A stretch of DNA of 64,000 nucleotides from Euglena gracilis (taxonomy: Eukaryota): positions 2,108,001 through 2,172,000 of the forward strand of contig CP154954.1 in NCBI GenBank assembly GCA_039621445.1, in the 5' to 3' direction. Below, in pieces: positions 1 to 64,000 of this stretch (position 1 is the first letter of the stretch; every line of letters starts with the position of its first letter). Under the pieces are notes generated by a model, which worked only from the letters and a program-made list of their open reading frames with translations, was not told where the DNA came from and did no database searches. A program made the position numbers and the translations under genes.

Positions 1-2055
1 TTCCCGCATTTTTTGATTATCACGACTCCCACGGTTTACTGAAAAAGAAACCAGGAAACGGTTTATGGGAGGTATGGGGGGGGTCGCTGAGCTCTTATCC
101 TTTTATGTGTAAGAGCGAACCTTTCCACTGCGGAAAAGGGGGGTCGTCCCCCCCCCGGGTCGGGGCCACCAGGAGAACCGGCAAATTATCACCATGACCC
201 GGGTCCCGAATTTTTTTTCCAGTTGCGAGCGACTGGATCTCAGTTTCCGAATCACCTCCGTTTGACCTGCAACTCCCTGCCAGGCCTGAGTTATTCACTG
301 GGTAGGACTGGCCCGCCCCCTCTTCCGACTCTGCCATTTCACTGGGGTCCAAAATATCTCAGAAAACGTACAATTTTTCCAGAAATGTCGGTCTGACGAA
401 ATGCACCCCCGGAGGCCCTCTATCACCGCCCCATAATCACCGTTTTGGCTGCCGACACGCCTGGCCCGTGTTCCGGCGCGCTTTTGCAACTCAGAACGGG
501 CATTTTGCAGTGTTTTCTTTGGGCTGTTTCTGGGTCAAAAAAAATCGATTTTTTTCAAATATCTCGACAATGAAGTAAAATAAAAGAATGTCCGGAGAGC
601 AAAAATGAAGCCTTTGGAACGCTGTACCCAACCATGGTTTTCTTTTCCCTCGACTCTTCGTGTAGCCCGAGTTACGGCCATTTTTTGGCCCATTTTGGCC
701 CATTTTTGGGCCATTTTGGGCTGTTTTTTGGGGGGTCAAAAAACCACGTTGAGACCTAAATTGAGGCCCTTACGAGCCCTTACGATGCTCTATCTAATTG
801 TGTTTTGATTTCCCCGCAACTCCCCGCCTGGCCCAAAATATGGCCAATTTATGGCCCAAAACAGCGCGGCATGGCTGTTTTCGGAATCACGGAGAAACTA
901 TGAAGGAAAATGGGGTGGGAACAGGGTTGTAGTGTCTTGGCTGATCTGACACTGGGGCTTTGCTGTAGGCAGTTCGCCGCTGTTGGTGGGGGGTTCTTTC
1001 CCGGTATCTGCGTTCTTGTTGTTCCATTTGCTATTGACCCAAATTATTTGATTGAGTTTTTCACTTTTTGCCTGGTGTCGAACCCGCCTTGTCTTGGGTC
1101 AAAAAATAAATTTAAAGTTTCTCAAAATTGGTGGGGAATCAAAGTAAATGTCATGAGACCCAAATTGAAGCCTTTAAATTGCTTCGTTTAACAGTATTTT
1201 GATTTCCCCGCAACTCCCCGCCTACCCTGAGTTACGGCTACTTTTTGGCCAATTTTGGGCCATTTTGTACAGTGTTGGCTTGTTTTGACTTTGCCGTTTT
1301 TTTTTTTTTGGCCATTTTCAGGTCAAAAAGTCGAAAAATTAGGCCAAAAATTGCCTTTTTGGGCAGAAGTGCATCAAGAATCCAAAAAAATCGTTGTAAA
1401 ATATTATAACAAAAAAGTGCCGAAGGACAAAAAATAACCTCTGTGTGGTTCCTGGGTGCCTAGCCAGGCTCAGGAGGGGGGTCTACCCGTTTAGGGTATG
1501 TTAAACCCTGGGCTTAAAATGATACAACTTAATTTGTCATTTTGTAATTCCTTACAACATCATTTATCATATTTATTTTTTTCATGAAAAGAAACCAAAA
1601 GGCATGCAAAAAAGCAGGAAAATTAGGAAGAAGCTAAATAAAAAGCCTCGTATCCTTTTTGGCACACATTTGATTTACATTGTACGAGTTGTCAATTACA
1701 TCGAAGACCATGTTTATAGTTTCTAGGTCTAAAGGAAAACAAACCATTTTCTTCACGTTGGTTTTGGCATCACGAAAACCCCCTCAAATGCAGAGAAAAT
1801 TGCGGCCTGGGAACCGGCCGGGGTGAGGATATTGTGGAAGGAAACCGGAATTCTTCTTTGGACACAAAGCCAGAGAATGTATCAGTCCAGCACCATATGT
1901 AAGGATAAAACATTTAATATTTTTTTTGGTTGTTTTCTCTCGTTTTCTCTCATTATGATTTCCATCACCAATTTGTTCTGAAATTTCAGCAAAGCTTGAA
2001 AGACCAAAGAAAATCAGACCAAAAACGAAATACATCAATTTGGGTCTCTCTGTAT
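1..2055. repeat. Dispersed repeat family copy 1 (about 2 kb, probably part of a larger non-coding mobile element)
   Basis: 1-911 recurs at about 29539-30449, 1-1152 recurs at 62841-64000 and 1040-2055 recurs at 61746-62750, with only scattered substitutions and homopolymer differences. Confidence 0.9.
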
Positions 2056-2759
2056 CCGTGAATTTCCTGTTTCCGGAAAAGGTCAAAAGCCACATTCCAT
2101 TCTGCACCGGAGCAATATTTGGGCAGTTGTGGCAGCAGATTTTTTCTCCATATCATAGTTCCGGAGATCTTCCAGGGCCTCGACAGAAGCCAAATCCGAG
2201 TGCTCAACCCCCAAGTTAAGCCCTCTGCAATCTAACTGAACGCATGCTACAATGTAGATCTTCCCTTGCATACCTAACAAAATGTTTGTGGTCACATGCC
2301 CAGAACTGTCAATTCATCAATTTCTATCCACACCCGAATGTGAAAATAAAAAAACGTAGAGGAGGGGAAAAAACAACCTTTTGGCCTTGAATTTTTTTCT
2401 TGATTGCCCCTAAATGGGTTGCCAAAACCCTGCCAGTGGACCGATATAGCGATTGACCCTTCTGGATGCAGCCTGGGCGAAAGGTGGAAAGTCATTCTGA
2501 ATAAACAAAAACCTACACGTCCTCAATTTGGGTGTATTTCTGGAGAACACCTCTGTTGCTTTTGTTGTCCAATTTTGTGACCGGGAGACCAGAATGGAGG
2601 AAAGCGGCCACAAAATCATCTGTTATTGTCTGAATGAGGTTTTGCTTGATTGTCTGTTTGGAAAGGCAGAGAACGTGCAAAACATCCCATCAAAATGCAT
2701 CTGCACAAGCAAAGCACATTCAAAAAAAACACAAAAAAATTTTCCGAACCCTCCGCCTC

Positions 2760-2850
2760 ATCCGTGAATTTCCGTGATTTTCCGTGATTTCCGTGAAAAT
2801 GGCCTTCCGTCCATTTCCGTGATCCTCCGTGAATTTCCGTGAATTTCCTT
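2760..2850. repeat. Short tandem array of TTCCGTGA-like units
   Basis: Motif ttccgtga repeated about eight times with variable spacing. Confidence 0.75.
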
Positions 2851-2903
2851 TTCAGGATGATGTGTGAGGATCCGTGGACAAAGGCATGAGGGGGATAGGT
2901 TCC

Positions 2904-3055
2904 ACACACACAAGCGCGCACGCGAGCACACACACACGCGCGCCTGCGCGTGCGCGCGCACACACGCGCGCGCACGCATGCACGCACGCACACACACACA
3001 CGCGCGCGCGCGCACGCACGCACGCACGCACGCACTCACGCACGCACGCACGCAT

Positions 3056-3098
<43 letters not shown>

Positions 3099-3115
3099 TG
3101 CACGACGCACACGCG
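2904..3115. repeat. (CACG)n/(CA)n/(CG)n compound microsatellite
   Basis: Direct reading of the sequence. Confidence 0.95.
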
Positions 3116-3122
3116 AACACAC

Positions 3123-4238
3123 CGATGGGGGCACAAAGGAGCGGTGCCAGATCCAGGCCTCAGGATACGAACTGTTGTTCTGGGCGGCGTCGCCCTCCGG
3201 CCCCGTGTACCCCTCCCATTGCACGTCATACATCCACTGCAGGGGGAGACGGTGTGCAGTGGCGCTCCCATCCACTCGCCGCATCAAAGTTTGCGGAACA
3301 GCGTGGCAGAGGATTTGGTGCCCCAACCCTTTCACATCGAGCTGAGCCCAACGCAGTTTCCCAACCACGGGGAAGGTTGAAGATGCTTGGCTGTCTCCTG
3401 TGATGGGGAAGAGACAACACAGGGGACCACCAAACAGAAGCTTGTGGCGAGGGGACTCCTCGGCAACATCGTTGAATTGCAACACCGGTCGTGCAACAGA
3501 CCTGGCTGCCCTCCTGCCGCGTGGAGTCGCGCAGGATGGTGACGGGGTACCAGCGCCCCTCCCAGTGGGCGAACATGTCCTGGTCGGCCATTGTCAGGGC
3601 CATTTGGGAAAAGCCGTGTGGGAGGGTCGGGGAATTCAATGAGAGGGGAGGGGGTTAAGGACGCCCCTCTCCCCCTGTGCAAAAGATTTTCCGGCACGAA
3701 GCAGCAAAAAACTGTTGGGTGGCTGAAAACAAGCCCCCAAAAAAACACGTTTCACACACCTTTTTAAAAAACCGGCAAAAAAAATGCACAAAAACTTTTT
3801 TCCCCTCCCCCATTCGACGAGGGGGATCTGGGACCTCCTGGAACCAAAAGTTTTCTCTCTGGCGCTTCGTTCAGGATTCAGGGGTGGTCTGACCTCCCTG
3901 TGCAAAATCAACTCTCACATAATACAGTGAATACAATAATACAATAATACAATAATACAATAATACAATAAGAAGGTCGGACCCCGGAGGACTGGCCCAT
4001 CCCCCACACAGCACCCACCGGGGCGCCGGGGTACTGTGCCGCCCCGTTCAGCCCTGGCCACCGTGTACAGCGGCTCGGGCCCGCAGGGCGGCGCGATGTA
4101 CTGCGGCGGTGGGGGAGGCTCCGGCACGTCCCGCAGCCGCGGCGAGCGTCGGCGCAGGCCCCGGTCGTTTGGGTTGGGGCCCTGAAGCGATGTCTGCCAC
4201 TGCTGGCAGTCGAGGCCAGCGAGATCTCGTCGAGAAAA
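3123..4238 (-). CDS. Three exons of a Tudor-knot/chromo-barrel-like protein (exons about 4060-4238, 3502-3589, about 3123-3236); gene ends not resolved
   Basis: In-frame join gives ...PPPPPQYIAPPCGPEPLYTV-ADQDMFAHWEGRWYPVTILRDSTRQEGSQ-WMYDVQWEGYTGPEGDAAQNNSSYPEAWIW. The AxW...WYPxxI and YxVxWxGY motifs fit Royal-family barrels. Intron 3237-3501 is GT...CTGCAG; intron 3590-4059 is non-conventional. First acceptor could be 4181 or 4238. Confidence 0.65.
3590..4059 (-). other. Euglenid non-conventional intron (470 nt)
   Basis: T|GGCCAGGGC...GCCCTGACAAT|G: CAG at +4..+6, CTG at -8..-6, CAGGGC pairs with GCCCTG, pyrimidine|purine at both junctions, and removal restores the frame. Confidence 0.75.
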
Positions 4239-5740
4239 CTGCATTTGGGAAAGACGCGCAACGGGTCCGTGGGATCCATGTGGAAGAAATGGAAAGAAAA
4301 CCCTCTCTCTCCCCCCCAACGCAATTCATCCACTGCCCTGGGTGGGGTTCCCCTGTCTAACGATCTGTCCAACACATTTTAATTCCTCCCGGAACCCCTC
4401 TCACCCCTTAGAAGGTACTGGCATGTGGGAGAATTTGGAGGAAAAAAAGGCCGTACGAGTCGCACCAAAAATGGGCAGCGGACGGGGGTCCTGGACCCGA
4501 GAAATGAGGATCCAAACACCTTGATTGGTGGTCAGCCCATTTTCAACCCGTCACTGCACATGACCCTTGGGGGGGGGGGGGCATGCCCGTGTGAGGTTAA
4601 AACAAAGCCTGGTGTCACCGTTCTTGCCGTCCAGTTCTTGTTTCATTTCCATGAAATTGTGCGACCCATTTAAAACTCATGGCAGAGAAGAATTTGTCCC
4701 TCATCAGAAAAACATTGGCAATCATTTAGGAACGATGGAGAGCCATCTGGATCACTTCGATCCAATGAACAAAAAAAAAAAAAAACTGTTGCGGAGCACT
4801 CTACCCTGGAGAGGGAGTTGGGTCCTGTCCGCCTGGAAAAAAAAAAGTGTGGCTCAGGACACAACAGGTGCCCAGATACACAAAGCCTCTGCCCGATGGG
4901 AAGGCGGTTAAAAAAAGCATCCAGGGAGGGAAAACACATGGCACTTGGTCCCTGCGCGGTCTGGCTGAAACGGCAGGAAGCTCTTGCCGCGCTTCTTCGG
5001 GGGGGCCGGCGGATCGTTGGCAGCAGCCATTGGGACCCACGTCCCATTTGAGGGGTGAAGGCTTTGTGGTTTTCCAGTTGTGGTCTGCCAGTGGTTCACA
5101 CCCCGCTTGATGCAGGATGTGAATGCCAAGCGGTGTTGGTTTGCAGCCAGCCATGGAATCCTTGCACCAACCCCCCCCCCCGTATTATGTGTGTGAGTGC
5201 ATCACCAAATATTGCGCGTGCATCACGGAATCCTGTGGGAATTTCTTGTCCTTTCAGGAGCTGGTGAGCGCCGCCATGCAGGTTCTGATGCTGTGCTGCC
5301 ACTCTAACCCCCCCCCCTGATAAGTGCGAAGTGCCCTAATAAGTGCGCACCCCCAAAGGAGAAACCGCCGTCACATTACACACAATCCTCGGAACTGTCC
5401 TTCTCAGACCAAATACTTCCATCATCCAAGCCCAAATTTGACAGATAATCACTTGACTCATTGCTTGACATCACAAAAGAAAGGGAAGAACTGGAAAAGC
5501 ATAGAGGAGAATTAAATATTTTGTGCTTTGTCCTAATAATTGCGCAGTGCCCTAATAAATGCGCACCCCTTGGGGTCCGAAACTACGTCCTTAAAATGTG
5601 CACGCCCATGCACTTTGGGGGGGTACACCAAAAAAAACCAAGCTTTGAGAGTTTCTTGATGGCTTGAACCACCCTCAGATGTATGTGTACAGGCCATGTG
5701 CAAGGTGGAGCTCATTCGCGTATCTGGTCAGCACCCCCAA

Positions 5741-6052
5741 CAGGCTGTTTTTTACCAACCCCGGGGGGGGGGAGGGGGGGTCCGGAGTGCCTGTGAGTGC
5801 CTGCCCAGGCAGGCACTACCCCCCCGGGGGGGGTCGGATTTCGGCCTGTGCCCGGGCACATTCCTTTGAAAATAGGCCATTTTTGGCTCCCCGGCGCCTT
5901 CGGCGCCGGGGTTGTGCTAGGGCACTTTTGGCCGTGTGCCCTACCCCCCCCCCGGGGGGGGGGTCGGGTTTGGAGTGCCTTGGGGTGCCTGCCCCCCCTC
6001 CCCCCCCCCCCCCCCCCGGGGTGGGGTCGGCACCCGACTAAAATACAGCCTG
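5741..6052. mobile_element. hAT-like MITE, family CAGGCTGT
   Basis: TIRs CAGGCTGTTTTT / AAATACAGCCTG; flanks ACCCCCAA and TCCCCCAA (8-bp TSD, 1 mismatch); homolog at 19236-19551. Confidence 0.85.
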
Positions 6053-7859
6053 TCCCCCAATCCGATCAAGCAAAAAATCCAAAAAAAAATAAAACTCCCC
6101 AAATTAAACAATTATTCCCCCTGACGGCACGAAGTGCCGAAGCAGTGGTGAAATTCCCTGGAAATTTTACCAAAAGGCCAAAAATGATGCAAATTCAAAA
6201 AATGGGACATTCAAAGGCCAAAAAAAAAAATGCAAAACATCCATGTACACCAATAAACACATGGCGTGAAATGCCGAAGGAAAGTATTTGATGTTCTGGG
6301 GAATCCCAAAAATGATGTCTTTTTCAGTCAAGGGAGAAATAACATAAAAATAACATCCCCCCCGAAAAACTGCATCCCCTGGAGGCTTCCAGTAATGGAC
6401 CCAAAAGCAAATGTCTTATTTGGGGGGGGGATCAACCTTGGGTCAATTCTTTGCATATCCATATCCCAATGTCTCCCTGAAAAAGAAGCCTCTGGATATC
6501 GTTTTGGATCAGTTGCTGAAAACATGAGGGGATTTGTTTATTTTTAATGTTTTTCGGAGAGTCAGAGAAGTTCGGTCCAATTTTTGCCCCCCCACCTGAG
6601 TTTGAACCGGACTGGAAAAATTGATGTTGCAGAGAAGCCCTAGACAGTTAACCTATAAATCTGGACAAGTACGGCGGGAGGCATAAAAAAAACATGGGAA
6701 ACCACCCCGATATTCCCATAATGTATTCCCGTGATTTTTGTCCAGTGCACCTTTTCCCCGCCCTTTGGCCGGACCAACTGAACGAGATTAGGCAAAAATG
6801 AGTTGAAAAGGGCCTCCGTATCACATTTGACATTTGGTCAAAATAATGATTTTTTTTTGCATATGCAGTGCAGACAAAAAATATTCAAAAATAATAATAA
6901 TACAGGGGAAAAAATAAGATAAATTTTTGATTTCGAAGAAAAATTTGGGAAATTCAACGCTTCAGGGGAAATGGTGGGAGTTTTTTTCAGTTGCAATGAA
7001 GCTTCTTTGACAAAAATCAACTCGGAATTTCAAAAAAAAGTCAAATGGACTGCTGGCGGTGTTTTTTGATTTTCATATAAATTAAGCCCAAGAATTGATA
7101 ACCCTGTCTTTTTGTATACAAAATTTGATTGCCCTGAGAGTGGCTCACACCAACCTCTTTAAAACAAAAAATGCTTCCACAAGACCATTTCATTTACGTT
7201 GAGCAGACTCCCTAAATTTTGTTGGTGGCTTGCAGGAATAGAATGACTTATTTGCTACTCCTTCTCCTCCCCCAGAGTCCCCTTGGCTTAAAGGATGGTC
7301 AGGGCAATAAACCTCTGCGGTCTGAGTATTGGGATATCTAATAAAACCGGTCATTTTCAGGAGGCTTTATTCTGGAGGGCAGGACGTTCAGAGCTTTGAA
7401 CAGCTGCTGTTTTTGTTTTCATTTTGCTGGAGAATCACAATGGCACCTTCTTCAGAACCGCAATGGCACCTTCATTAGGGTAGAAAGGGACTGGGCACAT
7501 GGCGTGGGCACATGCATCTGCAAAGAGGGACACTCCGTCTAGTAGGGTATCTCAAGCCATCTCTCAAAGCTTGGGAAATTTACATGTGTAGAGTGGCAGC
7601 ACAGAATCAGATCCTTCAGAGCGGCGCTCACCAGCTTCCCCCCTGTACCATGATCAAACCGTTGCATGAGATGGGGGTCCTATGTGGTTGGGCAAGAACA
7701 AAAATACAAAATTTTTCCAGAGTGAAGACTTTATTAACCGGCTTGGGTGAAATTTTTACTTCGAGTCCTTCTTCACTTCCCTTTTTTCATTAGAAAACAT
7801 ACTAACCGTACCACCCCCCCCCCCCCTTGCTACCACCGGGTTCCCTGTCGTACAACCGG

Positions 7860-8095
7860 GTTTCTGCGACTGGGGGGGGGGGGGGGGGTCGTAACACCCC
7901 CATAACCTGCAACCTGCGACCGGGGGGTGATTGTAAATGAAGGGGCGCTCGTAGGTGAGGTGGTGTTGAAATTTTCGCAACCTGCAACCTGCGACCGGGG
8001 GAATGGTCATAACACCCCCATGACCTGCAACCTGCGACCGGGGGGTGGTCGTAACACCCCCATGACCTGCAACCTGCGACCGGGGGGGGGGTGAT
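7860..8095. repeat. Imperfect tandem array containing ACCTGCAACCTGCGACCGGGGG (4 copies)
   Basis: Motif at about 7905, 7980, 8023 and 8064. Confidence 0.8.
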
Positions 8096-8226
8096 CGTAA
8101 ATGAGGGGTGGTTGTACGACAAGGGGGGGCCGGGTATGTGCCGTAGCAACAAATGGTGCACGGGTTGGTTGCGCATCCTGGATGCACTCAGGGGCTGGGT
8201 TGGGCCCAGCCGAGAGGTCGAGCTGG

Positions 8227-8339
8227 CTTGAGCTGGGGCCTGTGGCACGAAATTGGGTAAATGATTCTGGGACAGCGGAGAACTTGAGCTGGGGCCTGTG
8301 GCACGAAATTGGGTAAATGATTCTGGGACAGCGGAGAAC
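8227..8339. repeat. 57-bp exact tandem duplication
   Basis: cttgagctggggcctgtggcacgaaattgggtaaatgattctgggacagcggagaa occurs twice head to tail. Confidence 0.9.
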
Positions 8340-11300
8340 GATGGCAGCCTTGAAATTGGAGCATGTGGGGCGAGGCAATGCAAACTGGGTGATCTTTCTC
8401 AGCAGTGGACTCAAATAAGGGGGTCCAACTCAGCCGGCTGAGTTCAGATAAAAAAAATTGGCAAACATCCACAAAAAGGATTTACATTGTGACGAAGAGA
8501 CCCCCCCCAAGTTGGGCAGGGGTCGATCGGCTGGCCAGAAACAGGTGCCAGGCATCGGGAAAGAGGTCCGGTGGGCGCGTTCCAGCTGGCTGCCGGGCTG
8601 GACTGTATGGAACCAAGAAAGGGCACCCAAAACCGAGAAATGAAAAAATCCAGTTGGTTGTTTTTTCCCAGAAAATTTCCTTTGGGAAATCCCCCATATT
8701 GTCAAAAACAATCCTAAAACCCAGCTGTGTCAAAACGTCCAGGGTCCTGGTACAGAAAACGACCATTTCTCAGTTTCAGTTGAAAAACTCTAACGGGAGT
8801 TTTTGGAGAAAATGTGATGATCAAATTGCAAATTTGAACAGAAATAAATTTCCTGCCTGCTTTTTGTTCATTTCCCATCCATCCCCACCCCAAAGGTGCA
8901 TACCTTTTGACGAGGACCTCTTCACCATACAGCTTTTACCGAGCCTGGGAGTCACGCCTCTGTTGGAAAACCAGTCTGTCACTGCCCCCCCCCCCCCCCC
9001 CCCCGCAGGATCGGCAACTCTGGAATCCAAGGAGAAAACTAATCACAAATGTGGAGAAAAAGCCACATAATTCCGTCAGCTTCGGTGCCGGGTCATTGCA
9101 GTGGTTTTTTGCCAACCCCCCCCCCCCTGGGGGGAGGGGTTTAGAAGACAAAAACCAGTCACCCATGGGGGGGGGGTGTCGGCCAGTGACTAAGCGACTA
9201 ATTTGTGGAATTATCCTTGCTACTCAGTGAAGCTTCCATGAGAAGGCAACTGTTTCCCAAAGCAAGCTTGCAGTCACCACACCTTCTGGTCTTTCGGCTA
9301 CATTCCCATCAGGAACAGAAACAGGTTCACTATCGAAAGGGTTTGAAGTGGTTGTCCCCACATCCTCGCACAAAGCCATACGAGTCAGTCATTGAGGCTG
9401 ACAACCATAAGTTGAAACACAATTGAATCTGCAAAAATAAAAAAACAAACCTGTCCGTTGAAGTGGCCTGATTAAGAGCTACAGTGATTCATCTAAACTG
9501 AAGAAACCGCCATTCCTGTAAATAACCACCTGCAGACTGCCTTCTTGGCCTGCCGTCAGCCCAAGACATTATTGACGAGAACGCTTGAAGGGCCCCCCAA
9601 TTGACCCCCAGCCGGAGCCCAGAGGGGTTCCGTTTGGGGGGGGGGGGGATGGTGCATGCCGTTTGCGGTCTGTTTTGAGGTAATGAAATATGAAAAAGCC
9701 GCAAACAAGCCTCCAGACGTCCATTTTTGGACAATTTGGGGAAGATTAAATGTCTTTTTTCAAAAAAAAATCTCAAAAATAAAACAAAAAGGCACAGCAT
9801 TTTCTCCAAAAAAGCATGTTCTTTGCATTTTTGGGGGCTTTGGAATCCATTCGAAAAGATTTTCTCCTTTCAGTAATTCACCCTGTTTTCTTGTTCTGTG
9901 GTTTTTGGAAGGATACATGGACATCTGACTGCACGGGGCAGTCCAATGAGACTTATCCCCCGCCCAATATTCACTTGGCCAGCAGCCCTTCACCAGTCCC
10001 TAAGGGGGGGTGTACTCCCATTTCGGAGGTCAACTTTTTACTGCATTTTGGAAATTTTGGAAATTTTGCGTTTTATGCATTTTGGAAAGATCAGTTCTAT
10101 CCAGCCAAATAAAAAAAAGCCAAAACAGGCCATTTTGAAGGTTTTCAAAAGTTGGCTTTTTGATCCATGTCCATCGGCCGGCAATCAGGGTGATAATATA
10201 GGGGGAGATGGTACGTTTCTTTAACTCTGTTTTTATGCCTTTGGAACTGGACTACCAGAAAAAGGCGGGGTGGAGGACACTGTGGAACCTTCCCACAAGG
10301 GACCCCACAATGACCTTTAAAGACTTCCTGCAGAACTGCAGAACTGCAGAACTGCATTTGAAAGATGGGCATAAGCCAAACACAAGCAACAAGAAAAAAT
10401 ACCACAGCAATGATCATTCCGAAACTTTCTCAAAAATGTGGAAATAAGGTGGGAAAATGATTCTTCGGGAATATAAACCCCCCTCCCAAATATAAAGCCC
10501 CCCCCGGCTTTATATTTGGACGGGATTTCAAGACCCTCAGGGGGGGCTTTATATTTGGGGGGGGGGGCTTTATACTTGGGGGGAGATCAAACTTTTTCGG
10601 GTGGCCTTTATGACCTTCGGCGGCCTTCAATTGTGGCCAAATACCAAATATATGCCAAATTTTTGTTGTGCACCTTCTATTTTTCGCAGAAATTTGCAAT
10701 TATTATCCAAAATGGAGGATCAATGTCGAAAAAAAAGGTGTATCCACCCAAAATGTTTCAACTTTTTCCTGAATGACACCATCATCTGGCTCCCTCATCA
10801 TGGGGGGGCTTTATATTTGGGCGGCAAAACCAAACCCCCTGGGGGGGGGGCTTTATATTTGGGGGGGGGGGGGGCTTTATATTTGGAGGGGAGGTTTACA
10901 GTCAAAGCAAATGAAAATCATGCCGAAAATTTGGTGGAAAAAATGAGGATTAAACCCCCCTCACTTATAAACCCCCCGGGGTTTATACAATCCGGTTTGG
11001 TTGGTCGGCTGAAGGGGGGGTTATAGGTGGGGGGGGTTACAGGTCCCGGAATTGTTGGTGAAAATCTGACCCCTCAAAATGACCCCGCTCCCAGCCAGAC
11101 TGGGGAACCTCTGGGGGGGGGGGGTGCAGTGGAAATGAAAAAAATCCCCAGATCGACGAAGCCAGGATAGACCAGGAAAAAAATTGGCGCAACCCAAAAA
11201 TTGTCGAAAAGGAATGATCAGAAAAGGTCAAAATGATGTTTTTTTTGTGGGGTTTTCTAGACTTTTCCCTGGAAAAAAAAAGCCTGAAAAATCCCCACCC

Positions 11301-12162
11301 AGCTGGATTTTGGCAAGGTGCCAGTTTTTGGGATCAGCCAGGTCTAGCCCAGCAGCTGGTAGGACGATGCCTGCCCCGCCCCCAGCACCCACTGAGGGAA
11401 TTCAGCTTGCATATTTTTCCAACCAGCACATTTTTCCACCTGGCTACTCCCCCTCCTCTTTCTGGGAATCCTTAAAAAAGGAAATTCCTGGTGGGAGGAA
11501 GCAACGTGGATAAAAAAAAGCAAAATCGATGTCAAAAAAGCACGATTTTTATAATTTTGCTTTTTATTGGCCAAAAAAAGTCAAAGATTACAAAAAGGGA
11601 GGAAAGCTAGGTCCAAAATGAGGAGTTTTTCGAATTCGAAAACATTTTCCAGCAGAAAGAAAAAAATCGCTGGGAAACGCAAAAAAAGGTGAGAAAAAAC
11701 AAAAAAAAACTGCATATTTTTCAGAAATAAAAAATACACAAAAAAATCAAGAAAAAAACACCCCCATGTCCCACCCAGCAGTGTAATGCATCAACCTTCT
11801 ATTGCAAAAAACTTGGAGGAGAAAAACTCAAAATTGGCAACTGTGCAGGTCTTCGTCTACATACGAAAGAACAGAAAACCAGCCCACACACGCACGCACG
11901 CACGCATGCCGCACACATGCACAGCACAACACACGAACTTACACACGCACACATGTGGCAAAAGATGACACCATCAGTGCAGAACCTTTGATCGGTTGGA
12001 TTCTTTAATTGGTTTCTTTCCTGTAGGGGTCATCTCTAAGATAGCGTGGAAGATACCAGGGGTGTCTTCCACTACCAGCGGTAAAAAAGAGAAAAGACAC
12101 CGTGGAGAAAGAGATAAGAAATAGTTGGTGATTTCCCGTTACTTCGTCTCCCATATCCGGAC

Positions 12163-12597
12163 CAGGCTTTTGCTTAAGGACCCCCGGGGGGGGGGGGTAC
12201 TGGCTAGCCAATTGGCTAGACACTGGAAAAAATGGACTAGCTAGACCCCCTCCCCCCCCGGGGGGGGGGCCAGGGGTCCCCCCACTGGGAAAAAAAGTTC
12301 CTCCGGCGCTGCGCGCTGAGGTGGAAATGAGGATTTTAATAGGTTTTGGGCTGATTTTGTTCGAAAAAATTCCCAAAAAATGGCCAAAAACGGGCATTTT
12401 TGGACATTTTTGGGGCCCAAAAAAGTTCCGGCGCTTCGCGCCGGTCACTGGAAAAAAAAAATTCCACTAGCTAGCCCTGCTAGCAGACCCCCCCCCAGGG
12501 GGGGGGTCTGCTAGCAATCCCACTAGCCAAATTTGGACTAGCTGCAGTCCAGCCCCCCCCCCCCAGGGGGTACTGCAATCCCTTAAGCAAAAGCCTG
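12163..12597. mobile_element. hAT-like MITE, family CAGGCTTTTGCTTAAGG
   Basis: Perfect 17-bp TIRs CAGGCTTTTGCTTAAGG / CCTTAAGCAAAAGCCTG; perfect 8-bp TSD ATCCGGAC (12155-12162, 12598-12605); inverted homolog at 54001-54357. Confidence 0.93.
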
Positions 12598-12865
12598 ATC
12601 CGGACTGCATCCTGTGGCCTCAACCCACGTTCCAAACGCTTGGGCGGTAGAAGTCATCCTGTGGGAAAAAGTAAATGTCAGCCAAAAAAAATATAAAACC
12701 AGTAAAAAGATTAGCGGAGCAAAACACTTGAGAATGATTTTGAAAGTGCCAGGAGCAAGTTCATAAAATGAAGAGGGATAAAACCTATGTGGCACTAAGG
12801 TGCCAAGCTGGTATGTAACAAAGCAGGTACTCCAAGCGTTGCGGGGTCAGCCAAAGGTCAGAAGA

Positions 12866-14450
12866 AACTTGTGAAGTTAGCCATAAATGAAAGGTGGAAA
12901 TACTCATAGTGAACCTATTTAAAGGTATCCCAAAATACAATTTGAAAATTCCGTGAAAACTAATCTCAGACGAAATACTCCTGGAAACAACGGACAATAA
13001 AAGATAGGTATGGACGAGGGGCTGTGTTGACACAAAACTATATCTGCCCCATCTCCAGCACTCTCCTCGAAGGGGGGACAACATTTTTATGACCTCCAAT
13101 AATAGAAGTTGGGCAAGGGAACTCAAAACTTAACACAAAAACGAAAAGGGGGAAGAGGGTTATGTTGGTGCGATACCCCCAAAAAAGAGATTTCATTGAG
13201 TGAGCTTGCTTAACAATGGAATGCAAAAGCGCTGTGAAGACACGCGATATGCCCAGGGATTGATGGGAAGCCTTGGGAGGGGGGGGTTGGCCCCCCTTCC
13301 CGACACGGAGGGCCCCCATCCCTTCTATTTCGAAAATGACATGGGCCCGGAAAATTTTCGGTTTCGCGGACTGGCAAAGGGCAAAAAAATGTACGGAAAT
13401 CGCTGATTTTCTTTGAAAATAAATCCAAAAAGGCTCATTGTTTGAACATTTTTTGTGGAAATATGGAAATCACTAAAACATCAAAAAAAAATGGGAAAAT
13501 GCTCAAAAGTGAGGGAAAAGGGCGTTCATTTTCCGGTGCAAAGGGCCGGAAGAAAACTTTTCGCTATTTTTGGAACCTGCCGAAGAGGGGGGGTCCGGAC
13601 ACCCCCTCCCAACATCGAGGATGGGGGGGTCTGGACTCCCACCTACCACCTTACCTTAACTTGTGAAGTTAGCCATAAATGAAAGGTGGAAATACTCATA
13701 GTGAACCTATTTAAAGGTATCCCAAAATACAATTTGAAAATTCCGTGAAAACTAATCTCAGACGAAATACTCCTGGAAACAACGGACAATAAAAGATAGG
13801 TATGGACGAGGGGCTGTGTTGACACAAAACTATATCTGCCCCATCTCCAGCACTCTCCTCGAAGGGGGGACAACATTTTTATGACCTCCAATAATAGAAG
13901 TTGGGCAAGGGAACTCAAAACTTAACACAAAAACGAAAAGGGGGAAGAGGGTTATGTTGGTGCGATACCCCCAAAAAAGAGATTTCATTGAGTGAGCTTG
14001 CTTAACAATGGAATGCAAAAGCGCTGTGAAGACACGCGATATGCCCAGGGATTGATGGGAAGCCTTGGGAGGGGGGGGGGGTTGGCCCCCCTTCCCGACA
14101 CGGAGGGCCCCCATCCCTTCTATTTCGAAAATGACATGGGCCCGGAAAATTTTCGGTTTCGCGGACTGGCAAAGGGCAAAAAAATGTACGGAAATCGCTG
14201 ATTTTCTTTGAAAATAAATCCAAAAAGGCTCATTGTTTGAACATTTTTTGTGGAAATATGGAAATCACTAAAACATCAAAAAAAAATGGGAAAATGCTCA
14301 AAAGTGAGGGAAAAGGGCGTTCATTTTCCGGTGCAAAGGGCCGGAAGAAAACTTTTCGCTATTTTTGGAACCTGCCGAAGAGGGGGGGTCCGGACACCCC
14401 CTCCCAACATCGAGGATGGGGGGGTCTGGACTCCCACCTACCACCTTACC
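12866..14450. repeat. About 790-bp near-identical tandem duplication (12866-13655 / 13658-14450)
   Basis: Copies differ visibly only in G-run length; duplicated ORFs appear in the ORF track. Confidence 0.92.
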
Positions 14451-14687
14451 CCTGGGGGGGGGTGTCCAACTCCCACCACCCACCTCAAAAACGAAGGGTT
14501 TCCCATCTATCCGTGGATATGCCACCAAATTCCACCCTTCAGAAACTCAGAATAAAGTAGGCTCAGCCATTTTGCCTTTGGGCTATAATTGGTGATGCTT
14601 ACTGTGCCGTAGTGGAAAAGACGGGCAAAAAAAGTGGACCGTTTTCCAAACTACACATTGGAAGGAAAAGAAACGCAGACAGTTGGG

Positions 14688-17198
14688 TCAAGAGTGACAT
14701 TTGTTTGACTTGCTTCTTGCGATCATCTTCTCTGCCTCCAGCAGACGTTTCAGGTTCTCCTTCAGCTCTTCCTTGGTAACCTTCTTGTCCTGGTTGGGGT
14801 CAAGACCAGGCTGTCTTTTGTTTTTCCTGGAACTAAAAAGGAAAGTTTTTAGTTCCTTTTTAGTTAAGGAAAGGACAAAGCACACGACTTGGACACTGTC
14901 AGGTGGGAAGGGAATAAAAAAAAGCCTGTTCTAATGTCTGCTCCACCCAAACACGAAGTTGAGAACGATCGAAAGAGGCCCTGAAACAGTAGAGCCACGA
15001 GTTCGGGACGGGTTCAAAATATTGGGAAATACAAAGAATCATGTACCCTGGGAGTCCCTTGACCAAAGAAAAAAATGAGAGGTTGAAATTAGATGCCGAA
15101 AAATGGATGTTGGAGGGGGTGTCCGGACCCCCCTTCTCGGCAGGTGCCAAAAAATAGCGAAAAATTTTCTTCCGGCGCTTTGCACCAGAAAATGAACATA
15201 AAAACGCCCTTTTCCCTCAAGTATATTTCCCTTTTTTTTTGATGTTTTAGTGTTTTCCACGTAAAAAATGTTCAAATAATGAATATCAAAACTGCCAAAG
15301 GTTGTGCAAAAATGAAAAGTTTGTGGAATTTTGGTGACACCCCTTCAGACTTTCAATTAGTGCGCCGCGGCAAACTTCGCCGCGGCGCAAACTTCGCCAC
15401 GGCACACTAAATTAAAGTCTTTGCCGCGGCACAAAAAAAAATCCGCAGTGCACACGGCGCACAATCAAATTTTTGCCGCGGCACACCCGCGGCGCACCAA
15501 CAACGCACCGCAGTGTACCAATGACGTTCCAGCGATAATTGGGATGGCTATGCCGCGGCGCTGCCGCGGTGGACGCGGCGCACAGAAAGAAATCATCCGC
15601 GGCGCACACGGTCACAAAATTTCTGGTGTCGCGCCAAAATAGCGAAAAATTTCTTCCGACTAATCTCCGCTTGGGCACAGAAAAAAAAAAAATTCCGCAG
15701 CGCACTAAATGAAAGTCTGCACCCCTTCGTGTTTCTTTGCAAATTCATAAAGCTCCTCTTAAAAAAAAAATCCAAAAAAGGTGCTTGGTGTAAAATGGCA
15801 AATTGAAAAATAACCCCTCACTCAAAAAACACACGTATTTTGATACTCGCATGCATACAAGACATGTTGAATGTTTAATCAATCATAATCCATTTCGATC
15901 CCTGACAAAATGCCCGAGGGAAACGAAATGAGTTTCGCAATGCCATGATGAGAAACATAAAAGTGGTGCAGAATCATCCAAAAGCACTGCACCTTCCCCC
16001 ATTCTCACCTTAACCTGAGGCTTTGATGTCCCTCTCTCTCCCCATTGTGCAACCTTCTCAACCAAAGTGGCACTGCTTGAAAAAAAAACCTTGAGAATGG
16101 AGACATGCAATGGCATTGTTTCTCAAAAAACTAGATTTTTTTAAAAAAGAAAAGATATTGAGAACACCACCCATTGACAGTTGAGGATTTCTTGAACGTT
16201 ATTCCAAAATGCTCTCACTTCAACTGAACTTTGACAAATCTCGATTGCGACATTTGATTTCCACTTTTCATCGTTTAATTTGGTCAGTGGTCCACAGTGC
16301 TGATTTTGTCCTGGTTTTTTCATTGGAATTTTTTGTGCTTTTGTGGAGGAATTTCATTCTTTCTTCGGATTTTGCGATTGTTTTATTGTGAAATTATTTC
16401 ACCTTAGTGTCAGGACCAGGGTGTCGGGATGGTGGATGCTTTGGATGAGGGGCAGGCCCTTGTCATATTCGCCATTCACATGACAAGCAAGGGACGGAAT
16501 TTTTTTGGAATGGCCTAAAAAGTGGTATGGAAAAAATTGGCAGAGCCGAATCCTGCCAAATCTGTATCCACCGTTTTCTTGGCCGACACTGCCAAAATTT
16601 TCTGCATTTTTTCGGAAACTTTTGAATATTGCGCCTGTTTTCAATGAAATTCATTCAAGAAAACAATCGGCATGCATTTTTTCCACGTTTTTTTTTTTGC
16701 TGGAAAAAACGCCAAATATTCCACCGTTTTTGGCCTTAACCGCCAATTTTTTTGTCTCCAATTCCCTTGCCCCCCCCCCCCCCGTGGAAAAAAATCATTT
16801 TGTCCGCACAATTGTCACGATTTTTGGGAATTTTTGCAGTTTTGATTTTTGGTATCCGGTTCGATCCCGGCAGCCCTGGGACCCCATGGGGGGGGGTCAG
16901 CTAGCAGCCTTTTCCCAGCCAACCCAAATTTTCCAGCTTTGAGCTGGATCCCCCCAGGGGGTCTATCTATGCTATTCGTGAGTTTGGGGGGGAGGGTGCA
17001 GAAGAAAATTCCAAGCATGGCCTAAAATGAGACAGGGGTAAAAAAGCGAAGTTGTTTCATGGACAAAGAAACCCATCTCTGATCTAGACTCATCTCGAAT
17101 GATGAAATACCCGCTGTGATGGTAGTTCTTCACAACGTAGTCAATGGTGCTCCTCATGAGGATTTCGTATTCGTAATCACACCATTGCTGATTATTTG
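14688..17198 (-). CDS. 3' exons of an EF-hand-containing protein (exons about 17023-17198, 16403-16515, 14932-14980, 14688-14801); may extend upstream to about 18000
   Basis: Joined frame: NNQQWCDYEYEILMRSTIDYVVKNYHHSGYFIIRDESRSEMGFFVHETTSLFYPCLIL-GHSKKIPSLACHVNGEYDKGLPLIQSIHHPDTLVLTLR-ASFDRSQLRVWVEQTL-DPNQDKKVTKEELKENLKRLLEAEKMIARSKSNKCHS*. DxNxDxxVxxEE is an EF-hand loop. Intron 14981-16402 is GT-AG with matching phase 2. A second EF-like stretch (MFNKLHTDGNGVLE) lies near 17935-17980. Additional exons are possible. Confidence 0.55.
14802..14931 (-). other. Euglenid non-conventional intron (130 nt)
   Basis: A|GAACAGGCT...AGCCTGGTCTT|G: CAG at +4, CTG at -8, CAGGCT pairs with AGCCTG; removal places helix QLRVWVEQTL directly before the EF loop. 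Confidence 0.7.
15346..15719. mobile_element. hAT-like MITE rich in GCCGCGGC palindromes
   Basis: TIRs CAGACTTTCAATTAGTGCG / CGCACTAAATGAAAGTCTG (1 mismatch); perfect 8-bp TSD CACCCCTT (15338-15345, 15720-15727). Confidence 0.92.
16521..17019. mobile_element. Degenerate MITE-like insertion inside a reading frame, putative intron 16516-17022 (-)
   Basis: Flanked by direct repeat ATGGCCTAAAA (16510-16520, 17017-17027), which includes 8-mer GCCTAAAA. TIRs are weak (AGTGGTATGGAA vs CATGCTTGGAA). Removing 507 nt fuses two ORFs in frame. Confidence 0.6.
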
Positions 17199-19235
17199 AT
17201 GCACAGGGCTATGTTTGAAAAACAAATGCAAAAAAAACGCCGTTTCTTGATGGAAGGTTTTTCACAAATAGCTTCTCTCCACATGAACAAACTTCGGGAT
17301 GGTATTAAGACCTGTTCTCAGAAACGTTGCCCCAGTGCAGAAAAACAAAACCTTGTGAGAAAAAAGTCCAGCATCTGGGAAAAAGATGCAAATTCGAAAA
17401 AGAGAAAGAGCAAAAACCGGGATAATTCAAATCTCACGGCTGGGCACAGGCTTCTGTGTACCAACCCCGGCGGGTCTTGCCCCAAGTACCCAGCCAGACT
17501 TCTTTTTAAATGCGCACCTCCAGGGGGGGGCTGTGGGCAGACAGCGGGGGGGGGGGGGCACTTTTGACCCCGGGGGGTCGGGTTTTGGGGTTGGTAGTGC
17601 TAAAGCAACCCCCCCCCTGTGCCGAAAGCCATTTTCAAGGGAAAACTGGCTGGGTTAAGCACCAGGGTCCAGAACCGACAGGTGTAGCTGTGATGGCTTT
17701 TGTGATTAAAAAAAAACTGGCCTCTTTACAACTTTGAACTTTGAATTCTTTCCTAAAAAAAAATGCCCATTTCGGCAAATCTTTTCAAAAAGCGTCACAG
17801 ACAAAAAAGCAAGTTATGTATTGGGCCCAAATTATTATACAGCTTGAATTCGCTCGTTTTGAGCCATTTTGACCAAGTCGAAGCTTTGGTAGCATGGTGG
17901 GAAGAAGAGCATTGAGCAAGGGTGTATTTCTGACCCTCCAAAACGCCATTTCCATCCGTGTGGAGCTTGTTGAACATCCTGAGGAAGAAAGACTGAAGCC
18001 CATTCATTACAACAAAATGCAGACACACAGGGGGGATCTGTAATCCACTACCAGGTCCCCCCTTGGAGCAGAGTTCCCCCCAGCCTCTCCAAAACCACAG
18101 GTGGCGGAGAAAAAAAAACATGCAAAAACGCTCTTTCTGAACATAATTGACCCCACCACCCAGGTGTTTCACAAGCACCCTCAAAAATTTTGCCACCCAT
18201 GGGTCATTTAAGGAGGGGGTATGGGGGGACCCATTTTGGCTGTAAGTACCTTCAATGGCCAAAATGGTCCATTGGAGGGGGGGGACAAATCTTCTCTTGG
18301 CCAAATCAAAGTATCTTCAAAGTATAATTTGGTGAATGAATTGATGCGGTGGGTTTGTTTTGACAAATTAAAAAAACCTTCTTTGAAAAAAATCACTAGA
18401 GGCGACAAACACAATTGTCGGACCCGGCTGGACAGTTGTCGGACCCAAAATTTTTGTTGGCCCCCGCGGTGCAGGAAATGGACTGTGCTATAGAGCCCCC
18501 AGGGACATGAATAGTCAACCCCCCGACCCGTGAATTTTTGACCCTGATGGACATTTTTGGGGGAATCCTGTCTTGGAGAACTGATTGAAAAAGAACGTGG
18601 CCCCCGGCTCACACCCAAACCGGTGTCTGGGACACAGTTCTCGATGTGGATACCTTGCAGGGGGGGGGATTGATGTTGGAGGACTTCGGAAAAATTGTGG
18701 GAAAATTGCGGAAAAATTGCGGTATTTGCAGTTTTGGGAATATGTATACCTCGGCTGCAGGGGACTGAGAAAAATTTCATAAATTTGGTCATTTTGCAAC
18801 ATTGGTGTATATTTTGAACTGTCTCACACTATTTCCAAAAAAAGGTCCAAAAACATAGTTTTTGTAGTTTTGGGAACATGCTGATTTTAGAAATATTTAA
18901 TTTGTCGGGAGGTGCTGGCTGGAAAATAAGTTGCTGGTTGGCTGGCTGGACCCTGGGTCGGGGGGGGGGGGCAGGGTCCCTTCGACTCAAGAAAAACCCT
19001 TGTTGCAACTGACTGGTCTCTTAAAATGTTTGGTCAAACCCCACATGGGTTTGCACATGCTGAAAAATTGTGGGCATTCACAAAAAAGTTCACTTCTATC
19101 ATGTGTGGGCAGGGTGTGGCAAGCACAAAGACATCACTTGAACATATCCTGGGGCATAAAGCCAACAAAAATTTGCCAGAATGGGAGACATTTAACAGTC
19201 GAGTCTCACACAAAGTGGCCAAGGGGGCTCAATGT

Positions 19236-19551
19236 CAGGCTGTTTTTCACCAACCCTGGGGGGGGGGGGGGGGGGGTCCGGAGTGCCCTTTGGTGCCTGC
19301 CCAGGCAGGCACTACCCCCCCGGGGGGGGTCGGATTTTGGCCTGTGCCCAGGAACTTTCCTCAGAAAATAGGCCATAATCCTTGAAAAAAGGCCTTGTAT
19401 GAGCACTCTGGCGCCTTCGGCGCCGGAATGCCTGGTGGGCACTTTTGGCCGTGTCCCCGGGGGTCAGACTTCTGTGCCTTGGAGTGCCTGCCCAAGCAGG
19501 CACCGCCCCCCCCCCCGGGGTGGGGTCGGCACACGACTAAAATACAGCGTG
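19236..19551. mobile_element. hAT-like MITE, family CAGGCTGT
   Basis: CAGGCTGTTTTT ... AAATACAGCGTG; flanks CTCAATGT / CTCAATGA; homologous to 5741-6052. Confidence 0.85.
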
Positions 19552-19947
19552 CTCAATGAAAATGACTATCAGGGCCTAAAACTCTCGTCCACCAGGGATC
19601 AATAATTGTGGCCGGGGGGGTTCTTAGGAAGGTGTCCGCAAGGGACAACAAAACTTGGCCGGGAGGGATCTTCATTTGTCCGAAATTCCCTACTCGGGTG
19701 TCCGCTAGCTAGGGAAAAAAACGTCAAAAAGTGGAAAGCACTTCATTGAACAGCCTGAAAGAATTTCTGAACAACATTTCAAATCCTACACAGTTCTTTG
19801 AACATCAAAGGTGCAAAAATGCCAAAACAAAAAATGAAGCAGAAAATTTTATTTTTGGACTATTTTCGGGCATAATGGCCCACAACTTGCAGGAATGGTC
19901 GAAATCATGCATTGGAAAAGAATTTTAATTAAAAAAATCCCATGATA

Positions 19948-20251
19948 CCATGCCCCCCCCATACACCATCCCCCATACCCCGGCTAACGCTAGCCCGTGT
20001 ATGGGACAAGATCGGGGGGGGGGGGGACAAGATCGGGGATATCAACAAATTTCCTTTAGCGAATCCTGGCCCGGACCCTTTGGCCGGGTATGGGGCAAGG
20101 TCGGGGGGCCTCCCGGGAGCCAAAATCCCGGGGGGGGTCTTACATGGGGGGGTCTTATATGGGGGGGTCGGTCCCGGCCAAAGGGCCAGCCTTTGGTCGG
20201 CCAGGGGGGGGGGTCTTATATGGGGGATGTCTTATTGGGGGGGGGGCATGG
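19948..20251. mobile_element. Tc1/mariner-like MITE with TA TSD
   Basis: TA|CCATGCCCCCCC ... GGGGGGGCATGG|TA; same termini at 24908-25376. Confidence 0.75.
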
Positions 20252-21269
20252 TACTCATTGCTTTGCAATGAACATTATGTGTTTTTATTATTAAAAAAAT
20301 CAGAAGATCAAAATAATGAAAAAAAAAGCCAAAAGAATGCAAAAAAAAAACCTTGTCAACTATCCAAAATTGCAAACACAACCTTCTGCAATCCATATTT
20401 TGGATTTCAGGTGGTGGCAGCATCCCTTGGCCAAAGCAAAGACACTGGGGTACCTTCGTTTAGAGGACCAGATATAAATCCTGTGCAATCATCAAAAAAC
20501 ATGTGAAAAAATCATTCTTGACGCAGCTTCGGCTGGCAAAGATAGAAAGTACCCCCCCCCCTGCATGGACCCATAAAACTGCCCGGGGGCACCCCAGATT
20601 CCACCCACCCAATTGGTGGGTTGGGGTGGCCCCAAAAGTAACAAAAGCAGTCTCCTGTACTGTCCGAGCATGGCAAAAATTGAAAAAATGAGCTGTTTCC
20701 CGGGCCCATTGCATACTTGTCAACAAGTTTGTCGCATGATCCTTCCTTTGAGTCAATGCGTTTCAGCAAACTGTCACCTTGGCCCATACAAGAGTGACTG
20801 TGTGAGAAAACAAACATGAAAAGCTGAAAAGCGATCCAAGGATGGATATCGGATATTGCGTCCGGAAAAATCGGAAATTATCGGGGGGGGGCGTTATGCA
20901 CGTTTTCCTTGTTTTTGGCCCGTTTTGTCATGGAATTAGGAATCTCCAACCCCCAAAATTTGGGGGGGAAATGAAACCATAGGAATGAAGTTGGGAGTTC
21001 TGCACCAAAGGAGGAATCACCAACCCCAAATTTCAGAATTTCACCCCAAAATGGCTGAAATGGCCCAAAATAATTCAAAATGGTCCAAAATGGGCAAACG
21101 GTCCAAAAACAGCCAACATAAGCCCGAAGTAACCCAAATTGGGCCAAAACCGGCCCGAAGTGGCCAAAATTGCCCAAAATGTCCTGAAGTGCTTTAGAGA
21201 TGCCCAAATGTGCTCAAAACAGCCCACAATGAACCCCCCCCCCAAAAAACGCCCAGAAGGCCTCCGGGG

Positions 21270-21525
21270 GTCCATTTCGTCTGGCCGACACTTCTGGAAA
21301 TAATGTACGTTTTCTTGAGATATATAATCCCATCTTTGACCGAAGATCTCACCGCGGAAATGACAGAGTCGAAACTAGGGGTGTTGGCTATCCTACCCAG
21401 TTTGGACCCCTTCGCGGGTGAATAACTCGGGTCTGGCAAGGAGTTGGGGGTCAAAAGGAGGTGATTCAGAAACCCGGGATCTTGTCGCTCGCGAAGGTGC
21501 CAGGGTCATGGTGATAATCTGCAAT
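21270..21525. repeat. Diverged inverted relative of the repeat at about 180-415
   Basis: gtgaataactcgggtctggcaaggagttg...ggaggtgattcagaaac...gggtcatggtgataat matches the reverse complement of 185-300 with many substitutions. Confidence 0.7.
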
Positions 21526-23552
21526 TTTCATTGCCTTGTGTTTGGGCCAAGAGTTAGGGGGAGCCCAGGGGCGGGGACCGCGGCGCCGAAGGCGCCGCGG
21601 TCCCCCCTGGGACCCCCTAAAACCTTGGCCCAAAACACTGTTCTTGTTTGAAACCGTGTTTTGGGCGAAGATTTAAGACTTTTAAAGTCTCGAAATCGGC
21701 CCAAACACGGTTTCTGCGCACACCCACGGGCCAAAGGACCCCCCAAATGCTCAAATAAGGGGGGGGGTCAAATAAGGGGGGGGTCGAAAATTCCTTTAGA
21801 ATAGGGCAAAAAAAATTTTCGGCGCCTTTGGCACATGAAAAAAAAATTCCCGGACCCAAATGCTCAATTAAGGGGGGTATTGTTAAGGGGGTCAAATAAA
21901 GGGGGGGGGTATTGTCATTGTCAGGCTCATTGGCCATTGGCCGGGGTAACCAGGTTTTGAATGGTGCTGAGCTCTTAATAAGCGCTCACCCACCCCTTCA
22001 TTGACACCCCCATGTAAACCGGCGCACTCCATGGAGCTCTGTTGACGGAAATGCAAAGGTTTTGTGCCCGAAACAGGGCCCCGGGGTGAAGAAACACTCA
22101 TTTTTGGCTCACAATACACCTTATCCGGGCCTGGATAGCCAACAAAAAACAGCGCTTTGAGCGAAAAAAAAATTTCGATTGTTTGGACTTTTTTGACCCA
22201 AAAATGACCAGAAGTGAGTGGGTTGACAGCCCAAAACGGGGCGCTAGCGGGTCGAAAAACTCTCATTTTCGGCCCAAAAACATTTTTTCTGGGTTCGGGA
22301 GGCAACAAAAAAAATTGTTCGATTTTTTTCGACTTTTTTGACCCATGATGTCCATGAGGTCATGATGGCCATCATTGCTCATGATGGCCATCATGGGTCA
22401 TGATGGCATGGTCATGATGGCCATCATGGGGGGTGTATGGGTCGCGGGCGGGGTTGCGGCGCAAGGCGGTAGACTGGGGGGGGGGGTAGTGGGTAGTCGG
22501 CCGACTAGTCGGCCAACTACCCAATTGGTCCGCCGACTAGGCCTAGTCGGTTGCTAGTCGGCGAGACAGGGGGGGGGGGGAGTGGGTTGTCGGCCAACTA
22601 GTCGGCCGACTACCCACTCTAATGTACTAACGGGTCAAAACCGCCGACTTTTAAGCCCCCCCCCCATGAACAAAATCCAATGCAAACTAGTCGGTGGCTA
22701 GTCGGCGGTCATAAACATGGTCTGTGGCGGGCCCAAATCACCCAGAAATGGTCCGAATGGGTCCAAATAAGTGTCTTACGCCTAAATAAACACCCCCAGA
22801 TGGAAATCTTTGGTCAGTGGGGGGGTCGGTGGGCCCTTGATGGGGGTCCGGAGGGGTAAAAAACCACTAATGAAACAGGGATTACATGAAAATCCTTTAG
22901 AAATGCAATCTGCAATCTGCATTCTGCATCACGAGAGGCAGAAAACTCCCCCCTCCACCCCAATCCGAGCCTCAAATAACAAAATCCCTTCTGTGTTGGC
23001 AACATACTCGGGGGCTAAGTCGTTTTTGTGGCTCACTTTGGCATAGGCGGGGGGGCTCCGCCCCCCCCCCCGCACCCCCCCCTCATATAACAAAATCCCT
23101 TCTGTGTTGGCAACATACTCTGCAAGGATTTATGCACAGAATGCAATCCGAAAGCACAATGAAGCCCTGAATTATTTGCGCCTACAATCCCGTTTGGAAG
23201 CTGTCTCTTCTCGCCTTGATACTGCAATTAAGGTATGCCCTTCCATTCTCTGCCAAGACTTTCAAAGATAATGCACCACACACTCCCTCCCCTGGACCCC
23301 CCCCACGATATTCTCCCCAGTGGTTTGGTGGTTTTTTGAAATGGTGCTGAAACCCCCAAATCCCCCCTGAAAAGAGGAACCGGGGAACACTTTTTTTTGT
23401 TTTTTTTTCACAACCCACTTATTTTCAGGAGCTTTGAACAAAAACCTCCGGCCATGCTCGTATTTTACCATCTTATTGGATCCTTCACCCTCATTAGTAA
23501 AAGAAAAGCGAGAGAATGGGTTTTTAATCATGAACATTGGCCAGAATACAAC

Positions 23553-23840
23553 CAGGCTTGTGCTTAGTCGGGTGCCTACCCCACGGGGGGGGTGCTACCC
23601 CATAGCACCCGATCCGACCCCCCCCCCGGGGGGGGGGTAGGGTTTTGGGGGGTGCCTGCCCTTAGCAGGCACCCCCCTCCGACCCCGGCGCCGAAGGCGC
23701 CGGGGGCCTGGAAAAGGCCATTTTCAATGAAAATTTTCTGGGTCCCCCCAGGACCCCTATCCCCTGGTGTGCCTGCTAGGGGCAGGCACCCTATAGCACC
23801 CACCCCCCCTCCCCCCCCCCGGTTGGTAAGCACAAGCATG
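23553..23840. mobile_element. hAT-like MITE related to the CAGGCTGT family, opposite orientation
   Basis: TIRs CAGGCTTGTGCTTA / TAAGCACAAGCATG; TSD degenerate (AATACAAC / ATACATAC). Confidence 0.75.
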
Positions 23841-24907
23841 ATACATACATTGAGCGGGAAGAAGTGTAAGACTTTGGTCATCTGAACAAATCTCCCATGA
23901 TTTTGGCCGAAAAATGTGGCCCTCGTAGAGGCCCTGTGAGGGACCTCGTAGATGGGGGAGCACGCCGTCGGCCAGCCATGTGGTTGAAGCCAATTCCTCA
24001 ATGGTGTAACATTCAGGGGTGGTTCGGGACGCGGGGGGGGGGGGGGACGCGGGGGGGGACGCGGGGGGGACGCGGGGTGGAATTGTGGCCCAACGACCTT
24101 CACACATTTCTGCCGCCAGAACTGGCGTTCTGGAACACGGCTTCACGCCCGAACCGGCGTTCTGGACACAGTTTTCGTATCAGAAACCGTGTTTGGGCGA
24201 AGATTTAAGACTTTTAAAGTCTCGAAATCGGCCCAAACACGGTTTCATTTTCATACGGTGAATCACCCTTCATCACTTCAACCTTTCTTTTTGTTGGTCA
24301 TTGATGCTGCCTCCCGACAACCTCCAAAGTGACTTCCCCCGTGACCCCCCCCCCCCGTGGCCCGCACCAACCCGTGGGGGTTTGCAACCGAAAATCATGA
24401 AAAAAATTGGGCACCAAGCCACTCAAAATTTAGAATTTGCAGGTGTCATTCAAAATTTGAAAGCCACCGAATTACCCCCCCCCAATTGACCGTGGGACCT
24501 CTCCACGGGACCCCCCCCCTCCCCCTCCCCTCCCCCTCTCCGAGGGCCTCGCCACGCCATTTACCCCCCCTCCCCCCCCCCTAGCCGGACCCCCTCGCCA
24601 CGCCACCCAACACATTTTTCATTGTGCAACCATGGTACACCCCTCCCCCCCCATCCGAGACCCCCTCGCCACGCCATTTTCCGGCCATTCCCCCCCCCCC
24701 CCCCCCCCATTCGGACCCCCTCGCCATGGCGTACCAACCCCCCTGGGTACCCCCCCCTTTTTTGAGCACACCCACGGGCCAACGGACCCCCCAAATGCTC
24801 AAATAAGGGGGGGTCAAATAAGGGGGGTCAAAAATTCCTTTACAAAAAAAATTTCCGCGCCTCGGCGCATGAAAAAAAAGCTTTCCCCGGACCCAAATGC
24901 TCAATTA

Positions 24908-25376
24908 CCATGCCCCCCCCCCATATTGTACCCCCCCCATAATTTACCCCCCCCTCCGACCCCCCGAAAAATTTTGACCAAAAACTGGCCGCCGAAGGCG
25001 GCCGGAAGATTTTTTTCGGGTCGGTGAAAATTCGGCGGATCTTATATTTCCGGCCGCCATCGGAGGACGCAAGAAAATGGGCTAAAAAATCTCTGTACCC
25101 CCCCACTCTGAGGGACCCCCCCCCATAATGTACCCCCCCATAATGTACCCCCCCCTCAAAAATGGCTCCTAGGGGGGGGGGGTACAATACCCCCCCCCTT
25201 TATTGTCCCGCCGACCTGCCCCCGGGAGGCCCGACCGGACAATAAAGGGGGGGGGACAATAAAGGGGTACCAAAGGAATTTCATGGGCCGGCCAAAAAAA
25301 CCCCCCCGTCGGCGGGGGCCAAGGGAAAAAAAAGGGGGGGGGAAAATAAAGGGGGGGGGTATGGGGGGGGGCATGG
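24908..25376. mobile_element. Tc1/mariner-like MITE nested in another repeat
   Basis: TA|CCATGCCCC...GGGGCATGG|TA; the empty site tgctcaatTAagggggg is seen in the paralogous repeat at 21861-21877. Confidence 0.85.
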
Positions 25377-27147
25377 TAAGGGGGGGGATCAAATAAAGGG
25401 GGGGGTACCTTCAATTGAAAGGGTCCTGCCCTTGGGTCCCCCCCAGGCAGTCAGTTAGCACATGAAATTAGGCATTTGACCTTTCAAAATTACACCAAAT
25501 TAGAATTTGCACCAAATTTGGAACTGGTCCACCCAGATGCTGTCACGCCGTCAGCCAGCCCATAAAACGAAGTTTTAAAATCATGTTTTTTTTTGAGAAA
25601 AGAAAATGCCATTGGGGGTATATGTCGAAAAACAAAAATTGTTTTTATTTTGGTTTTTTGTGGTTTTTTTTTTTAAAAAAGGGGGTGGTCTGCCCCCCCC
25701 CCAGAACCACCCCTCATTTACCCTGCCCCCCCCCCCCCCGAGGGGGGTGGAGCTCGCATGTTTTTCTGTTCTTTTGAAACAAAAACGTGTAAAAAAAGCA
25801 CCATAAAACCCTGTTTTCTTTTTTGAAAAAAACGTTGATTTTTTCTTTGAAAAGGAACGTTCATCTCACCCAGGGGTTTTCTTAAGCCGAAGGGGACCAC
25901 ATCCCCTGGGGGTGGTCCAGCCAGCCAGCAGCTCAAATCCAGCCAGCAGCCCAAATTCGGGCTGGGAGCCCCCCCTTGGGGTCGAGTGAAATAAAAAGGC
26001 TTGAAAAAGGCCCAAAAATCGCGTTTTCACGCGCCTTTTTGGAAAATTCAATGGGGTTGAAACGGCTCGGCAAAATGGGAACCCACCATGGTCGACCGAC
26101 CCCCTCGGCACGGCATGCCGAACCACACCAACCACACCAACAAAATTTCCTTTGGAAAGTTTGGCTCTCCGCTGCGACAGACACACCCTTGGAGGTGTGA
26201 CCCCCTTGTTGTGGCAAAATGGGGACCTCCCACTTCCATGGTGGCCGAGAGTCCTCGTCAGACGTGCCAAACCTCCCGGGCTGGACCAAATTTTGCCATA
26301 CCCCCATGGAGCTGTTCCCCCCCCCCCTCCCCCGAGTGTTCCCCCCTTTGATAAATTTTCAGACAGATTCCCCAGCATTGACACATGAATTTTTCAAATT
26401 TGGGTTGGTGATTCCGAATTTGGCGCCAAAGTCACAGGTGGGATTCCTGATTTATGGATTTTTTCACCAAAAATCTGGTTTGGTGGACACAGAAATTGTG
26501 GTGTTCATGCTGTCACCCCACCCCATGACCCAAACCACGCCCCCCCTTTATTATTCCCACCCTCTGGCCCCGGGGATGAGCTCCTTCCTCCTTACTGTTC
26601 CCACCTAAAATAAGCTTTTTTTCGTTCACATGCTCAAAATAGCACCTCCACAACATCCATTTGGCGTTGGTTTGGAGCATCCTTTACGAAAGTGTCCTGA
26701 CACTTGTGCAATGACGCTGGGAGGGGAGGAGCAGTCGGCCGGTTGGTCGGCGAAACACCCACTCTGATGTGCTGATGGGTCGAGCCGACTTTTAAGCCCC
26801 CAATTGTCCCCCCCCCCTATTGTCCGATCGGGCCTCCGGGGAGCAGGTCGGTGGACAATGGAGGGGGGGGGGTACAACAAGGAGCAGTGAAGTCGATTCG
26901 GCCCTTTGGGCCCCGGGCGGATAATTGGCTATGAGGATCCTGGAGGTCGTACCGACCTCGGTCGACCCGACCATTGGTCGGCCCGACCATTGGAGGTTAG
27001 GCAGTACGGGGGTACTTTTGACGTTTTTTTGATTTATAAAAACCTATTTCGTCTGGGCCCGCACGCCTGTCTTGAAAATTCATTCGACCGATGCACCTGG
27101 CTTGAGTTTTGGCCGGTTTTGTCATTTTTCTCAAGAAAACGTACGCC

Positions 27148-27328
27148 GTCTTGGAAATCGTTTTGCACTAACGGATCCCTGTCTTGGAAATTGTTTTACA
27201 CCAACGGATCCCTGTCTTGGAAATCGTTTTACACTAACGGTCGCCTGTCTTGGAAATCGTTTTACACTAACGGATCCCTGCCTTGGAAATCGTTTTACAC
27301 TAACGGATCCCTGTCTTGGAAATTGTTT
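27148..27328. repeat. 31-bp minisatellite (about 6 units); further units at 28320-28380
   Basis: Unit ctgtcttggaaatcgttttacactaacggatcc-like, head to tail without unique spacers. Confidence 0.9.
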
Positions 27329-29443
27329 GCTCTTTGCTGATGGTGATATGTTCTTCTTGTCCTCAGTTGTTCTTAATGGCTAAACGGGCGAACCTTGTGG
27401 TGTTGGCCGGACTGAAACCTCCGACCCCCCCCCTGAAGAATTTGTTGCTGCGATCCGCAAAATTTCTGAGGGCGGTAAGCAGGAGGCAGATGACCCGGTG
27501 AACGGCCCCTTGTTTGCTAAGAAAGAAACCAAGAGACTTTCCGGAGCGCAAGGCGTCAACGATCCGGCATCCTGCATTTTCTGACTTTTGTCGATTTTTG
27601 TGAGGATAACGGGTTAAAATATGACTCGTTGGACGAATATTTGCGAGGTTGGGCTCGTCGCACCATTTTTCCGGTGTATTTGTTTGACGATGAGGCTGAC
27701 GTGAAAAGTTGCAAACAACAGCGGGCCACACAGAACTTCTCACTAAAAGAACTTTCTGCAGACTCCTGGCGAAGTTATGTGAACGGCATGATGAGGGCGT
27801 ACAATGCAACGGTCCCAAAAATTGTCTTGCCTGCCTTCGTGGATCGTCAATTTACGTTGCGGAATGAATTTGCTGCCCCGGTGCTCAAACGTGAAAGAGG
27901 GGTGCGTGCCACGGAAGCTGCTCAACGGACGACACCTGGGAACTTCTGTCCCTCCGAACACGTTTTGACCAGGGGTTTTTTTTTAGTCGTGGACCCCCGG
28001 GGGGGTGCCAGGGGGGAGGGGGGGGTCCCCCCCACCCACCCACCTCCTAGGGGCCCCCTGGGGGGGCCCCTAGGGCGCCCGCGGGGGACCCACAAAAAAT
28101 GGCCGAAAAATCGCGAAAAGTGCTAAAAATAGCACTTTTTTCGGCGCCTTTGGCGCCGAAAAGTATATCCCAATATCCCAATATATCCTTAAAAAAAACC
28201 CCTGGTTTTGACGCAAACAACGTTGGAATTTGCTGATTTTTGGATTCAGGACGGGTTTGCGTGCCGAGGTTTTGAGTCGGCTGACCACGCTTGTCAGTTT
28301 TTTCAAGAAAACGTACGCCGTCTTGGAAATCGTTTTACACTAACGGTCGCCTGTCTTGGAAATCGTTTTACACTAACGGATTCAGCCTGAAATCCGTTAG
28401 TGTCTGTAGAAATTCAAGACAGGCGTCGGGCCCAGGAAATTGGTTTTAAACAGTGAACTTAACCTGGGGGGGGGGGACGGGGGGTCCGGGACCCCAAAAG
28501 TTACCGCCTGATCTCCATTGTCGGGCCCCGGACGACGGGGTTTTTTTTGGCCCGGCCAATGAAATTCCTATGGTACGGTCTTATTGTCCCCCCCCCCCCA
28601 TATTGTCCGATCGGGCCTCCCGAGGGCAGGTCGGTGGGACAATAAAGGGGGGGGGGGGTAACGCCTGCTTCCTTCAGACCTCTTTCGGCCCATTTTGTGC
28701 CATGTTTGGGTGCCAAGTTTCAGTCAGTTATGGTGGCCCGGAAAAATGACAGAAAACGGCAGAGCCGGAAGTCTGAAGTGCTGTTTTTTGGGCCGTCCCC
28801 GAGCTTGGCGGGAGTTGCGGGGAAGTCAAAATACCTTTAGATGGGAAATTTTAAGGGACCTGTGCCAAACAGATTTTGGTTTCCGGATATTATGCCCCCC
28901 CCCCCCCGCGAAAACTAGGGAGTTAAACACTTCGTGCCAAAAAAGCCTCAAACAAGGGTTGGAGCAGCCAAAATTTTTGGGGGGAAATTTTCAAACGGGT
29001 TACGGATTGCCATTTCTCAACCGAAAAGTGGGGGGGGACTTTCGACCAAGGAAAACGATCCGACGGTTGTAGTGCAAGGCCGTTTTGTTCCAAATCCGGA
29101 CCTCCAGGCAATCGGGCGGGTCGGGGGGGGGAGCACCGACCGGGCTGGGTTGCCTGGCACCATCAGGCAGGCGTCTAACCCAGACTTTGACACAGACTTT
29201 AACACAGACTCAGTCCCTGGGTAAGGAAATGAAAACCGTGGCCATATCATCATGACCATGGAATTGGGATGGTATGGGAATTGGGAGGGGGCCTAGGACC
29301 TAGTCCCCCCCCCCTGTGCTGTTCCCATGGGGGGGGCATGGTAATTTTCCCTGGTTGATAATTTCCCTCCCCCACTTTTGGCCAGAAATACAAAAATGGT
29401 GAATTGTGCAAAAATCCCCCCCCCTCAAAACTGGTACCCCCAT

Positions 29444-30449
29444 TGTATTTGGTAATCAAAACAGGAATTCTGGTTAGTTGCAATTTTTACTAATATTTGG
29501 CATTTTCAATGGGGGGATGTGGGGGTGGGTCCACAGCATTCCCGCATTTTTTGATTATCACGACTCCCACGGTTTACTGAAAAAGAAACCAGGAAACGGT
29601 TTATGGGAGGTATGGGGGGGTCGCTGAGCTCTTATCCTTTTATGTGTAAGAGCGAACCTTTCCACTGCGGAAAAGGGGGGTCGTCCCCCCCCGGGTCGGG
29701 GCCACCAGGAGAACCGGCAAATTATCACCATGACCCGGGTCCCGAATTTTTTTTCCAGTTGCGAGCGACTGGATCTCAGTTTCCGAATCACCTCCGTTTG
29801 ACCTGCAACTCCCTGCCAGGCCTGAGTTATTCACTGGGTAGGACTGCCCCGCCCCCTCTTCCGACTCTGCCACTTCGCTGGGGTCCAAAATATCTCAGAA
29901 AACGTACAATTTTTCCAGAAATGTAGGTCTGACGAAATGCACCCCCGGAGGCCCTCTATCACCGCCCCATAATCACCGTTTTGGCTGCCGACACGCCTGG
30001 CCCGTGTTCCGGCGCGCTTTTGCAACTCAGAACGGGCATTTTGCAGTGTTTTTTTTGGGCTGTTTCTGGGTCAAAAAAAATCGATTTTTTTCAAATATCT
30101 CGACAATGAAGTAAAATAAAAGAATGTCCGGAGAGCAAAAATGAAGCCTTTGGAACGCTGTATCCAACCATGGTTTTCTTTTCCCTCGACTCTTCGTGTA
30201 GCCCGAGTTACGGCCATTTTTTGGCCCATTTTGGCCCGTTTTTGGGCCATTTTGGGCTGTTTTTTTGGGGGGTCAAAAAACCACGTTGAGACCTAAATTG
30301 AGGCCCTTACGAGCCCTTACGATGCTCTATCTAATTGTGTTTTGATTTCCCCGCAACTCCCCGCCTGGCCCAAAATATGGCCAATTTATGGCCCAAAACA
30401 GCGCGGCATGGCTGTTTTCGGAACCACGGAGAAACTATGAAGGAAAATG
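29444..30449. repeat. Dispersed repeat family copy 2, truncated at a telomeric tract
   Basis: Matches 62746 to about 63760 and 1-911; similarity stops after aggaaaatg. Confidence 0.9.
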
Positions 30450-30463
30450 CCTAACCCTAACCC
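30450..30463. repeat. Short interstitial telomeric tract (CCCTAA)n
   Basis: cctaaccctaaccc exactly at the truncation point of the repeat copy. Confidence 0.75.
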
Positions 30464-30941
30464 AGCCCGTTGTTCGATGAGGCGAGCGTCATCGAACAAT
30501 GTGTGGCTCAACTTGAGCAGCAGTCGGGAACTTTGTTCGTTTCAGGGAATCGTTCGGCAACCTCTTTTCAGACATACATGAATGCCGTCGCTCGGGCATT
30601 CCGCAAAAACAGACACCACCGCTAGGACCGAGGGAAAAAGTAGTCTTGCCTTCCTCAGAGCGCCAATTCCCCCACTTCAACGAGATGACCAACCCCCTGT
30701 GCCTCGTGCTGTGTCCCGACTGCCTATACCGGGGGTAGCCAAATCCCGGAGGGGCTTAATGACCGCCCGAGCTTATTGTCGACCCCATCCAAGGGGCGAC
30801 ATAAGTCCCGACGACTCACAACTGTGGGGGCAACATTTGTCCTGACGGCTTTAGTCTGGTCGAGGTATCGCAGATCGCGAAACAGGCTGCGCCGAACGAA
30901 TTAAGAACCACGCCAGACAATTTACCACCTGTCCCATATTT

Positions 30942-31149
30942 CTTTCTGAGTGTCTATTTTTTTCGCATGTCATGTCGGACAAGTGAAAGCCCCTGGTGGG
31001 GTATGTTGAAGCCCGAAGACATTGTTGGACAAAACCTCAGGTGTGAATTAGTTATCACTATCAAGTACAAGTCCAAGCAAGATTCAAGTTCAAGAAGCTC
31101 GAGCAGTCGAACTTGCTTGCCAGAGGCCGCCCCAGCAGCAGGAGTATAG
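30942..31149 (+). pseudogene. Retrocopy of a spliced-leader trans-spliced mRNA (SL relic followed by an ATG ORF)
   Basis: CTTTCTGAGTGTCTATTTTTTTCG (30942-30965) matches the Euglena SL except for the 5' A and one T; ATG follows at 30967 (MSCRTSESPWWGMLKPEDIVG...). No GT donor follows the SL. 3' end not defined. Confidence 0.75.
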
Positions 31150-31664
31150 CCACAGGCAGCCCCAGCAGCCAAGGTGTACCGACAATGGCACCATGTCGAT
31201 CATCGACCTCTGTCAAGACATTATTAAGACAGGGACTTCCATGCCACATCTTTGCCTTGTTGTTGTTGCATTCCCCAGGGGAAATGAAAACACATGGGAC
31301 ACTGGGTCTGTCAAAGTGGGGGATGCACCCCCTCCCCAGTCACATCTTTCCCATTGCATCTTCCCCAGTGACTCACAATTGCCTGTACAGTTCAAATCTG
31401 GTTGGGAAATCCCAACATTTGCGACCAGAAAAATCCCAGCAGAAGTGCATGTTTGTATTGTCAGCTGGGAAATGCCAGCGACATCAACATGACCATCAGT
31501 TGAAGGGGAAATCCCAGCAGCATTTGCAGCAGGGAAATTACCATCAGTATTTGCTGCCTGAAAAGCCCCACCATCTGACAGCAGAATGCCAGCACCACCT
31601 GCTACAGGAAAAATCCCAGCAGCAGTTGCAACAGGAACAATCCCAACATGAAGCAACAAGCTTT

Positions 31665-31975
31665 TTCAGCCCCCCTGTGAGACTGAAAATTTCAATTTTC
31701 TGCCCCCCCCCTTGTGAGACTGAAGAATTTAATTTTCTGCCCCCCCGTGACACTGATAATTCAAATTTTCACCCCCCCCGTGAGACTGAAATTTTTAATT
31801 TTCACCCCCCAATGAGACTGACAATTTTAATTTTCAGCCCCCCCCCGAGACTCAAAATTTTTTGAGCCCCCCCCGTGAGAGTTAAAATTTCAATTTTCAT
31901 CCCCCCTGTGACTGAAAATTTTGATTTTCAGCCTCCCCCCCGGGTCCGAAAACTTTGACCTTCAGCCCCCGTGAG
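31665..31975. repeat. About 31-bp imperfect minisatellite
   Basis: Unit ccccccgtgagactgaaattttaattttca-like, about ten copies. Confidence 0.85.
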
Positions 31976-32239
31976 TCGAAAATTTTAGACGGCTGGCGGA
32001 GGAGACCGCAGGAGGCGGCGGTAAAGCCCGGCCCACGGCCTCGGTGAACGGTGAGCACTTGCGTGCCTTGACTCACTTTCACTGATTCACTTTTTTACCG
32101 CAAGGGCTGGGTGCGGAGTATAGCAGGGTCGGAATAAAACCGGTCGTACCCCTCCGGGGAGGGGGGCGGGATTAAGCCCGACGGGTGGAGGGCAAGGGGG
32201 CGGCATAAAACCGCACGGGTAAAAGCCGGTCGGCCTTTA

Positions 32240-32443
32240 ATGCCAGACGACTTTTGGCTACCCCCGGTAAAACAGGAGAAATGTGGTTTCTGTGGTGTTG
32301 CCATTCCGAAAAATCCAAATTGTGTGGAGCTGAACAAAGTTGTCTGTGACGCCTGCGGTTTGGCATATCATTTTCATTGCCAAGATTTGCGGCGGCCACC
32401 AAAGTATGGCTCTTTTCTGTGTAAAGCCTGTTGTGTGCCGTGA
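32240..32443 (+). CDS. PHD-finger (C4HC3) coding segment, terminal exon or mobile-element fragment
   Basis: CGFC...CDACGLAYHFHC...FLCKAC followed by a stop; frame open upstream to 32138. Confidence 0.7.
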   Translation: MPDDFWLPPVKQEKCGFCGVAIPKNPNCVELNKVVCDACGLAYHFHCQDLRRPPKYGSFLCKACCVP

Positions 32444-34191
32444 TTTTCGCCCCTTCCCTGTCGTTCTGCCAAGGCAACCTAGCCTTCTTGTTGTCGTCTT
32501 CGTGTTGTAGAGTGCCCCCGACCCGCCTCACCCGTTGAGGACCACCCGGCCTCTCAACCGCACGCCGATTTTTCATGATTGCGATTTTGCACACCGATTT
32601 TTCTTGCTGGGGGTTGCCACAGATGCCCTCACTGAAAACGTGCCTGAACACAGATGCCTTCACTGAAAACGTGTCATTGGCACAAATGCCCTCATTGAAA
32701 ACGTGTTCATGACCACGAATTCCAGGGCAGGCATTTGGCGGGCTGAACACGTTTTTAATTTACCCTCACCCCCCCCCTCAAAGTGGCCACCCTCTAGGCA
32801 CCATGGGACCCCAAATGGCCACTCTGGGAGGGGGGACACTTTTGGGGGGGGGTCAAATTTTGGCCTTCGGCGCCTTTGGCGCCGAAGGAAAATTGCCACT
32901 TTGAGGGGGTATAAACCAAAATTTGCCAAACCTTTTGGCCACTTTGGGAGGGGGGACACTTTGAGGGGGGGGGTGAGGATATATGATGCATGGCACCTGA
33001 GGTGTGAGATGTCAAATTTTGGAATACACAATCGCTGAAAGCAAGCGCTGTGTGCATTAACGGTATGGCGGAATCCTGTGGCCATCTGTCAAAAGCCCTT
33101 GAGAAGAGCTTTCGATTGATGGGGAACATGGCATCAGACATGTGAAAACTTCAATCGGCCGATGGAGGCCAGATAGTCCACTTCGGGACCCCAGGACCCC
33201 TCCTCCCCCCACTGTTCAGTTTACTCCCGAGACCCCCCCCCTGTGTACCTGGAGGTACCTGTTCACTTTGGGAAAAAAAAACAACAAAAAACGGAACGCC
33301 GGGCAAACACCGAAAAGGGCTTTTTCAAAAAAATTTCGGTGCACCCAGAATGGCGTCCCACGTGCGATGAATGATGCGCTGCCGATTACAGTGGACCCTC
33401 CAAGGAGGACAAGGCAGTACAGTTGGTCAAACCTTGGGACCCCCCCTCCCCCCCCTGTACAGTTCCAACCCCCCCCTCCCGGGACCCCCCCCCACTTCCA
33501 ACCCCCCCGAGACAGATGAAAATTTTTTTTAAAAAAAACGGCTTGTTTTTTTGAAACAAAAAAACAAGCCGTTTTTTAAGGGGGTGGTGCGGGTCGCGGG
33601 GGGGTCATGGGGGGGGTCACGGGGCGGGGGCCAAAAATCTTTTCCCCTGAAAGAAGTGCCAAAAACTGGTGCATTTCCCCACCCAAAACGGAATTTTGTC
33701 AAAAATGGCCCAAACTTCATCCCAAAAACGTGTTGGTCAAGAAAATCCTAACAAAATTCCCTTTTCAAAAAATGACCAATTTTATCGCGATGCCACGTCA
33801 TGGATGTTGCCTCCCGGCTACCTGCAAAGTGTCATACTTCCCCCGTGACCCCCCATTTTTGGGTGTGAAGGCGCATTGGGCGGAGAAGGATACATGAAAG
33901 TTCATTGTTTTTTTTTTAAAAAATGTTGAAAAAAAAGAATGGCGAAGGATCGATTCTCAGGTCACGGGGGGGTCACGGGGGTGTAACTGGGGGGGGGGCA
34001 CGGGGTTAGTACCCCCTAAGAAAAAATATGTTTTTTTAAAATTTTTTTTAAAAAAAACCTCATGGGGGTTTGGGGGAATTTTTTTAAAACTTTTTTTTTA
34101 CTTTTTTTCATCTCTGCAGCTTCGTAGTCCATTAAAGGTGCTGGAAAAACTAAAAATACGTCACTTTTGATGACCAAAAAAATGAGTGGGG

Positions 34192-34931
34192 GTGTATGAG
34201 TCGCGGGGGGGGTCGCGGGGGGGTCGCGGGGGGGTCGCGGGGGGAATGTGGAAGTTTTGACGGGTCACGTGTGACAAGTGTGACCTTTCATACAACGTCA
34301 CATGGAACCTATTTTTAGAACTTTTGGGTCCAAAAATAGCAATTAGGAATTTGTCACACATTTTTGGCAATTTTGATTCCTAATTTGAGTGCAAATTAGG
34401 AATTAGGTGCCACTTTTTGGCTCCTACTGGGATGTGGAAACCCTCCATGTGTGGGTCGCAGGGGGGTCGCGGGGGGGTCGCGGGGGGGGTCGCGGGGGAT
34501 ACACCCTTTTCCTCAAAAAATGGGCATTTCGCAAGGAAAAAGGTCAAATTTTGCTTTTTTAAAAAAGAAAACATGTTTTTTTGTTGGGGGTGTATCCCCC
34601 GCGACCCCCCCCCCCCCGACCCCCCCCCGCCCCCCCCCCGCCCCCACCACGGAGGGTTTCCCCATCCCAGTAGGAGCCAAAAAAGGGCACCTGATTAGGA
34701 ATTTGCACCCAAATTAGGAATCAAAATTGCCTAAAATGTGTGACAAATTCCTAATTGGAGCTATTTTTGGACCAAAAGTTCTAAAAATAGGTCCCATGTG
34801 ACGTTGTATGAGAGGTCACACTTGTCACGTGTGACCCGTCAAAACTTCCACGTTCCCCCCGCGACCCCCCCCCCGCGACCCCCCCGCGACCCCCCCCCCA
34901 CCCCACCGCGACCCCCCCCCCTCTCATACAC
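34192..34931. mobile_element. Foldback element with about 320-bp inverted arms (34192-34507 / 34588-34931)
   Basis: gtggaagttttgacgggtcacgtgtgacaagtgtgacc...ggctcctactgggatg is mirrored in reverse complement at 34660-34852; GTCGCGGGGGG subrepeats. Confidence 0.8.
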
Positions 34932-35864
34932 TCGTTTTTTTTGTTGAAAAACAAAAAACGTCAACCCTGGCTCAATTCCGCATGGTGTGCCAAGGGGGAG
35001 TGATTGAAGCTGCTTCCTGCGTTTCTACTACCAACTGGCCGCCCTCCGGGCGGCCCGGACCCCCCTTCTGGCCAATTAGGGGGGGGGGTTACCCCAAGGG
35101 GGTGGTGCGGGTCACGGGGGGGGGGGTCACGAGGGGGGGGGGGTCACGGGGGAGTCACGGGGGAAGTATGCCACTTTGGAGGAAGTCGGGAAGCAGCATC
35201 CATGATGTTGCATCCCATCACGAGAAGGGCGGCACGCATCCTAAAATCGTTGATTTTTGGGTCCAAAAAGCGGTCATTTTTGGCCATCTTTGGGCCATTT
35301 TTGAACAAAAAAAAATGCTTTTTGGTCCGAAAGTGGTCATTTTTGGGTATGTCCGAACATGGGTGAAGTCCACCGGGGGGGGGGGGGTCCCGGAAACCCT
35401 CCCCCTCATCTGCCTCAGTGAAGTTAAACACCCCCCAAATAATACTCCCCCCCAAATAATACCCCCCCCCAAATAATACCCCCGCCTCGGGGTCCGACTT
35501 CGGCCGCCTAAATAATACCCCGGACAAAGGCCCGGATTTTTGACCTGAAAATGTCGGTAAAAACCATTATCTGTGACAACAAATTACGAAAAAAAAAATT
35601 TTCCCGGCTCATCTGGCCTCCATAAAATGGTAAATTTCACAAGAAAGTGCAAAAAATGACCCCAAAGAGGGTTTTGGGTGCTATTTTGGGTTTTACGGGA
35701 CTTCGAAAAATTTCGAAAGATTTGGGAAAATAATACCCCCCCCAAATAATACCCCCCCCCCCTCGGGCCGGGACTTCGGGCGAAAAAATAATACCCCGGG
35801 GGGGTATTATTTGGGGGGTCAGCTTAACTAACTTAATTTCACTACCCTCACCCCCTCAAAGTGG

Positions 35865-38185
35865 CCACCCTCCAGGCATCGTGGGACCCAAATGGCCACT
35901 CCAGGGGAGGGGGGACACTTTGGAGAGGAGGTCAAATTTTGGCCTTTGCCGCCTTTGGTGTCGAAGGAAAATTAGGGGTAAACCCTTTGAGGGGATAAAC
36001 CAGAATTTGCCAAAAAACTTGGCCACGTTTGGGGGGTGACATTTTGAGGGGGCGAGGGTGAGTTAAATTTGGTTAAGGTAAATTGGGTGAAGTTAACTTC
36101 ACTGGTGAAGATTACTTCACTGGTGAGGTTCACTACAAGAGAACTTGTTTGTCAAAAAAAAATGGCCAAAATGACATTCTTTAAGAAATTTTGATAAAAG
36201 TCCACAACAAATGCACACAGAGTGACGACCATTAACAGAATGGCGGCGCATGTCTTATGATGGTATGGTCGTGGGTTGGAAACCCACGAGGTCACACAGG
36301 TCCTTTGAGGGGCGAGACCGTGCCAATTAAGTACATCGCCAATTTTTATTTTGGAATTCATCCAACACTTTTTCAGGCGGGTTGCTGCCTTCGGGTCCAA
36401 AAACAGTCTCCCCTTTGGCTGTAAAAAAAAAAAACTTGAACTGCACTTTTTTTGCAGTGCCTTTGACTTGTTTTTTTCTCACATGGGATGACAACAACAC
36501 ATAAACCCAATTTTTAAATGGGAAAAAAAGGTGCTTTGCACACAAAAAAAGGAGAAACGGTCTGAAATTTCTGAAAAAGGTAGAACATAAATTACACGGC
36601 GGAAATTAAAAAATGAATTACGCCGTAAGTTACGCGTAAGTTACAAGTGAAACTTACAATTGTAAATTACGTTGCAATGCTACCAGGTGCGAAGCGCCGA
36701 GGAAACTTTTTTTATGGCACAACCAAAATGTATTTTTTTTCTGTCCCCCTGGCCCCAAAGGGGCCGAGACGTTAACGCCTTTTTTGAATTCCAATGCTCC
36801 AAAAAATTTGAGCTAGAAAGCGAAATCATGGGTAGAACCCCTTTGGAAACCCCCCAACTCAACCCAACTGTCGACTTCGCAACCTGGGGGGGGGGCAGCC
36901 CCCCCCCCCCAGGTTGAGGACAATTCTTTTCTGTTTTTTAGGGGGGTTTCTTCCACAAAAATTTCATGTTTCCCCTCCCCCCTTTTGCCATGCGATTCTT
37001 TTGTACTTGTGCAATCTCCCCTTTTGCCAATGGGACATATTTTGGGTCAAATTAATACGCCAAAAAAGGCGCCATTGTTTGGGTCGAAAATCTTTTCACC
37101 TCAAATCTTGGCATTTCTTTCCATTTTTTTGACCATGTCAAGACAAATTTTCGATGGTTTGAACCAGAAAATTGATGAAAAGCGACCAAAAACGCCACCT
37201 ACATCAAAAAGCAGGCTGAAATGATGAATGAAAAGAAAGGCTGGGTGATGAAGGTTGATGCATTGTATGAAAATTGAAAGCTCGATTCTCGGGTCACGGG
37301 CGGGTCACGGGGGGGTCACGGGGGTAGCACCCCCCTAACCCCCCCAATTGGCCATCTGGACCTGTCCTTCATAATCGCGAACCCCCGAAAAACACCCGAA
37401 TAAAGGCATTTTCCCTTGAAATGAGAACCCCCCCCCCTAATTGGCCACCTGGGCTTTGGCCAATTAGGGGGGGGGGAATAAGGGGGGGGTGTTTAAAGTG
37501 AAAATACTGGCTACCACTCTTTTTACAAGACACAAATGTTTTGCAAAATGCATCTGAATTTCGCAAAACCCATCATTGCCAACCTCAATTGGACGAAAAA
37601 TGTCGCAACTGTCTCGGGGGTAGGCAGTACAGTTGTGATTTTCTGGGGACCCCCCCTCCCCCCCCCCTGTACAGCTTCCAACCCCCCCCTCGGACCCCCC
37701 CCTCCCCCCCTGTGCCTTGTTTCCAAGGAGGGGGTTTGCATGGTGCAGAGGAAGTGCATCACTTTGTAGGCATCAAGGCAATACCGTAATAAAATGTGCT
37801 CACACTGCGGGTCGCCGAGATTGCTCAGGACATGTCAAGCTTCCTTCATTTGGTCCACCAACGCTGGCACCTCTTTTTTTTAAACGTTGTTGAAGCCGGG
37901 TGCTCCATTGGAAAGCCCAAGACTCGCAAGCCCTGGCCAGGCAACCATGGGACTTTTGGGGGGTGGTTCGGGACGCGGGGGGGACGCGGGGGGGGGGACG
38001 CGGGGGGGACGCGGGGGGGAACTGTGGCCCAACCACCCCCACACGTTTTCTTTGGCGTCACCCGAATTTGTATGAAATTTTCATTTGGTCGCCCAAAAAA
38101 CATGCCCGGCCGAAATCCGGGACGCGGGGGGGACGCGGGGGGGGGACGCGGGGGGGACGCGGGGGGAACACCCCCTTGGGATGGA
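35865..38185. repeat. Left arm of a 2.3-kb inverted duplication
   Basis: Reverse complement of 41877-44191; only a few substitutions and homopolymer differences seen; mirrored ORFs in the track. Confidence 0.95.
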
Positions 38186-38730
38186 ACGGAACGGGGCAAC
38201 TCAAAGTTTGGGCATTCTGTGTTTGATTGGACTTGTGGTGGTCCCCAAAGGCGGCGCTTCTGCAGATTCAGGTGCACCCCGAGGCGGCTGGAGCTTGCAT
38301 GGATGATTCCAAGGCCTCCATTGCGCCTACGAGGTGCCCATCATCCAGATACCATGCATTCATAGCGAGATCCCTTGGGAGTCCTGTCACCACATCTTGC
38401 CGTGTCAAGGCGAAGAAGAGCGGCCCAAAGGGGTCACCTTGCTGCACTCCTTGCTCACTGGTGAGTTTGTGGCCTTGCGAATACAAGAAGGAGTGAGTCG
38501 CATACGACAGGCGAGCCCATGCTTCCAAGTCCGGGGCTCGTGAACGCACTGCATCAAGCAGAGCTTGCCGATCCACCGCATTGAAGGCGTTCTGGAGGTC
38601 GACTTGCGATGCCCATGGACCATTGGGTGTGTTTTGCACGTAGGAATGCAGTCCTTAGGCAATGGCCACACAGGCTCCTTCCATTGCCATCCCACTTTGG
38701 TTTGGTGAGCAAGTCTGCTGCACTTGCCCG
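38186..38730 (-). pseudogene. Non-LTR retrotransposon RT fragment, CRE-like
   Basis: PNQSGMAMEGACVAIA*...VDLQNAFNAVDR...EQGVQQGDPFGPLFFAL...WYLDDGHLVG, then a frameshift to HLNLQKRRLWGP; cut off by the left inverted arm. Confidence 0.8.
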
Positions 38731-38802
38731 CAAATCTGGCGATCAGGGATCGTAGGATCCGCGAAGCATGGGAACACATGGGAATGGACAACACACCCAC
38801 CG

Positions 38803-41575
38803 TTACCCGTGAAGGATCCCGATGGGGCGGCATTGATGGAAGGAGCGACAGAGAGAGGAGAATCGTTCTTCAACAGATTGGTTTGGGAGTGATAAGTAGG
38901 GGGACAGGTTCCAACGGGAGATCGGGTCAGCAGGTTGGAGGGACGAAGGGCACCAAAGTAGGTGGGCAATGAGTTTGGTACGTGTAAGAAAGTTCAGTAA
39001 ACGGCGGAGGTCTTTACAAAGGGGTAGGTTCGAGAGGGAGGGAGTGAAGTGCGAAAGGAGGTGGAGAGCGGAAAGGTTGTCACCAATAATAGTGCAGGGA
39101 TGGAGACCAGTGTTATGGGCGAAGTGGACAGCTTGTTCCAAGGCAAGCAGCTCGGCACGTTGTTGGGATATGGCTGGGCAGTGGATTCGTTGGATTCGGC
39201 ATCCGACGGTGGGGCAGTAAAGGCCGATTTGGCAGCCTTCAGTTGTGAGGGCGGCGTCAACGAAGATGAGGGGGTTGAATAGGGGAGGTGGGATTGGGTC
39301 GAAAGCGGTCCAGGGTGTGAGGCCTTGTAAGAGGAGGTGGAAGAGGGCCCTTCGGAGTTTTGGAAAGGCGTGGTCGAGCCGGCCAATTGTGTACTTTGTC
39401 AAGTACCATCCCTGGAGGAACAGGGTTGTTCCACGATGAGGTCGGTGGAACCACAGCATGTAACCGGTGAGGCGGTCGATTACACGAGGATGTAGGGGAA
39501 TATAGGCGCATAGGAGGCATAGGGCAAGGGCCCTTTGGGATGTGGCAAGGGTGTTTTGGATGGTCCGATTGCAAAGGTTGAAGACCTTGCCCAGCCAAGT
39601 GATTTCTTGTGTCGGCACAAGGGAGGATTTGGGGGAGATGAGGAGGTTATTTGAGAGAAGGGTAGATGTGATGGTGCTGGTCACGAGGTTGCAGAGGGAG
39701 TACGATGGGGCAAGGACGAGAATGTCGTCATAGTAGGTGAAGATGAAGAAGTGTGTTCCGTTGGTGTACGTCGAAGGGAGGGAGGAAAGCCTGCTTGATA
39801 AGGTCTTGAAGGGTAAGTTGGGCTAGTATGGGGGACATGTTCCACCCGAAGGGAAGGCAGGGGAAGTAGAAGGAGGAGGTGCGGAAGGCGTGCTTGGCGG
39901 AAGGAGGAAGTTAGAGACTCCAAAAGAAATTGGTGAGGTCGATGGTGGCAGCCCACAGTGTGCCGGGGGGGAATTTGGAAATGGTGTGGGAGATTTGGGG
40001 AAGGGAGGGGAGGTGGAATGGTGGAGGGTTGGAGAATGTGTTCGCCCACCGCAAGTCGGCAATAAAGCTGACTTTACTGCTGTTTTTGGGGTGGATAAAA
40101 GAGGCCATGTTGGAGGAGGGGTGGAATTCCCCCGAAGATCTTGGCAGGGGAAGAAGGAACTTGTCCCGTGCCAAAGAGTGGAGAAGGACAAAAGTGAGTG
40201 GGGAGGGGCGTCGCTGAAGAGACGGCGGTGGTGGATGGTAGAGGAGGGTGTGGACGAGGCTGGGGGGGACAACAGTGTCCCAAACATGGGTCGGGATGGG
40301 ATAGGAGCCGCGTTGTCCAAGCCCGCGTTCTGCAAGTTCTTTTGAGGGGAGAGCACAGGTGGCATCGTTGTAATATTTCAGGGTGAGTATAAGAAGCCAG
40401 TTGAGGGAGAGGACGGAGAGGAGGAGAGAGATAAGACGACCCATGGTAAGGTGCAGAAGCGATGCAGTTTGGAGATCCAGGAGGACATTGAACATATTCC
40501 GGAGTATATGGTACATACACTTCCTGGAAATTGGATGGGGGAGGTTAAGTTTTGACAAACGACCGGCTAGGCCGCACAGTGTATTGCGGGAGGGTGGATG
40601 GTCGTTCTCGTCTCCTTGACTTTTCGAGAGCCGGCGAAGGGTAGACGTCCGTGGGGATGCAGCCGGCTGGGGTAGTGAGTGCGGTGGTGGGCCAATTGCC
40701 ATTCGGGGAGGGGGGACGGCGGGCCTAGATATCTTGGCAGGGAAGATTTGTTGAAGGGGAGAGCAGCCATGATTGCGTGCGGGGGGCCGGGCAGCAGCGT
40801 AGGCCGAGGGGAAGCGCCAGGTTGTCCCATGAGAGGGTGGGCAGTGCACCAAGGTTTTGGGCTGGTACTTGTCCAGCTGGGGCAAGACGTCCCAGGTGCC
40901 GCGTGACCACGCCCAAGGTGTCAGTTTCCGGCGGATAGGTATTGGAAAAGGGCAGTTGGCTGAGGACACTGGCCCGGGGTTGGGCTGAATGTCGCCGCAG
41001 AGAAGAATCCATTTTTTTTCCGGGAAGGAGTAGGGGTTTGGCGGGAAAGGTTTAGGGAGGTGTGTGGGGTTTGTCTTTTGTGCAGTCAGGACCAGAGAGG
41101 CCCATTTTTGCGATGTGGTGGTGTTTGGGAAAGGAAAACCCCACAAAACCCCACAAAAATGGGTTTGGGAGGAATGGGGAGAAAGTGCACCCAAGGTCCT
41201 CGGGGGAACACATGGGACAAGGGGAAGGGTATGGCAAATGGCGCAGGAATGTTGGGGGGGAAGGTGTGTAAATGGGAAAGGGAGATTGTTTACAACAGTG
41301 GTCGTTAAGATTCCACTGGGAGTGCAGGAAGAATGTCCCAGATTTGGAAATGGAAGGAGGGGGGCATTTGGCAGTGAAATGGGGAAGGGGGGTGTGGGGG
41401 AGAAATTTGGATGATGAAAGAATTGTGGGTGAATGTTGGGTCGCTGGGTGTGGATGTGCTGTAAAATGATTTTGTTGGGGGAAGGAAAAGCAAGGCATCG
41501 TGTAAGGACAACACTAGCCCAGGGAGTGCAGTGACAGGAGGGGGGCCAGGAGGGAAGAGAGGGAGAGGGGGAATT
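38803..41575 (-). mobile_element. Degenerate DIRS/Ngaro/VIPER-type RT plus RNase H with upstream 2A-like motif
   Basis: RT motifs FIADLR, TIDLTNFFWSL, LPFGWNMSP, FTYYDDILV, ITWLG; RNase H motifs IFVDAA, RAELLAL, IGDN, WCPSSLQPADPISR. One TAA at 39911-39913 and one frameshift near 39780. LLCGDIQPNPGP at 40970-41005. No tyrosine recombinase seen. Upstream boundary approximate. Confidence 0.8.
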
Positions 41576-41851
41576 CACCTGCCAAGAGCTGGTGAAGGTG
41601 AACAGCAGCAGAACCAATTTATAGATCATCATCTTCTTGTCAGCTTTCGTCTGCAAGTCAAACAGCCAGCTAGAAGCGTTCTGATCTCGAACTGGACAGC
41701 GGTTTTTGTGTTTCGGAACTTGAACTTCCAACTTGATCATCGGCACGAGATGTTCTTGACGGCAGCATGCATTCCTCAACTTCAGGATAACCTTTCCAAA
41801 CGTATTCCAGTGCTTGGTGTACTTGGTGTACTTCCTTTCGTGAAAAATACA

Positions 41852-41877
41852 CGAAAAAAAATAGACACTCAGAAAGT
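41852..41877 (-). other. Complete 26-nt euglenid spliced-leader sequence (genomic relic)
   Basis: ACTTTCTGAGTGTCTATTTTTTTTCG, identical to the Euglena gracilis SL as I recall it; followed by TGTATT rather than a GT donor. Confidence 0.88.
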
Positions 41878-44191
41878 CCATCCCAAGGGGGTGTTCCCCC
41901 CGCGTCCCCCCCGCGTCCCCCCCCCCGCGTCCCCCCCGCGTCCCGGATTTCGGCCGGGCATGTTTTTTGGGCGACCAAATGAAAATTTCATACAAATTCG
42001 GGTGACGCCAAAGAAAACGTGTGGGGGTGGTTGGGCCACAGTTCCCCCCCGCGTCCCCCCCGCGTCCCCCCCCCCGCGTCCCCCCCGCGTCCCGAACCAC
42101 CCCCCAAAAGTCCCATGGTTGCCTGGCCAGGGCTTGCGAGTCTTGGGCTTTCCAATGGAGCACCCGGCTTCAACAACGTTTAAAAAAAGAGGTGCCAGCG
42201 TTGGTGGAGTAAATGAAGGAAGCTTGACATGTCCTGAGCAATCTCGGCGACCCGCAGTGTGAGCACATTTTATTACGGTATTGCCTTGATGCCTACAAAG
42301 TGATGCACTTCCTCTGCACCATGCAAACCCCCTCCTTGGAAACAAGGCACAGGGGGGGAGGGGGGGGGTCCGAGGGGGGGGGTTGGAAGCTGTACAGGGG
42401 GGGGAGGGGGGGTCCCCAGAAAATCACAACTGTACTGCCTACCCCCGAGACAGTTGCGACATTTTTCGTCCAATTGAGGTTGGCAATGATGGGTTTTGCG
42501 AAATTCAGATGCATTTTGCAAAACATTTGTGTCTTGTAAAAAGAGTGGTAGCCAGTATTTTCACTTTAAACACCCCCCCCTTATTCCCCCCCCCTAATTG
42601 GCCAAAGCCCAGGTGGCCAATTAGGGGGGGGGGTTCTCATTTCAAGGGAAAATGCCTTTATTCGGGTGTTTTTCGGGGGTTCGCGATTATGAAGGACAGG
42701 TCCAGATGGCCAATTGGGGGGGTTAGGGGGGTGCTACCCCCGTGACCCCCCCGTGACCCGCCCGTGACCCGAGAATCGAGCTTTCAATTTTCATACAATG
42801 CATCAACCTTCATCAGCCAGCCTTTCTTTTCATTCATCATTTCAGCCTGCTTTTTGATGTAGGTGGCGTTTTTGGTCGCTTTTCATCAATTTTCTGGTTC
42901 AAACCATCGAAAATTTGTCTTGACATGGTCAAAAAAATGGAAAGAAATGCCAAGATTTGAGGTGAAAAGATTTTCGACCCAAACAATGGCGCCTTTTTTG
43001 GCGTATTAATTTGACCCAAAATATGTCCCATTGGCAAAAGGGGAGATTGCACAAGTACAAAAGAATCGCATGGCAAAAGGGGGGAGGGGAAACATGAAAT
43101 TTTTGTGGAAGAAACCCCCCTAAAAAACAGAAAAGAATTGTCCTCAACCTGGGGGGGGGGCTGCCCCCCCCCCAGGTTGCGAAGTCGACAGTTGGGTTGA
43201 GTTGGGGGGTTTCCAAAGGGGTTCTACCCATGATTTCGCTTTCTAGCTCAAATTTTTTGGAGCATTGGAATTCAAAAAAGGCGTTAACGTCTCGGCCCCT
43301 TTGGGGCCAGGGGGACAGAAAAAAAATACATTTTGGTTGTGCCATAAAAAAAGTTTCCTCGGCGCTTCGCACCTGGTAGCATTGCAACGTAATTTACAAT
43401 TGTAAGTTTCACTTGTAACTTACGCGTAACTTACGGCGTAATTCATTTTTTAATTTCCGCCGTGTAATTTATGTTCTACCTTTTTCAGAAATTTCAGACC
43501 GTTTCTCCTTTTTTTGTGTGCAAAGCACCTTTTTTTCCCATTTAAAAATTGGGTTTATGTGTTGTTGTCATCCCATGTGAGAAAAAAACAAGTCAAAGGC
43601 ACTGCAAAAAAGTGCAGTTCAAGTTTTTTTTTTACAGCCAAAGGGGAGACTGTTTTTGGACCCGAAGGCAGCAACCCGCCTGAAAAAGTGTTGGATGAAT
43701 TCCAAAATAAAAATTGGCGATGTACTTAATTGGCACGGTCTCGCCCCTCAAAGGACCTGTGTGACCTCGTGGGTTTCCAACCCACGACCATACCATCATA
43801 AGACATGCGCCGCCATTCTGTTAATGGTCGTCACTCTGTGTGCATTTGTTGTGGACTTTTATCAAAATTTCTTAAAGAATGTCATTTTGGCCATTTTTTT
43901 TTGACAAACAAGTTCTCTTGTAGTGAACCTCACCAGTGAAGTAATCTTCACCAGTGAAGTTAACTTCACCCAATTTACCTTAACCAAATTTAACTCACCC
44001 TCGCCCCCTCAAAATGTCACCCCCCAAACGTGGCCAAGTTTTTTGGCAAATTCTGGTTTATCCCCTCAAAGGGTTTACCCCTAATTTTCCTTCGACACCA
44101 AAGGCGGCAAAGGCCAAAATTTGACCTCCTCTCCAAAGTGTCCCCCCTCCCCTGGAGTGGCCATTTGGGTCCCACGATGCCTGGAGGGTGG
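41877..44191. repeat. Right arm of the 2.3-kb inverted duplication
   Basis: Reverse complement of 35865-38185; outer end falls inside a small repeat that is intact on the left side (compare 32761-32800). Confidence 0.95.
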
Positions 44192-44825
44192 TGTGTACCA
44201 GGCAGCCATGATGCCATGGCATTGTGTGTTACAAAGGGCGAATGCCTGTTAGCTGGCCTTTGGCCAGCTGCACACAGTGCTATGTGATTCTGCACTAACT
44301 GGTGATGAGACGTCCCAGTTAGGGAATTCTCCTGCAGAATAAGAAACACTTGGTTCCTACTTAGCTTAAGGTTTTATTGGGTTGGTTTTGTAAGTAGGTT
44401 TTCCTTTGAGGGGCGAAGACCCCAATCTTTACAATTATTTTTGTTCTGTTTATCAAGACCCGAAGAGGTCAACAAGAACAACAGAAAAGGGACTCGGGTC
44501 CCAAAACAAAATCTCCTCTCCCTTTGCCTTGTGCTCTGCATAAAGGGGTCAAAGGGTTTATAAATTTTATTTTGTTACTCCCGCGCCTTTTCTGGGAGAA
44601 AGGGAAAAGCGAAAGAGAAAGGGCGGGACGTACACTTGGTAGCAGATTAGGTAAACGGTCTTACGACCCCCCCCACAAATTTTCAGCTGAGCGCCAGCTC
44701 GTACGCACAGGCGAGGAGTCCCAGGTGGCACAAGCAGCTACGGCCGCACAAAAAGCCCCTGATCTCCCCACCTTTGCTTACATTTTTGGGTTTTTGTGTC
44801 AATTTTCACAATTTTCCCCCAAAAT

Positions 44826-47800
44826 ATGCAGAGTACAACTCCCAACTGGAATGCACCTATTAACTATGAATTGTTAATAGGTTCACAGACAAAACCGCTT
44901 CGGCGGTGTACAATTTTACAAAAGGGACGGGTGTACAAGCCGCTTCGGCGGATCCCCCTCTTACAACGGGTTTTAGGACCCAATCCCCCCCTACAACGGG
45001 TTTTCGGACCCCAACCCCCCCTACAACGGGTTTTAGGACCCAATCCCCCCCTACAACGGGTTTTCGGACCCCAACCCCCCCTACAACGGGTTTTCCGAAC
45101 CAGCCCCCCCCTGCAACGGATCCACAAGGGGCGGACGCCCAAGTCGCTAACGCGACAGAAAATTTTTATCCACAAGGGGCGGACGCCCAAGTCGCTTTAG
45201 CGACCGAAAATTTTTATTCACAAGGGGCGGATGCCCGAGCCGCTTCTGCGGTGGAAAATTTTTCCTTACAAGGGGCGGATGCCCAAGCCGCTTCGGCGGT
45301 ACCCCCCTCACAACTGGGTTTTCGAACCCAAACCGCTTTAGCGGTGCCCCCCCCTACTACAAACCGCTTCGGCGGTGCCCCCACCCTCCAAGGGTCTTCG
45401 GACCCAAGCCGCTTCGGCGGTGCCCCCCACCTCCAAGGGTCTACGGACCCAACCCGCATTTGCGGACCCAACCTTACAATCGCCGCATTTGCGGTACAAC
45501 ATAACCCTACAGTGGATCTACGGACCCCCTCCGCTTCCGCGGATTCTGACTCACAAGTGGGCAGAATGCCCGAACGGGGTTGGCAATTAGTGCCTCTTGG
45601 CACCCAATTGCCAGCAGAGCCCCCCCCTTACGAGGACGGGTTGGAAACACCTTGTTTTTTCCAACCCCCCTCGGCCCTTCCACCGGTAAGCCCCATTCGG
45701 GACTTGCCCCCCCCCTCCACAATTGGGAGAAATCCCAGAACTACCTTGGTCCGCTGAAATGCGGTTGGTGGTCCCGGACACTGCCAGTGTCATTGTTCCC
45801 ATGGACAATGACCCCGTGGAAGACCGGGATTCGTTCTCCAGTAATACCGTTGAGCGCGTAGTCGCAAATTTACCGGAGAACCACCCACTACAACAGCAAT
45901 TTCGACACATCGAAGCATGTGTCCAAAATTGCGCTAAAACACTGAACCAAGTCCTACAATTTGGTGAAGACAGTCACAAGGCCGTTTTCGGCAAGCTGGA
46001 CTTCCTTTGGCAATACGTCCAAGAATTTGGACAATTTTGCCAAAAGAATTTCAACTCCACTACAATGGACCTTCAGAACCTCCACCAAGGTTTTGACGCA
46101 TTTTTGCGCAACACCTTGGTACAAAATTTCCAACAGGTACAAGAGACCCTCCAAACCGCGGAATCGCGGAATAACGCAAAACTTTCACATTTACAACAAA
46201 ATCTACAACAACTGTTCACACAACTTGAAACCTTGTCTTATACAATGCAAGAAATGCAGTCCCGGTTACAACAACGGGATAAAGCGCCTACGGGTGCGGA
46301 ACTGGGCTCATATGTGTCATATGAGCACTTTTCAACTTTGTCCAATGTTGTACAACAGTCCCAAGAACGCATTTTGCGTTTGGGTGATGAAAACGCGAGT
46401 TTTCATCAAAACGTTGCACAAATACGCGAAAACTATGTACAAAGAGCTTTTGCTCAACAATTCGAAGAGCGATTGCTCGTTTGGAACAAACTTCCTGCAA
46501 ATGCGGTGAAGTTTCCCACAATTTGACCACATTGCACACTAAAGTGGCGGAAATCGCGCATCGGCAAGATATCCTCCATGAAAAGTGGCAAAATGATATA
46601 CAAAAACTTGAAACTGCTTCCAATGCGCTACAAACCGCTACGGCGGAGCTCCAATCCCGCGATGCGGTGACTCTTAGCTTACAAACCGCGAATGCGGAAC
46701 TTCAAGACCGAGAAACGGTCATAACTACCATCCAAACCGCGAATGCGGACCTCCAAATTGCGTTTGCAGACCTGAAAACCGCTTTTGCGGATGTTTCGGG
46801 ACTACAAACTGCAATTGGGGACTTACAACGCCGCTTTGCGGAAACTTCCACAAAAAATCCCAGTATGGGAGCATTACGATCCACTGTAACCGATTTGCAC
46901 AATCAGTTACAAGCGGATGTGAACAAAATCGAATCCGCGTTTGCGGATTTGCACAAACGGTGCAACGGTATTCAAAACTCAATTCCGGATGTCACCGGCA
47001 TTGAAACCGCACTTGCGGATTTGAATACCCAAAACAAAACCTTACAATCCACTACTTCCCATTTACAAAAACGCGTACAAACACTTTCTACAAGGGTCTC
47101 CGGACTCCAACCATCCTCGGATGGACAAACGGTTCGCGAAGTCGAACTACCCCTTGATTTTCGCACATTTTACGACCAAATGCTTGCGAAAAATCAGGAA
47201 AACTTACAAGAATTTTGTGAAACCTTGATGAGGACCGAAAATTCGGTCACCCAACAAGTTCTCACACTAAAACAACAAATTTCGGTGTTGGAGAACCGAC
47301 TTTCTACAATGATGGATGACAAAACCGCTGAAAATGCGGTAGGGGTACCCCAACCCACTTTGGGTACCACAACCCCACAAAGCGAGAATCGGTTCAACAC
47401 CATTACAACCGCAATGGAAACTTTGGCCAAACGGGTCCAATACTTGGACACCGCTTTCCCAAAGCTTTCAGCGGATTTTGACTCCATTGTTGACAAATTA
47501 CCACTTTTAGATGAACTACCCTCACACCGCAAATGTATTAAGCGTTTGCAGGGTGATGTTGAACGAATTTCGGACCTTTTCCAAGTGGTTGGTTCATTGG
47601 AACAAAGTATCCAAGATTTTGCATTGAGTTTGGATGAGATTCATGCAAAATCCCGCAACCCACCACACTTTGCCCATGAAAACGAAGTTTTCAGTGGTCA
47701 AAATGCAACTTCCAGCTCACAAAGCGCTGTTTGCGCATCAACCGAAACACCTTCGGATGCCCGACATCCAACTCGCTACTTTGTGCATCAAATTCGCGGC

Positions 47801-48371
47801 TCGTTGGATGCGAATTTTTCCAAAGGCGCAGTACGCGCATCCCTACAAGCATCCTTGGATGCACATGCCCTACAAGCATCCACGGATGGACATGATCATG
47901 AACATGCTTACAATTGCGATTACAATCGCCCGTTTATACCACAACTTAAGATTCCCCCCCATAAGGGTGAATCTTCGGATGAGGAACCGGTTTTTGCCTC
48001 AAAAACCGTGAATCCTCCGGTTTTACAACAAGAATTTCGTGAATCGGAACTAATTCGCGGAATGAGCCATATCCCTACCCCGGGTATTGGTCATTGGTCG
48101 CGAATACGAAACGCGGAATCTACCGCGGTTCCCCGATTTGCGGGTGAACAACGGGATTCCTACCCCCCTGATATGTTACCACACCCCGAAGCGCGGAATC
48201 GCGACACTTTACAATCAGAATCGCGGAATCGCGACATTCTACAACAGGAATCGCGGAATCGCGACATTCTACAACCAGAATCGCGGAATCGCGACATACC
48301 ACCACCAAATTTGCGGAATCGCGACGTACCATACACCCATGGTACCTGTGGTACCATGAGCAACAACCTGG
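44826..48371 (+). pseudogene. Frameshifted long coiled-coil ORF, possibly gag/ORF1 of a retroelement, 3'-truncated
   Basis: Overlapping ORFs 44796/44906/45723/46481 join through about three frameshifts from ATG 44826; intronless, distinct codon style, heptad-rich (LQTANAELQ, LQTAIGDLQ), 30-bp internal repeats at 44960-45120 and 48190-48330, PPPY motif. No diagnostic domain recognised. Confidence 0.5.
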
Positions 48372-48386
48372 ACCCTAACCCTAACC
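48372..48386. repeat. Short interstitial telomeric tract (CCCTAA)n
   Basis: accctaaccctaacc joins the coiled-coil ORF to LRR-array intron sequence (accatgtctcgttttt..., compare 51895 onward). Confidence 0.78.
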
Positions 48387-49404
48387 ACCATGTCTCGTTT
48401 TTTTTTATTTGCACCGAAAAGGGTATTTCTCCCCACATTTCCAGCAAAGAACCTGCTGAGTTGCACAAAGCACTGTGAACGAAGTGACTCGTTTGTGACA
48501 CAACACCTTCCCATCAAGGCGAGGAGAGCAGGCGAGCAGCACCTCTGAGGTGAATTTTTGGTGGGTTACAAAATAATCATTTTTTTACTGCAACAAATAT
48601 TGGAGGTGGCCTCAAGACCATGCCCGTTTTCCAGGATCAGCGGGATATAGTTTTTTTCAGTTCCCAAAAACTGTACAATAACTGGCAAACACCAAAAACT
48701 GGCAGGTATGCTTTGCATCACGAATCACCGTCAGGCTGAGTTTTATGGAGGCACCGACCCCACCCTAGGTAGTGCGTGGGGAGGTGCACCCAGATCCAAA
48801 CCCCCCCTGGAGGCACATGGCAAGGGTGGGGGGGGAAAATTTCCACCTGCAATTTTTGCATTTTTGTACAATTTTTGATTTTCCTCAAATGTGCAATTTT
48901 TTTTGCAATTTTGTGCATTTAATTTCACATGCCCCAGGATTTTTTTGTTTTGGAAAACGTCAGCTTTTGATGCAATTGAGGATTTTCTAAAACCCCGCTG
49001 GTTTTCTGGAGCCGGAAGTCACCCTGCCCGGGGGGATCCAGCCTGCCAGCAACCCCCAAAATTTTGGAGAAAGGGGTCAAAAACAGCCAAAATATGTATT
49101 TTTAGGTGCTTTTTGGGTTTTACCTCCTGATTTTGATTAGAAATGGCAACGCAGCTCGATTTAGGTTTTTTTTGAGGGACTTCTTGGGTATCTGCCGGCT
49201 GCTCAACCCCACGGGCCCCCCACCTCTTTGGCTGGTGATTCAGCCTGCACTTTTTCAACCCCCACCCAGCCAGCACCTTTTTCCAGCTGGCCCGCAGTTA
49301 TTGTCTGTTTTTGCTTATTTCCACCTTAGAGCCTGTGGCTACCGTGACCCACAGTTTGTTCCCGTGTTCTTTGCCCCTTCCCTTCCTCCCCTTGCCCTGC
49401 GCAG

Positions 49405-49679
49405 ACAACGCCATCGGGCCGGAGGGCGCCAAAGCGTTGGCGGAGGCCAGGGCTGCGCTTCTGAACGGGGGAAGGTTGCCACACACCCGGGGGTAGGGGA
49501 AGTGTTGGGGCGGTGGGGGAAGGGTCAGCGTTGGTGATGAGGCTGCCGTGTGAGGGACACCAAACCACACACCCCACCCTCCCCAAGGTGTGGGGGTGTG
49601 TGGGGGTGTGGGGTGAGAAGCGGAGGGCTGGCCCCGGCTCTCCGGACTAACGCCACGCTGCAGGAGGTGAACCTCGGCA
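49405..49679 (+). CDS. LRR module 1 (type A): exons 49405-49444 and 49636-49679
   Basis: AG acceptor, 40-nt exon, intron GGCCAG...CTGGCCCC, 44-nt exon, GTATG donor. Confidence 0.88.
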
Positions 49680-52600
49680 GTATGCCCCCTCCCCTCCCCT
49701 CCCGTCCCGTTCCGTGGGGTGTTTCTCTCCACCGGGATGGGCCGGTGCTTTGAAAAGGAACCGCCGCCACGAACCCCCCGTCGCCCATGGTCTCTGCTGG
49801 CGGCTGCCCACTGAATCGCTCGGCGCAGTTGGGTTGTTCTCGCTGGGTCTCGGCTGTTGGTCCGCAGTCACGGCACCCGTCTCCCCCCACCCCACTCCCT
49901 GGGTGTGGTGCCCCCGCCCGTCTCGTCCGGGCGGTGCGTCGTCGTGTGGCGTGGAGAGGGGGTTTCCCTTGGTGGTTAATGGTGTCTTGAGTGCTTGCGG
50001 TGTGCTGGGGGATCAGGCCCAAGGATGGGCCGAGCTGCCTGACGGGACCAACCAAAAATACCCGACACATGTCTTTCTCGGAAGTTCCGCAGCTGACCAA
50101 AGTTACACCCAAATTTTGCTGCCTCATTTTTGTTTTTTTTTTGAAATTTTCAAAACATCTCTAAAATGAAGCAAATGAATAAATTTTTCAACATCAAAAG
50201 CAGCCTGCAAACTGCCCTGTCTAACCATATTTTAGTTTCAGTGTGATGGCCCTCATTAAGTTCATCAGGCATTTTTGCTGGAATTTGCTGGATTTTGCTT
50301 GATTTTTGAAATCGTTGGCATTTCGTAATTTCTCGCCTTTGAATACAGTGATTCCTTGGGCCAGGTAGGGAATTCCGGGAGCCCTCATGGAACGGAATTT
50401 TTTTTCCCGCATATCCCAAGCTCTGGCGTGTAGCTGTAGCCTGTTTGCGACACCAAACAGTGCTGCAAGCCCCCCACTCTACCATTCTCGTCCATTTTTG
50501 GGCCGACAAAAACCGTTTTGTACACTCCAGTTTGGGACATTTTTTTTTTGGGCCCCGTAATTGAGAAATACCAAATATCTCGAAAAATGAAGCAGAATCA
50601 AGCAGAATGGCCGAATATCCAAATTGAAGCCTTTACAATGCCCAATTGAACAGTTTTTTAGTGCCACCAAGCCCGAGATATGGCTGATTTATGCCCCAAA
50701 TCAGCACTGAAGGCTTTTTCGGGCCGGGCCGGGCCGCCGGGCTCGCGCCGGTTACCTTGCTGTTCATAACAAAGAAAACGTGGCAATTCCAGACCCTCCC
50801 TGTCCAACGCATTTTTCAGAAACAAACAAAAAAAGGTCGACGATTTGCGTCTTTGTGAATTTTTTATTGCAATTTTTTTGCAGTTTTGCCTAATTTCACC
50901 CAAAAAATGACGAAAATGAAATTTTCAACCAATTTTTGGTTGGCAAATTCTGTTCAACACTCTGCACTGCCCAAAGAGTCACCTGGACAACGAGAGGGGA
51001 AGAGTGGGCACCCGCAGCTTTTGAATCAAAACTGGTGTTTTTTCTCAGGGTTCAACGTATACCTGCTGCTGCCCACAGAACACATACATGCACACACTCG
51101 GGTGGGGAAATCCATTTTGTTTGCAGCATTTGGACAGTGGAATTGGAGGACATTTTTTTGCATTTCTTGCCGTGAGCGCCCAAGGTGCGGTGTTACTGGG
51201 CTGAGGGCTGAGGGCTGAGGGCACAGCGATCAGCAGAGTGCCCTCCCAGCCATGTGTGGCCCCTTTCCCCTCCCTCCGCCCCCTGCTGTCCGGCACATAG
51301 GCAACGACATTGGGATCGAGGGGACCGTAGCGTTGGCGGTGGCCAGGCCTGCGCTTCAGCGATGTCATCCCCCCCCCCCGGGGGGTGCCGGGGTGAATGG
51401 GTCACAGGAAGGCCTGGGCGGCCGGTGAGGGGGTGGGGTGGAGGCGGTGACGGCCGGCCAAGGCAGAGGAGAGGGGCCGGGTGGGAGTGGGGGCTACCGA
51501 GGGCCCGGCCCATCAGCTGGAGGGGAGGGCTGGCAGGTAGCAGACCCCCCATGGCTGGCGTGGCACTGTTGGGGCGGGTGTGGGTTGGGAAAGCGAAGGG
51601 GTGGCCCCGGCGCTGCGGACCAACTCCACGTTGCAGAAGGTGGACCTCTACAGTGTGGCCCCTCTCTGCGGTTCCTGTCACACACGTTGGTGCATTGGTG
51701 TGACGGGGAGGTGTCGTAGCAAAACCGTTTGTGTTAAAATGGTATCAGCCATATTTTCCACCACCTGCCATTGTGGGGTGGGGTGACAATGTGGCACCGT
51801 CAGATTCCAGCCAGCAGGATTGAGGGGAGGGGTTGATCCATGTCTGAGGACATGGAACAGTGCAATGCCTGTGGTGGTTTGTCGCACCAAACCCACCATG
51901 TCTCGTTTTTTGTTTATTTGCACCGAAAAGGGTATTTCTCCCCACCGAAAGGAGTTTTTGTTACCACATTTCCAGCAAAGCACCTGCTGAGTTGAACAAA
52001 GTCCACAAGACCCCCATCTCTTTGGGGGGTGATTCAGCCTGCACTTTTCTTCCCCCCAGCCAGCACCTTTTTCCAGCTGGCCCGCAGTTTTTGTCTGTTT
52101 TTTCTTATTTCCACCTTAGAGCCTGTGGCTACCGTGACCCACAGTTTGTTCCCGTGTTCTTTGTCACATCCCTTCTTCCCCTTGCCCTGCGCAGACAACG
52201 ACATTGGGCCGGAGGGCGCCAAAGCGTTGGCGGAGGCCAGGGCTGCGCTTCTGAACGGGGGAAGGTTGCCACACACCTGGGGGTAGGGGAAGTGTTGGGG
52301 CGGTGGGGGAAGGGTCAGCGTTGGGGATGAGGCTGCCGCGTCAGGGGCACCAAAGCCGCACACTCCACCCTCCCCAAGGTGTAGGGGTGTGGGGTGTGGG
52401 GGTGAGAAGCGGAGGGCTGGCCCCGGCTCTCCGGACAAACGCCACGCTGCAGGAGGTGCAACTCAGCCGTATGCCCCCTCCCCTCCCGTCCCGTTCCCTG
52501 GGGTGTTTCTCTCCACCGCGATGGGCCGGTGCTGTGAAAAGGAACCACCGCCACAAACCCCCCGTCGCCCATGGTCGCTGCTAGCTGCTGCCCGCTGAAT

Positions 52601-55600
52601 CGCTCGGTGCGGTTGGGTTGTTCTTGCTGGGTCTCGGCCATTGGTTCACAGTCACGGCACGCGTCACCCCCCACTCCACTCACCTGGGTGTGGTGCCCCC
52701 GCCCGTCTCGTCCGGGCGGTGCTTCATGCGGCGTCGAGTGGGGGGTTTCTCTTGATGGTTAATGGTGCCTTGAGTGCTTGCGGTGTGCTGGGGGATCAGG
52801 CCCAAGGATGGGCCGAGCTGCCTGACGGGACCAACCAAAAATATCCGACACATGTCTTTCTCAGAAGTTCCGCAGCTGACCAAAGTTACACCCAAATTCC
52901 GCTGCTTCATTTTTGTTTTGTTTTTTCTGAAATTTGAGAATATATCTAAAATTAGTAAAATGAGTAAGTTTTCAACATCAAAAGCAGCCTTTAAACTGCC
53001 CTGTCTAACCATATTTTGGTTTCAGTGTAAAGCCGTAATTAAATTCATCCAGCACTTTTGCTGGAATTTGATGTATTTTGCTTCATTTTTGAAATTGTTG
53101 GCATTTCGTTATTTTGCGCCTTTGAATACAGTGATTCCTCCCTCGGGCCAGGTGAGGAATAATGGGAGCCATCATGGAACGCAATTTCTTGCTGTCCCGC
53201 CCATCCCAAGCTCTGGCGTGTTTGCGACACCAAACAGTGCTGCAAGCCCCCCACTCTACCAGTCTCGTCCATCCCGCCTTTGGGCCGACAAAAACTGTTT
53301 TGTGCAGTCTAGTTTGGGACGTTTTTTTCTGGGCCCCAAAATTGCAAAATGCCAAATATCTCGAAAATGAAGCAGAATCAAACAGAATGTCCGAATATCC
53401 ACATTGAAACCTTCAAAATGCCCAACTAAACTGTTTTTTATTGCCGCCAAGCCTGAGATATGGCTGATTTACACTCCCAATCAGCACTGCAGGCTTGTCC
53501 GGGCCGGGCCGGGTACGTTGCTGTCATCACAAATAGCTCAGCACTAAAGAAAACGTGGCAATTTCAGACCCCCCCCTTTCAACGCACCCCTCAGGGCCGA
53601 CCAAAAAAAGGTCGACAATTTGCGCCTTCTGGATTTTTTAAGTAGTTTTGTCGAATTTTCACCCAAACAATGCACAAAATGATATATGTTACCGATATTT
53701 GGTTGGCATATTCTTTTCAACATTTTGCACTGCCCAAAGAGTAACCCAGACCACCCCCTCCCAGCCATGCGTGGCCCCTTTCCCCTCCCTCTGCCCCCTG
53801 CTGTCCGGCACGCAGACACCGGCCTTGGGGACGAGGGGACCGTGACGTTGGCGGTGGCCAGGCCTGCACTTCAGCGATGTCATCCCCCATCCACAGGGGT
53901 GCCGGGGTGGATGGGTCACAGGAAGGTCGGGGCGGCCGGTGAGGGTGGGTGGAGGCCGTGACGGCCGGCCGCTGCCAAGGCAGAGGGGAGGAGCCGGGTG
54001 CAGGCTTTTGCTTAAGGGATTGCAGTACCCCCCCGGGGGGGGGGGGCTGGACTACAGCTAGTCCAAATTGCCTAGTGGTATTTCTAGCAGACGGGGTTCT
54101 GTTAGGGCTAGCTAGTGGAAAAAATTTTCCTGTGACCGACGCGGACCCCCAAAAATGGCTAAAAATGCCCGTTGGGAATTTTTGTAACGAAATCAGCCAA
54201 AAACCTACTCAAAACCTCATTTTTCCAGTTCGGGGACCCCCCGGAAACCCCCCACCCCCGGGGGTGGAAGTGGGTCTAGTTAGTCCACTTTTTTCCAGTG
54301 TCTAGCCGATTGGCTAGTCAGTACCCCCCCTTCCGGGGGTCCTTAAGCAAAAGCCTGGCCGGCAGGGAGTGGGGGCTGCCGAGGGCCCGGCCCATCCGCT
54401 GGAGGGGAGGGCTGGCAGGAAGCGGACCACACATAGCTGGTGTTGCACTGTGGGGGTGGGGGTTGGGGAAGCGAAGGGGTGGCCCCGGCGCTGCGGACCA
54501 ACGCCGCGTTGCAGAAGGTGAACCTCAGATGTATGGCCCCTCTCTGCGGTTCCTGTCACACACGTTGGTGTATTGGTGTGACGGGGAGGTGCCGTAGCAA
54601 AACCGTTTGTGTTAAAATGGTATCGATCATATTTTCCACCACCTGCCATTGTGGGGTGGGGGGACAATGTGGTACCGTCGGATTCCAGCCAGCAGCATTG
54701 GGGGGGGGGGGCTGATCCATGTCTTAGGACATGGAACAGTGCAATGCCTGTGGTGGTTTGTCGCACCAAACTCACAATGTTCTGTTTATTGTTAATCTGC
54801 ACTGAAAGGGGTATTTGTCCCCACATTTCTAGCAAAGCACCTGCTGAATTGCACAAAGCACTGTGAGCGAAGTGACTCGTGTGTGACACAACACCTTCCC
54901 ATCAAAGCGAGGAGATGAACCCTACAGCACCTCGGAGGTGTATTTTGGTTACGAAAGGATCATTTTTTTTACTGCAACAAACATTGCAGATGAATACTTT
55001 GGGTTTTCTTGAGCCGGAGGTGACCCTACCCGAGGGGGGGTCCAGACTGCCAGTAACTTTTTTCCAGTCATCACCTCCCAGCTGGGCTGGGATCCACACC
55101 CTGTTGTGGGTCCGTTGGGATACAGTTTAGGCCAAGCCAGCGAAGCCGGGCAGTTACCGATAATGTTTTCAGCGCAAAGCCACAAAATTTTGGAGAAAAG
55201 GGTCAAAAATGGCCAAAAATGTATTTTTTAGGTGCTTTTTGAGTTTTCACCTCCTGATTTTGCTTAAAAATGGCAACGCGGCTCGATTTAGGTTTTTTGG
55301 GGGGGACTTCTTGGGTACCTGTCCCCCCAGCCAGCAACTTTTTCCAGCTGGCCCGCAGTTTTTGTCTGTTTTTGCTTATTTCCACCTTAGAGCCTGTGGC
55401 TACCGTGACCCACAGTTCGTTCCCGTGTTCTTTGTCACTTCCCTTCTTCCCCTTGCCCTGCGCAGGGAACTCCATCGGGTCGGAGGGCGCCAAAGCGTTG
55501 GCGGAGGCCAGGGCTGCGCTTCTGAACGGGGGAAGGTTGCCACCCCCCGGGGGGTGGGGGAAGGTTTGGGGCGGTGGGGGAAGGGTCAGCGTTGGGGATG

Positions 55601-57074
55601 GGACTGCCGCGTCAGGGGCACCAAACCACACACCCCACCCTCCCCAAGGTGCGGGCGTGTGGGGTGTGGGGGTGAGAAGCGGAGGGCTGGCCCCGGCTCT
55701 CCGGACTAACGCCACGCTGCGGGAGGTGAACCTCCTTGGTATGCCCCCTCCCCTCCCCTCCCGTACCGTTCCGTGGGGTGTTTCTCTCCACCGCGATGGG
55801 CCGGTGCTGTGAAAAGGAACCACCGCCACAAACCCCCCGTCGCCCATGGTCGCTGCTAGCTGATGCCCGCTGAATCGCTCGGTGCGGTTGGGTTGTTCTC
55901 GCTGGGTCTCGGCCATTGGTCCCCAGTCACGGCACGCGTCACCCCCCACCCCACTCCCTGAGTGTGGTGCCCCCGCCCGTCTCGTCCGGGCGGTGCGTCG
56001 TGTGGCGTGGAGTGGGGGGTTTCTCTTGATGGTTAATTGTGTCCTGAGTGTTTGCGGCACACGGCACATACGGCACATGTGTTTCTCGGAAGTTCCGCAG
56101 CTGACCAAAGTTACACCCAAATTCTGCTGCCTCATTTTTGATTTGTTTTTTGAAATTTCAGAATAACTCTAAAATGAAGCAAAATGAATAAATTTGTCAA
56201 CATCAAAAGCCGCCTTTAACCTGCCCTGTCTAACCATATTTTCGTTTCAGTGTAAAGCTGTAAATAAGTTCATCAAGCACTTTTGTTGTATTTTGCTTCA
56301 TTTTTGAAATCGGTGGCATTTCGCGCTTTTGCAGCTTAAATACAGTGATTCCTCGGGCCAGGTAAGGAATTACGGGAGCCCTCATGGAACGCAATTTTTA
56401 TTTTCCACCCATCCCAAGCTCTGGCGTGTTTGCGACACCAAACAGTGCTGCAAGCCCCCCACTCTACCATTCTCGTCCATCCCGTCTTTGGGCCGACAGA
56501 AACTGTTTTGTGCAGTCCAGTTTGGGACGTTTTTTCTGGGCCCCAAAATTGCGAAATACCAAATATCTCGAAAATGAAGCAGAATCAAACAGAATGTCCA
56601 GATATCTAAATTGAAACCTTAAGAATGCCCAATTAAAACTTTTTTATTGCCGCCAAGCCTGAGAAATGGCTGATTTACACTCCCAATCAGCATTGCAGGC
56701 TTGTCTGGGCTGTGATGGGCCGCTGGGCCGGGCCGGGTATGTTGCTGTTCATCACAAAGAGCTCAGCACCAAAGAAAACGTGGCAATTCCAGACCCCCCC
56801 TCCAACGCACCACTCAGGGCCAACCCAAAAAAGGTCGACAATTTGCGCCTTTGCGATTTTTAAGCAATTTTTCCGAATTTTCACCCAAACAATGCCGAAA
56901 ATTAATATTTTTCACCGATTTTTGGTTGGCAAATTCTTTTCAACGCTCTGCACTGCCCAAAGAGTCACCCGGACCACGAGAGGGGAAGGGTGACTCTTAG
57001 GCACCCCCTGCATTCCAATAAAAAAAACGGTGTTTTTTCTTAGGGTTTCAAGGCATGCCTGCTGCTGCCCAAAG

Positions 57075-57141
<67 letters not shown>

Positions 57142-60100
57142 GCGCGCGCGCGCGGATGCGCAAAGAGCACGGATGCCCGAACACGCAAAGAGGCAGTTCG
57201 CGGTTGTTAATATCGCAGATGAAACCCCTTTTTGTTTTCTTGAGTCGGAGGTGACCCTACACGGGGGGGGGGGGTCCAGACTGCGCTGTAATTACACCAG
57301 AGTTACTCACCCGGCCAGGGGGAGCAACAAAAGAGCACTGGTGTAAGGGGTCCTTGGCCACTTACCACACAGCAAACTGGGCCAGAAACGAAGATAGTGC
57401 CGGCCATAAACAGACAAGAAGCCTTAGTGCAACAAAGGGGGGTTCCAGACTGCCAGCAACTTTTTCCAGCATGCACTTCCCAGCTGGGCTGGGATCCACA
57501 CCCTGTGGTGGGTCCGCTGAAATAAAATTTGGGCCAAACCAGCGAAGCCAGGCAGTAACGATAACGTTTCGGCGCAAAGCCTCAAAATTTTTGGAGACAT
57601 GGGTCAAAAGTAGCCTAAAAAGTGGTTTTCCAGGTGCTTTTTGAGTTTTTACCTCCTGATTTTGAGGGGAAAAATGGCAACGCATCTCGATTTTTGCTTT
57701 TGGGGGGTACATCTTGGGTACCTGCCGGATGCTCAACCTCACAGGACCCGGGGGGTGATTCAGCCTGCACTTTTCTTCCCCCCAGCCAGCAACTTTTTCC
57801 AGGTGGCCCACAGTATTTTTATTTCTTTTTGGCTTATTTCCACCTTAGAGCCTGTGGCTACCGTGACCCACAGTTCGTTCCCGTGTTCTTTGTCACTTCC
57901 CTTCTTCCTCTTGCCCTGCGCAGGCAACGCCATCGGGCCGGAGGGCGCCAAAGCGTTGGCGGAGGCCAGGGCTGCGCTTCTGAATGGGGGAAGGTTGCCA
58001 CACACCCGGGGGTAGGGGAAGTGTTGGGGCGGTGGGGGAATGGTCAGCGTTGGGGATGGGGCTGCCGCGTCAGGGGCACCAAACCACACACCCAACCCTC
58101 CCCAAGGTGTGTGGGGGTGTGGGGTGTGGGGGTGAGAAGCGGAGGGCTGGCCCCGGCTCTCCGGACTAACGCCACGCTGCAGGAGGTGGACCTCGGCTGT
58201 ATGCCCCCTCCCCTCCCGTCCCGTTCCGTGGGGTGTTTCTCTCCACCGCGATGGGCCAGTGCTGTGAAAAGGAACCGCCGCCACAAACCCCCCGTCGGCC
58301 CAAGGGCTGTGTGAATCGCTCGGCGTGGTTGGGTTGTTGTCGCTGGGTCTCGGCCATTGGTCCCCAGTCACGGCACGCGTCACCCCCCACCCCACTCACC
58401 TGGGTGTGGTGCCCCCGCCCGTCTCGTCCGGGCGGTGCTTCATGCGGCGTGGAGTGGGGGGTTTCTCTTGATGGTTAATTGTGTCCTGAGTGCTTGCGGT
58501 GTACTGGGGGATCAGGCCCAAGGATTAGCCGAGCTATGTAGCTGACCAAAGTTACACCCAAATTTTGCTGCCTCATTTTTGATATGTTTTTTTTGAAATT
58601 TGAAAATATATCTGAAATTCAGCAAAATGAGTAGATTTTCAACATCAAAAGCAGCCTTTAAACTGCCCTGTCTAACCATATTTTGGTTTCAGTGTAAAGC
58701 CGTAATTAAATTCATCAAGCATTTTTGCTGGAATTTGATGTTTTGCTTCATTTTTGAAATTGTTGGCATTTCGCTATTTTGCGGCTTAAATACAGTGATT
58801 ACTCGGGCCAGGTGAGGAATTATGGGAGCCCTCATGGGACGCAGTTTTTATTCTCCCCCGCTTCCTGCGGTCCCGCCCATCCCAAGCTCTGGCGTGTTTG
58901 CGACACCAAACAGTGCTGCAAGCTCCCCACTCTACCAGTCTCGTCCATCCAGTCTTTGGGCCGACAAAAACTGTTTTGTGCAGTCTAGTTTGGGACGTTT
59001 TTTCCTTGGTCCCATCATTACAAAATGCCGAATAACTCGGAAATTAAGCAGAATCAAGCAGAATGTCCGGATATCCAAATTGGAACCTTAAAGATGCCCA
59101 ACTAAACTGTTTTTTATTGCCCCTTTCCCCTCCCTCTGCCACCTGCTGTCCGGCACGTAGGCACCGGCATTGGGGACGAGGGGACCGTAGCGTTGGCGGT
59201 GGCCAGGCCTGCGCTTCAGCGATGTCATCCCCCTCCCCTGGGGGTGTCGGGGTGGATGGGGCACAGGAAGGCCTGGGCGGCCGGTGAGGGGCGGGTGGAG
59301 GCGGTGCCGGCCGGCCGCTGCCAAGGCAGAGGGGAGGGGCCGGGTGGGAGTGGGGGCTGCCGAGGGCCCGGCCCATCCGCTGGAGAGAAGGGCTATCAGT
59401 AAGCAGACCCCCCATGGCTGGTGTGGCACTGTGGGGTGGGGGTGGGTTGGGGAAGCGAAGGGGTGGCCCCGGCGCTGCGGACCAACTCCGCGTTGCAGAA
59501 GGTGGACCTCCACTGTATGTCCCCTCTCACGTTGGTGCATTGACGTGACGGGGAGGTGCCGTTGCAAAACAGTTTGTGTTGAAATGGTATCGATCCTATT
59601 TTCCACCACCTGCCATTGTGGGGTGGGGATCCAATGTGGTACCGTCGGATTCCAGCCAGCAGGATTGAGGGGGGGGGGAGGCTGATCCATGTTTGAGGAC
59701 ATGGAACATTGCAATGCCTGTGGTAGTTTATCGCACCAAACCCTCCCTATCCCGTTTTTTTTTGTTTCATTGTGCTGAAAGGGGTATTTGTCCCCACATT
59801 TTCAGCAAAGCACCTGCTGAATTGCACAAAGCACTGTGAGCGAAGTGACTCGTGTGTGACACAACACCCTCCCATCAAAGCGAGGAGATGAAGCCTGCAG
59901 AACCTCGGAGGTGTATTTTGGTTACGAAAGGATCATTTTTTTTACTGCAACAAACATTGCAGATGAATACTTTGGGTTTTCTTGAGCCGGAGGTGACCCT
60001 ACCCGAGGGGGGGTCCAGACTGCCAGTAACTTTTTTCCAGTCATCACCTCCCAGCTGGGCTGGGATCCACACCCTGTTGTGGGTCCGTTGGGATACAGTT

Positions 60101-60711
60101 TAGGCCAAGCCAGCGAAGCCGGGCAGTTACCGATAATGTTTTCAGCGCAAAGCCACAAAATTTTGGAGAAAAGGGTCAAAAATGGCCAAAAATGTATTTT
60201 TTAGGTGCTTTTTGAGTTTTCACCTCCTGATTTTGCTTAAAAATGGCAACGCGGCTCGATTTAGGTTTTTTTGGGGGGACTTCTTGGGTACCTGTCCCCC
60301 CAGCCAGCAACTTTTTCCAGCTGGCCCGCAGTTTTTGTCTGTTTTTGCTTATTTCCACCTTAGAGCCTGTGGCTACCGTGACCCACAGTTCGTTCCCGTG
60401 TTCTTTGTCCCTTCCCTTCTTCCCCTTGCCCTGCGCAGGGAACTCCATCGGGTCGGAGGGCGCCAAAGCGTTGGCGCAGGCCAGGGCTACGCTTCTGAAC
60501 GGGGGAAGGTTGCCACACACCCGGGGGTAGGGGAAGTGTTGGGGTGGTGGGGGAAGGGTCAGCGTTGGGGATGGGACTGCCGCGTCAGGGGCACCAAACC
60601 ACACACACCACCCTCCCCAAGGTGTGGGGGTGTGGGGTGTGGGGGTGAGAGGCGGAGGGCTGGCCCCGGCTCTCCGGACTAACGCCACGCTGCGGGAGGT
60701 GAACCTCAGCC
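49405..60711 (+). CDS. Ribonuclease-inhibitor/NLRC3-like LRR protein, eight 28-aa modules in 16 micro-exons; start and stop not in view
   Basis: Spliced frame has no stop: xNAIGPEGAKALAEALRTNATLQEVNLG SNDIGIEGTVALAVALRTNSTLQKVDLY NNDIGPEGAKALAEALRTNATLQEVQLS HTGLGDEGTVTLAVALRTNAALQKVNLR WNSIGSEGAKALAEALRTNATLREVNLL GNAIGPEGAKALAEALRTNATLQEVDLG CTGIGDEGTVALAVALRTNSALQKVDLH WNSIGSEGAKALAQALRTNATLREVNLS. Confidence 0.9.
51301..51652 (+). CDS. LRR module 2 (type B): exons 51301-51340 and 51609-51652
   Basis: Same 40+44 layout; internal intron GGCCAG...GTGGCCCC. Confidence 0.85.
52195..52468 (+). CDS. LRR module 3 (type A): exons 52195-52234 and 52425-52468
   Basis: Same 40+44 layout and junctions. 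Confidence 0.88.
53816..54530 (+). CDS. LRR module 4 (type B): exons 53816-53855 and 54487-54530
   Basis: Same layout; internal intron enlarged by a MITE. Confidence 0.85.
54001..54357. mobile_element. hAT-like MITE, family CAGGCTTTTGCTTAAGG, inside a non-conventional intron
   Basis: Perfect 17-bp TIRs; flanks GCCGGGTG / GCCGGCAG; empty site gccgggtgggagtggg in modules 2 and 7. Confidence 0.9.
55466..55738 (+). CDS. LRR module 5 (type A): exons 55466-55505 and 55695-55738
   Basis: Same 40+44 layout and junctions. Confidence 0.88.
57077..57139. repeat. (CA)n microsatellite
   Basis: Direct reading of the sequence. Confidence 0.95.
57924..58198 (+). CDS. LRR module 6 (type A): exons 57924-57963 and 58155-58198
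   Basis: Same 40+44 layout and junctions. Confidence 0.88.
59161..59514 (+). CDS. LRR module 7 (type B): exons 59161-59200 and 59471-59514
   Basis: Same 40+44 layout and junctions. Confidence 0.85.
60439..60711 (+). CDS. LRR module 8 (type A): exons 60439-60478 and 60668-60711
   Basis: Same 40+44 layout and junctions. Confidence 0.88.
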
Positions 60712-61745
60712 GTATGCCCCCTCCCGTCACGTCCCATTGTGTGGGGTGTTTCTCTCCACCACGATGGGACGGTGCTGTGAAACGGAACCCCCGCCAGGAA
60801 CCCCCCCGTCGGCCCAAGGGGTTTGTGAATCGCTCGGTACAGTTGTGTTATTCTCGCTGGGTCTCGGCCATTGGTTCCCAGTCACGGCACGCGTCTCCCC
60901 CCACCCCCCTCCCTGGATGTTTGTACCCCCGCCCGTCTCGTCCGGGCAGAGCTTCATGCGGCGTGGAGTGGGGGGTTTATCTTGATGGTTAATTGTGTCC
61001 TGAGTGCTTGCGGTGTGCTGGGGGATCAGGCCCAAGGATAGGCCGAGCTGCCCAAAGGGACCAACAAAAAAAATCAAGCCCGTGTAAACGCCGTGTGCAC
61101 ATGTCTTTCTCGGAAGTTTCGCAGCTGACCAAAGTTACACCCAAATTTTGCTGCCTCATTTTTGGTTTTTTTTTGAAATTTGAGAATATCTCTAAAATGA
61201 AGCAAAATGAATAAAATTTTCAAGATCAAAAGCAGCTCCTAAACTGCCCTGTCTAATTGTGTTTTGGTTTCAGTGTAAAGGCCGTATTTAAGTTCATCAA
61301 GCACTTTTGCTGGAATTTGATGGATTTTGCTTCATTTTTAAAATTGTTGGCATTTCGCGATTTTGTGGCTTAAATACAGTGATTCCTCGGGCCAAGTAGG
61401 GAATTACGGGAGCCCGCATGGAACTGAATTTCCCCCCCCCCACTTCCTGCGGTCCCGCCCATCCCAGGCTCTGGCGTGTTTGCGACACCAAACAGTGCTG
61501 CAAGCCCCCCAATCTACCATTCTCGTCCATCCCGTCTTTGGACCAAAAAAAATGTTTTGAACAGTCCAGTTTGGGACGTTTTTCCTGGGCCCCAAAATTT
61601 GAAAATGCCAAATATCTCGAAAATGAAGCAGAATCAAGCAGAATGTCCGGATATCCATATTGAAACCTTAAGAATGCCCAATTGAACAGTTTTTGAGTGC
61701 CGCCAAGCCTGAGATATGGCTGATTTACAATTCCAATCAGCACCG

Positions 61746-64000
61746 CAAATTATTTGATTGAGTTTTTCACTTTTTGCCTGGTGTCGAACCCGCCTTGTCT
61801 TGGGTCAAAAAATAAATTTAACGTTTCTCAAAAATGGTGGGGAATCAAAGTAAATGTCCTGAGATTCAAATTGAAGGCTTTAAATTGCTTCGTTAAGCAG
61901 TATTTTGATTTCCCCGCAACTCCCCGCCTACCCTGAGTTACGGCTACTTTTTGGCCAATTTTGGGCCATTTTGTACAGTTTTGGCTTGTTTTGATTTTGC
62001 CGTTTTTTGGCCATTTTCAGGTCAAAAAGTCGAAAAATTAGGCCAAAAATTGTCTTTTTGGGCAGAAGTGCATCAAGAATCCAAAAAAAATCGTTGCAAA
62101 ATATTATAACAAAAAAGCGCCGAAGGAAAAAAAAATAACCTCTGTGTGGTTCCTGGGTGCCTAGCCAGGCTCAGGAGGGGGGTCTACCCGTTTAGGGTAT
62201 GTTAAACCCTGGGCTTAAAATGATACAACTTAATTTGTCATTTTGTAATTCCTTACAACATCATTTATCATATTTATTTTTTTCATGAAAAGAAACCAAA
62301 ATGCATGCAAAAAAGCAGGAAAATTAGGAAGAAGCTAAATAAAAAAGCCTCGTATCCTTTTTGGCACACATTTGATTTACATTGTACGAGTTATCAATTA
62401 CATCGAAGACCATGTTTATAGTTTCTAGGTCTAAAGGAAAACAAACCATTTTCTTCATGTTGGTTTTGGCATCACGAAAACCCCCTCAAATGCAGAAAAA
62501 AAATGGGAACCGGCCGGGGTGAGGATATTGTGGAAGGAAACCGGAATTCTTCTTTGGACACAAAGCCAGAGAATGTATCAGTCCAGCACCATATGTAAGG
62601 ATAAAACACTTAATTTTTTTTCGGTTGTTTTCTCTCGTTTTCTCTCATTATGATTTCCATCACCAATTTGTTCTGAAATTTCAGCAAAGCTTGAAAGACC
62701 AAAGAAAATCAGACCAAAAACGAAATACATCAATTTGGGTCTCTCTGTATTTGGTAATCAAAACAGGAATTCTGGTTAGTTGCAATTTTTACTAATATTT
62801 GGCATTTTCAATGGGGGGATGTGGGGGTGGGTCCACAGCATTCCCGCATTTTTTGATTATCACGACTCCCACGGTTTACTGAAAAAGAAACCAGGAAACA
62901 GTTTATGGGAGGGATGGGGGGGGGTCGCTGAGCTCTTATCCTTTTATGGGTGAGAGCGAACCTTTCCACTGCGGAAAAGGGGGGTCGTCCCCCCCCCCCC
63001 CGGGTCGGGGCCACCAGGAGAACCGGCAAATTATCACCATGACCCGGGTCCCGAATTTTTTTTCCAGTTGCGAGCGACTGGATCTCAGTTTCCGAATCAC
63101 CTCCGTTTGACCTGCAACTCCCTGCCAGGCCTGAGTTATTCACTGGGTAGGACTGGCCCGCCCCCCCTTCCGACTCTGCCATTTCGCTGGGGTCCAAAAT
63201 ATCTCAGAAAACGTACAATTTTTCCAGAAATGTCGGTCTGACGAAATGCACCCCCGGAGGCCCTCTATCACCGCCCCATAATCACCGTTTTGGCTGCCGA
63301 GACGCCTGGCCCGTGTTCCGGCGCGCTTTTGCAACTCAGAACGGGCATTTTGCAGTGTTTTTTTTGGGCTGTTTCTGGGTCAAAAAAAATCGATTTTTTT
63401 TCAAATATCTCGACAATGAAGTAAAATAAAAGAATGTCCGGAGAGCAAAAATGAAGCCTTTGGAACGCTGTACCCAACCATGGTTTTCTTTTCCCTCGAC
63501 TCTTCGTGTAGCCCGAGTTACGGCCATTTTTTGGCCCATTTTGGCCCATTTTTGGGCCATTTTGGGCTGTTTTTTGGGGGGGTCAAAAAAACCACGTTGA
63601 GACCTAAATTGAGGCCCTTACGAGCCCTTACGATGCTCTATCTAATTGTGTTTTGATTTCCCCGCAACTCCCCGCCTGGCCCAAAATATGGCCAATTTAT
63701 GGCCCAAAACAGCGCGGCATGGCTGTTTTCGGAATCACGGAGAAACTATGAAGGAAAATGAGGTGGGAACAGGGTTGTAGTGTTTTGGCTGATCTGACAC
63801 TGGGGCTTTGCTGTAGGCAGTTCGCCGCTGTTGGTGGGGGGTTCTTTCCCGGTATCTGCGTTCTTGTTGTTCCATTTGCTATTGACCCAAATTATTTGAT
63901 TGAGTTTTTCACTTTTTGCCTGGTGTCGAACCCGCCTTGTCTTGGGTCAAAAAATAAATTTAAAGTTTCTCAAAATTGGTGGGGAATCAAAGTAAATGTC
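61746..64000. repeat. Dispersed repeat family copy 3, head-to-tail permuted, interrupting the LRR intron
   Basis: 61746-62750 matches 1040-2055, then 62746-64000 matches 29444-30449 and 1-1152; junction shares TGTAT. Confidence 0.9.

Follow-up and report, generated by a model that had tools for sequence, protein, structure and literature searches.

The question raised by this locus is whether the MITEs that begin with CAG and end with CTG could be the source of nonconventional introns in Euglena. The stretch analysed, below called the window, comprises 64,000 nucleotides of Euglena gracilis DNA (contig CP154954.1, positions 2,108,001 to 2,172,000) and is nuclear DNA of the Euglena type. In our opinion, the introns obeying the published code are rather likely to be old insertions of this CAG...CTG class, whose duplications have decayed, and the shared ends together with the 8-nt match give a testable origin for the nonconventional introns of Euglena. 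The support that the window gives to a MITE origin is circumstantial. Such an origin had been suggested in a sequence-only reading of this DNA, and it is now supported in part: the geometry and a common terminal 8-mer speak for it, but the elements were not seen to be spliced alone and the two introns compared with the window are unrepeated in it.

Inverted-repeat elements and the 8-bp duplication

The five CAG...CTG elements (one with GTG) with 8-bp target-site duplications (TSDs) listed in the sequence-only reading are real, their flanks agreeing in 8, 8, 7, 7 and 6 of 8 positions, and three more, at 18069, 23553 and 27970, can be added (Table 1). In total, at least six and probably eight MITEs of 235–502 bp, belonging to 5 to 6 families, are present in the window. 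All copies start with CAG, and the partner end is mutated in two. The second copies of families A and B are 76% and 72% identical to the respective first copies. In a DNA-like run, the summed word depth of the family A and B bins was about a thousand-fold above that of the lowest-depth bins, a ratio that is not equal to copy number.

Table 1. MITEs, nonconventional introns and the LRR gene array of the window (lower case, exon; upper case, intron; a slash within a splice form marks the junction)
Feature	Position	Strand	Length	Ends or splice form	TSD or junction 8-mers	Remarks
MITE, family A, copy 1	5741-6052		312 bp	TIR CAGGCTGTTTTTTA/CAGGCTGTATTTTA (starts CAGGCTGT)	5733-5740 ACCCCCAA, 6053-6060 TCCCCCAA; 7/8	within nonconventional intron 5030-8164
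MITE, family B, copy 1	12163-12597		435 bp	TIR CAGGCTTTTGCTTA, 14/14	ATCCGGAC at both flanks; 8/8	
MITE, family C	15346-15719		374 bp	TIR CAGACTTTCA	CACCCCTT at both flanks; 8/8	within GT-AG intron 14981-17110
Candidate MITE	18069-18570		502 bp	TIR CAGAGTTCCCCC/CAGGATTCCCCC, 10/12	CCTTGGAG/TCTTGGAG; 7/8	within GT-AG intron 17979-20716
MITE, family A, copy 2	19236-19551		316 bp	3' end GTG instead of CTG	CTCAATGT/CTCAATGA; 7/8	within GT-AG intron 17979-20716
MITE, internally akin to family A	23553-23840		288 bp	TIR CAGGCTTGTGCTTA/CATGCTTGTGCTTA; ends ATG	ATACAAC/ATACATAC; 8 bp with one indel (ATACA(T)AC)	
MITE, family D	27970-28204		235 bp	TIR CAGGGGTTTTTTTT, 14/14	GTTTTGAC; 8/8	
MITE, family B, copy 2	54001-54357		357 bp	inverted relative to copy 1	GCCGGGTG/GCCGGCAG; 6/8	nested in putative LRR intron 53856-54486
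Nonconventional intron	3590-4059	-		ggt/GGC CAG GGCTG...GCC CTG ACAAT/ggcc	ACGGTGGC/ACAATGGC; 6/8	RNA-proven; slides 5 nt
Nonconventional intron	4151-4966	-		AGC CAG...CTG CGCC/g (3+4 spacing)	3/8	RNA-proven
Nonconventional intron	5030-8164	-		without CAG/CTG		RNA-proven; slides 4 nt (CCAA)
Nonconventional intron	12883-14543	-		stem TGAAGGGTGGA; 2+5 or 3+4 spacing		RNA-supported (4 raw reads and a single contig set); contains a tandem duplication of ~795 bp
Nonconventional intron	14802-14931	-	130 nt	tta/GAA CAG GCTTTT...AGC CTG GTCTT/gac	3/8	RNA-proven
Nonconventional intron	17173-17929	-		3+5; TACACC/GGTGTG stem replaces CAG/CTG	4/8	RNA-proven
LRR gene array	49445-60667	+				eight paralogous copies, one putative nonconventional intron, from the reading frame
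LRR intron, eight copies	49445-49635, 51341-51608, 52235-52424, 53856-54486, 55506-55694, 57964-58154, 59201-59470, 60479-60667	+		gcgga/GGC CAG GGCTG...GGG CTG GCCCC/ggc	5/8 in the six copies scored	putative

Over the eight copies, the TSD is identical in 8 of 8 positions in three, in 7 of 8 in three and in 6 of 8 in one, and one more has 8 bp with one indel. As a control set, 147 CAG...CTG pairs with TIR matches of at least 10/12 were taken from the window; flank identity of 6/8 or more was found in 6 of them and in 0/147 when the flanks were shifted by 8 nt, the chance of 6/8 identity for random pairs of 8-mers being P=0.007. The copy at 54001 also has an empty site: in two paralogous LRR units a single GCCGGGTG is followed by GGAGTGGGG, and the filled site reads GCCGGGTG-MITE-GCCGGCAG-GGAGTGGGG. 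Because the empty sites have GCCGGGTG once, the duplication at 54001 is exactly 8 bp. When the MITE at 27970 was deleted in silico together with one TSD, an ORF, for which no known relatives were found, grew from 149 to 208 aa. It is established for the MITEs of the window that they have inverted CAG...CTG ends and that their insertion duplicates exactly 8 bp.

Superfamily of the elements

The elements had been called hAT-like, and they resemble hAT MITEs in the 8-bp TSD, in short TIRs starting with CAG, in their size and in being noncoding. The search for a transposase, however, gave nothing: none of the 118 ORFs of at least 125 aa in the window matched a transposase family (E<=0.001), be it a hAT domain or a Merlin DDE domain, and no autonomous hAT is found there either. 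The hAT label is thus unproven. Past the CAG, the TIRs are partly hAT-like. The hAT TIR consensus is YARNG; its final G is present as the fifth base of CAGGG and CAGAG, but CAGGC and CAGAC have C there, so that only some families agree with it. The target-site preference of hAT elements is nTnnnnAn; counted by eye, the TSDs have T at position 2 in 4/8 and A at position 7 in 5/8, and this 9/16 would fit hAT.

It is possible, though in our judgement somewhat doubtful, that the elements are the sources of introns and belong to another superfamily, Merlin or a further class with 8-bp TSDs. Two Merlin families with TSDs of this length are known in E. gracilis (PMC8101967), which makes the window elements and Merlin alike in having 8-bp duplications within a euglenid genome. 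The TIRs of Merlin, accompanied by TSDs of 8-9 bp, reportedly end in 5'-GG (PMC8101967), whereas all copies in the window end in CAG, the inverted CA/TG letters being part of the element.

Nonconventional introns and the published code

In knock-in mutagenesis of nonconventional introns, a 5' spacer of 3 and a 3' spacer of 5 were found, 6 being tolerated in the latter (Nomura et al., PNAS 2025, PMC12501133), and the CAG/CTG spacing assumed in the sequence-only reading is this same 3+5 rule. The code is given there as 5'-N3CDG-/-CH'GN5-6 followed by R, and 69.1% of nonconventional introns are reported to slide.

The best-supported RNA joints in 3000-22999 define at least ten introns, 0 of which appear in the DNA-like run X12. 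Two of these introns fit N3-CAG...CTG-N5 before a purine exactly, and one (17173-17929) keeps the 3+5 spacing of the code, but with TAC/GTG. The joints of the first two, 3585>4056 and 14799>14930, were found in the RNA-like contig sets X1 and X2 and among the raw RNA reads X13 (9 and 25 reads, respectively); they are missing from X12, whose contigs cross both introns unspliced. Sliding of 5 nt and 2 nt allows the registers 3590-4059 and 14802-14931 exactly on the minus strand. Of the three introns adduced earlier, whose flank letters had been quoted correctly, these two are proven by RNA, but the third, in the LRR array, is put forward from sequence only.

The full code N3-CDG...CH'G-N5-6 before a purine, with complementary motifs, fits 3590-4059, 14802-14931 and the CTG-type LRR copies; it fails for 4151-4966 (N4), 12883-14543 and 5030-8164. 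When the published code is applied to the flanks of the MITEs, 6 of the 8 copies would qualify as introns on one strand or on both, and the two with GTG and ATG ends fail. The ends of 14802-14931 pair in its predicted fold (-35.8 kcal/mol, z -3.7); the terminal stem predicted for this intron, and likewise for the MITE at 27970 with 3+5 flanks, has a 3' overhang of 2 nt.

Shared ends and junction repeats: descent or coincidence

The rules of excision and the structure of the MITEs might also agree by accident. The excision enzyme alone would then set 3+5 from the CAG:CTG stem, unrelated MITEs would have the same trinucleotide and 8 bp by chance, and the junction repeats would come from base preferences at the junctions or, as the authors of the gapC study proposed (Milanowski et al. 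2016, PMC4770533), from the repair of double-strand breaks. We consider this unlikely. In its favour, few TSD lengths exist, and a chance match at 8 bp may by our own estimate have a probability of perhaps 1 in 6; against it, a second independent match, that of the terminal CAG/CTG, would have to join in. On the other hand, 3/7 nonconventional introns are off the 3+5 CAG/CTG geometry (3+4, 2+5 or no motif), which agrees better with coincidence.

Descent from insertions predicts, as was pointed out in the sequence-only reading, that the first 3 nt of an intron equal the first 3 nt of the downstream exon and its last 5 nt equal the last 5 nt of the upstream exon. Among the four 3+5 introns, with junction identity of 6, 5, 4 and 3 of 8, the matches fall mainly in the 3-nt part (10/12) and less in the 5-nt part (8/20), which speaks against descent. 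The preference for a pyrimidine before and a purine after the junction described in a review (PMC11282704) could explain part of the excess in the 3-nt part. The seven independent nonconventional introns have identities of 6, 3, 4, 5, 3, 1 and 4, and values of just 1 to 6 of 8 are what coincidence would leave; yet their mean of 3.71 exceeds the 2.48 of mismatched junction pairs (permutation p=0.011), which argues against it. The expected rise in flanking identity is seen in the window, but it is modest, and the permutation result is fragile at n=7, the junction registers of the non-code introns having been picked by the analyst. All four GT-AG introns show a junction identity of 3.

The expected similarity between introns and MITEs was found in one intron, at its very ends. 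CAGGCTKT, the 8-mer with which families A and B terminate, stands at both ends of the RNA-proven intron 14802-14931, which also speaks against coincidence. It occurs 14 times in the window versus 5.6 expected (0/100 shuffles reach 14), and 9 of the 14 sites lie at the termini of MITEs or at either end of this intron. Beyond the ends the expectation failed: 3590-4059 and 14804-14934, a segment that runs a little past the end of its intron, gave self-matches only when compared with the window. The DNA contigs 3111-3689 and 14454-15087, which cover the 3590 end of 3590-4059 and the whole of 14802-14931, have depths of 77 and 86, close to those of the lowest-depth bins. Because of the self-matches and this low DNA depth, the terminal 8-mer is the sole link between the introns and the MITE families, and the single-copy state of the two introns within the window counts in favour of coincidence.

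The same can be said of the RNA joints: among the best-supported ones (939 further joints exist) there is no MITE spliced out alone. Larger introns enclose five of the eight copies, RNA-proven ones those at 5741, 15346, 18069 and 19236 and the putative LRR intron that at 54001, and because of this nesting the self-excision of these copies would be invisible in mRNA. In E. agilis, direct repeats of eight nucleotides flank a strain-specific new nonconventional intron of gapC at its junctions (PMC4770533); this intron is the sole published young intron, and a repeat of exactly eight nucleotides favours descent, although its authors, as mentioned above, read it as break repair.

The reverse direction, in which MITEs would be excised nonconventional introns recopied into DNA with their eight flanking bases, is highly improbable: excised introns are indeed reported as circular and of full length (PMC11282704), so that N5 and N3 would adjoin in the circle and form an 8-mer, but the 8-mers differ between copies of a family and each is repeated around its own copy (ACCCCCAA and CTCAATGT in A, ATCCGGAC and GCCGGGTG in B), and the empty paralogous site has its 8-mer once, as expected of a target duplication.

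Proposed conversion of MITEs into introns

Under descent from MITEs, an element would insert into an exon in either orientation, and its inverted ends would pair in the pre-mRNA. The nonconventional splicing machinery, following the published rule, would cut 3 nt upstream of CAG and 5 nt downstream of CTG and would remove the element with 3+5 = 8 nt, i.e., with one copy of the duplication, so that the mRNA existing before the insertion would be restored. Such restoration would be scarless because the cut offsets of 3 and 5 add up to the length of the 8-bp TSD. Because the two offsets differ, the paired ends of the intron would be left with a 3' overhang of 2 nt, and this hints, weakly, at cleavage of the RNase III type with subsequent ligation.

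Comparison with known systems

Several parts of this scheme have already been published: the 3+5 rule, the suggestion of a MITE origin, TSD-like junction repeats and the 8-nt repeat at a new intron. The sequence-only reading had supposed that the arithmetic of the TSD may be new; its parts were published before, but we found no publication linking 3+5 to an 8-bp TSD. As of 2014, no transposable element was reported as known in euglenids (Milanowski et al. 2014, PMC3935182), and TIR and TSD-like repeats at nonconventional introns have since been noted in a review (PMC11282704). The present data resemble the MITE-origin hypothesis of these and the gapC authors (PMC3935182, PMC4770533, PMC11282704) in inverted end repeats, TSD-like repeats, recent gains and 8-nt repeats; unlike here, the accessible parts of these papers neither connect the 3/5 spacers with an 8-bp TSD nor name a superfamily.

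In PMC12501133, the origin of the introns is deemed unclear and MITE-like elements are suspected; the searchable text of that paper contains neither 'hAT' nor 'duplication' and uses 'target site' for the knock-in locus only. The introns 3590-4059 and 14802-14931 and the putative LRR intron match its code letter for letter and are likewise non-GT-AG and sliding, with paired ends. Introners of Micromonas and other algae are similar in that transposons with short TIRs become introns and the TSD helps exact removal (PMC11282704). They are described as spliceosomal, with a 3-nt TSD creating a splice site and many near-identical intron copies (PMC11282704), whereas removal here would be non-spliceosomal, the cut offsets would use the whole 8-bp TSD, and no introner-type repeated family was found within the window for 3590-4059 and 14804-14934. 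What the window adds to the introns of PMC12501133 is MITE families with matching ends and an 8-bp duplication, lying beside such introns.

MITE Copies and Their Target-Site Duplications

The window represents 64 kb of repeat-rich eukaryotic DNA with a GC content of 44-58%. MITEs were sought by direct reading of the sequence and by a seeded script for inverted ends with matching flanks; both procedures showed the five elements proposed in the sequence-only reading to be real, and further copies were added (Table). Named here by their start coordinates, all copies begin with CAG and finish with CTG, except for 19236 (GTG) and 23553 (ATG). The 8-mers flanking them are identical at 8/8 positions in three copies, at 7/8 in three and at 6/8 in one, and in one more copy all 8 match with one indel. 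Random pairs of 8-mers from the window agree at 6/8 with P = 0.007 and at 8/8 with P = 0.0002. Among 147 CAG...CTG pairs with at least 10/12 TIR bases matching, flank identity of at least 6/8 was found in 6, and in none of the 147 when the flanks were moved outward by 8 nt as a control. In two of the three perfect duplications the next outer base fails to lengthen the repeat, and the ninth base of 15346 is ambiguous.

Copy 54001 is inserted into a repeated LRR gene, in one of its units. An empty site is present in two paralogous units as a single GCCGGGTG followed by GGAGTGGGG, whereas the filled unit has the structure GCCGGGTG-element-GCCGGCAG-GGAGTGGGG, which is direct evidence of insertion with an 8-bp duplication. 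In a DNA-like run, the summed word depth was ~10^5 in the bins of families A and B versus 70-280 in the lowest-depth bins; this value, which differs from copy number and may be inflated by G/C runs, suggests very many copies. Metagenome matches to the 17-nt TIR of family B (71 loci with one match each) were discarded as chance hits, and a partner TIR (at least 13/17) was found within 1.2 kb at none of the 71 loci.

The 8-bp duplications and the CAG start fit hAT transposons, and the sequence-only reading had called these elements hAT-like. The hAT target pattern has T at position 2 and A at position 7 of the duplication; here T was found at position 2 in 4/8 cases and A at position 7 in 5/8. 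Pfam searches of 10 chosen ORFs and then of 118 ORFs of at least 125 aa gave only RVT_1, CLZ, NPV_P10 and MORN_2. Since a transposase is absent from the 118 window ORFs, the elements may belong instead to Merlin or another 8-bp class, and Merlin transposons with 8-bp duplications are reported from E. gracilis in passages of PMC8101967.

A large inverted duplication was also noticed at 35700-44400, where ORF translations from ~35.7-38.4 kb are mirrored at ~41.9-44.4 kb. The core of ~3.5 kb between its arms has a strong GC skew (+0.31 to +0.33) and gave reverse-transcriptase and RNase H-like hits; the overall structure resembles that of a retroelement whose long terminal repeats are inverted.

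Introns Defined by RNA and by Reading Frame

Two public RNA-like contig sets (X1 and X2), raw RNA reads (X13) with the same species label and a DNA-like contig set (X12) were mapped onto 3000-22999. Among the joints listed for this stretch, ten had support from the RNA sets and did not occur in X12, the contigs of which cover 3111-3689 and 14454-15087 unspliced. The corresponding introns fall in two genes (Table). The RNA shows GT-AG introns side by side with introns having euglenid/diplonemid-type borders, a type that, to our knowledge, has so far been reported only from euglenids and diplonemids. The window was therefore treated as Euglena-type nuclear DNA.

Table. MITE copies and RNA-defined introns in the window (/ marks the exon–intron junction)
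Feature	Coordinates	Strand	Borders or relationship	Basis
MITE, family A	5741-6052		76% identical to 19236-19551	self-BLAST
MITE, family A	19236-19551		76% identical to 5741-6052	self-BLAST
MITE	23553-23840		related internally to family A	self-BLAST
MITE, family B	12163-12597		72% identical to 54001-54357, inverted	self-BLAST
MITE, family B	54001-54357		72% identical to 12163-12597, inverted	self-BLAST
MITE	15346-15719		single copy in window	self-BLAST
MITE	27970-28204		single copy in window	self-BLAST
Candidate MITE	18069-18570			CAG...CTG pair list
GT-AG intron	3237-3501	minus	allowed register	RNA joint
GT-AG intron	8240-9282	minus	allowed register	RNA joint
GT-AG intron	14981-17110	minus	allowed register	RNA joint
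GT-AG intron	17979-20716	minus	allowed register	RNA joint
Nonconventional intron	3590-4059	minus	ggt/GGC CAG...CTG ACAAT/ggc	9 raw reads
Nonconventional intron	14802-14931	minus	tta/GAA CAG...CTG GTCTT/gac	25 raw reads
Nonconventional intron	17173-17929	minus	spacers 3 and 5, stem TACACC/GGTGTG	RNA-proven
Nonconventional intron	4151-4966	minus	CAG...CTG, spacers 3 and 4	RNA-proven
Nonconventional intron	12883-14543	minus	different stem, 2+5 or 3+4 spacing	RNA-supported
Nonconventional intron	5030-8164	minus	without CAG/CTG-type motif	RNA joint

The positions of 3590-4059 and 14802-14931, first proposed from the sequence, were confirmed by RNA, and both introns fit the formula N3-CAG...CTG-N5/purine exactly. 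According to the knock-in mutagenesis described in PMC12501133, splicing demands a 5' spacer of 3 and uses a 3' spacer of 5 (6 is tolerated less efficiently), the CAG-CTG pair is critical and a purine opens the next exon. A unit of ~795 bp, tandemly duplicated at 12860-14450 in the 3' UTR of an EF-hand-like gene, lies wholly within the RNA-supported intron 12883-14543.

The intron noted earlier in the LRR array (49445-60667) is, by reading frame, a putative ancestral intron with eight paralogous copies. Its predicted removal restores the frame (...KALAEA/LRTNATL...). In three of the copies (51341-51608, 53856-54486 and 59201-59470) GTG replaces CTG at -8..-6, so that splicing should be impaired according to the published mutagenesis. 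These three units may be pseudogenes or use another pairing. At 49400-60700, the 28-residue repeats are each divided between exons of ~40 and ~44 nt, and the introns separating these alternate, one being short and nonconventional and the next long and GT-AG-looking. The conserved motif GGCCAGGT[AG]AGGAAT.., with ..acagtgatt.. upstream, occurs once per LRR unit (50359, 53146, 56356, 58806). In the coiled-coil gene 44800-48600, 54 motif-predicted nonconventional introns were set aside because many of them hold the frame open by chance.

Relationship between Introns and MITEs

The best single link between the two is the terminal sequence CAGGCTKT, of whose eight letters the splicing code requires only the first three. 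It occurs 14 times in the window versus 5.6 expected, a number reached in 0/100 shuffles; seven sites are MITE ends, and two are both ends of the RNA-proven intron 14802-14931. As evidence against kinship, the two intron sequences compared against the window matched nothing beyond themselves, and DNA contigs reaching over the 3590 end of intron 3590-4059 and across the whole of 14802-14931 had depths of 77 and 86, about those of the lowest-depth bins. Intron 3590-4059 and the LRR intron (55506-55694), located in unrelated genes, have the first 11 nt at the 5' junction in common, GGCCAGGGCTG. A wider kinship of these two was rejected, since local alignment was no better than that of shuffles, 38/300 of which reach its score.

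The sequence-only reading had also predicted that introns descended from insertions would keep flank repeats. Junction 8-mers, composed of the last 5 exon and first 3 intron nucleotides on one side and of the last 5 intron and first 3 exon nucleotides on the other, agree at 6, 3, 4 and 5 of 8 positions in the four introns with 3+5 spacers and at 3, 1 and 4 in three other nonconventional introns. The mean for the seven, 3.71, exceeds the 2.48 of mismatched pairs (permutation p = 0.011); for the four 3+5 introns alone p = 0.08, with 24 permutations possible in all. In the 3+5 introns identity is concentrated in the 3-nt part (10/12) and low in the 5-nt part (8/20). All four GT-AG introns score 3, so that junction preferences by themselves lift identity.

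Judged by the published code, 6/8 MITE copies are predicted to qualify as introns in at least one orientation, while GTG-ended 19236 and ATG-ended 23553 fail it. As read from the flanks, all six qualifying copies obey the purine rule on the minus strand, and 12163, 27970 and 18069 obey it on the plus strand as well. Among the joints listed for RNA mapped on 3000-22999, no MITE was removed by itself. Copies 5741, 15346, 18069 and 19236 lie inside larger RNA-proven introns and 54001 inside an LRR intron, a position in which excision of the element itself leaves no mark in mature mRNA; 12163 is outside RNA-defined exons, and 23553 and 27970 are beyond the RNA-mapped stretch.

At 27521-28390, an ORF of 149 aa runs into MITE 27970 and, when the element and one duplication are taken out, gains 59 aa to reach 208 aa; short tandem repeats flank this region on either side. 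ORF 27521-27967 has no relatives among the proteins of 81-261 aa searched and belongs to no Pfam family, so that the exon around this MITE is a putative one.

Possible Mechanism and Significance

Three elements of the mechanism are present in the data, namely, the 8-bp duplication at insertion, the pairing of ends and the removal of two introns from RNA at N3/N5. Predicted folds with paired ends have z -3.7 for intron 14802-14931 and z -7.8 for MITE 27970 with its 3+5 flanks. An exonic insertion would be excised along with exactly one copy of the duplication; any pair of offsets summing to 8 would suffice for this, the pair of the enzyme being 3+5. As these offsets add up to the 8-bp duplication, a new exonic insertion would be lost from mRNA without a scar.

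In both predicted folds the offset of 3 versus 5 leaves a 2-nt 3' overhang, which is a hallmark of RNase III-type cuts. If so, the missing enzymes would be a nuclease resembling RNase III and a ligase. This reading of the overhang is our own, and the flanks of a fresh insertion are direct repeats, which may fail to pair. For diplonemid/euglenid noncanonical introns, an enzyme of the RNase III type or the tRNA-splicing type is mentioned as a suggestion in PMC12621601.

We suggest tentatively, and with somewhat more doubt than confidence, that euglenid non-spliceosomal introns are an RNA-level system of precise excision matched to one class of transposons, the offsets 3 and 5 adding up to the 8-bp duplication of CAG...CTG elements, so that each new exonic insertion is erased scarlessly from the first generation. 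If true, this would account for the ~70% nonconventional share of Euglena introns, explain the tolerance of exonic insertions and make the enzyme easier to look for. The central evolutionary claim of the sequence-only reading is backed here only circumstantially. How euglenid nonconventional introns arose, and how they are removed, has been a standing question since the 1990s, and, if the spacer sum is a transposon duplication, the question of origin turns into a simple genome-wide count on existing data. Independently of origin, these are the first concrete MITE families with ends matching the intron code.

Comparison with Known Euglenid Introns

Two RNA-proven introns deviate from the published rules: the stem TACACC/GGTGTG of 17173-17929 is outside the CDG/CH'G motif, and 4151-4966 has 4 nt after CTG, a spacing poorly spliced in the published assay. 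In E. agilis, 71.8% of introns are nonconventional; sliding is found in 69.1% of these, and 61.2% of them conform to the code (PMC12501133). The same work terms their origin unclear and suspects MITE-like elements; 'hAT' and 'duplication' were absent on a word search of its text. A MITE origin was put forward as early as 2014, when euglenid transposable elements were unknown (PMC3935182). A 2024 review labels CAG/CTG as TIR and mentions TSD-like repeats at junctions, its passages on these features making no link of spacers to duplications (PMC11282704).

An explicit link between 3+5 spacers, an 8-bp duplication and the intron was not found in the open literature searched. The observation made in the sequence-only reading was confirmed and extended to further copies. 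The interpretation is apparently an unpublished, sharp synthesis of published facts and new MITE evidence.

The most telling published fact is a nonconventional intron present in only one E. agilis strain, described in 2016, whose junctions carry direct repeats of eight nucleotides; these repeats exceed in length those of any other intron studied and were ascribed to double-strand-break repair (PMC4770533). In comparison with known systems, the case described here rather probably belongs among transposon-derived introns.

What the first reader, a model, noticed from the sequence alone, without database searches (positions are those of the whole stretch)
49405..60711. Modular LRR array with hypervariable splice-junction residues: candidate diversifying receptor system
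Seen: eight 84-nt modules, all bounded by phase-1 GT-AG introns. Scaffold codons and long intron tracts are nearly constant between copies, yet the last 10 nt of the five type A modules differ non-synonymously around an invariant Leu codon (AAC CTC GGC A / CAA CTC AGC C / AAC CTC CTT G / GAC CTC GGC T / AAC CTC AGC C). The residue spanning the junction is S, N, H, W, G, C, W. Established: the x positions of LxxLxLxxN form the ligand-binding concave face. Every pairing of a donor base (A, C, G, T) with an acceptor dinucleotide (AC, GC, GG) is stop-free, so skipping or shuffling modules keeps the frame and creates new junction residues. Inference: diversifying selection and possible combinatorial splicing, comparable to one-repeat-per-exon LRR families in ciliates and brown algae, not known to me from euglenids.
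Basis: partly seen in the sequence, partly recalled or inferred. Interest (0 to 1): 0.86.

Follow-up and report, generated by a model that had tools for sequence, protein, structure and literature searches.

The report
Modular leucine-rich-repeat gene array in Euglena
This is a stretch of a Euglena-type gene built from eight copies of a 28-residue leucine-rich repeat, each cut by two different kinds of intron, and its predicted binding-face residues change faster than the neighbouring introns, though there is no evidence that splicing shuffles the modules.

Summary
Eight modules (five type A, three type B) lie on the + strand at 49405-60711. Each gives exactly 84 coding bases, with 8 of 8 AG acceptors, 8 of 8 GT donors, phase 1 throughout and an open 224-codon frame.

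RNA reads show this intron removed at the homologous site. It fits the published Euglena nonconventional-intron signature in 5 of 5 type A copies but 0 of 3 type B copies.

The product is a ribonuclease-inhibitor-type (Pfam LRR_6) repeat protein from a large expressed family. A Euglena gracilis transcript protein shares 25 residues with it, 11 of them intron-encoded.

Among type A copies, the predicted binding-face codons differ at pN 0.33, against 0.06-0.10 in introns and 0.02 in scaffold codons (Fisher P = 4e-4). This supports diversifying selection on small numbers.

Combinatorial splicing has no support: the long-skip and backward joints come from cross-mapped paralogue reads. Transcription of this copy is not shown, since diagnostic B1 and B2 letters are nearly absent from RNA. 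No terminal domains lie in the window.

Verdict: a new variant of a known kind, of moderate interest.

The parts
48385..49404 (+). Partial conventional intron upstream of A1. It is homologous to the 3' parts of the B-to-A introns. Homology to the array stops at 48385, and no B module or other LRR exon lies upstream in the window.
   Evidence: blastn of one array unit against the window; motif and regex scans
49405..49679 (+). Module A1: half-exon 49405-49444, nonconventional intron 49445-49635 (191 nt; borders can slide up to 3 nt to the right), half-exon 49636-49679
   Evidence: a joint with left edge 49444 is seen in RNA
49680..51300 (+). Conventional GT-AG intron, phase 1 (1621 nt)
   Evidence: RNA depth about 0
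51301..51652 (+). Module B1: half-exon 51301-51340, nonconventional intron 51341-51608 (268 nt), half-exon 51609-51652
   Evidence: joint 51340->51609 in 125 reads of X21, 119 of X22 and 27 of X24
52195..52468 (+). Module A2: half-exon 52195-52234, nonconventional intron 52235-52424 (190 nt), half-exon 52425-52468. Preceded by a 542-nt GT-AG intron (51653-52194).
   Evidence: a joint with left edge 52234 is seen in RNA
53816..54530 (+). Module B2: half-exon 53816-53855, nonconventional intron 53856-54486 (631 nt), half-exon 54487-54530. Preceded by a 1347-nt GT-AG intron (52469-53815).
   Evidence: joint 53855->54487 in a few reads
54001..54357 (.). 357-nt insertion with perfect 17-nt terminal inverted repeats (MITE-like) inside the B2 nonconventional intron. 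A 72%-identical copy lies at 12157-12597 on the other strand.
55466..55738 (+). Module A3: half-exon 55466-55505, nonconventional intron 55506-55694 (189 nt, open in frame), half-exon 55695-55738. Preceded by a 935-nt GT-AG intron (54531-55465).
   Evidence: joint 55505->55695 in 46 reads of X21, 32 of X22 and 15 of X24
55739..57923 (+). Conventional intron A3-to-A4 (2185 nt). It has no B module and contains (AC)32 at 57076-57139.
57924..58198 (+). Module A4: half-exon 57924-57963, nonconventional intron 57964-58154 (191 nt), half-exon 58155-58198
   Evidence: outside the stretch laid with reads
59161..59514 (+). Module B3: half-exon 59161-59200, nonconventional intron 59201-59470 (270 nt), half-exon 59471-59514. 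Preceded by a 962-nt GT-AG intron (58199-59160).
   Evidence: outside the stretch laid with reads
60439..60711 (+). Module A5: half-exon 60439-60478, nonconventional intron 60479-60667 (189 nt), half-exon 60668-60711. Preceded by a 924-nt GT-AG intron (59515-60438).
   Evidence: outside the stretch laid with reads
60712..61745 (+). Start of the next conventional intron (GT donor present), homologous to the other A-to-B introns. From 61746 to the window end a dispersed repeat interrupts it, so the next exon, if any, lies outside the window.

Best explanation
The region is part of a nuclear gene, or a recently silenced copy, of a large expressed Euglena family encoding ribonuclease-inhibitor-type (Pfam LRR_6) leucine-rich-repeat proteins.

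Shown:
- The 28-residue repeat is encoded one per 84-nt module.
- Modules are separated by conventional GT-AG introns that all sit after the first base of the codon for repeat position 8.
- Each module is bisected at one fixed site, in the helix segment, by a euglenid nonconventional intron.
- In RNA of the family both intron kinds are removed at the homologous sites, giving an 84-nt periodic message.
- Scaffold codons change more slowly than introns, and the x codons (positions 2, 3, 5, 7, 8, 10) change 3-5 times faster.

Inferred:
- The array grew by tandem duplication and unequal exchange of A-B units of about 3 kb that carried both intron types along. This is why the introns are alike.
- The concave beta-sheet face is a binding surface under diversifying selection. 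New position-8 residues also arise whenever modules are juxtaposed afresh, because that codon is split between modules.
- Diversity is therefore generated in the germline: duplication, exchange and point substitution across many paralogues. RNA shuffling is not needed to explain it.
- The ligand and cellular role are unknown. The best guess is an intracellular protein-protein recognition scaffold.
For: Structure:
- 8 modules, 84 nt each, 8 of 8 AG and 8 of 8 GT, open 224-codon frame.
- 7 of 7 full repeats meet 8-10 of the 10 conserved positions of the RI-class consensus printed in PMC6642158.

Family:
- A half-repeat hits LRR_6 at E = 0.031.
- Protein P0004, named by its source as a Euglena gracilis transcript, is 25 of 25 identical to A1/A4 including 11 intron-encoded residues.
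- P0004 scores 43.2 bits on LRR_6 against a cut-off of 23.4.
- P0004 matches the spliced product at 131.9 bits in a one-target search.
- P0004 hits ribonuclease inhibitor, RanGAP1, NLRX1, DRC5 and LRRC34 structures.

RNA:
- Introns have about 0 depth and the half-exons are covered.
- Within-module joints: 51340->51609 (125 reads in X21) and 55505->55695 (46 reads in X21), both with ends GG..CC.
- The letters replaced at module boundaries keep their length.
- The stranded run X24 is consistent with + strand RNA.

Nonconventional intron:
- CCAGG at +3 to +7 in 8 of 8 copies.
- CTG-N5 followed by a purine in 5 of 5 type A copies.
- A terminal helix in the minimum-energy fold in 5 of 5 type A copies.
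- These match passages of PMC11170887 and the abstract of PMC12501133.

Selection (type A copies):
- x-codon pN 0.325, against scaffold pN 0.021 and pS 0.043.
- Introns 0.064-0.099.
- Variable columns 9 of 15 against 118 of 659, P = 4e-4.
- 10 of 10 pairs are ordered x-sites > introns > scaffold.
Against: Transcription of this copy is not shown.
- The window's own letter at 51315 (B1) appears in 6 of 177, 0 of 162 and 2 of 43 reads.
- The window's own letter at 53845 (B2) appears in 0 of 86, 0 of 64 and 0 of 24 reads.
- Only 58 of 1244 reads in X21 are 99% or more alike.
- The RNA may come from another strain.

Gene completeness is uncertain.
- No upstream exon or start was found. Homology to the array stops at 48385, next to an orphan ORF and a retroelement.
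- The 3' continuation lies outside the window.

Type B nonconventional introns have GTG where the published signature needs CTG (0 of 3).

The selection test is weak in several ways.
- It rests on 5 related copies.
- Similarity is mosaic. A3 and A5 differ at 1 of 150 sites upstream but 38 of 280 downstream. Gene conversion has therefore acted and the intron baseline may be homogenised.
- Two of about 105 intron 12-nt windows reach the diversity of the exon 3' end.
- Type B copies give no significant contrast.

The same pattern of constant scaffold and variable x positions is ordinary in RI-type repeat proteins of other organisms (P0011 and P0012).
Confidence: 0.7

Rival explanations
1. This locus is a truncated, silent pseudogene copy of the family. 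Its intact frame and its pattern of variation were inherited from functional ancestors or imported from expressed paralogues by gene conversion.
For: - B1 and B2 diagnostic letters are nearly absent from three RNA runs.
- There is no upstream exon. Array homology ends abruptly at 48385, beside transposon-rich sequence.
- A MITE-like element sits in the B2 intron.
- The B module is missing between A3 and A4.
- Type B introns lack the CTG motif.
Against: - There is no stop or frameshift in 224 codons, and all 16 conventional splice dinucleotides are intact.
- Scaffold pN (0.021) is well below intron divergence, so the copies evolved under purifying selection after they duplicated.
- Reads carrying A-type letters of the window do exist, for example T at 55707 in 49 of 344.
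- The RNA strain may differ from the assembled one.
Confidence: 0.3
2. There is no positive selection. The x positions are simply unconstrained, while concerted evolution (gene conversion) keeps the introns and scaffold alike, so the contrast overstates the x-site rate.
For: - Similarity between copies is mosaic (A3-A5), so conversion occurs.
- The sample is small.
- Variable x positions are generic to LRR proteins.
Against: - Conversion tracts would homogenise the x codons together with the flanks only 3-10 nt away unless selection opposed it.
- x-site columns carry multiple hits. All four bases occur at the last exon base in 5 copies, and there are at least 13 changes in 15 columns.
- 10 of 10 pairs exceed the intron distance.
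Confidence: 0.2
3. One reading: module skipping or shuffling during splicing creates a combinatorial repertoire from one locus.
For: All modules are 84 nt and all introns are phase 1, so any skip keeps the frame. The same precondition is used by human NLRP3 (passages of PMC6642158).
Against: - No locus-specific isoform evidence exists.
- The apparent skips (49444->55695) and backward joints (55734->49406, 51649->49405) carry non-window letters at positions 7 and 8 and come with majority non-window letters elsewhere (55707 T>G in 295 of 344). They are therefore paralogue reads laid on the nearest module.
- Backward joints cannot arise by ordinary cis-splicing.
Confidence: 0.06
4. It is not a gene at all but a dispersed or satellite-like repeat that happens to be open in one frame.
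For: The region is repeat-rich and the units are tandem.
Against: - RNA covers the half-exons only, with both intron kinds removed.
- There is an LRR_6 relative.
- Scaffold codons are under purifying selection.
Confidence: 0.02

Closest known systems
Ectocarpus (brown alga) LRR-ROCO genes: one 72-nt exon per 24-residue LRR, exon shuffling, positive selection on the concave face (PMC3341825, passages read; PMC11378527, listing only)
   Same: - One repeat per coding module of fixed length.
- Frame-neutral introns.
- Tandem expansion.
- Fastest change at concave-face positions.
   Different: - The repeat here is the 28-residue RI class, not the 24-residue class.
- Each module is additionally split by a nonconventional intron.
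- No ROC-COR or other signalling domain was found in the window.
- Shuffling between loci was not tested.
[quoted passage not shown]
   Same: - Exact exon-length periodicity.
- A single intron phase.
- A codon shared between neighbouring modules.
- Clonal expansion that keeps the introns alike.
- Transposons among the introns.
   Different: - Modules here are 84 nt and phase 1.
- The module equals one LRR, whereas Tetrahymena repeat and exon registers differ.
- Two intron classes occur per module.
- Family size is not measured here.
Vertebrate NLR and ribonuclease-inhibitor LRR exons, for example the NLRP3 171-bp exons, with the border at a fixed place in the beta strand and exon 5 skipped in man (PMC6642158, passages read)
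   Same: - Same LRR class (RI type).
- Alternating A and B repeat types.
- The intron sits at the same structural place (the beta-strand end).
- Frame-neutral modules.
   Different: - One repeat per module here, not two.
- Both types are 28 residues, not 28 and 29.
- No NACHT domain was seen.
- Alternative splicing is not shown.
Euglenid nonconventional introns (PMC12501133, abstract and passages; PMC11170887, passages; PMC6221363, abstract)
   Same: - Borders are not GT-AG and can slide (3-nt direct repeat GGC).
- CCAGG at +3 to +7.
- CTG, then 5 nt, then a purine in type A.
- The ends base-pair.
- The intron is removed in RNA.
- A transcript (P0004) retains one, in line with late removal.
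   Different: - Here the intron has been copied 8 times at one homologous site by module duplication.
- Type B copies carry GTG in place of CTG.
Other RI-type LRR proteins with the N-x-I-G-D-E-G-A-K-A-L-A type consensus (P0011 and P0012 from the representative library; GALA protein 9j7j; DRC5, LRRC34, RanGAP1)
   Same: - The same 28-residue (24 in GALA) consensus.
- The same pattern of constant scaffold and variable x positions.
   Different: - These are matches to the repeat motif only.
- No orthology or shared end domains were shown.

Membership tests
RI-type leucine-rich repeat (Pfam LRR_6, PF13516) | Repeat period of 28-29 residues | tested here: met
   8 modules of exactly 84 nt, which is 28 codons
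RI-type leucine-rich repeat (Pfam LRR_6, PF13516) | Consensus LxxLxLxx(N/C)xLxxxgoxxLxxoL, as printed in PMC6642158 | tested here: met
   Of 7 full repeats, 4 meet 10 of 10 conserved positions, 1 meets 9 and 2 meet 8. The misses are T for N at position 9 in B2 and B3, and T at position 16 in type B.
RI-type leucine-rich repeat (Pfam LRR_6, PF13516) | Profile score above Pfam's gathering cut-off | tested here: inconclusive
   - Only unspliced window pieces could be submitted. A half-repeat scores 14.8 bits (E = 0.031) against a cut-off of 23.4.
- Indirect support: paralogue P0004 scores 43.2 bits.
- P0004 matches the spliced product at 131.9 bits in a local one-target phmmer run.
RI-type leucine-rich repeat (Pfam LRR_6, PF13516) | Curved solenoid fold with a parallel beta sheet on the concave side | not testable with these tools
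   The spliced product is not a letter-for-letter window translation, so it could not be sent to structure prediction.
Euglenid nonconventional intron | Borders are not GT-AG or GC-AG, and the intron is removed from RNA | tested here: met
   Joints 51340->51609 and 55505->55695 have ends GG..CC and 3 nt of sliding. None of the 4 possible registers is GT-AG. Most of these reads come from paralogues.
Euglenid nonconventional intron | 5' N3-C-D-G; 3' C-H'-G, then 5-6 nt, then a purine as first exon base (abstract of PMC12501133) | tested here: met
   Type A: 5 of 5 have GGC-CAG ... CTG-GCCCC|G. Type B: 0 of 3, because the 3' motif is GTG; the 5' motif and the purine are present.
Euglenid nonconventional intron | The intron ends pair and bring the junctions together | tested here: met
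   The minimum-energy fold pairs +1 to +6 with -3 to -8 in 5 of 5 type A copies. It pairs +1 to +5 with -3 to -7 in 1 of 3 type B copies, although the complementary 5-mers are present in 3 of 3. No shuffle control was completed (timed out).
Modular LRR-exon receptor families (Ectocarpus ROCO, Tetrahymena 90-bp, NLR) | Equal module length divisible by 3, with one intron phase | tested here: met
   8 of 8 modules are 84 nt. All 7 internal conventional introns, plus the outer acceptor and donor, are phase 1.
Modular LRR-exon receptor families (Ectocarpus ROCO, Tetrahymena 90-bp, NLR) | Faster-than-neutral change at concave-face positions | tested here: met
   Type A copies only and on small numbers: pN 0.325 against introns 0.064-0.099, and 9 of 15 against 118 of 659 variable columns, P = 4e-4. 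Type B copies: pN 0.274 against introns of 0.12 or more, which is not decisive.
Modular LRR-exon receptor families (Ectocarpus ROCO, Tetrahymena 90-bp, NLR) | Module number or order differs between paralogues or isoforms (shuffling) | tested here: inconclusive
   The order in the window is A B A B A A B A, with one B missing. RNA shows other module neighbourhoods (table 5c), but the loci they come from are unknown.
Modular LRR-exon receptor families (Ectocarpus ROCO, Tetrahymena 90-bp, NLR) | LRR array joined to a signalling domain (ROC-COR, NB-ARC/NACHT, kinase) | tested here: not met
   - No such domain occurs in the 7 longest ORFs tested from the window.
- P0004 has only a roughly 40-residue N-terminal cap before its repeats.
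- The ends of this gene lie outside what could be read.

The most novel reading that the evidence does not exclude
Euglena keeps a large, expressed repertoire of RI-type LRR proteins whose concave binding face is diversified in the germline. The proposed mechanisms are tandem module duplication, unequal exchange that re-pairs the split position-8 codon, and positive selection at positions 5, 7, 8 and 10. That would make it a recognition repertoire of the kind proposed for brown algae and ciliates, here in a free-living euglenid. It would be built on 40- and 44-nt micro-exons that need both the spliceosome and the nonconventional splicing system in every repeat. Module skipping in RNA might add further variety.
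Probability: 0.2. Interest if true: 0.75.

Novelty: new variant of a known kind. Interest (0 to 1): 0.5.

Why it matters
Three points make it worth recording.
- It adds euglenids to the few lineages (brown algae, ciliates, vertebrate NLRs) in which LRR arrays are encoded one module per frame-neutral exon unit and change fastest on the binding face. This points to convergent ways of building variable recognition proteins.
- It is a clear case of a nonconventional intron multiplied by segmental duplication at a fixed site inside a repeat. It gives eight natural copies, five with CTG and three with GTG at a motif position reported as essential. That is a ready-made test set for the noncanonical splicing code.
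- Every repeat needs two splicing systems to act on 40- and 44-nt exons. This bears on how exon definition works in Euglena.

Three library searches found no paper describing such arrays in Euglena. The library does not hold subscription-only papers, and supplements could not be seen.

Tried and rejected
- No whole genome is held for the window, so paralogous arrays could not be counted.
- Earlier findings of this scan: nothing by place, words or sequence.
- The look-up of sequencing runs listed no RNA holder. RNA raw-read runs of the same species label were laid instead.
- Read laying covered only 48400-57050. 114 joints and 384 'letters between' rows were not shown.
- A profile of the eight 14-residue half-repeats (alignment A1) was too short for the search for homologous proteins.
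- A3's intron is 189 nt and open in frame, so I used the contiguous 90-residue read-through window:55468-55737 as the query.
  - Longer proteins: 1 hit of 1476 candidates. P0003 is itself a read-through ORF of a paralogous genomic unit, with Y at position 5 and F at position 7.
  - Near length: 1 hit of 18 candidates, P0004.
  - Representative library: 11 hits. Seven matched only the G-rich intron-encoded part; the other four were P0003, P0004 and the two LRR proteins P0011 and P0012.
- PDB and Pfam searches with that read-through gave only junk or the same half-repeat hit.
- A metagenome scan with a 23-nt pattern gave 7 loci. All are GC-rich contigs that match the pattern only.
- The upstream 695-residue ORF P0001 has only weak coiled-coil-type Pfam hits, no homologues and only chance-level Atlas scores of 0.81 or less. 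I could not decide whether it belongs to the gene.
- Rfam found nothing in the window.
- The shuffle z-scores for intron folds timed out and were dropped.
- The 'stop-free pairing' argument was rejected as uninformative.

Full report
**What is in the sequence**

A conserved 18-nt core occurs eight times on the + strand between 49434 and 60485, with 0-1 mismatch. One further match, at 25306, has 3 mismatches. Chance expectation is 0.46 per window.

Alignment of the eight neighbourhoods shows two kinds of unit. Five are type A and three are type B, in the order A B A B A A B A.

Each unit has four parts:
- a 40-nt piece preceded by a C-rich pyrimidine tract and AG;
- an intervening sequence;
- a 44-nt piece;
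- a GT donor (GTATG or GTGTG).

Joined, every unit gives exactly 84 nt. The eight units in order give an open frame of 224 codons. The finding's end coordinates are exactly the first base of A1 and the last base of A5.

It is 189-191 nt in type A and 268-270 nt in B1 and B3. In B2 it is 631 nt, because a 357-nt element with perfect 17-nt inverted ends has been inserted.

**RNA evidence**

No genome is held for the window. Runs with the same coded species label were found. Three raw-read RNA runs (X21, X22, X24) and one contig set (X15) were laid on 48400-57050.

Depth is about zero over the long introns. For example, it is 0 in all three raw-read runs over 50134-50711. The half-exons are covered at tens of reads.

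Joints remove the internal sequence at homologous places:

| Joint | X21 | X22 | X24 |
|---|---|---|---|
| 51340->51609 | 125 | 119 | 27 |
| 55505->55695 | 46 | 32 | 15 |
| 53855->54487 | 3 | 2 | 1 |

The skipped ends are GG..CC, with 3 nt that fit either side. None of the four possible registers is GT-AG. After removal the frame runs on and the repeat is 28 residues. The stranded run X24 has its first mates almost all on the - strand, which is consistent with + strand RNA.

These reads mostly do not come from this locus.
- Only 58 of 1244 (X21), 57 of 1208 (X22) and 35 of 389 (X24) are 99% or more alike.
- 55707 reads G instead of the window's T in 295 of 344 first-mate-plus reads of X21.
- The most frequent joints link different modules (49444->55695) or go backwards (55734->49406, 51649->49405).
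- Where modules meet, the reads carry other letters of the same length (table 5c). In frame these give other residues at repeat positions 7 and 8.

So the family is large and expressed, it has the same exon plan, and it varies at the same two positions. The apparent skips and back-joints are cross-mapping, not shuffling.

For this copy, the diagnostic letters are nearly absent from RNA:

| Position | Module | X21 | X22 | X24 |
|---|---|---|---|---|
| 51315 | B1 | 6 of 177 | 0 of 162 | 2 of 43 |
| 53845 | B2 | 0 of 86 | 0 of 64 | 0 of 24 |
| 54503 | B2 | 3 of 94 | 7 of 97 | 0 of 31 |

Transcription of this copy is therefore unproven.

**The two intron kinds**

The long introns are ordinary for Euglena. 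They have GT(A/G)TG donors and C-rich pyrimidine tracts. Passages of PMC11170887 give GTGTG as the consensus and describe a cytidine-rich tract.

The internal introns fit the euglenid nonconventional class.
- All eight begin GGCCAGG, which puts CCAGG at +3 to +7. This is the E. gracilis consensus in PMC11170887.
- The five type A copies end CTG-GCCCC before a G. This fits the genetically defined signature N3-CDG ... CH'G-N5-6 followed by a purine (abstract of PMC12501133).
- Their minimum-energy folds pair +1 to +6 with -3 to -8 in 5 of 5 copies.
- The three type B copies have GTG instead of CTG, so 0 of 3 fit the signature. They keep a 5-bp terminal complement.
- Passages of PMC12501133 report that mutations in CTG abolished splicing of the tested intron, and that the signature covers 61.2% of nonconventional introns. 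Whether type B introns of this locus splice is therefore open.

**What it encodes**

Re-registered, 7 of 7 full repeats meet 8-10 of the 10 conserved positions of the RI-class consensus printed in PMC6642158. The spliced product could not be sent to the database tools, so direct Pfam evidence is only a half-repeat match to LRR_6 (E = 0.031, below the cut-off).

A3's intron is 189 nt and open in frame. This allowed an unbroken 90-residue window translation to be used as a query. That search found P0004, which its source names as a Euglena gracilis transcript.
- Its last 25 residues equal A1/A4, including 11 residues read from the retained nonconventional intron.
- P0004 scores 43.2 bits on LRR_6 against a cut-off of 23.4.
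- It matches ribonuclease inhibitor, RanGAP1, NLRX1, NLRPs, DRC5, LRRC34 and a GALA protein in the PDB.
- It matches the window's spliced product at 131.9 bits in a local one-target search.

P0004 shows what one family member looks like at its start: about 40 residues of cap and then repeats. It is also a transcript with a retained nonconventional intron. This agrees with late removal of such introns (abstract of PMC6221363).

**Is the variation more than chance?**

Figures for type A copies:

| Partition | Measure | Value |
|---|---|---|
| Nonconventional intron | mean pairwise difference | 0.064 |
| 150 nt upstream | mean pairwise difference | 0.072 |
| 300 nt downstream | mean pairwise difference | 0.099 |
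| Exons overall | mean pairwise difference | 0.098 |
| x codons (2, 3, 5, 7, 10) | pN | 0.325 |
| Scaffold codons | pN | 0.021 |
| Scaffold codons | pS | 0.043 |

Further tests:
- Exon change is concentrated. Of the 15 columns in the positions known beforehand to be exposed (2, 3, 5, 7, 8), 9 vary. In the rest of the exon 6 of 69 vary, and in introns 118 of 659 vary (Fisher P = 4e-5 and 4e-4).
- All 10 pairs are ordered x-sites (0.17-0.61) > introns (0.057-0.112) > scaffold (0-0.061).
- A sliding window puts the exon 3' end (0.30) above all but 2 of about 105 intron windows.
- P0003, a read-through ORF of another genomic copy, has yet other residues at positions 5 and 7.

This amounts to purifying selection on the scaffold and faster-than-intron change on the predicted binding face.

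Caveats:
- There are only five related copies.
- Similarity is mosaic: A3 and A5 differ at 1 of 150 sites upstream but 38 of 280 downstream.
- Type B copies give no clear contrast.
- The same scaffold-against-x pattern is ordinary in RI-type proteins elsewhere (P0011 and P0012).

**Extent of the gene**

No other module exists in the window. Homology to the array ends at 48385.

Upstream lie two features:
- an orphan 695-residue + strand ORF that looks like a coiled coil;
- an element of about 8.3 kb with 2-kb inverted ends.

Downstream, the intron after A5 is interrupted at 61746 by a dispersed repeat that runs to the window end. N- and C-terminal domains therefore remain unknown, and a truncated copy is a real possibility.

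**Comparison and verdict**

The plan is the one described for three other groups:
- Ectocarpus ROCO genes: 72-nt exons and positive selection on the concave face (PMC3341825);
- Tetrahymena: 90-bp exons, phase 2 and a junction amino acid (PMC6564038);
- vertebrate NLRs: RI-type repeats, 171-bp exons, the border at a fixed point in the strand, and exon skipping in NLRP3 (PMC6642158).

What is new here is the lineage and the second, nonconventional intron copied with every repeat. Three searches of the paper library found no description of such arrays in Euglena. The main text of the E. gracilis genome paper does not mention LRRs, and its supplements could not be seen.

I file this as a new variant of a known kind. 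The architecture is solid. Selection is moderately supported. Combinatorial splicing is unsupported. Activity of this particular copy is open.

Noticed in passing
window 54001-54357; copy at 12157-12597 (- strand): A MITE-like element with perfect 17-nt inverted ends sits inside the B2 nonconventional intron. Its ends begin CAGG and finish CCTG, the same letters as the nonconventional-intron end motifs. This is of interest for the idea that such introns derive from transposons. Reads and contigs cover it, so copies of it are transcribed somewhere.
   Followed up: partly
window 35865-44191: An element of about 8.3 kb has 2-kb terminal inverted repeats: 35865-37893 against 42170-44191, 99.3% identical and in opposite orientation. 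Inside it are - strand ORFs. One is 752 residues long and contains a GDIQPNPGP stretch that resembles a 2A 'skipping' peptide (the resemblance is recalled, not tested). Another gives a weak RVT_3 hit. It looks like a recent retroelement.
   Followed up: partly
window 46391-48478 (+): An open frame of 695 residues just upstream of the array. It has coiled-coil-like heptads and a 30-nt tandem repeat at 48177-48331. It gives only weak Pfam coiled-coil-type hits, no homologues and no Atlas lead. Its last 30 or so residues run into sequence homologous to the array's introns. Whether it is an exon of the LRR gene is unknown.
   Followed up: partly
window 61746-64000, 1-2055 and 29444-30449: The same dispersed repeat (96-98% identical) occurs at both ends of the window and once in the middle. 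One copy interrupts the intron after module A5.
   Followed up: no
window 55258-55809 (+): The nonconventional intron of A3 is 189 nt and has no in-frame stop. Retaining it would therefore insert 63 residues rather than truncate the protein. The other seven copies have a stop or a frame change.
   Followed up: no
window 51341-51608, 53856-54486 and 59201-59470: All three type B nonconventional introns have GTG where the published splicing signature requires CTG. Even so, B-type halves are joined at this site in RNA of the family.
   Followed up: partly
window 55739-57923: The A3-to-A4 intron lacks the expected B module. It holds an (AC)32 microsatellite at 57076-57139 and an extra repeat block at 57209-57724, which is also found upstream of A1, A3 and A5.
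   Followed up: no
window 44952-45457: A cluster of minisatellites with periods of 30, 48, 45 and 76 nt, with C-rich and stem-forming units, lies between the retroelement and the orphan ORF.
   Followed up: no
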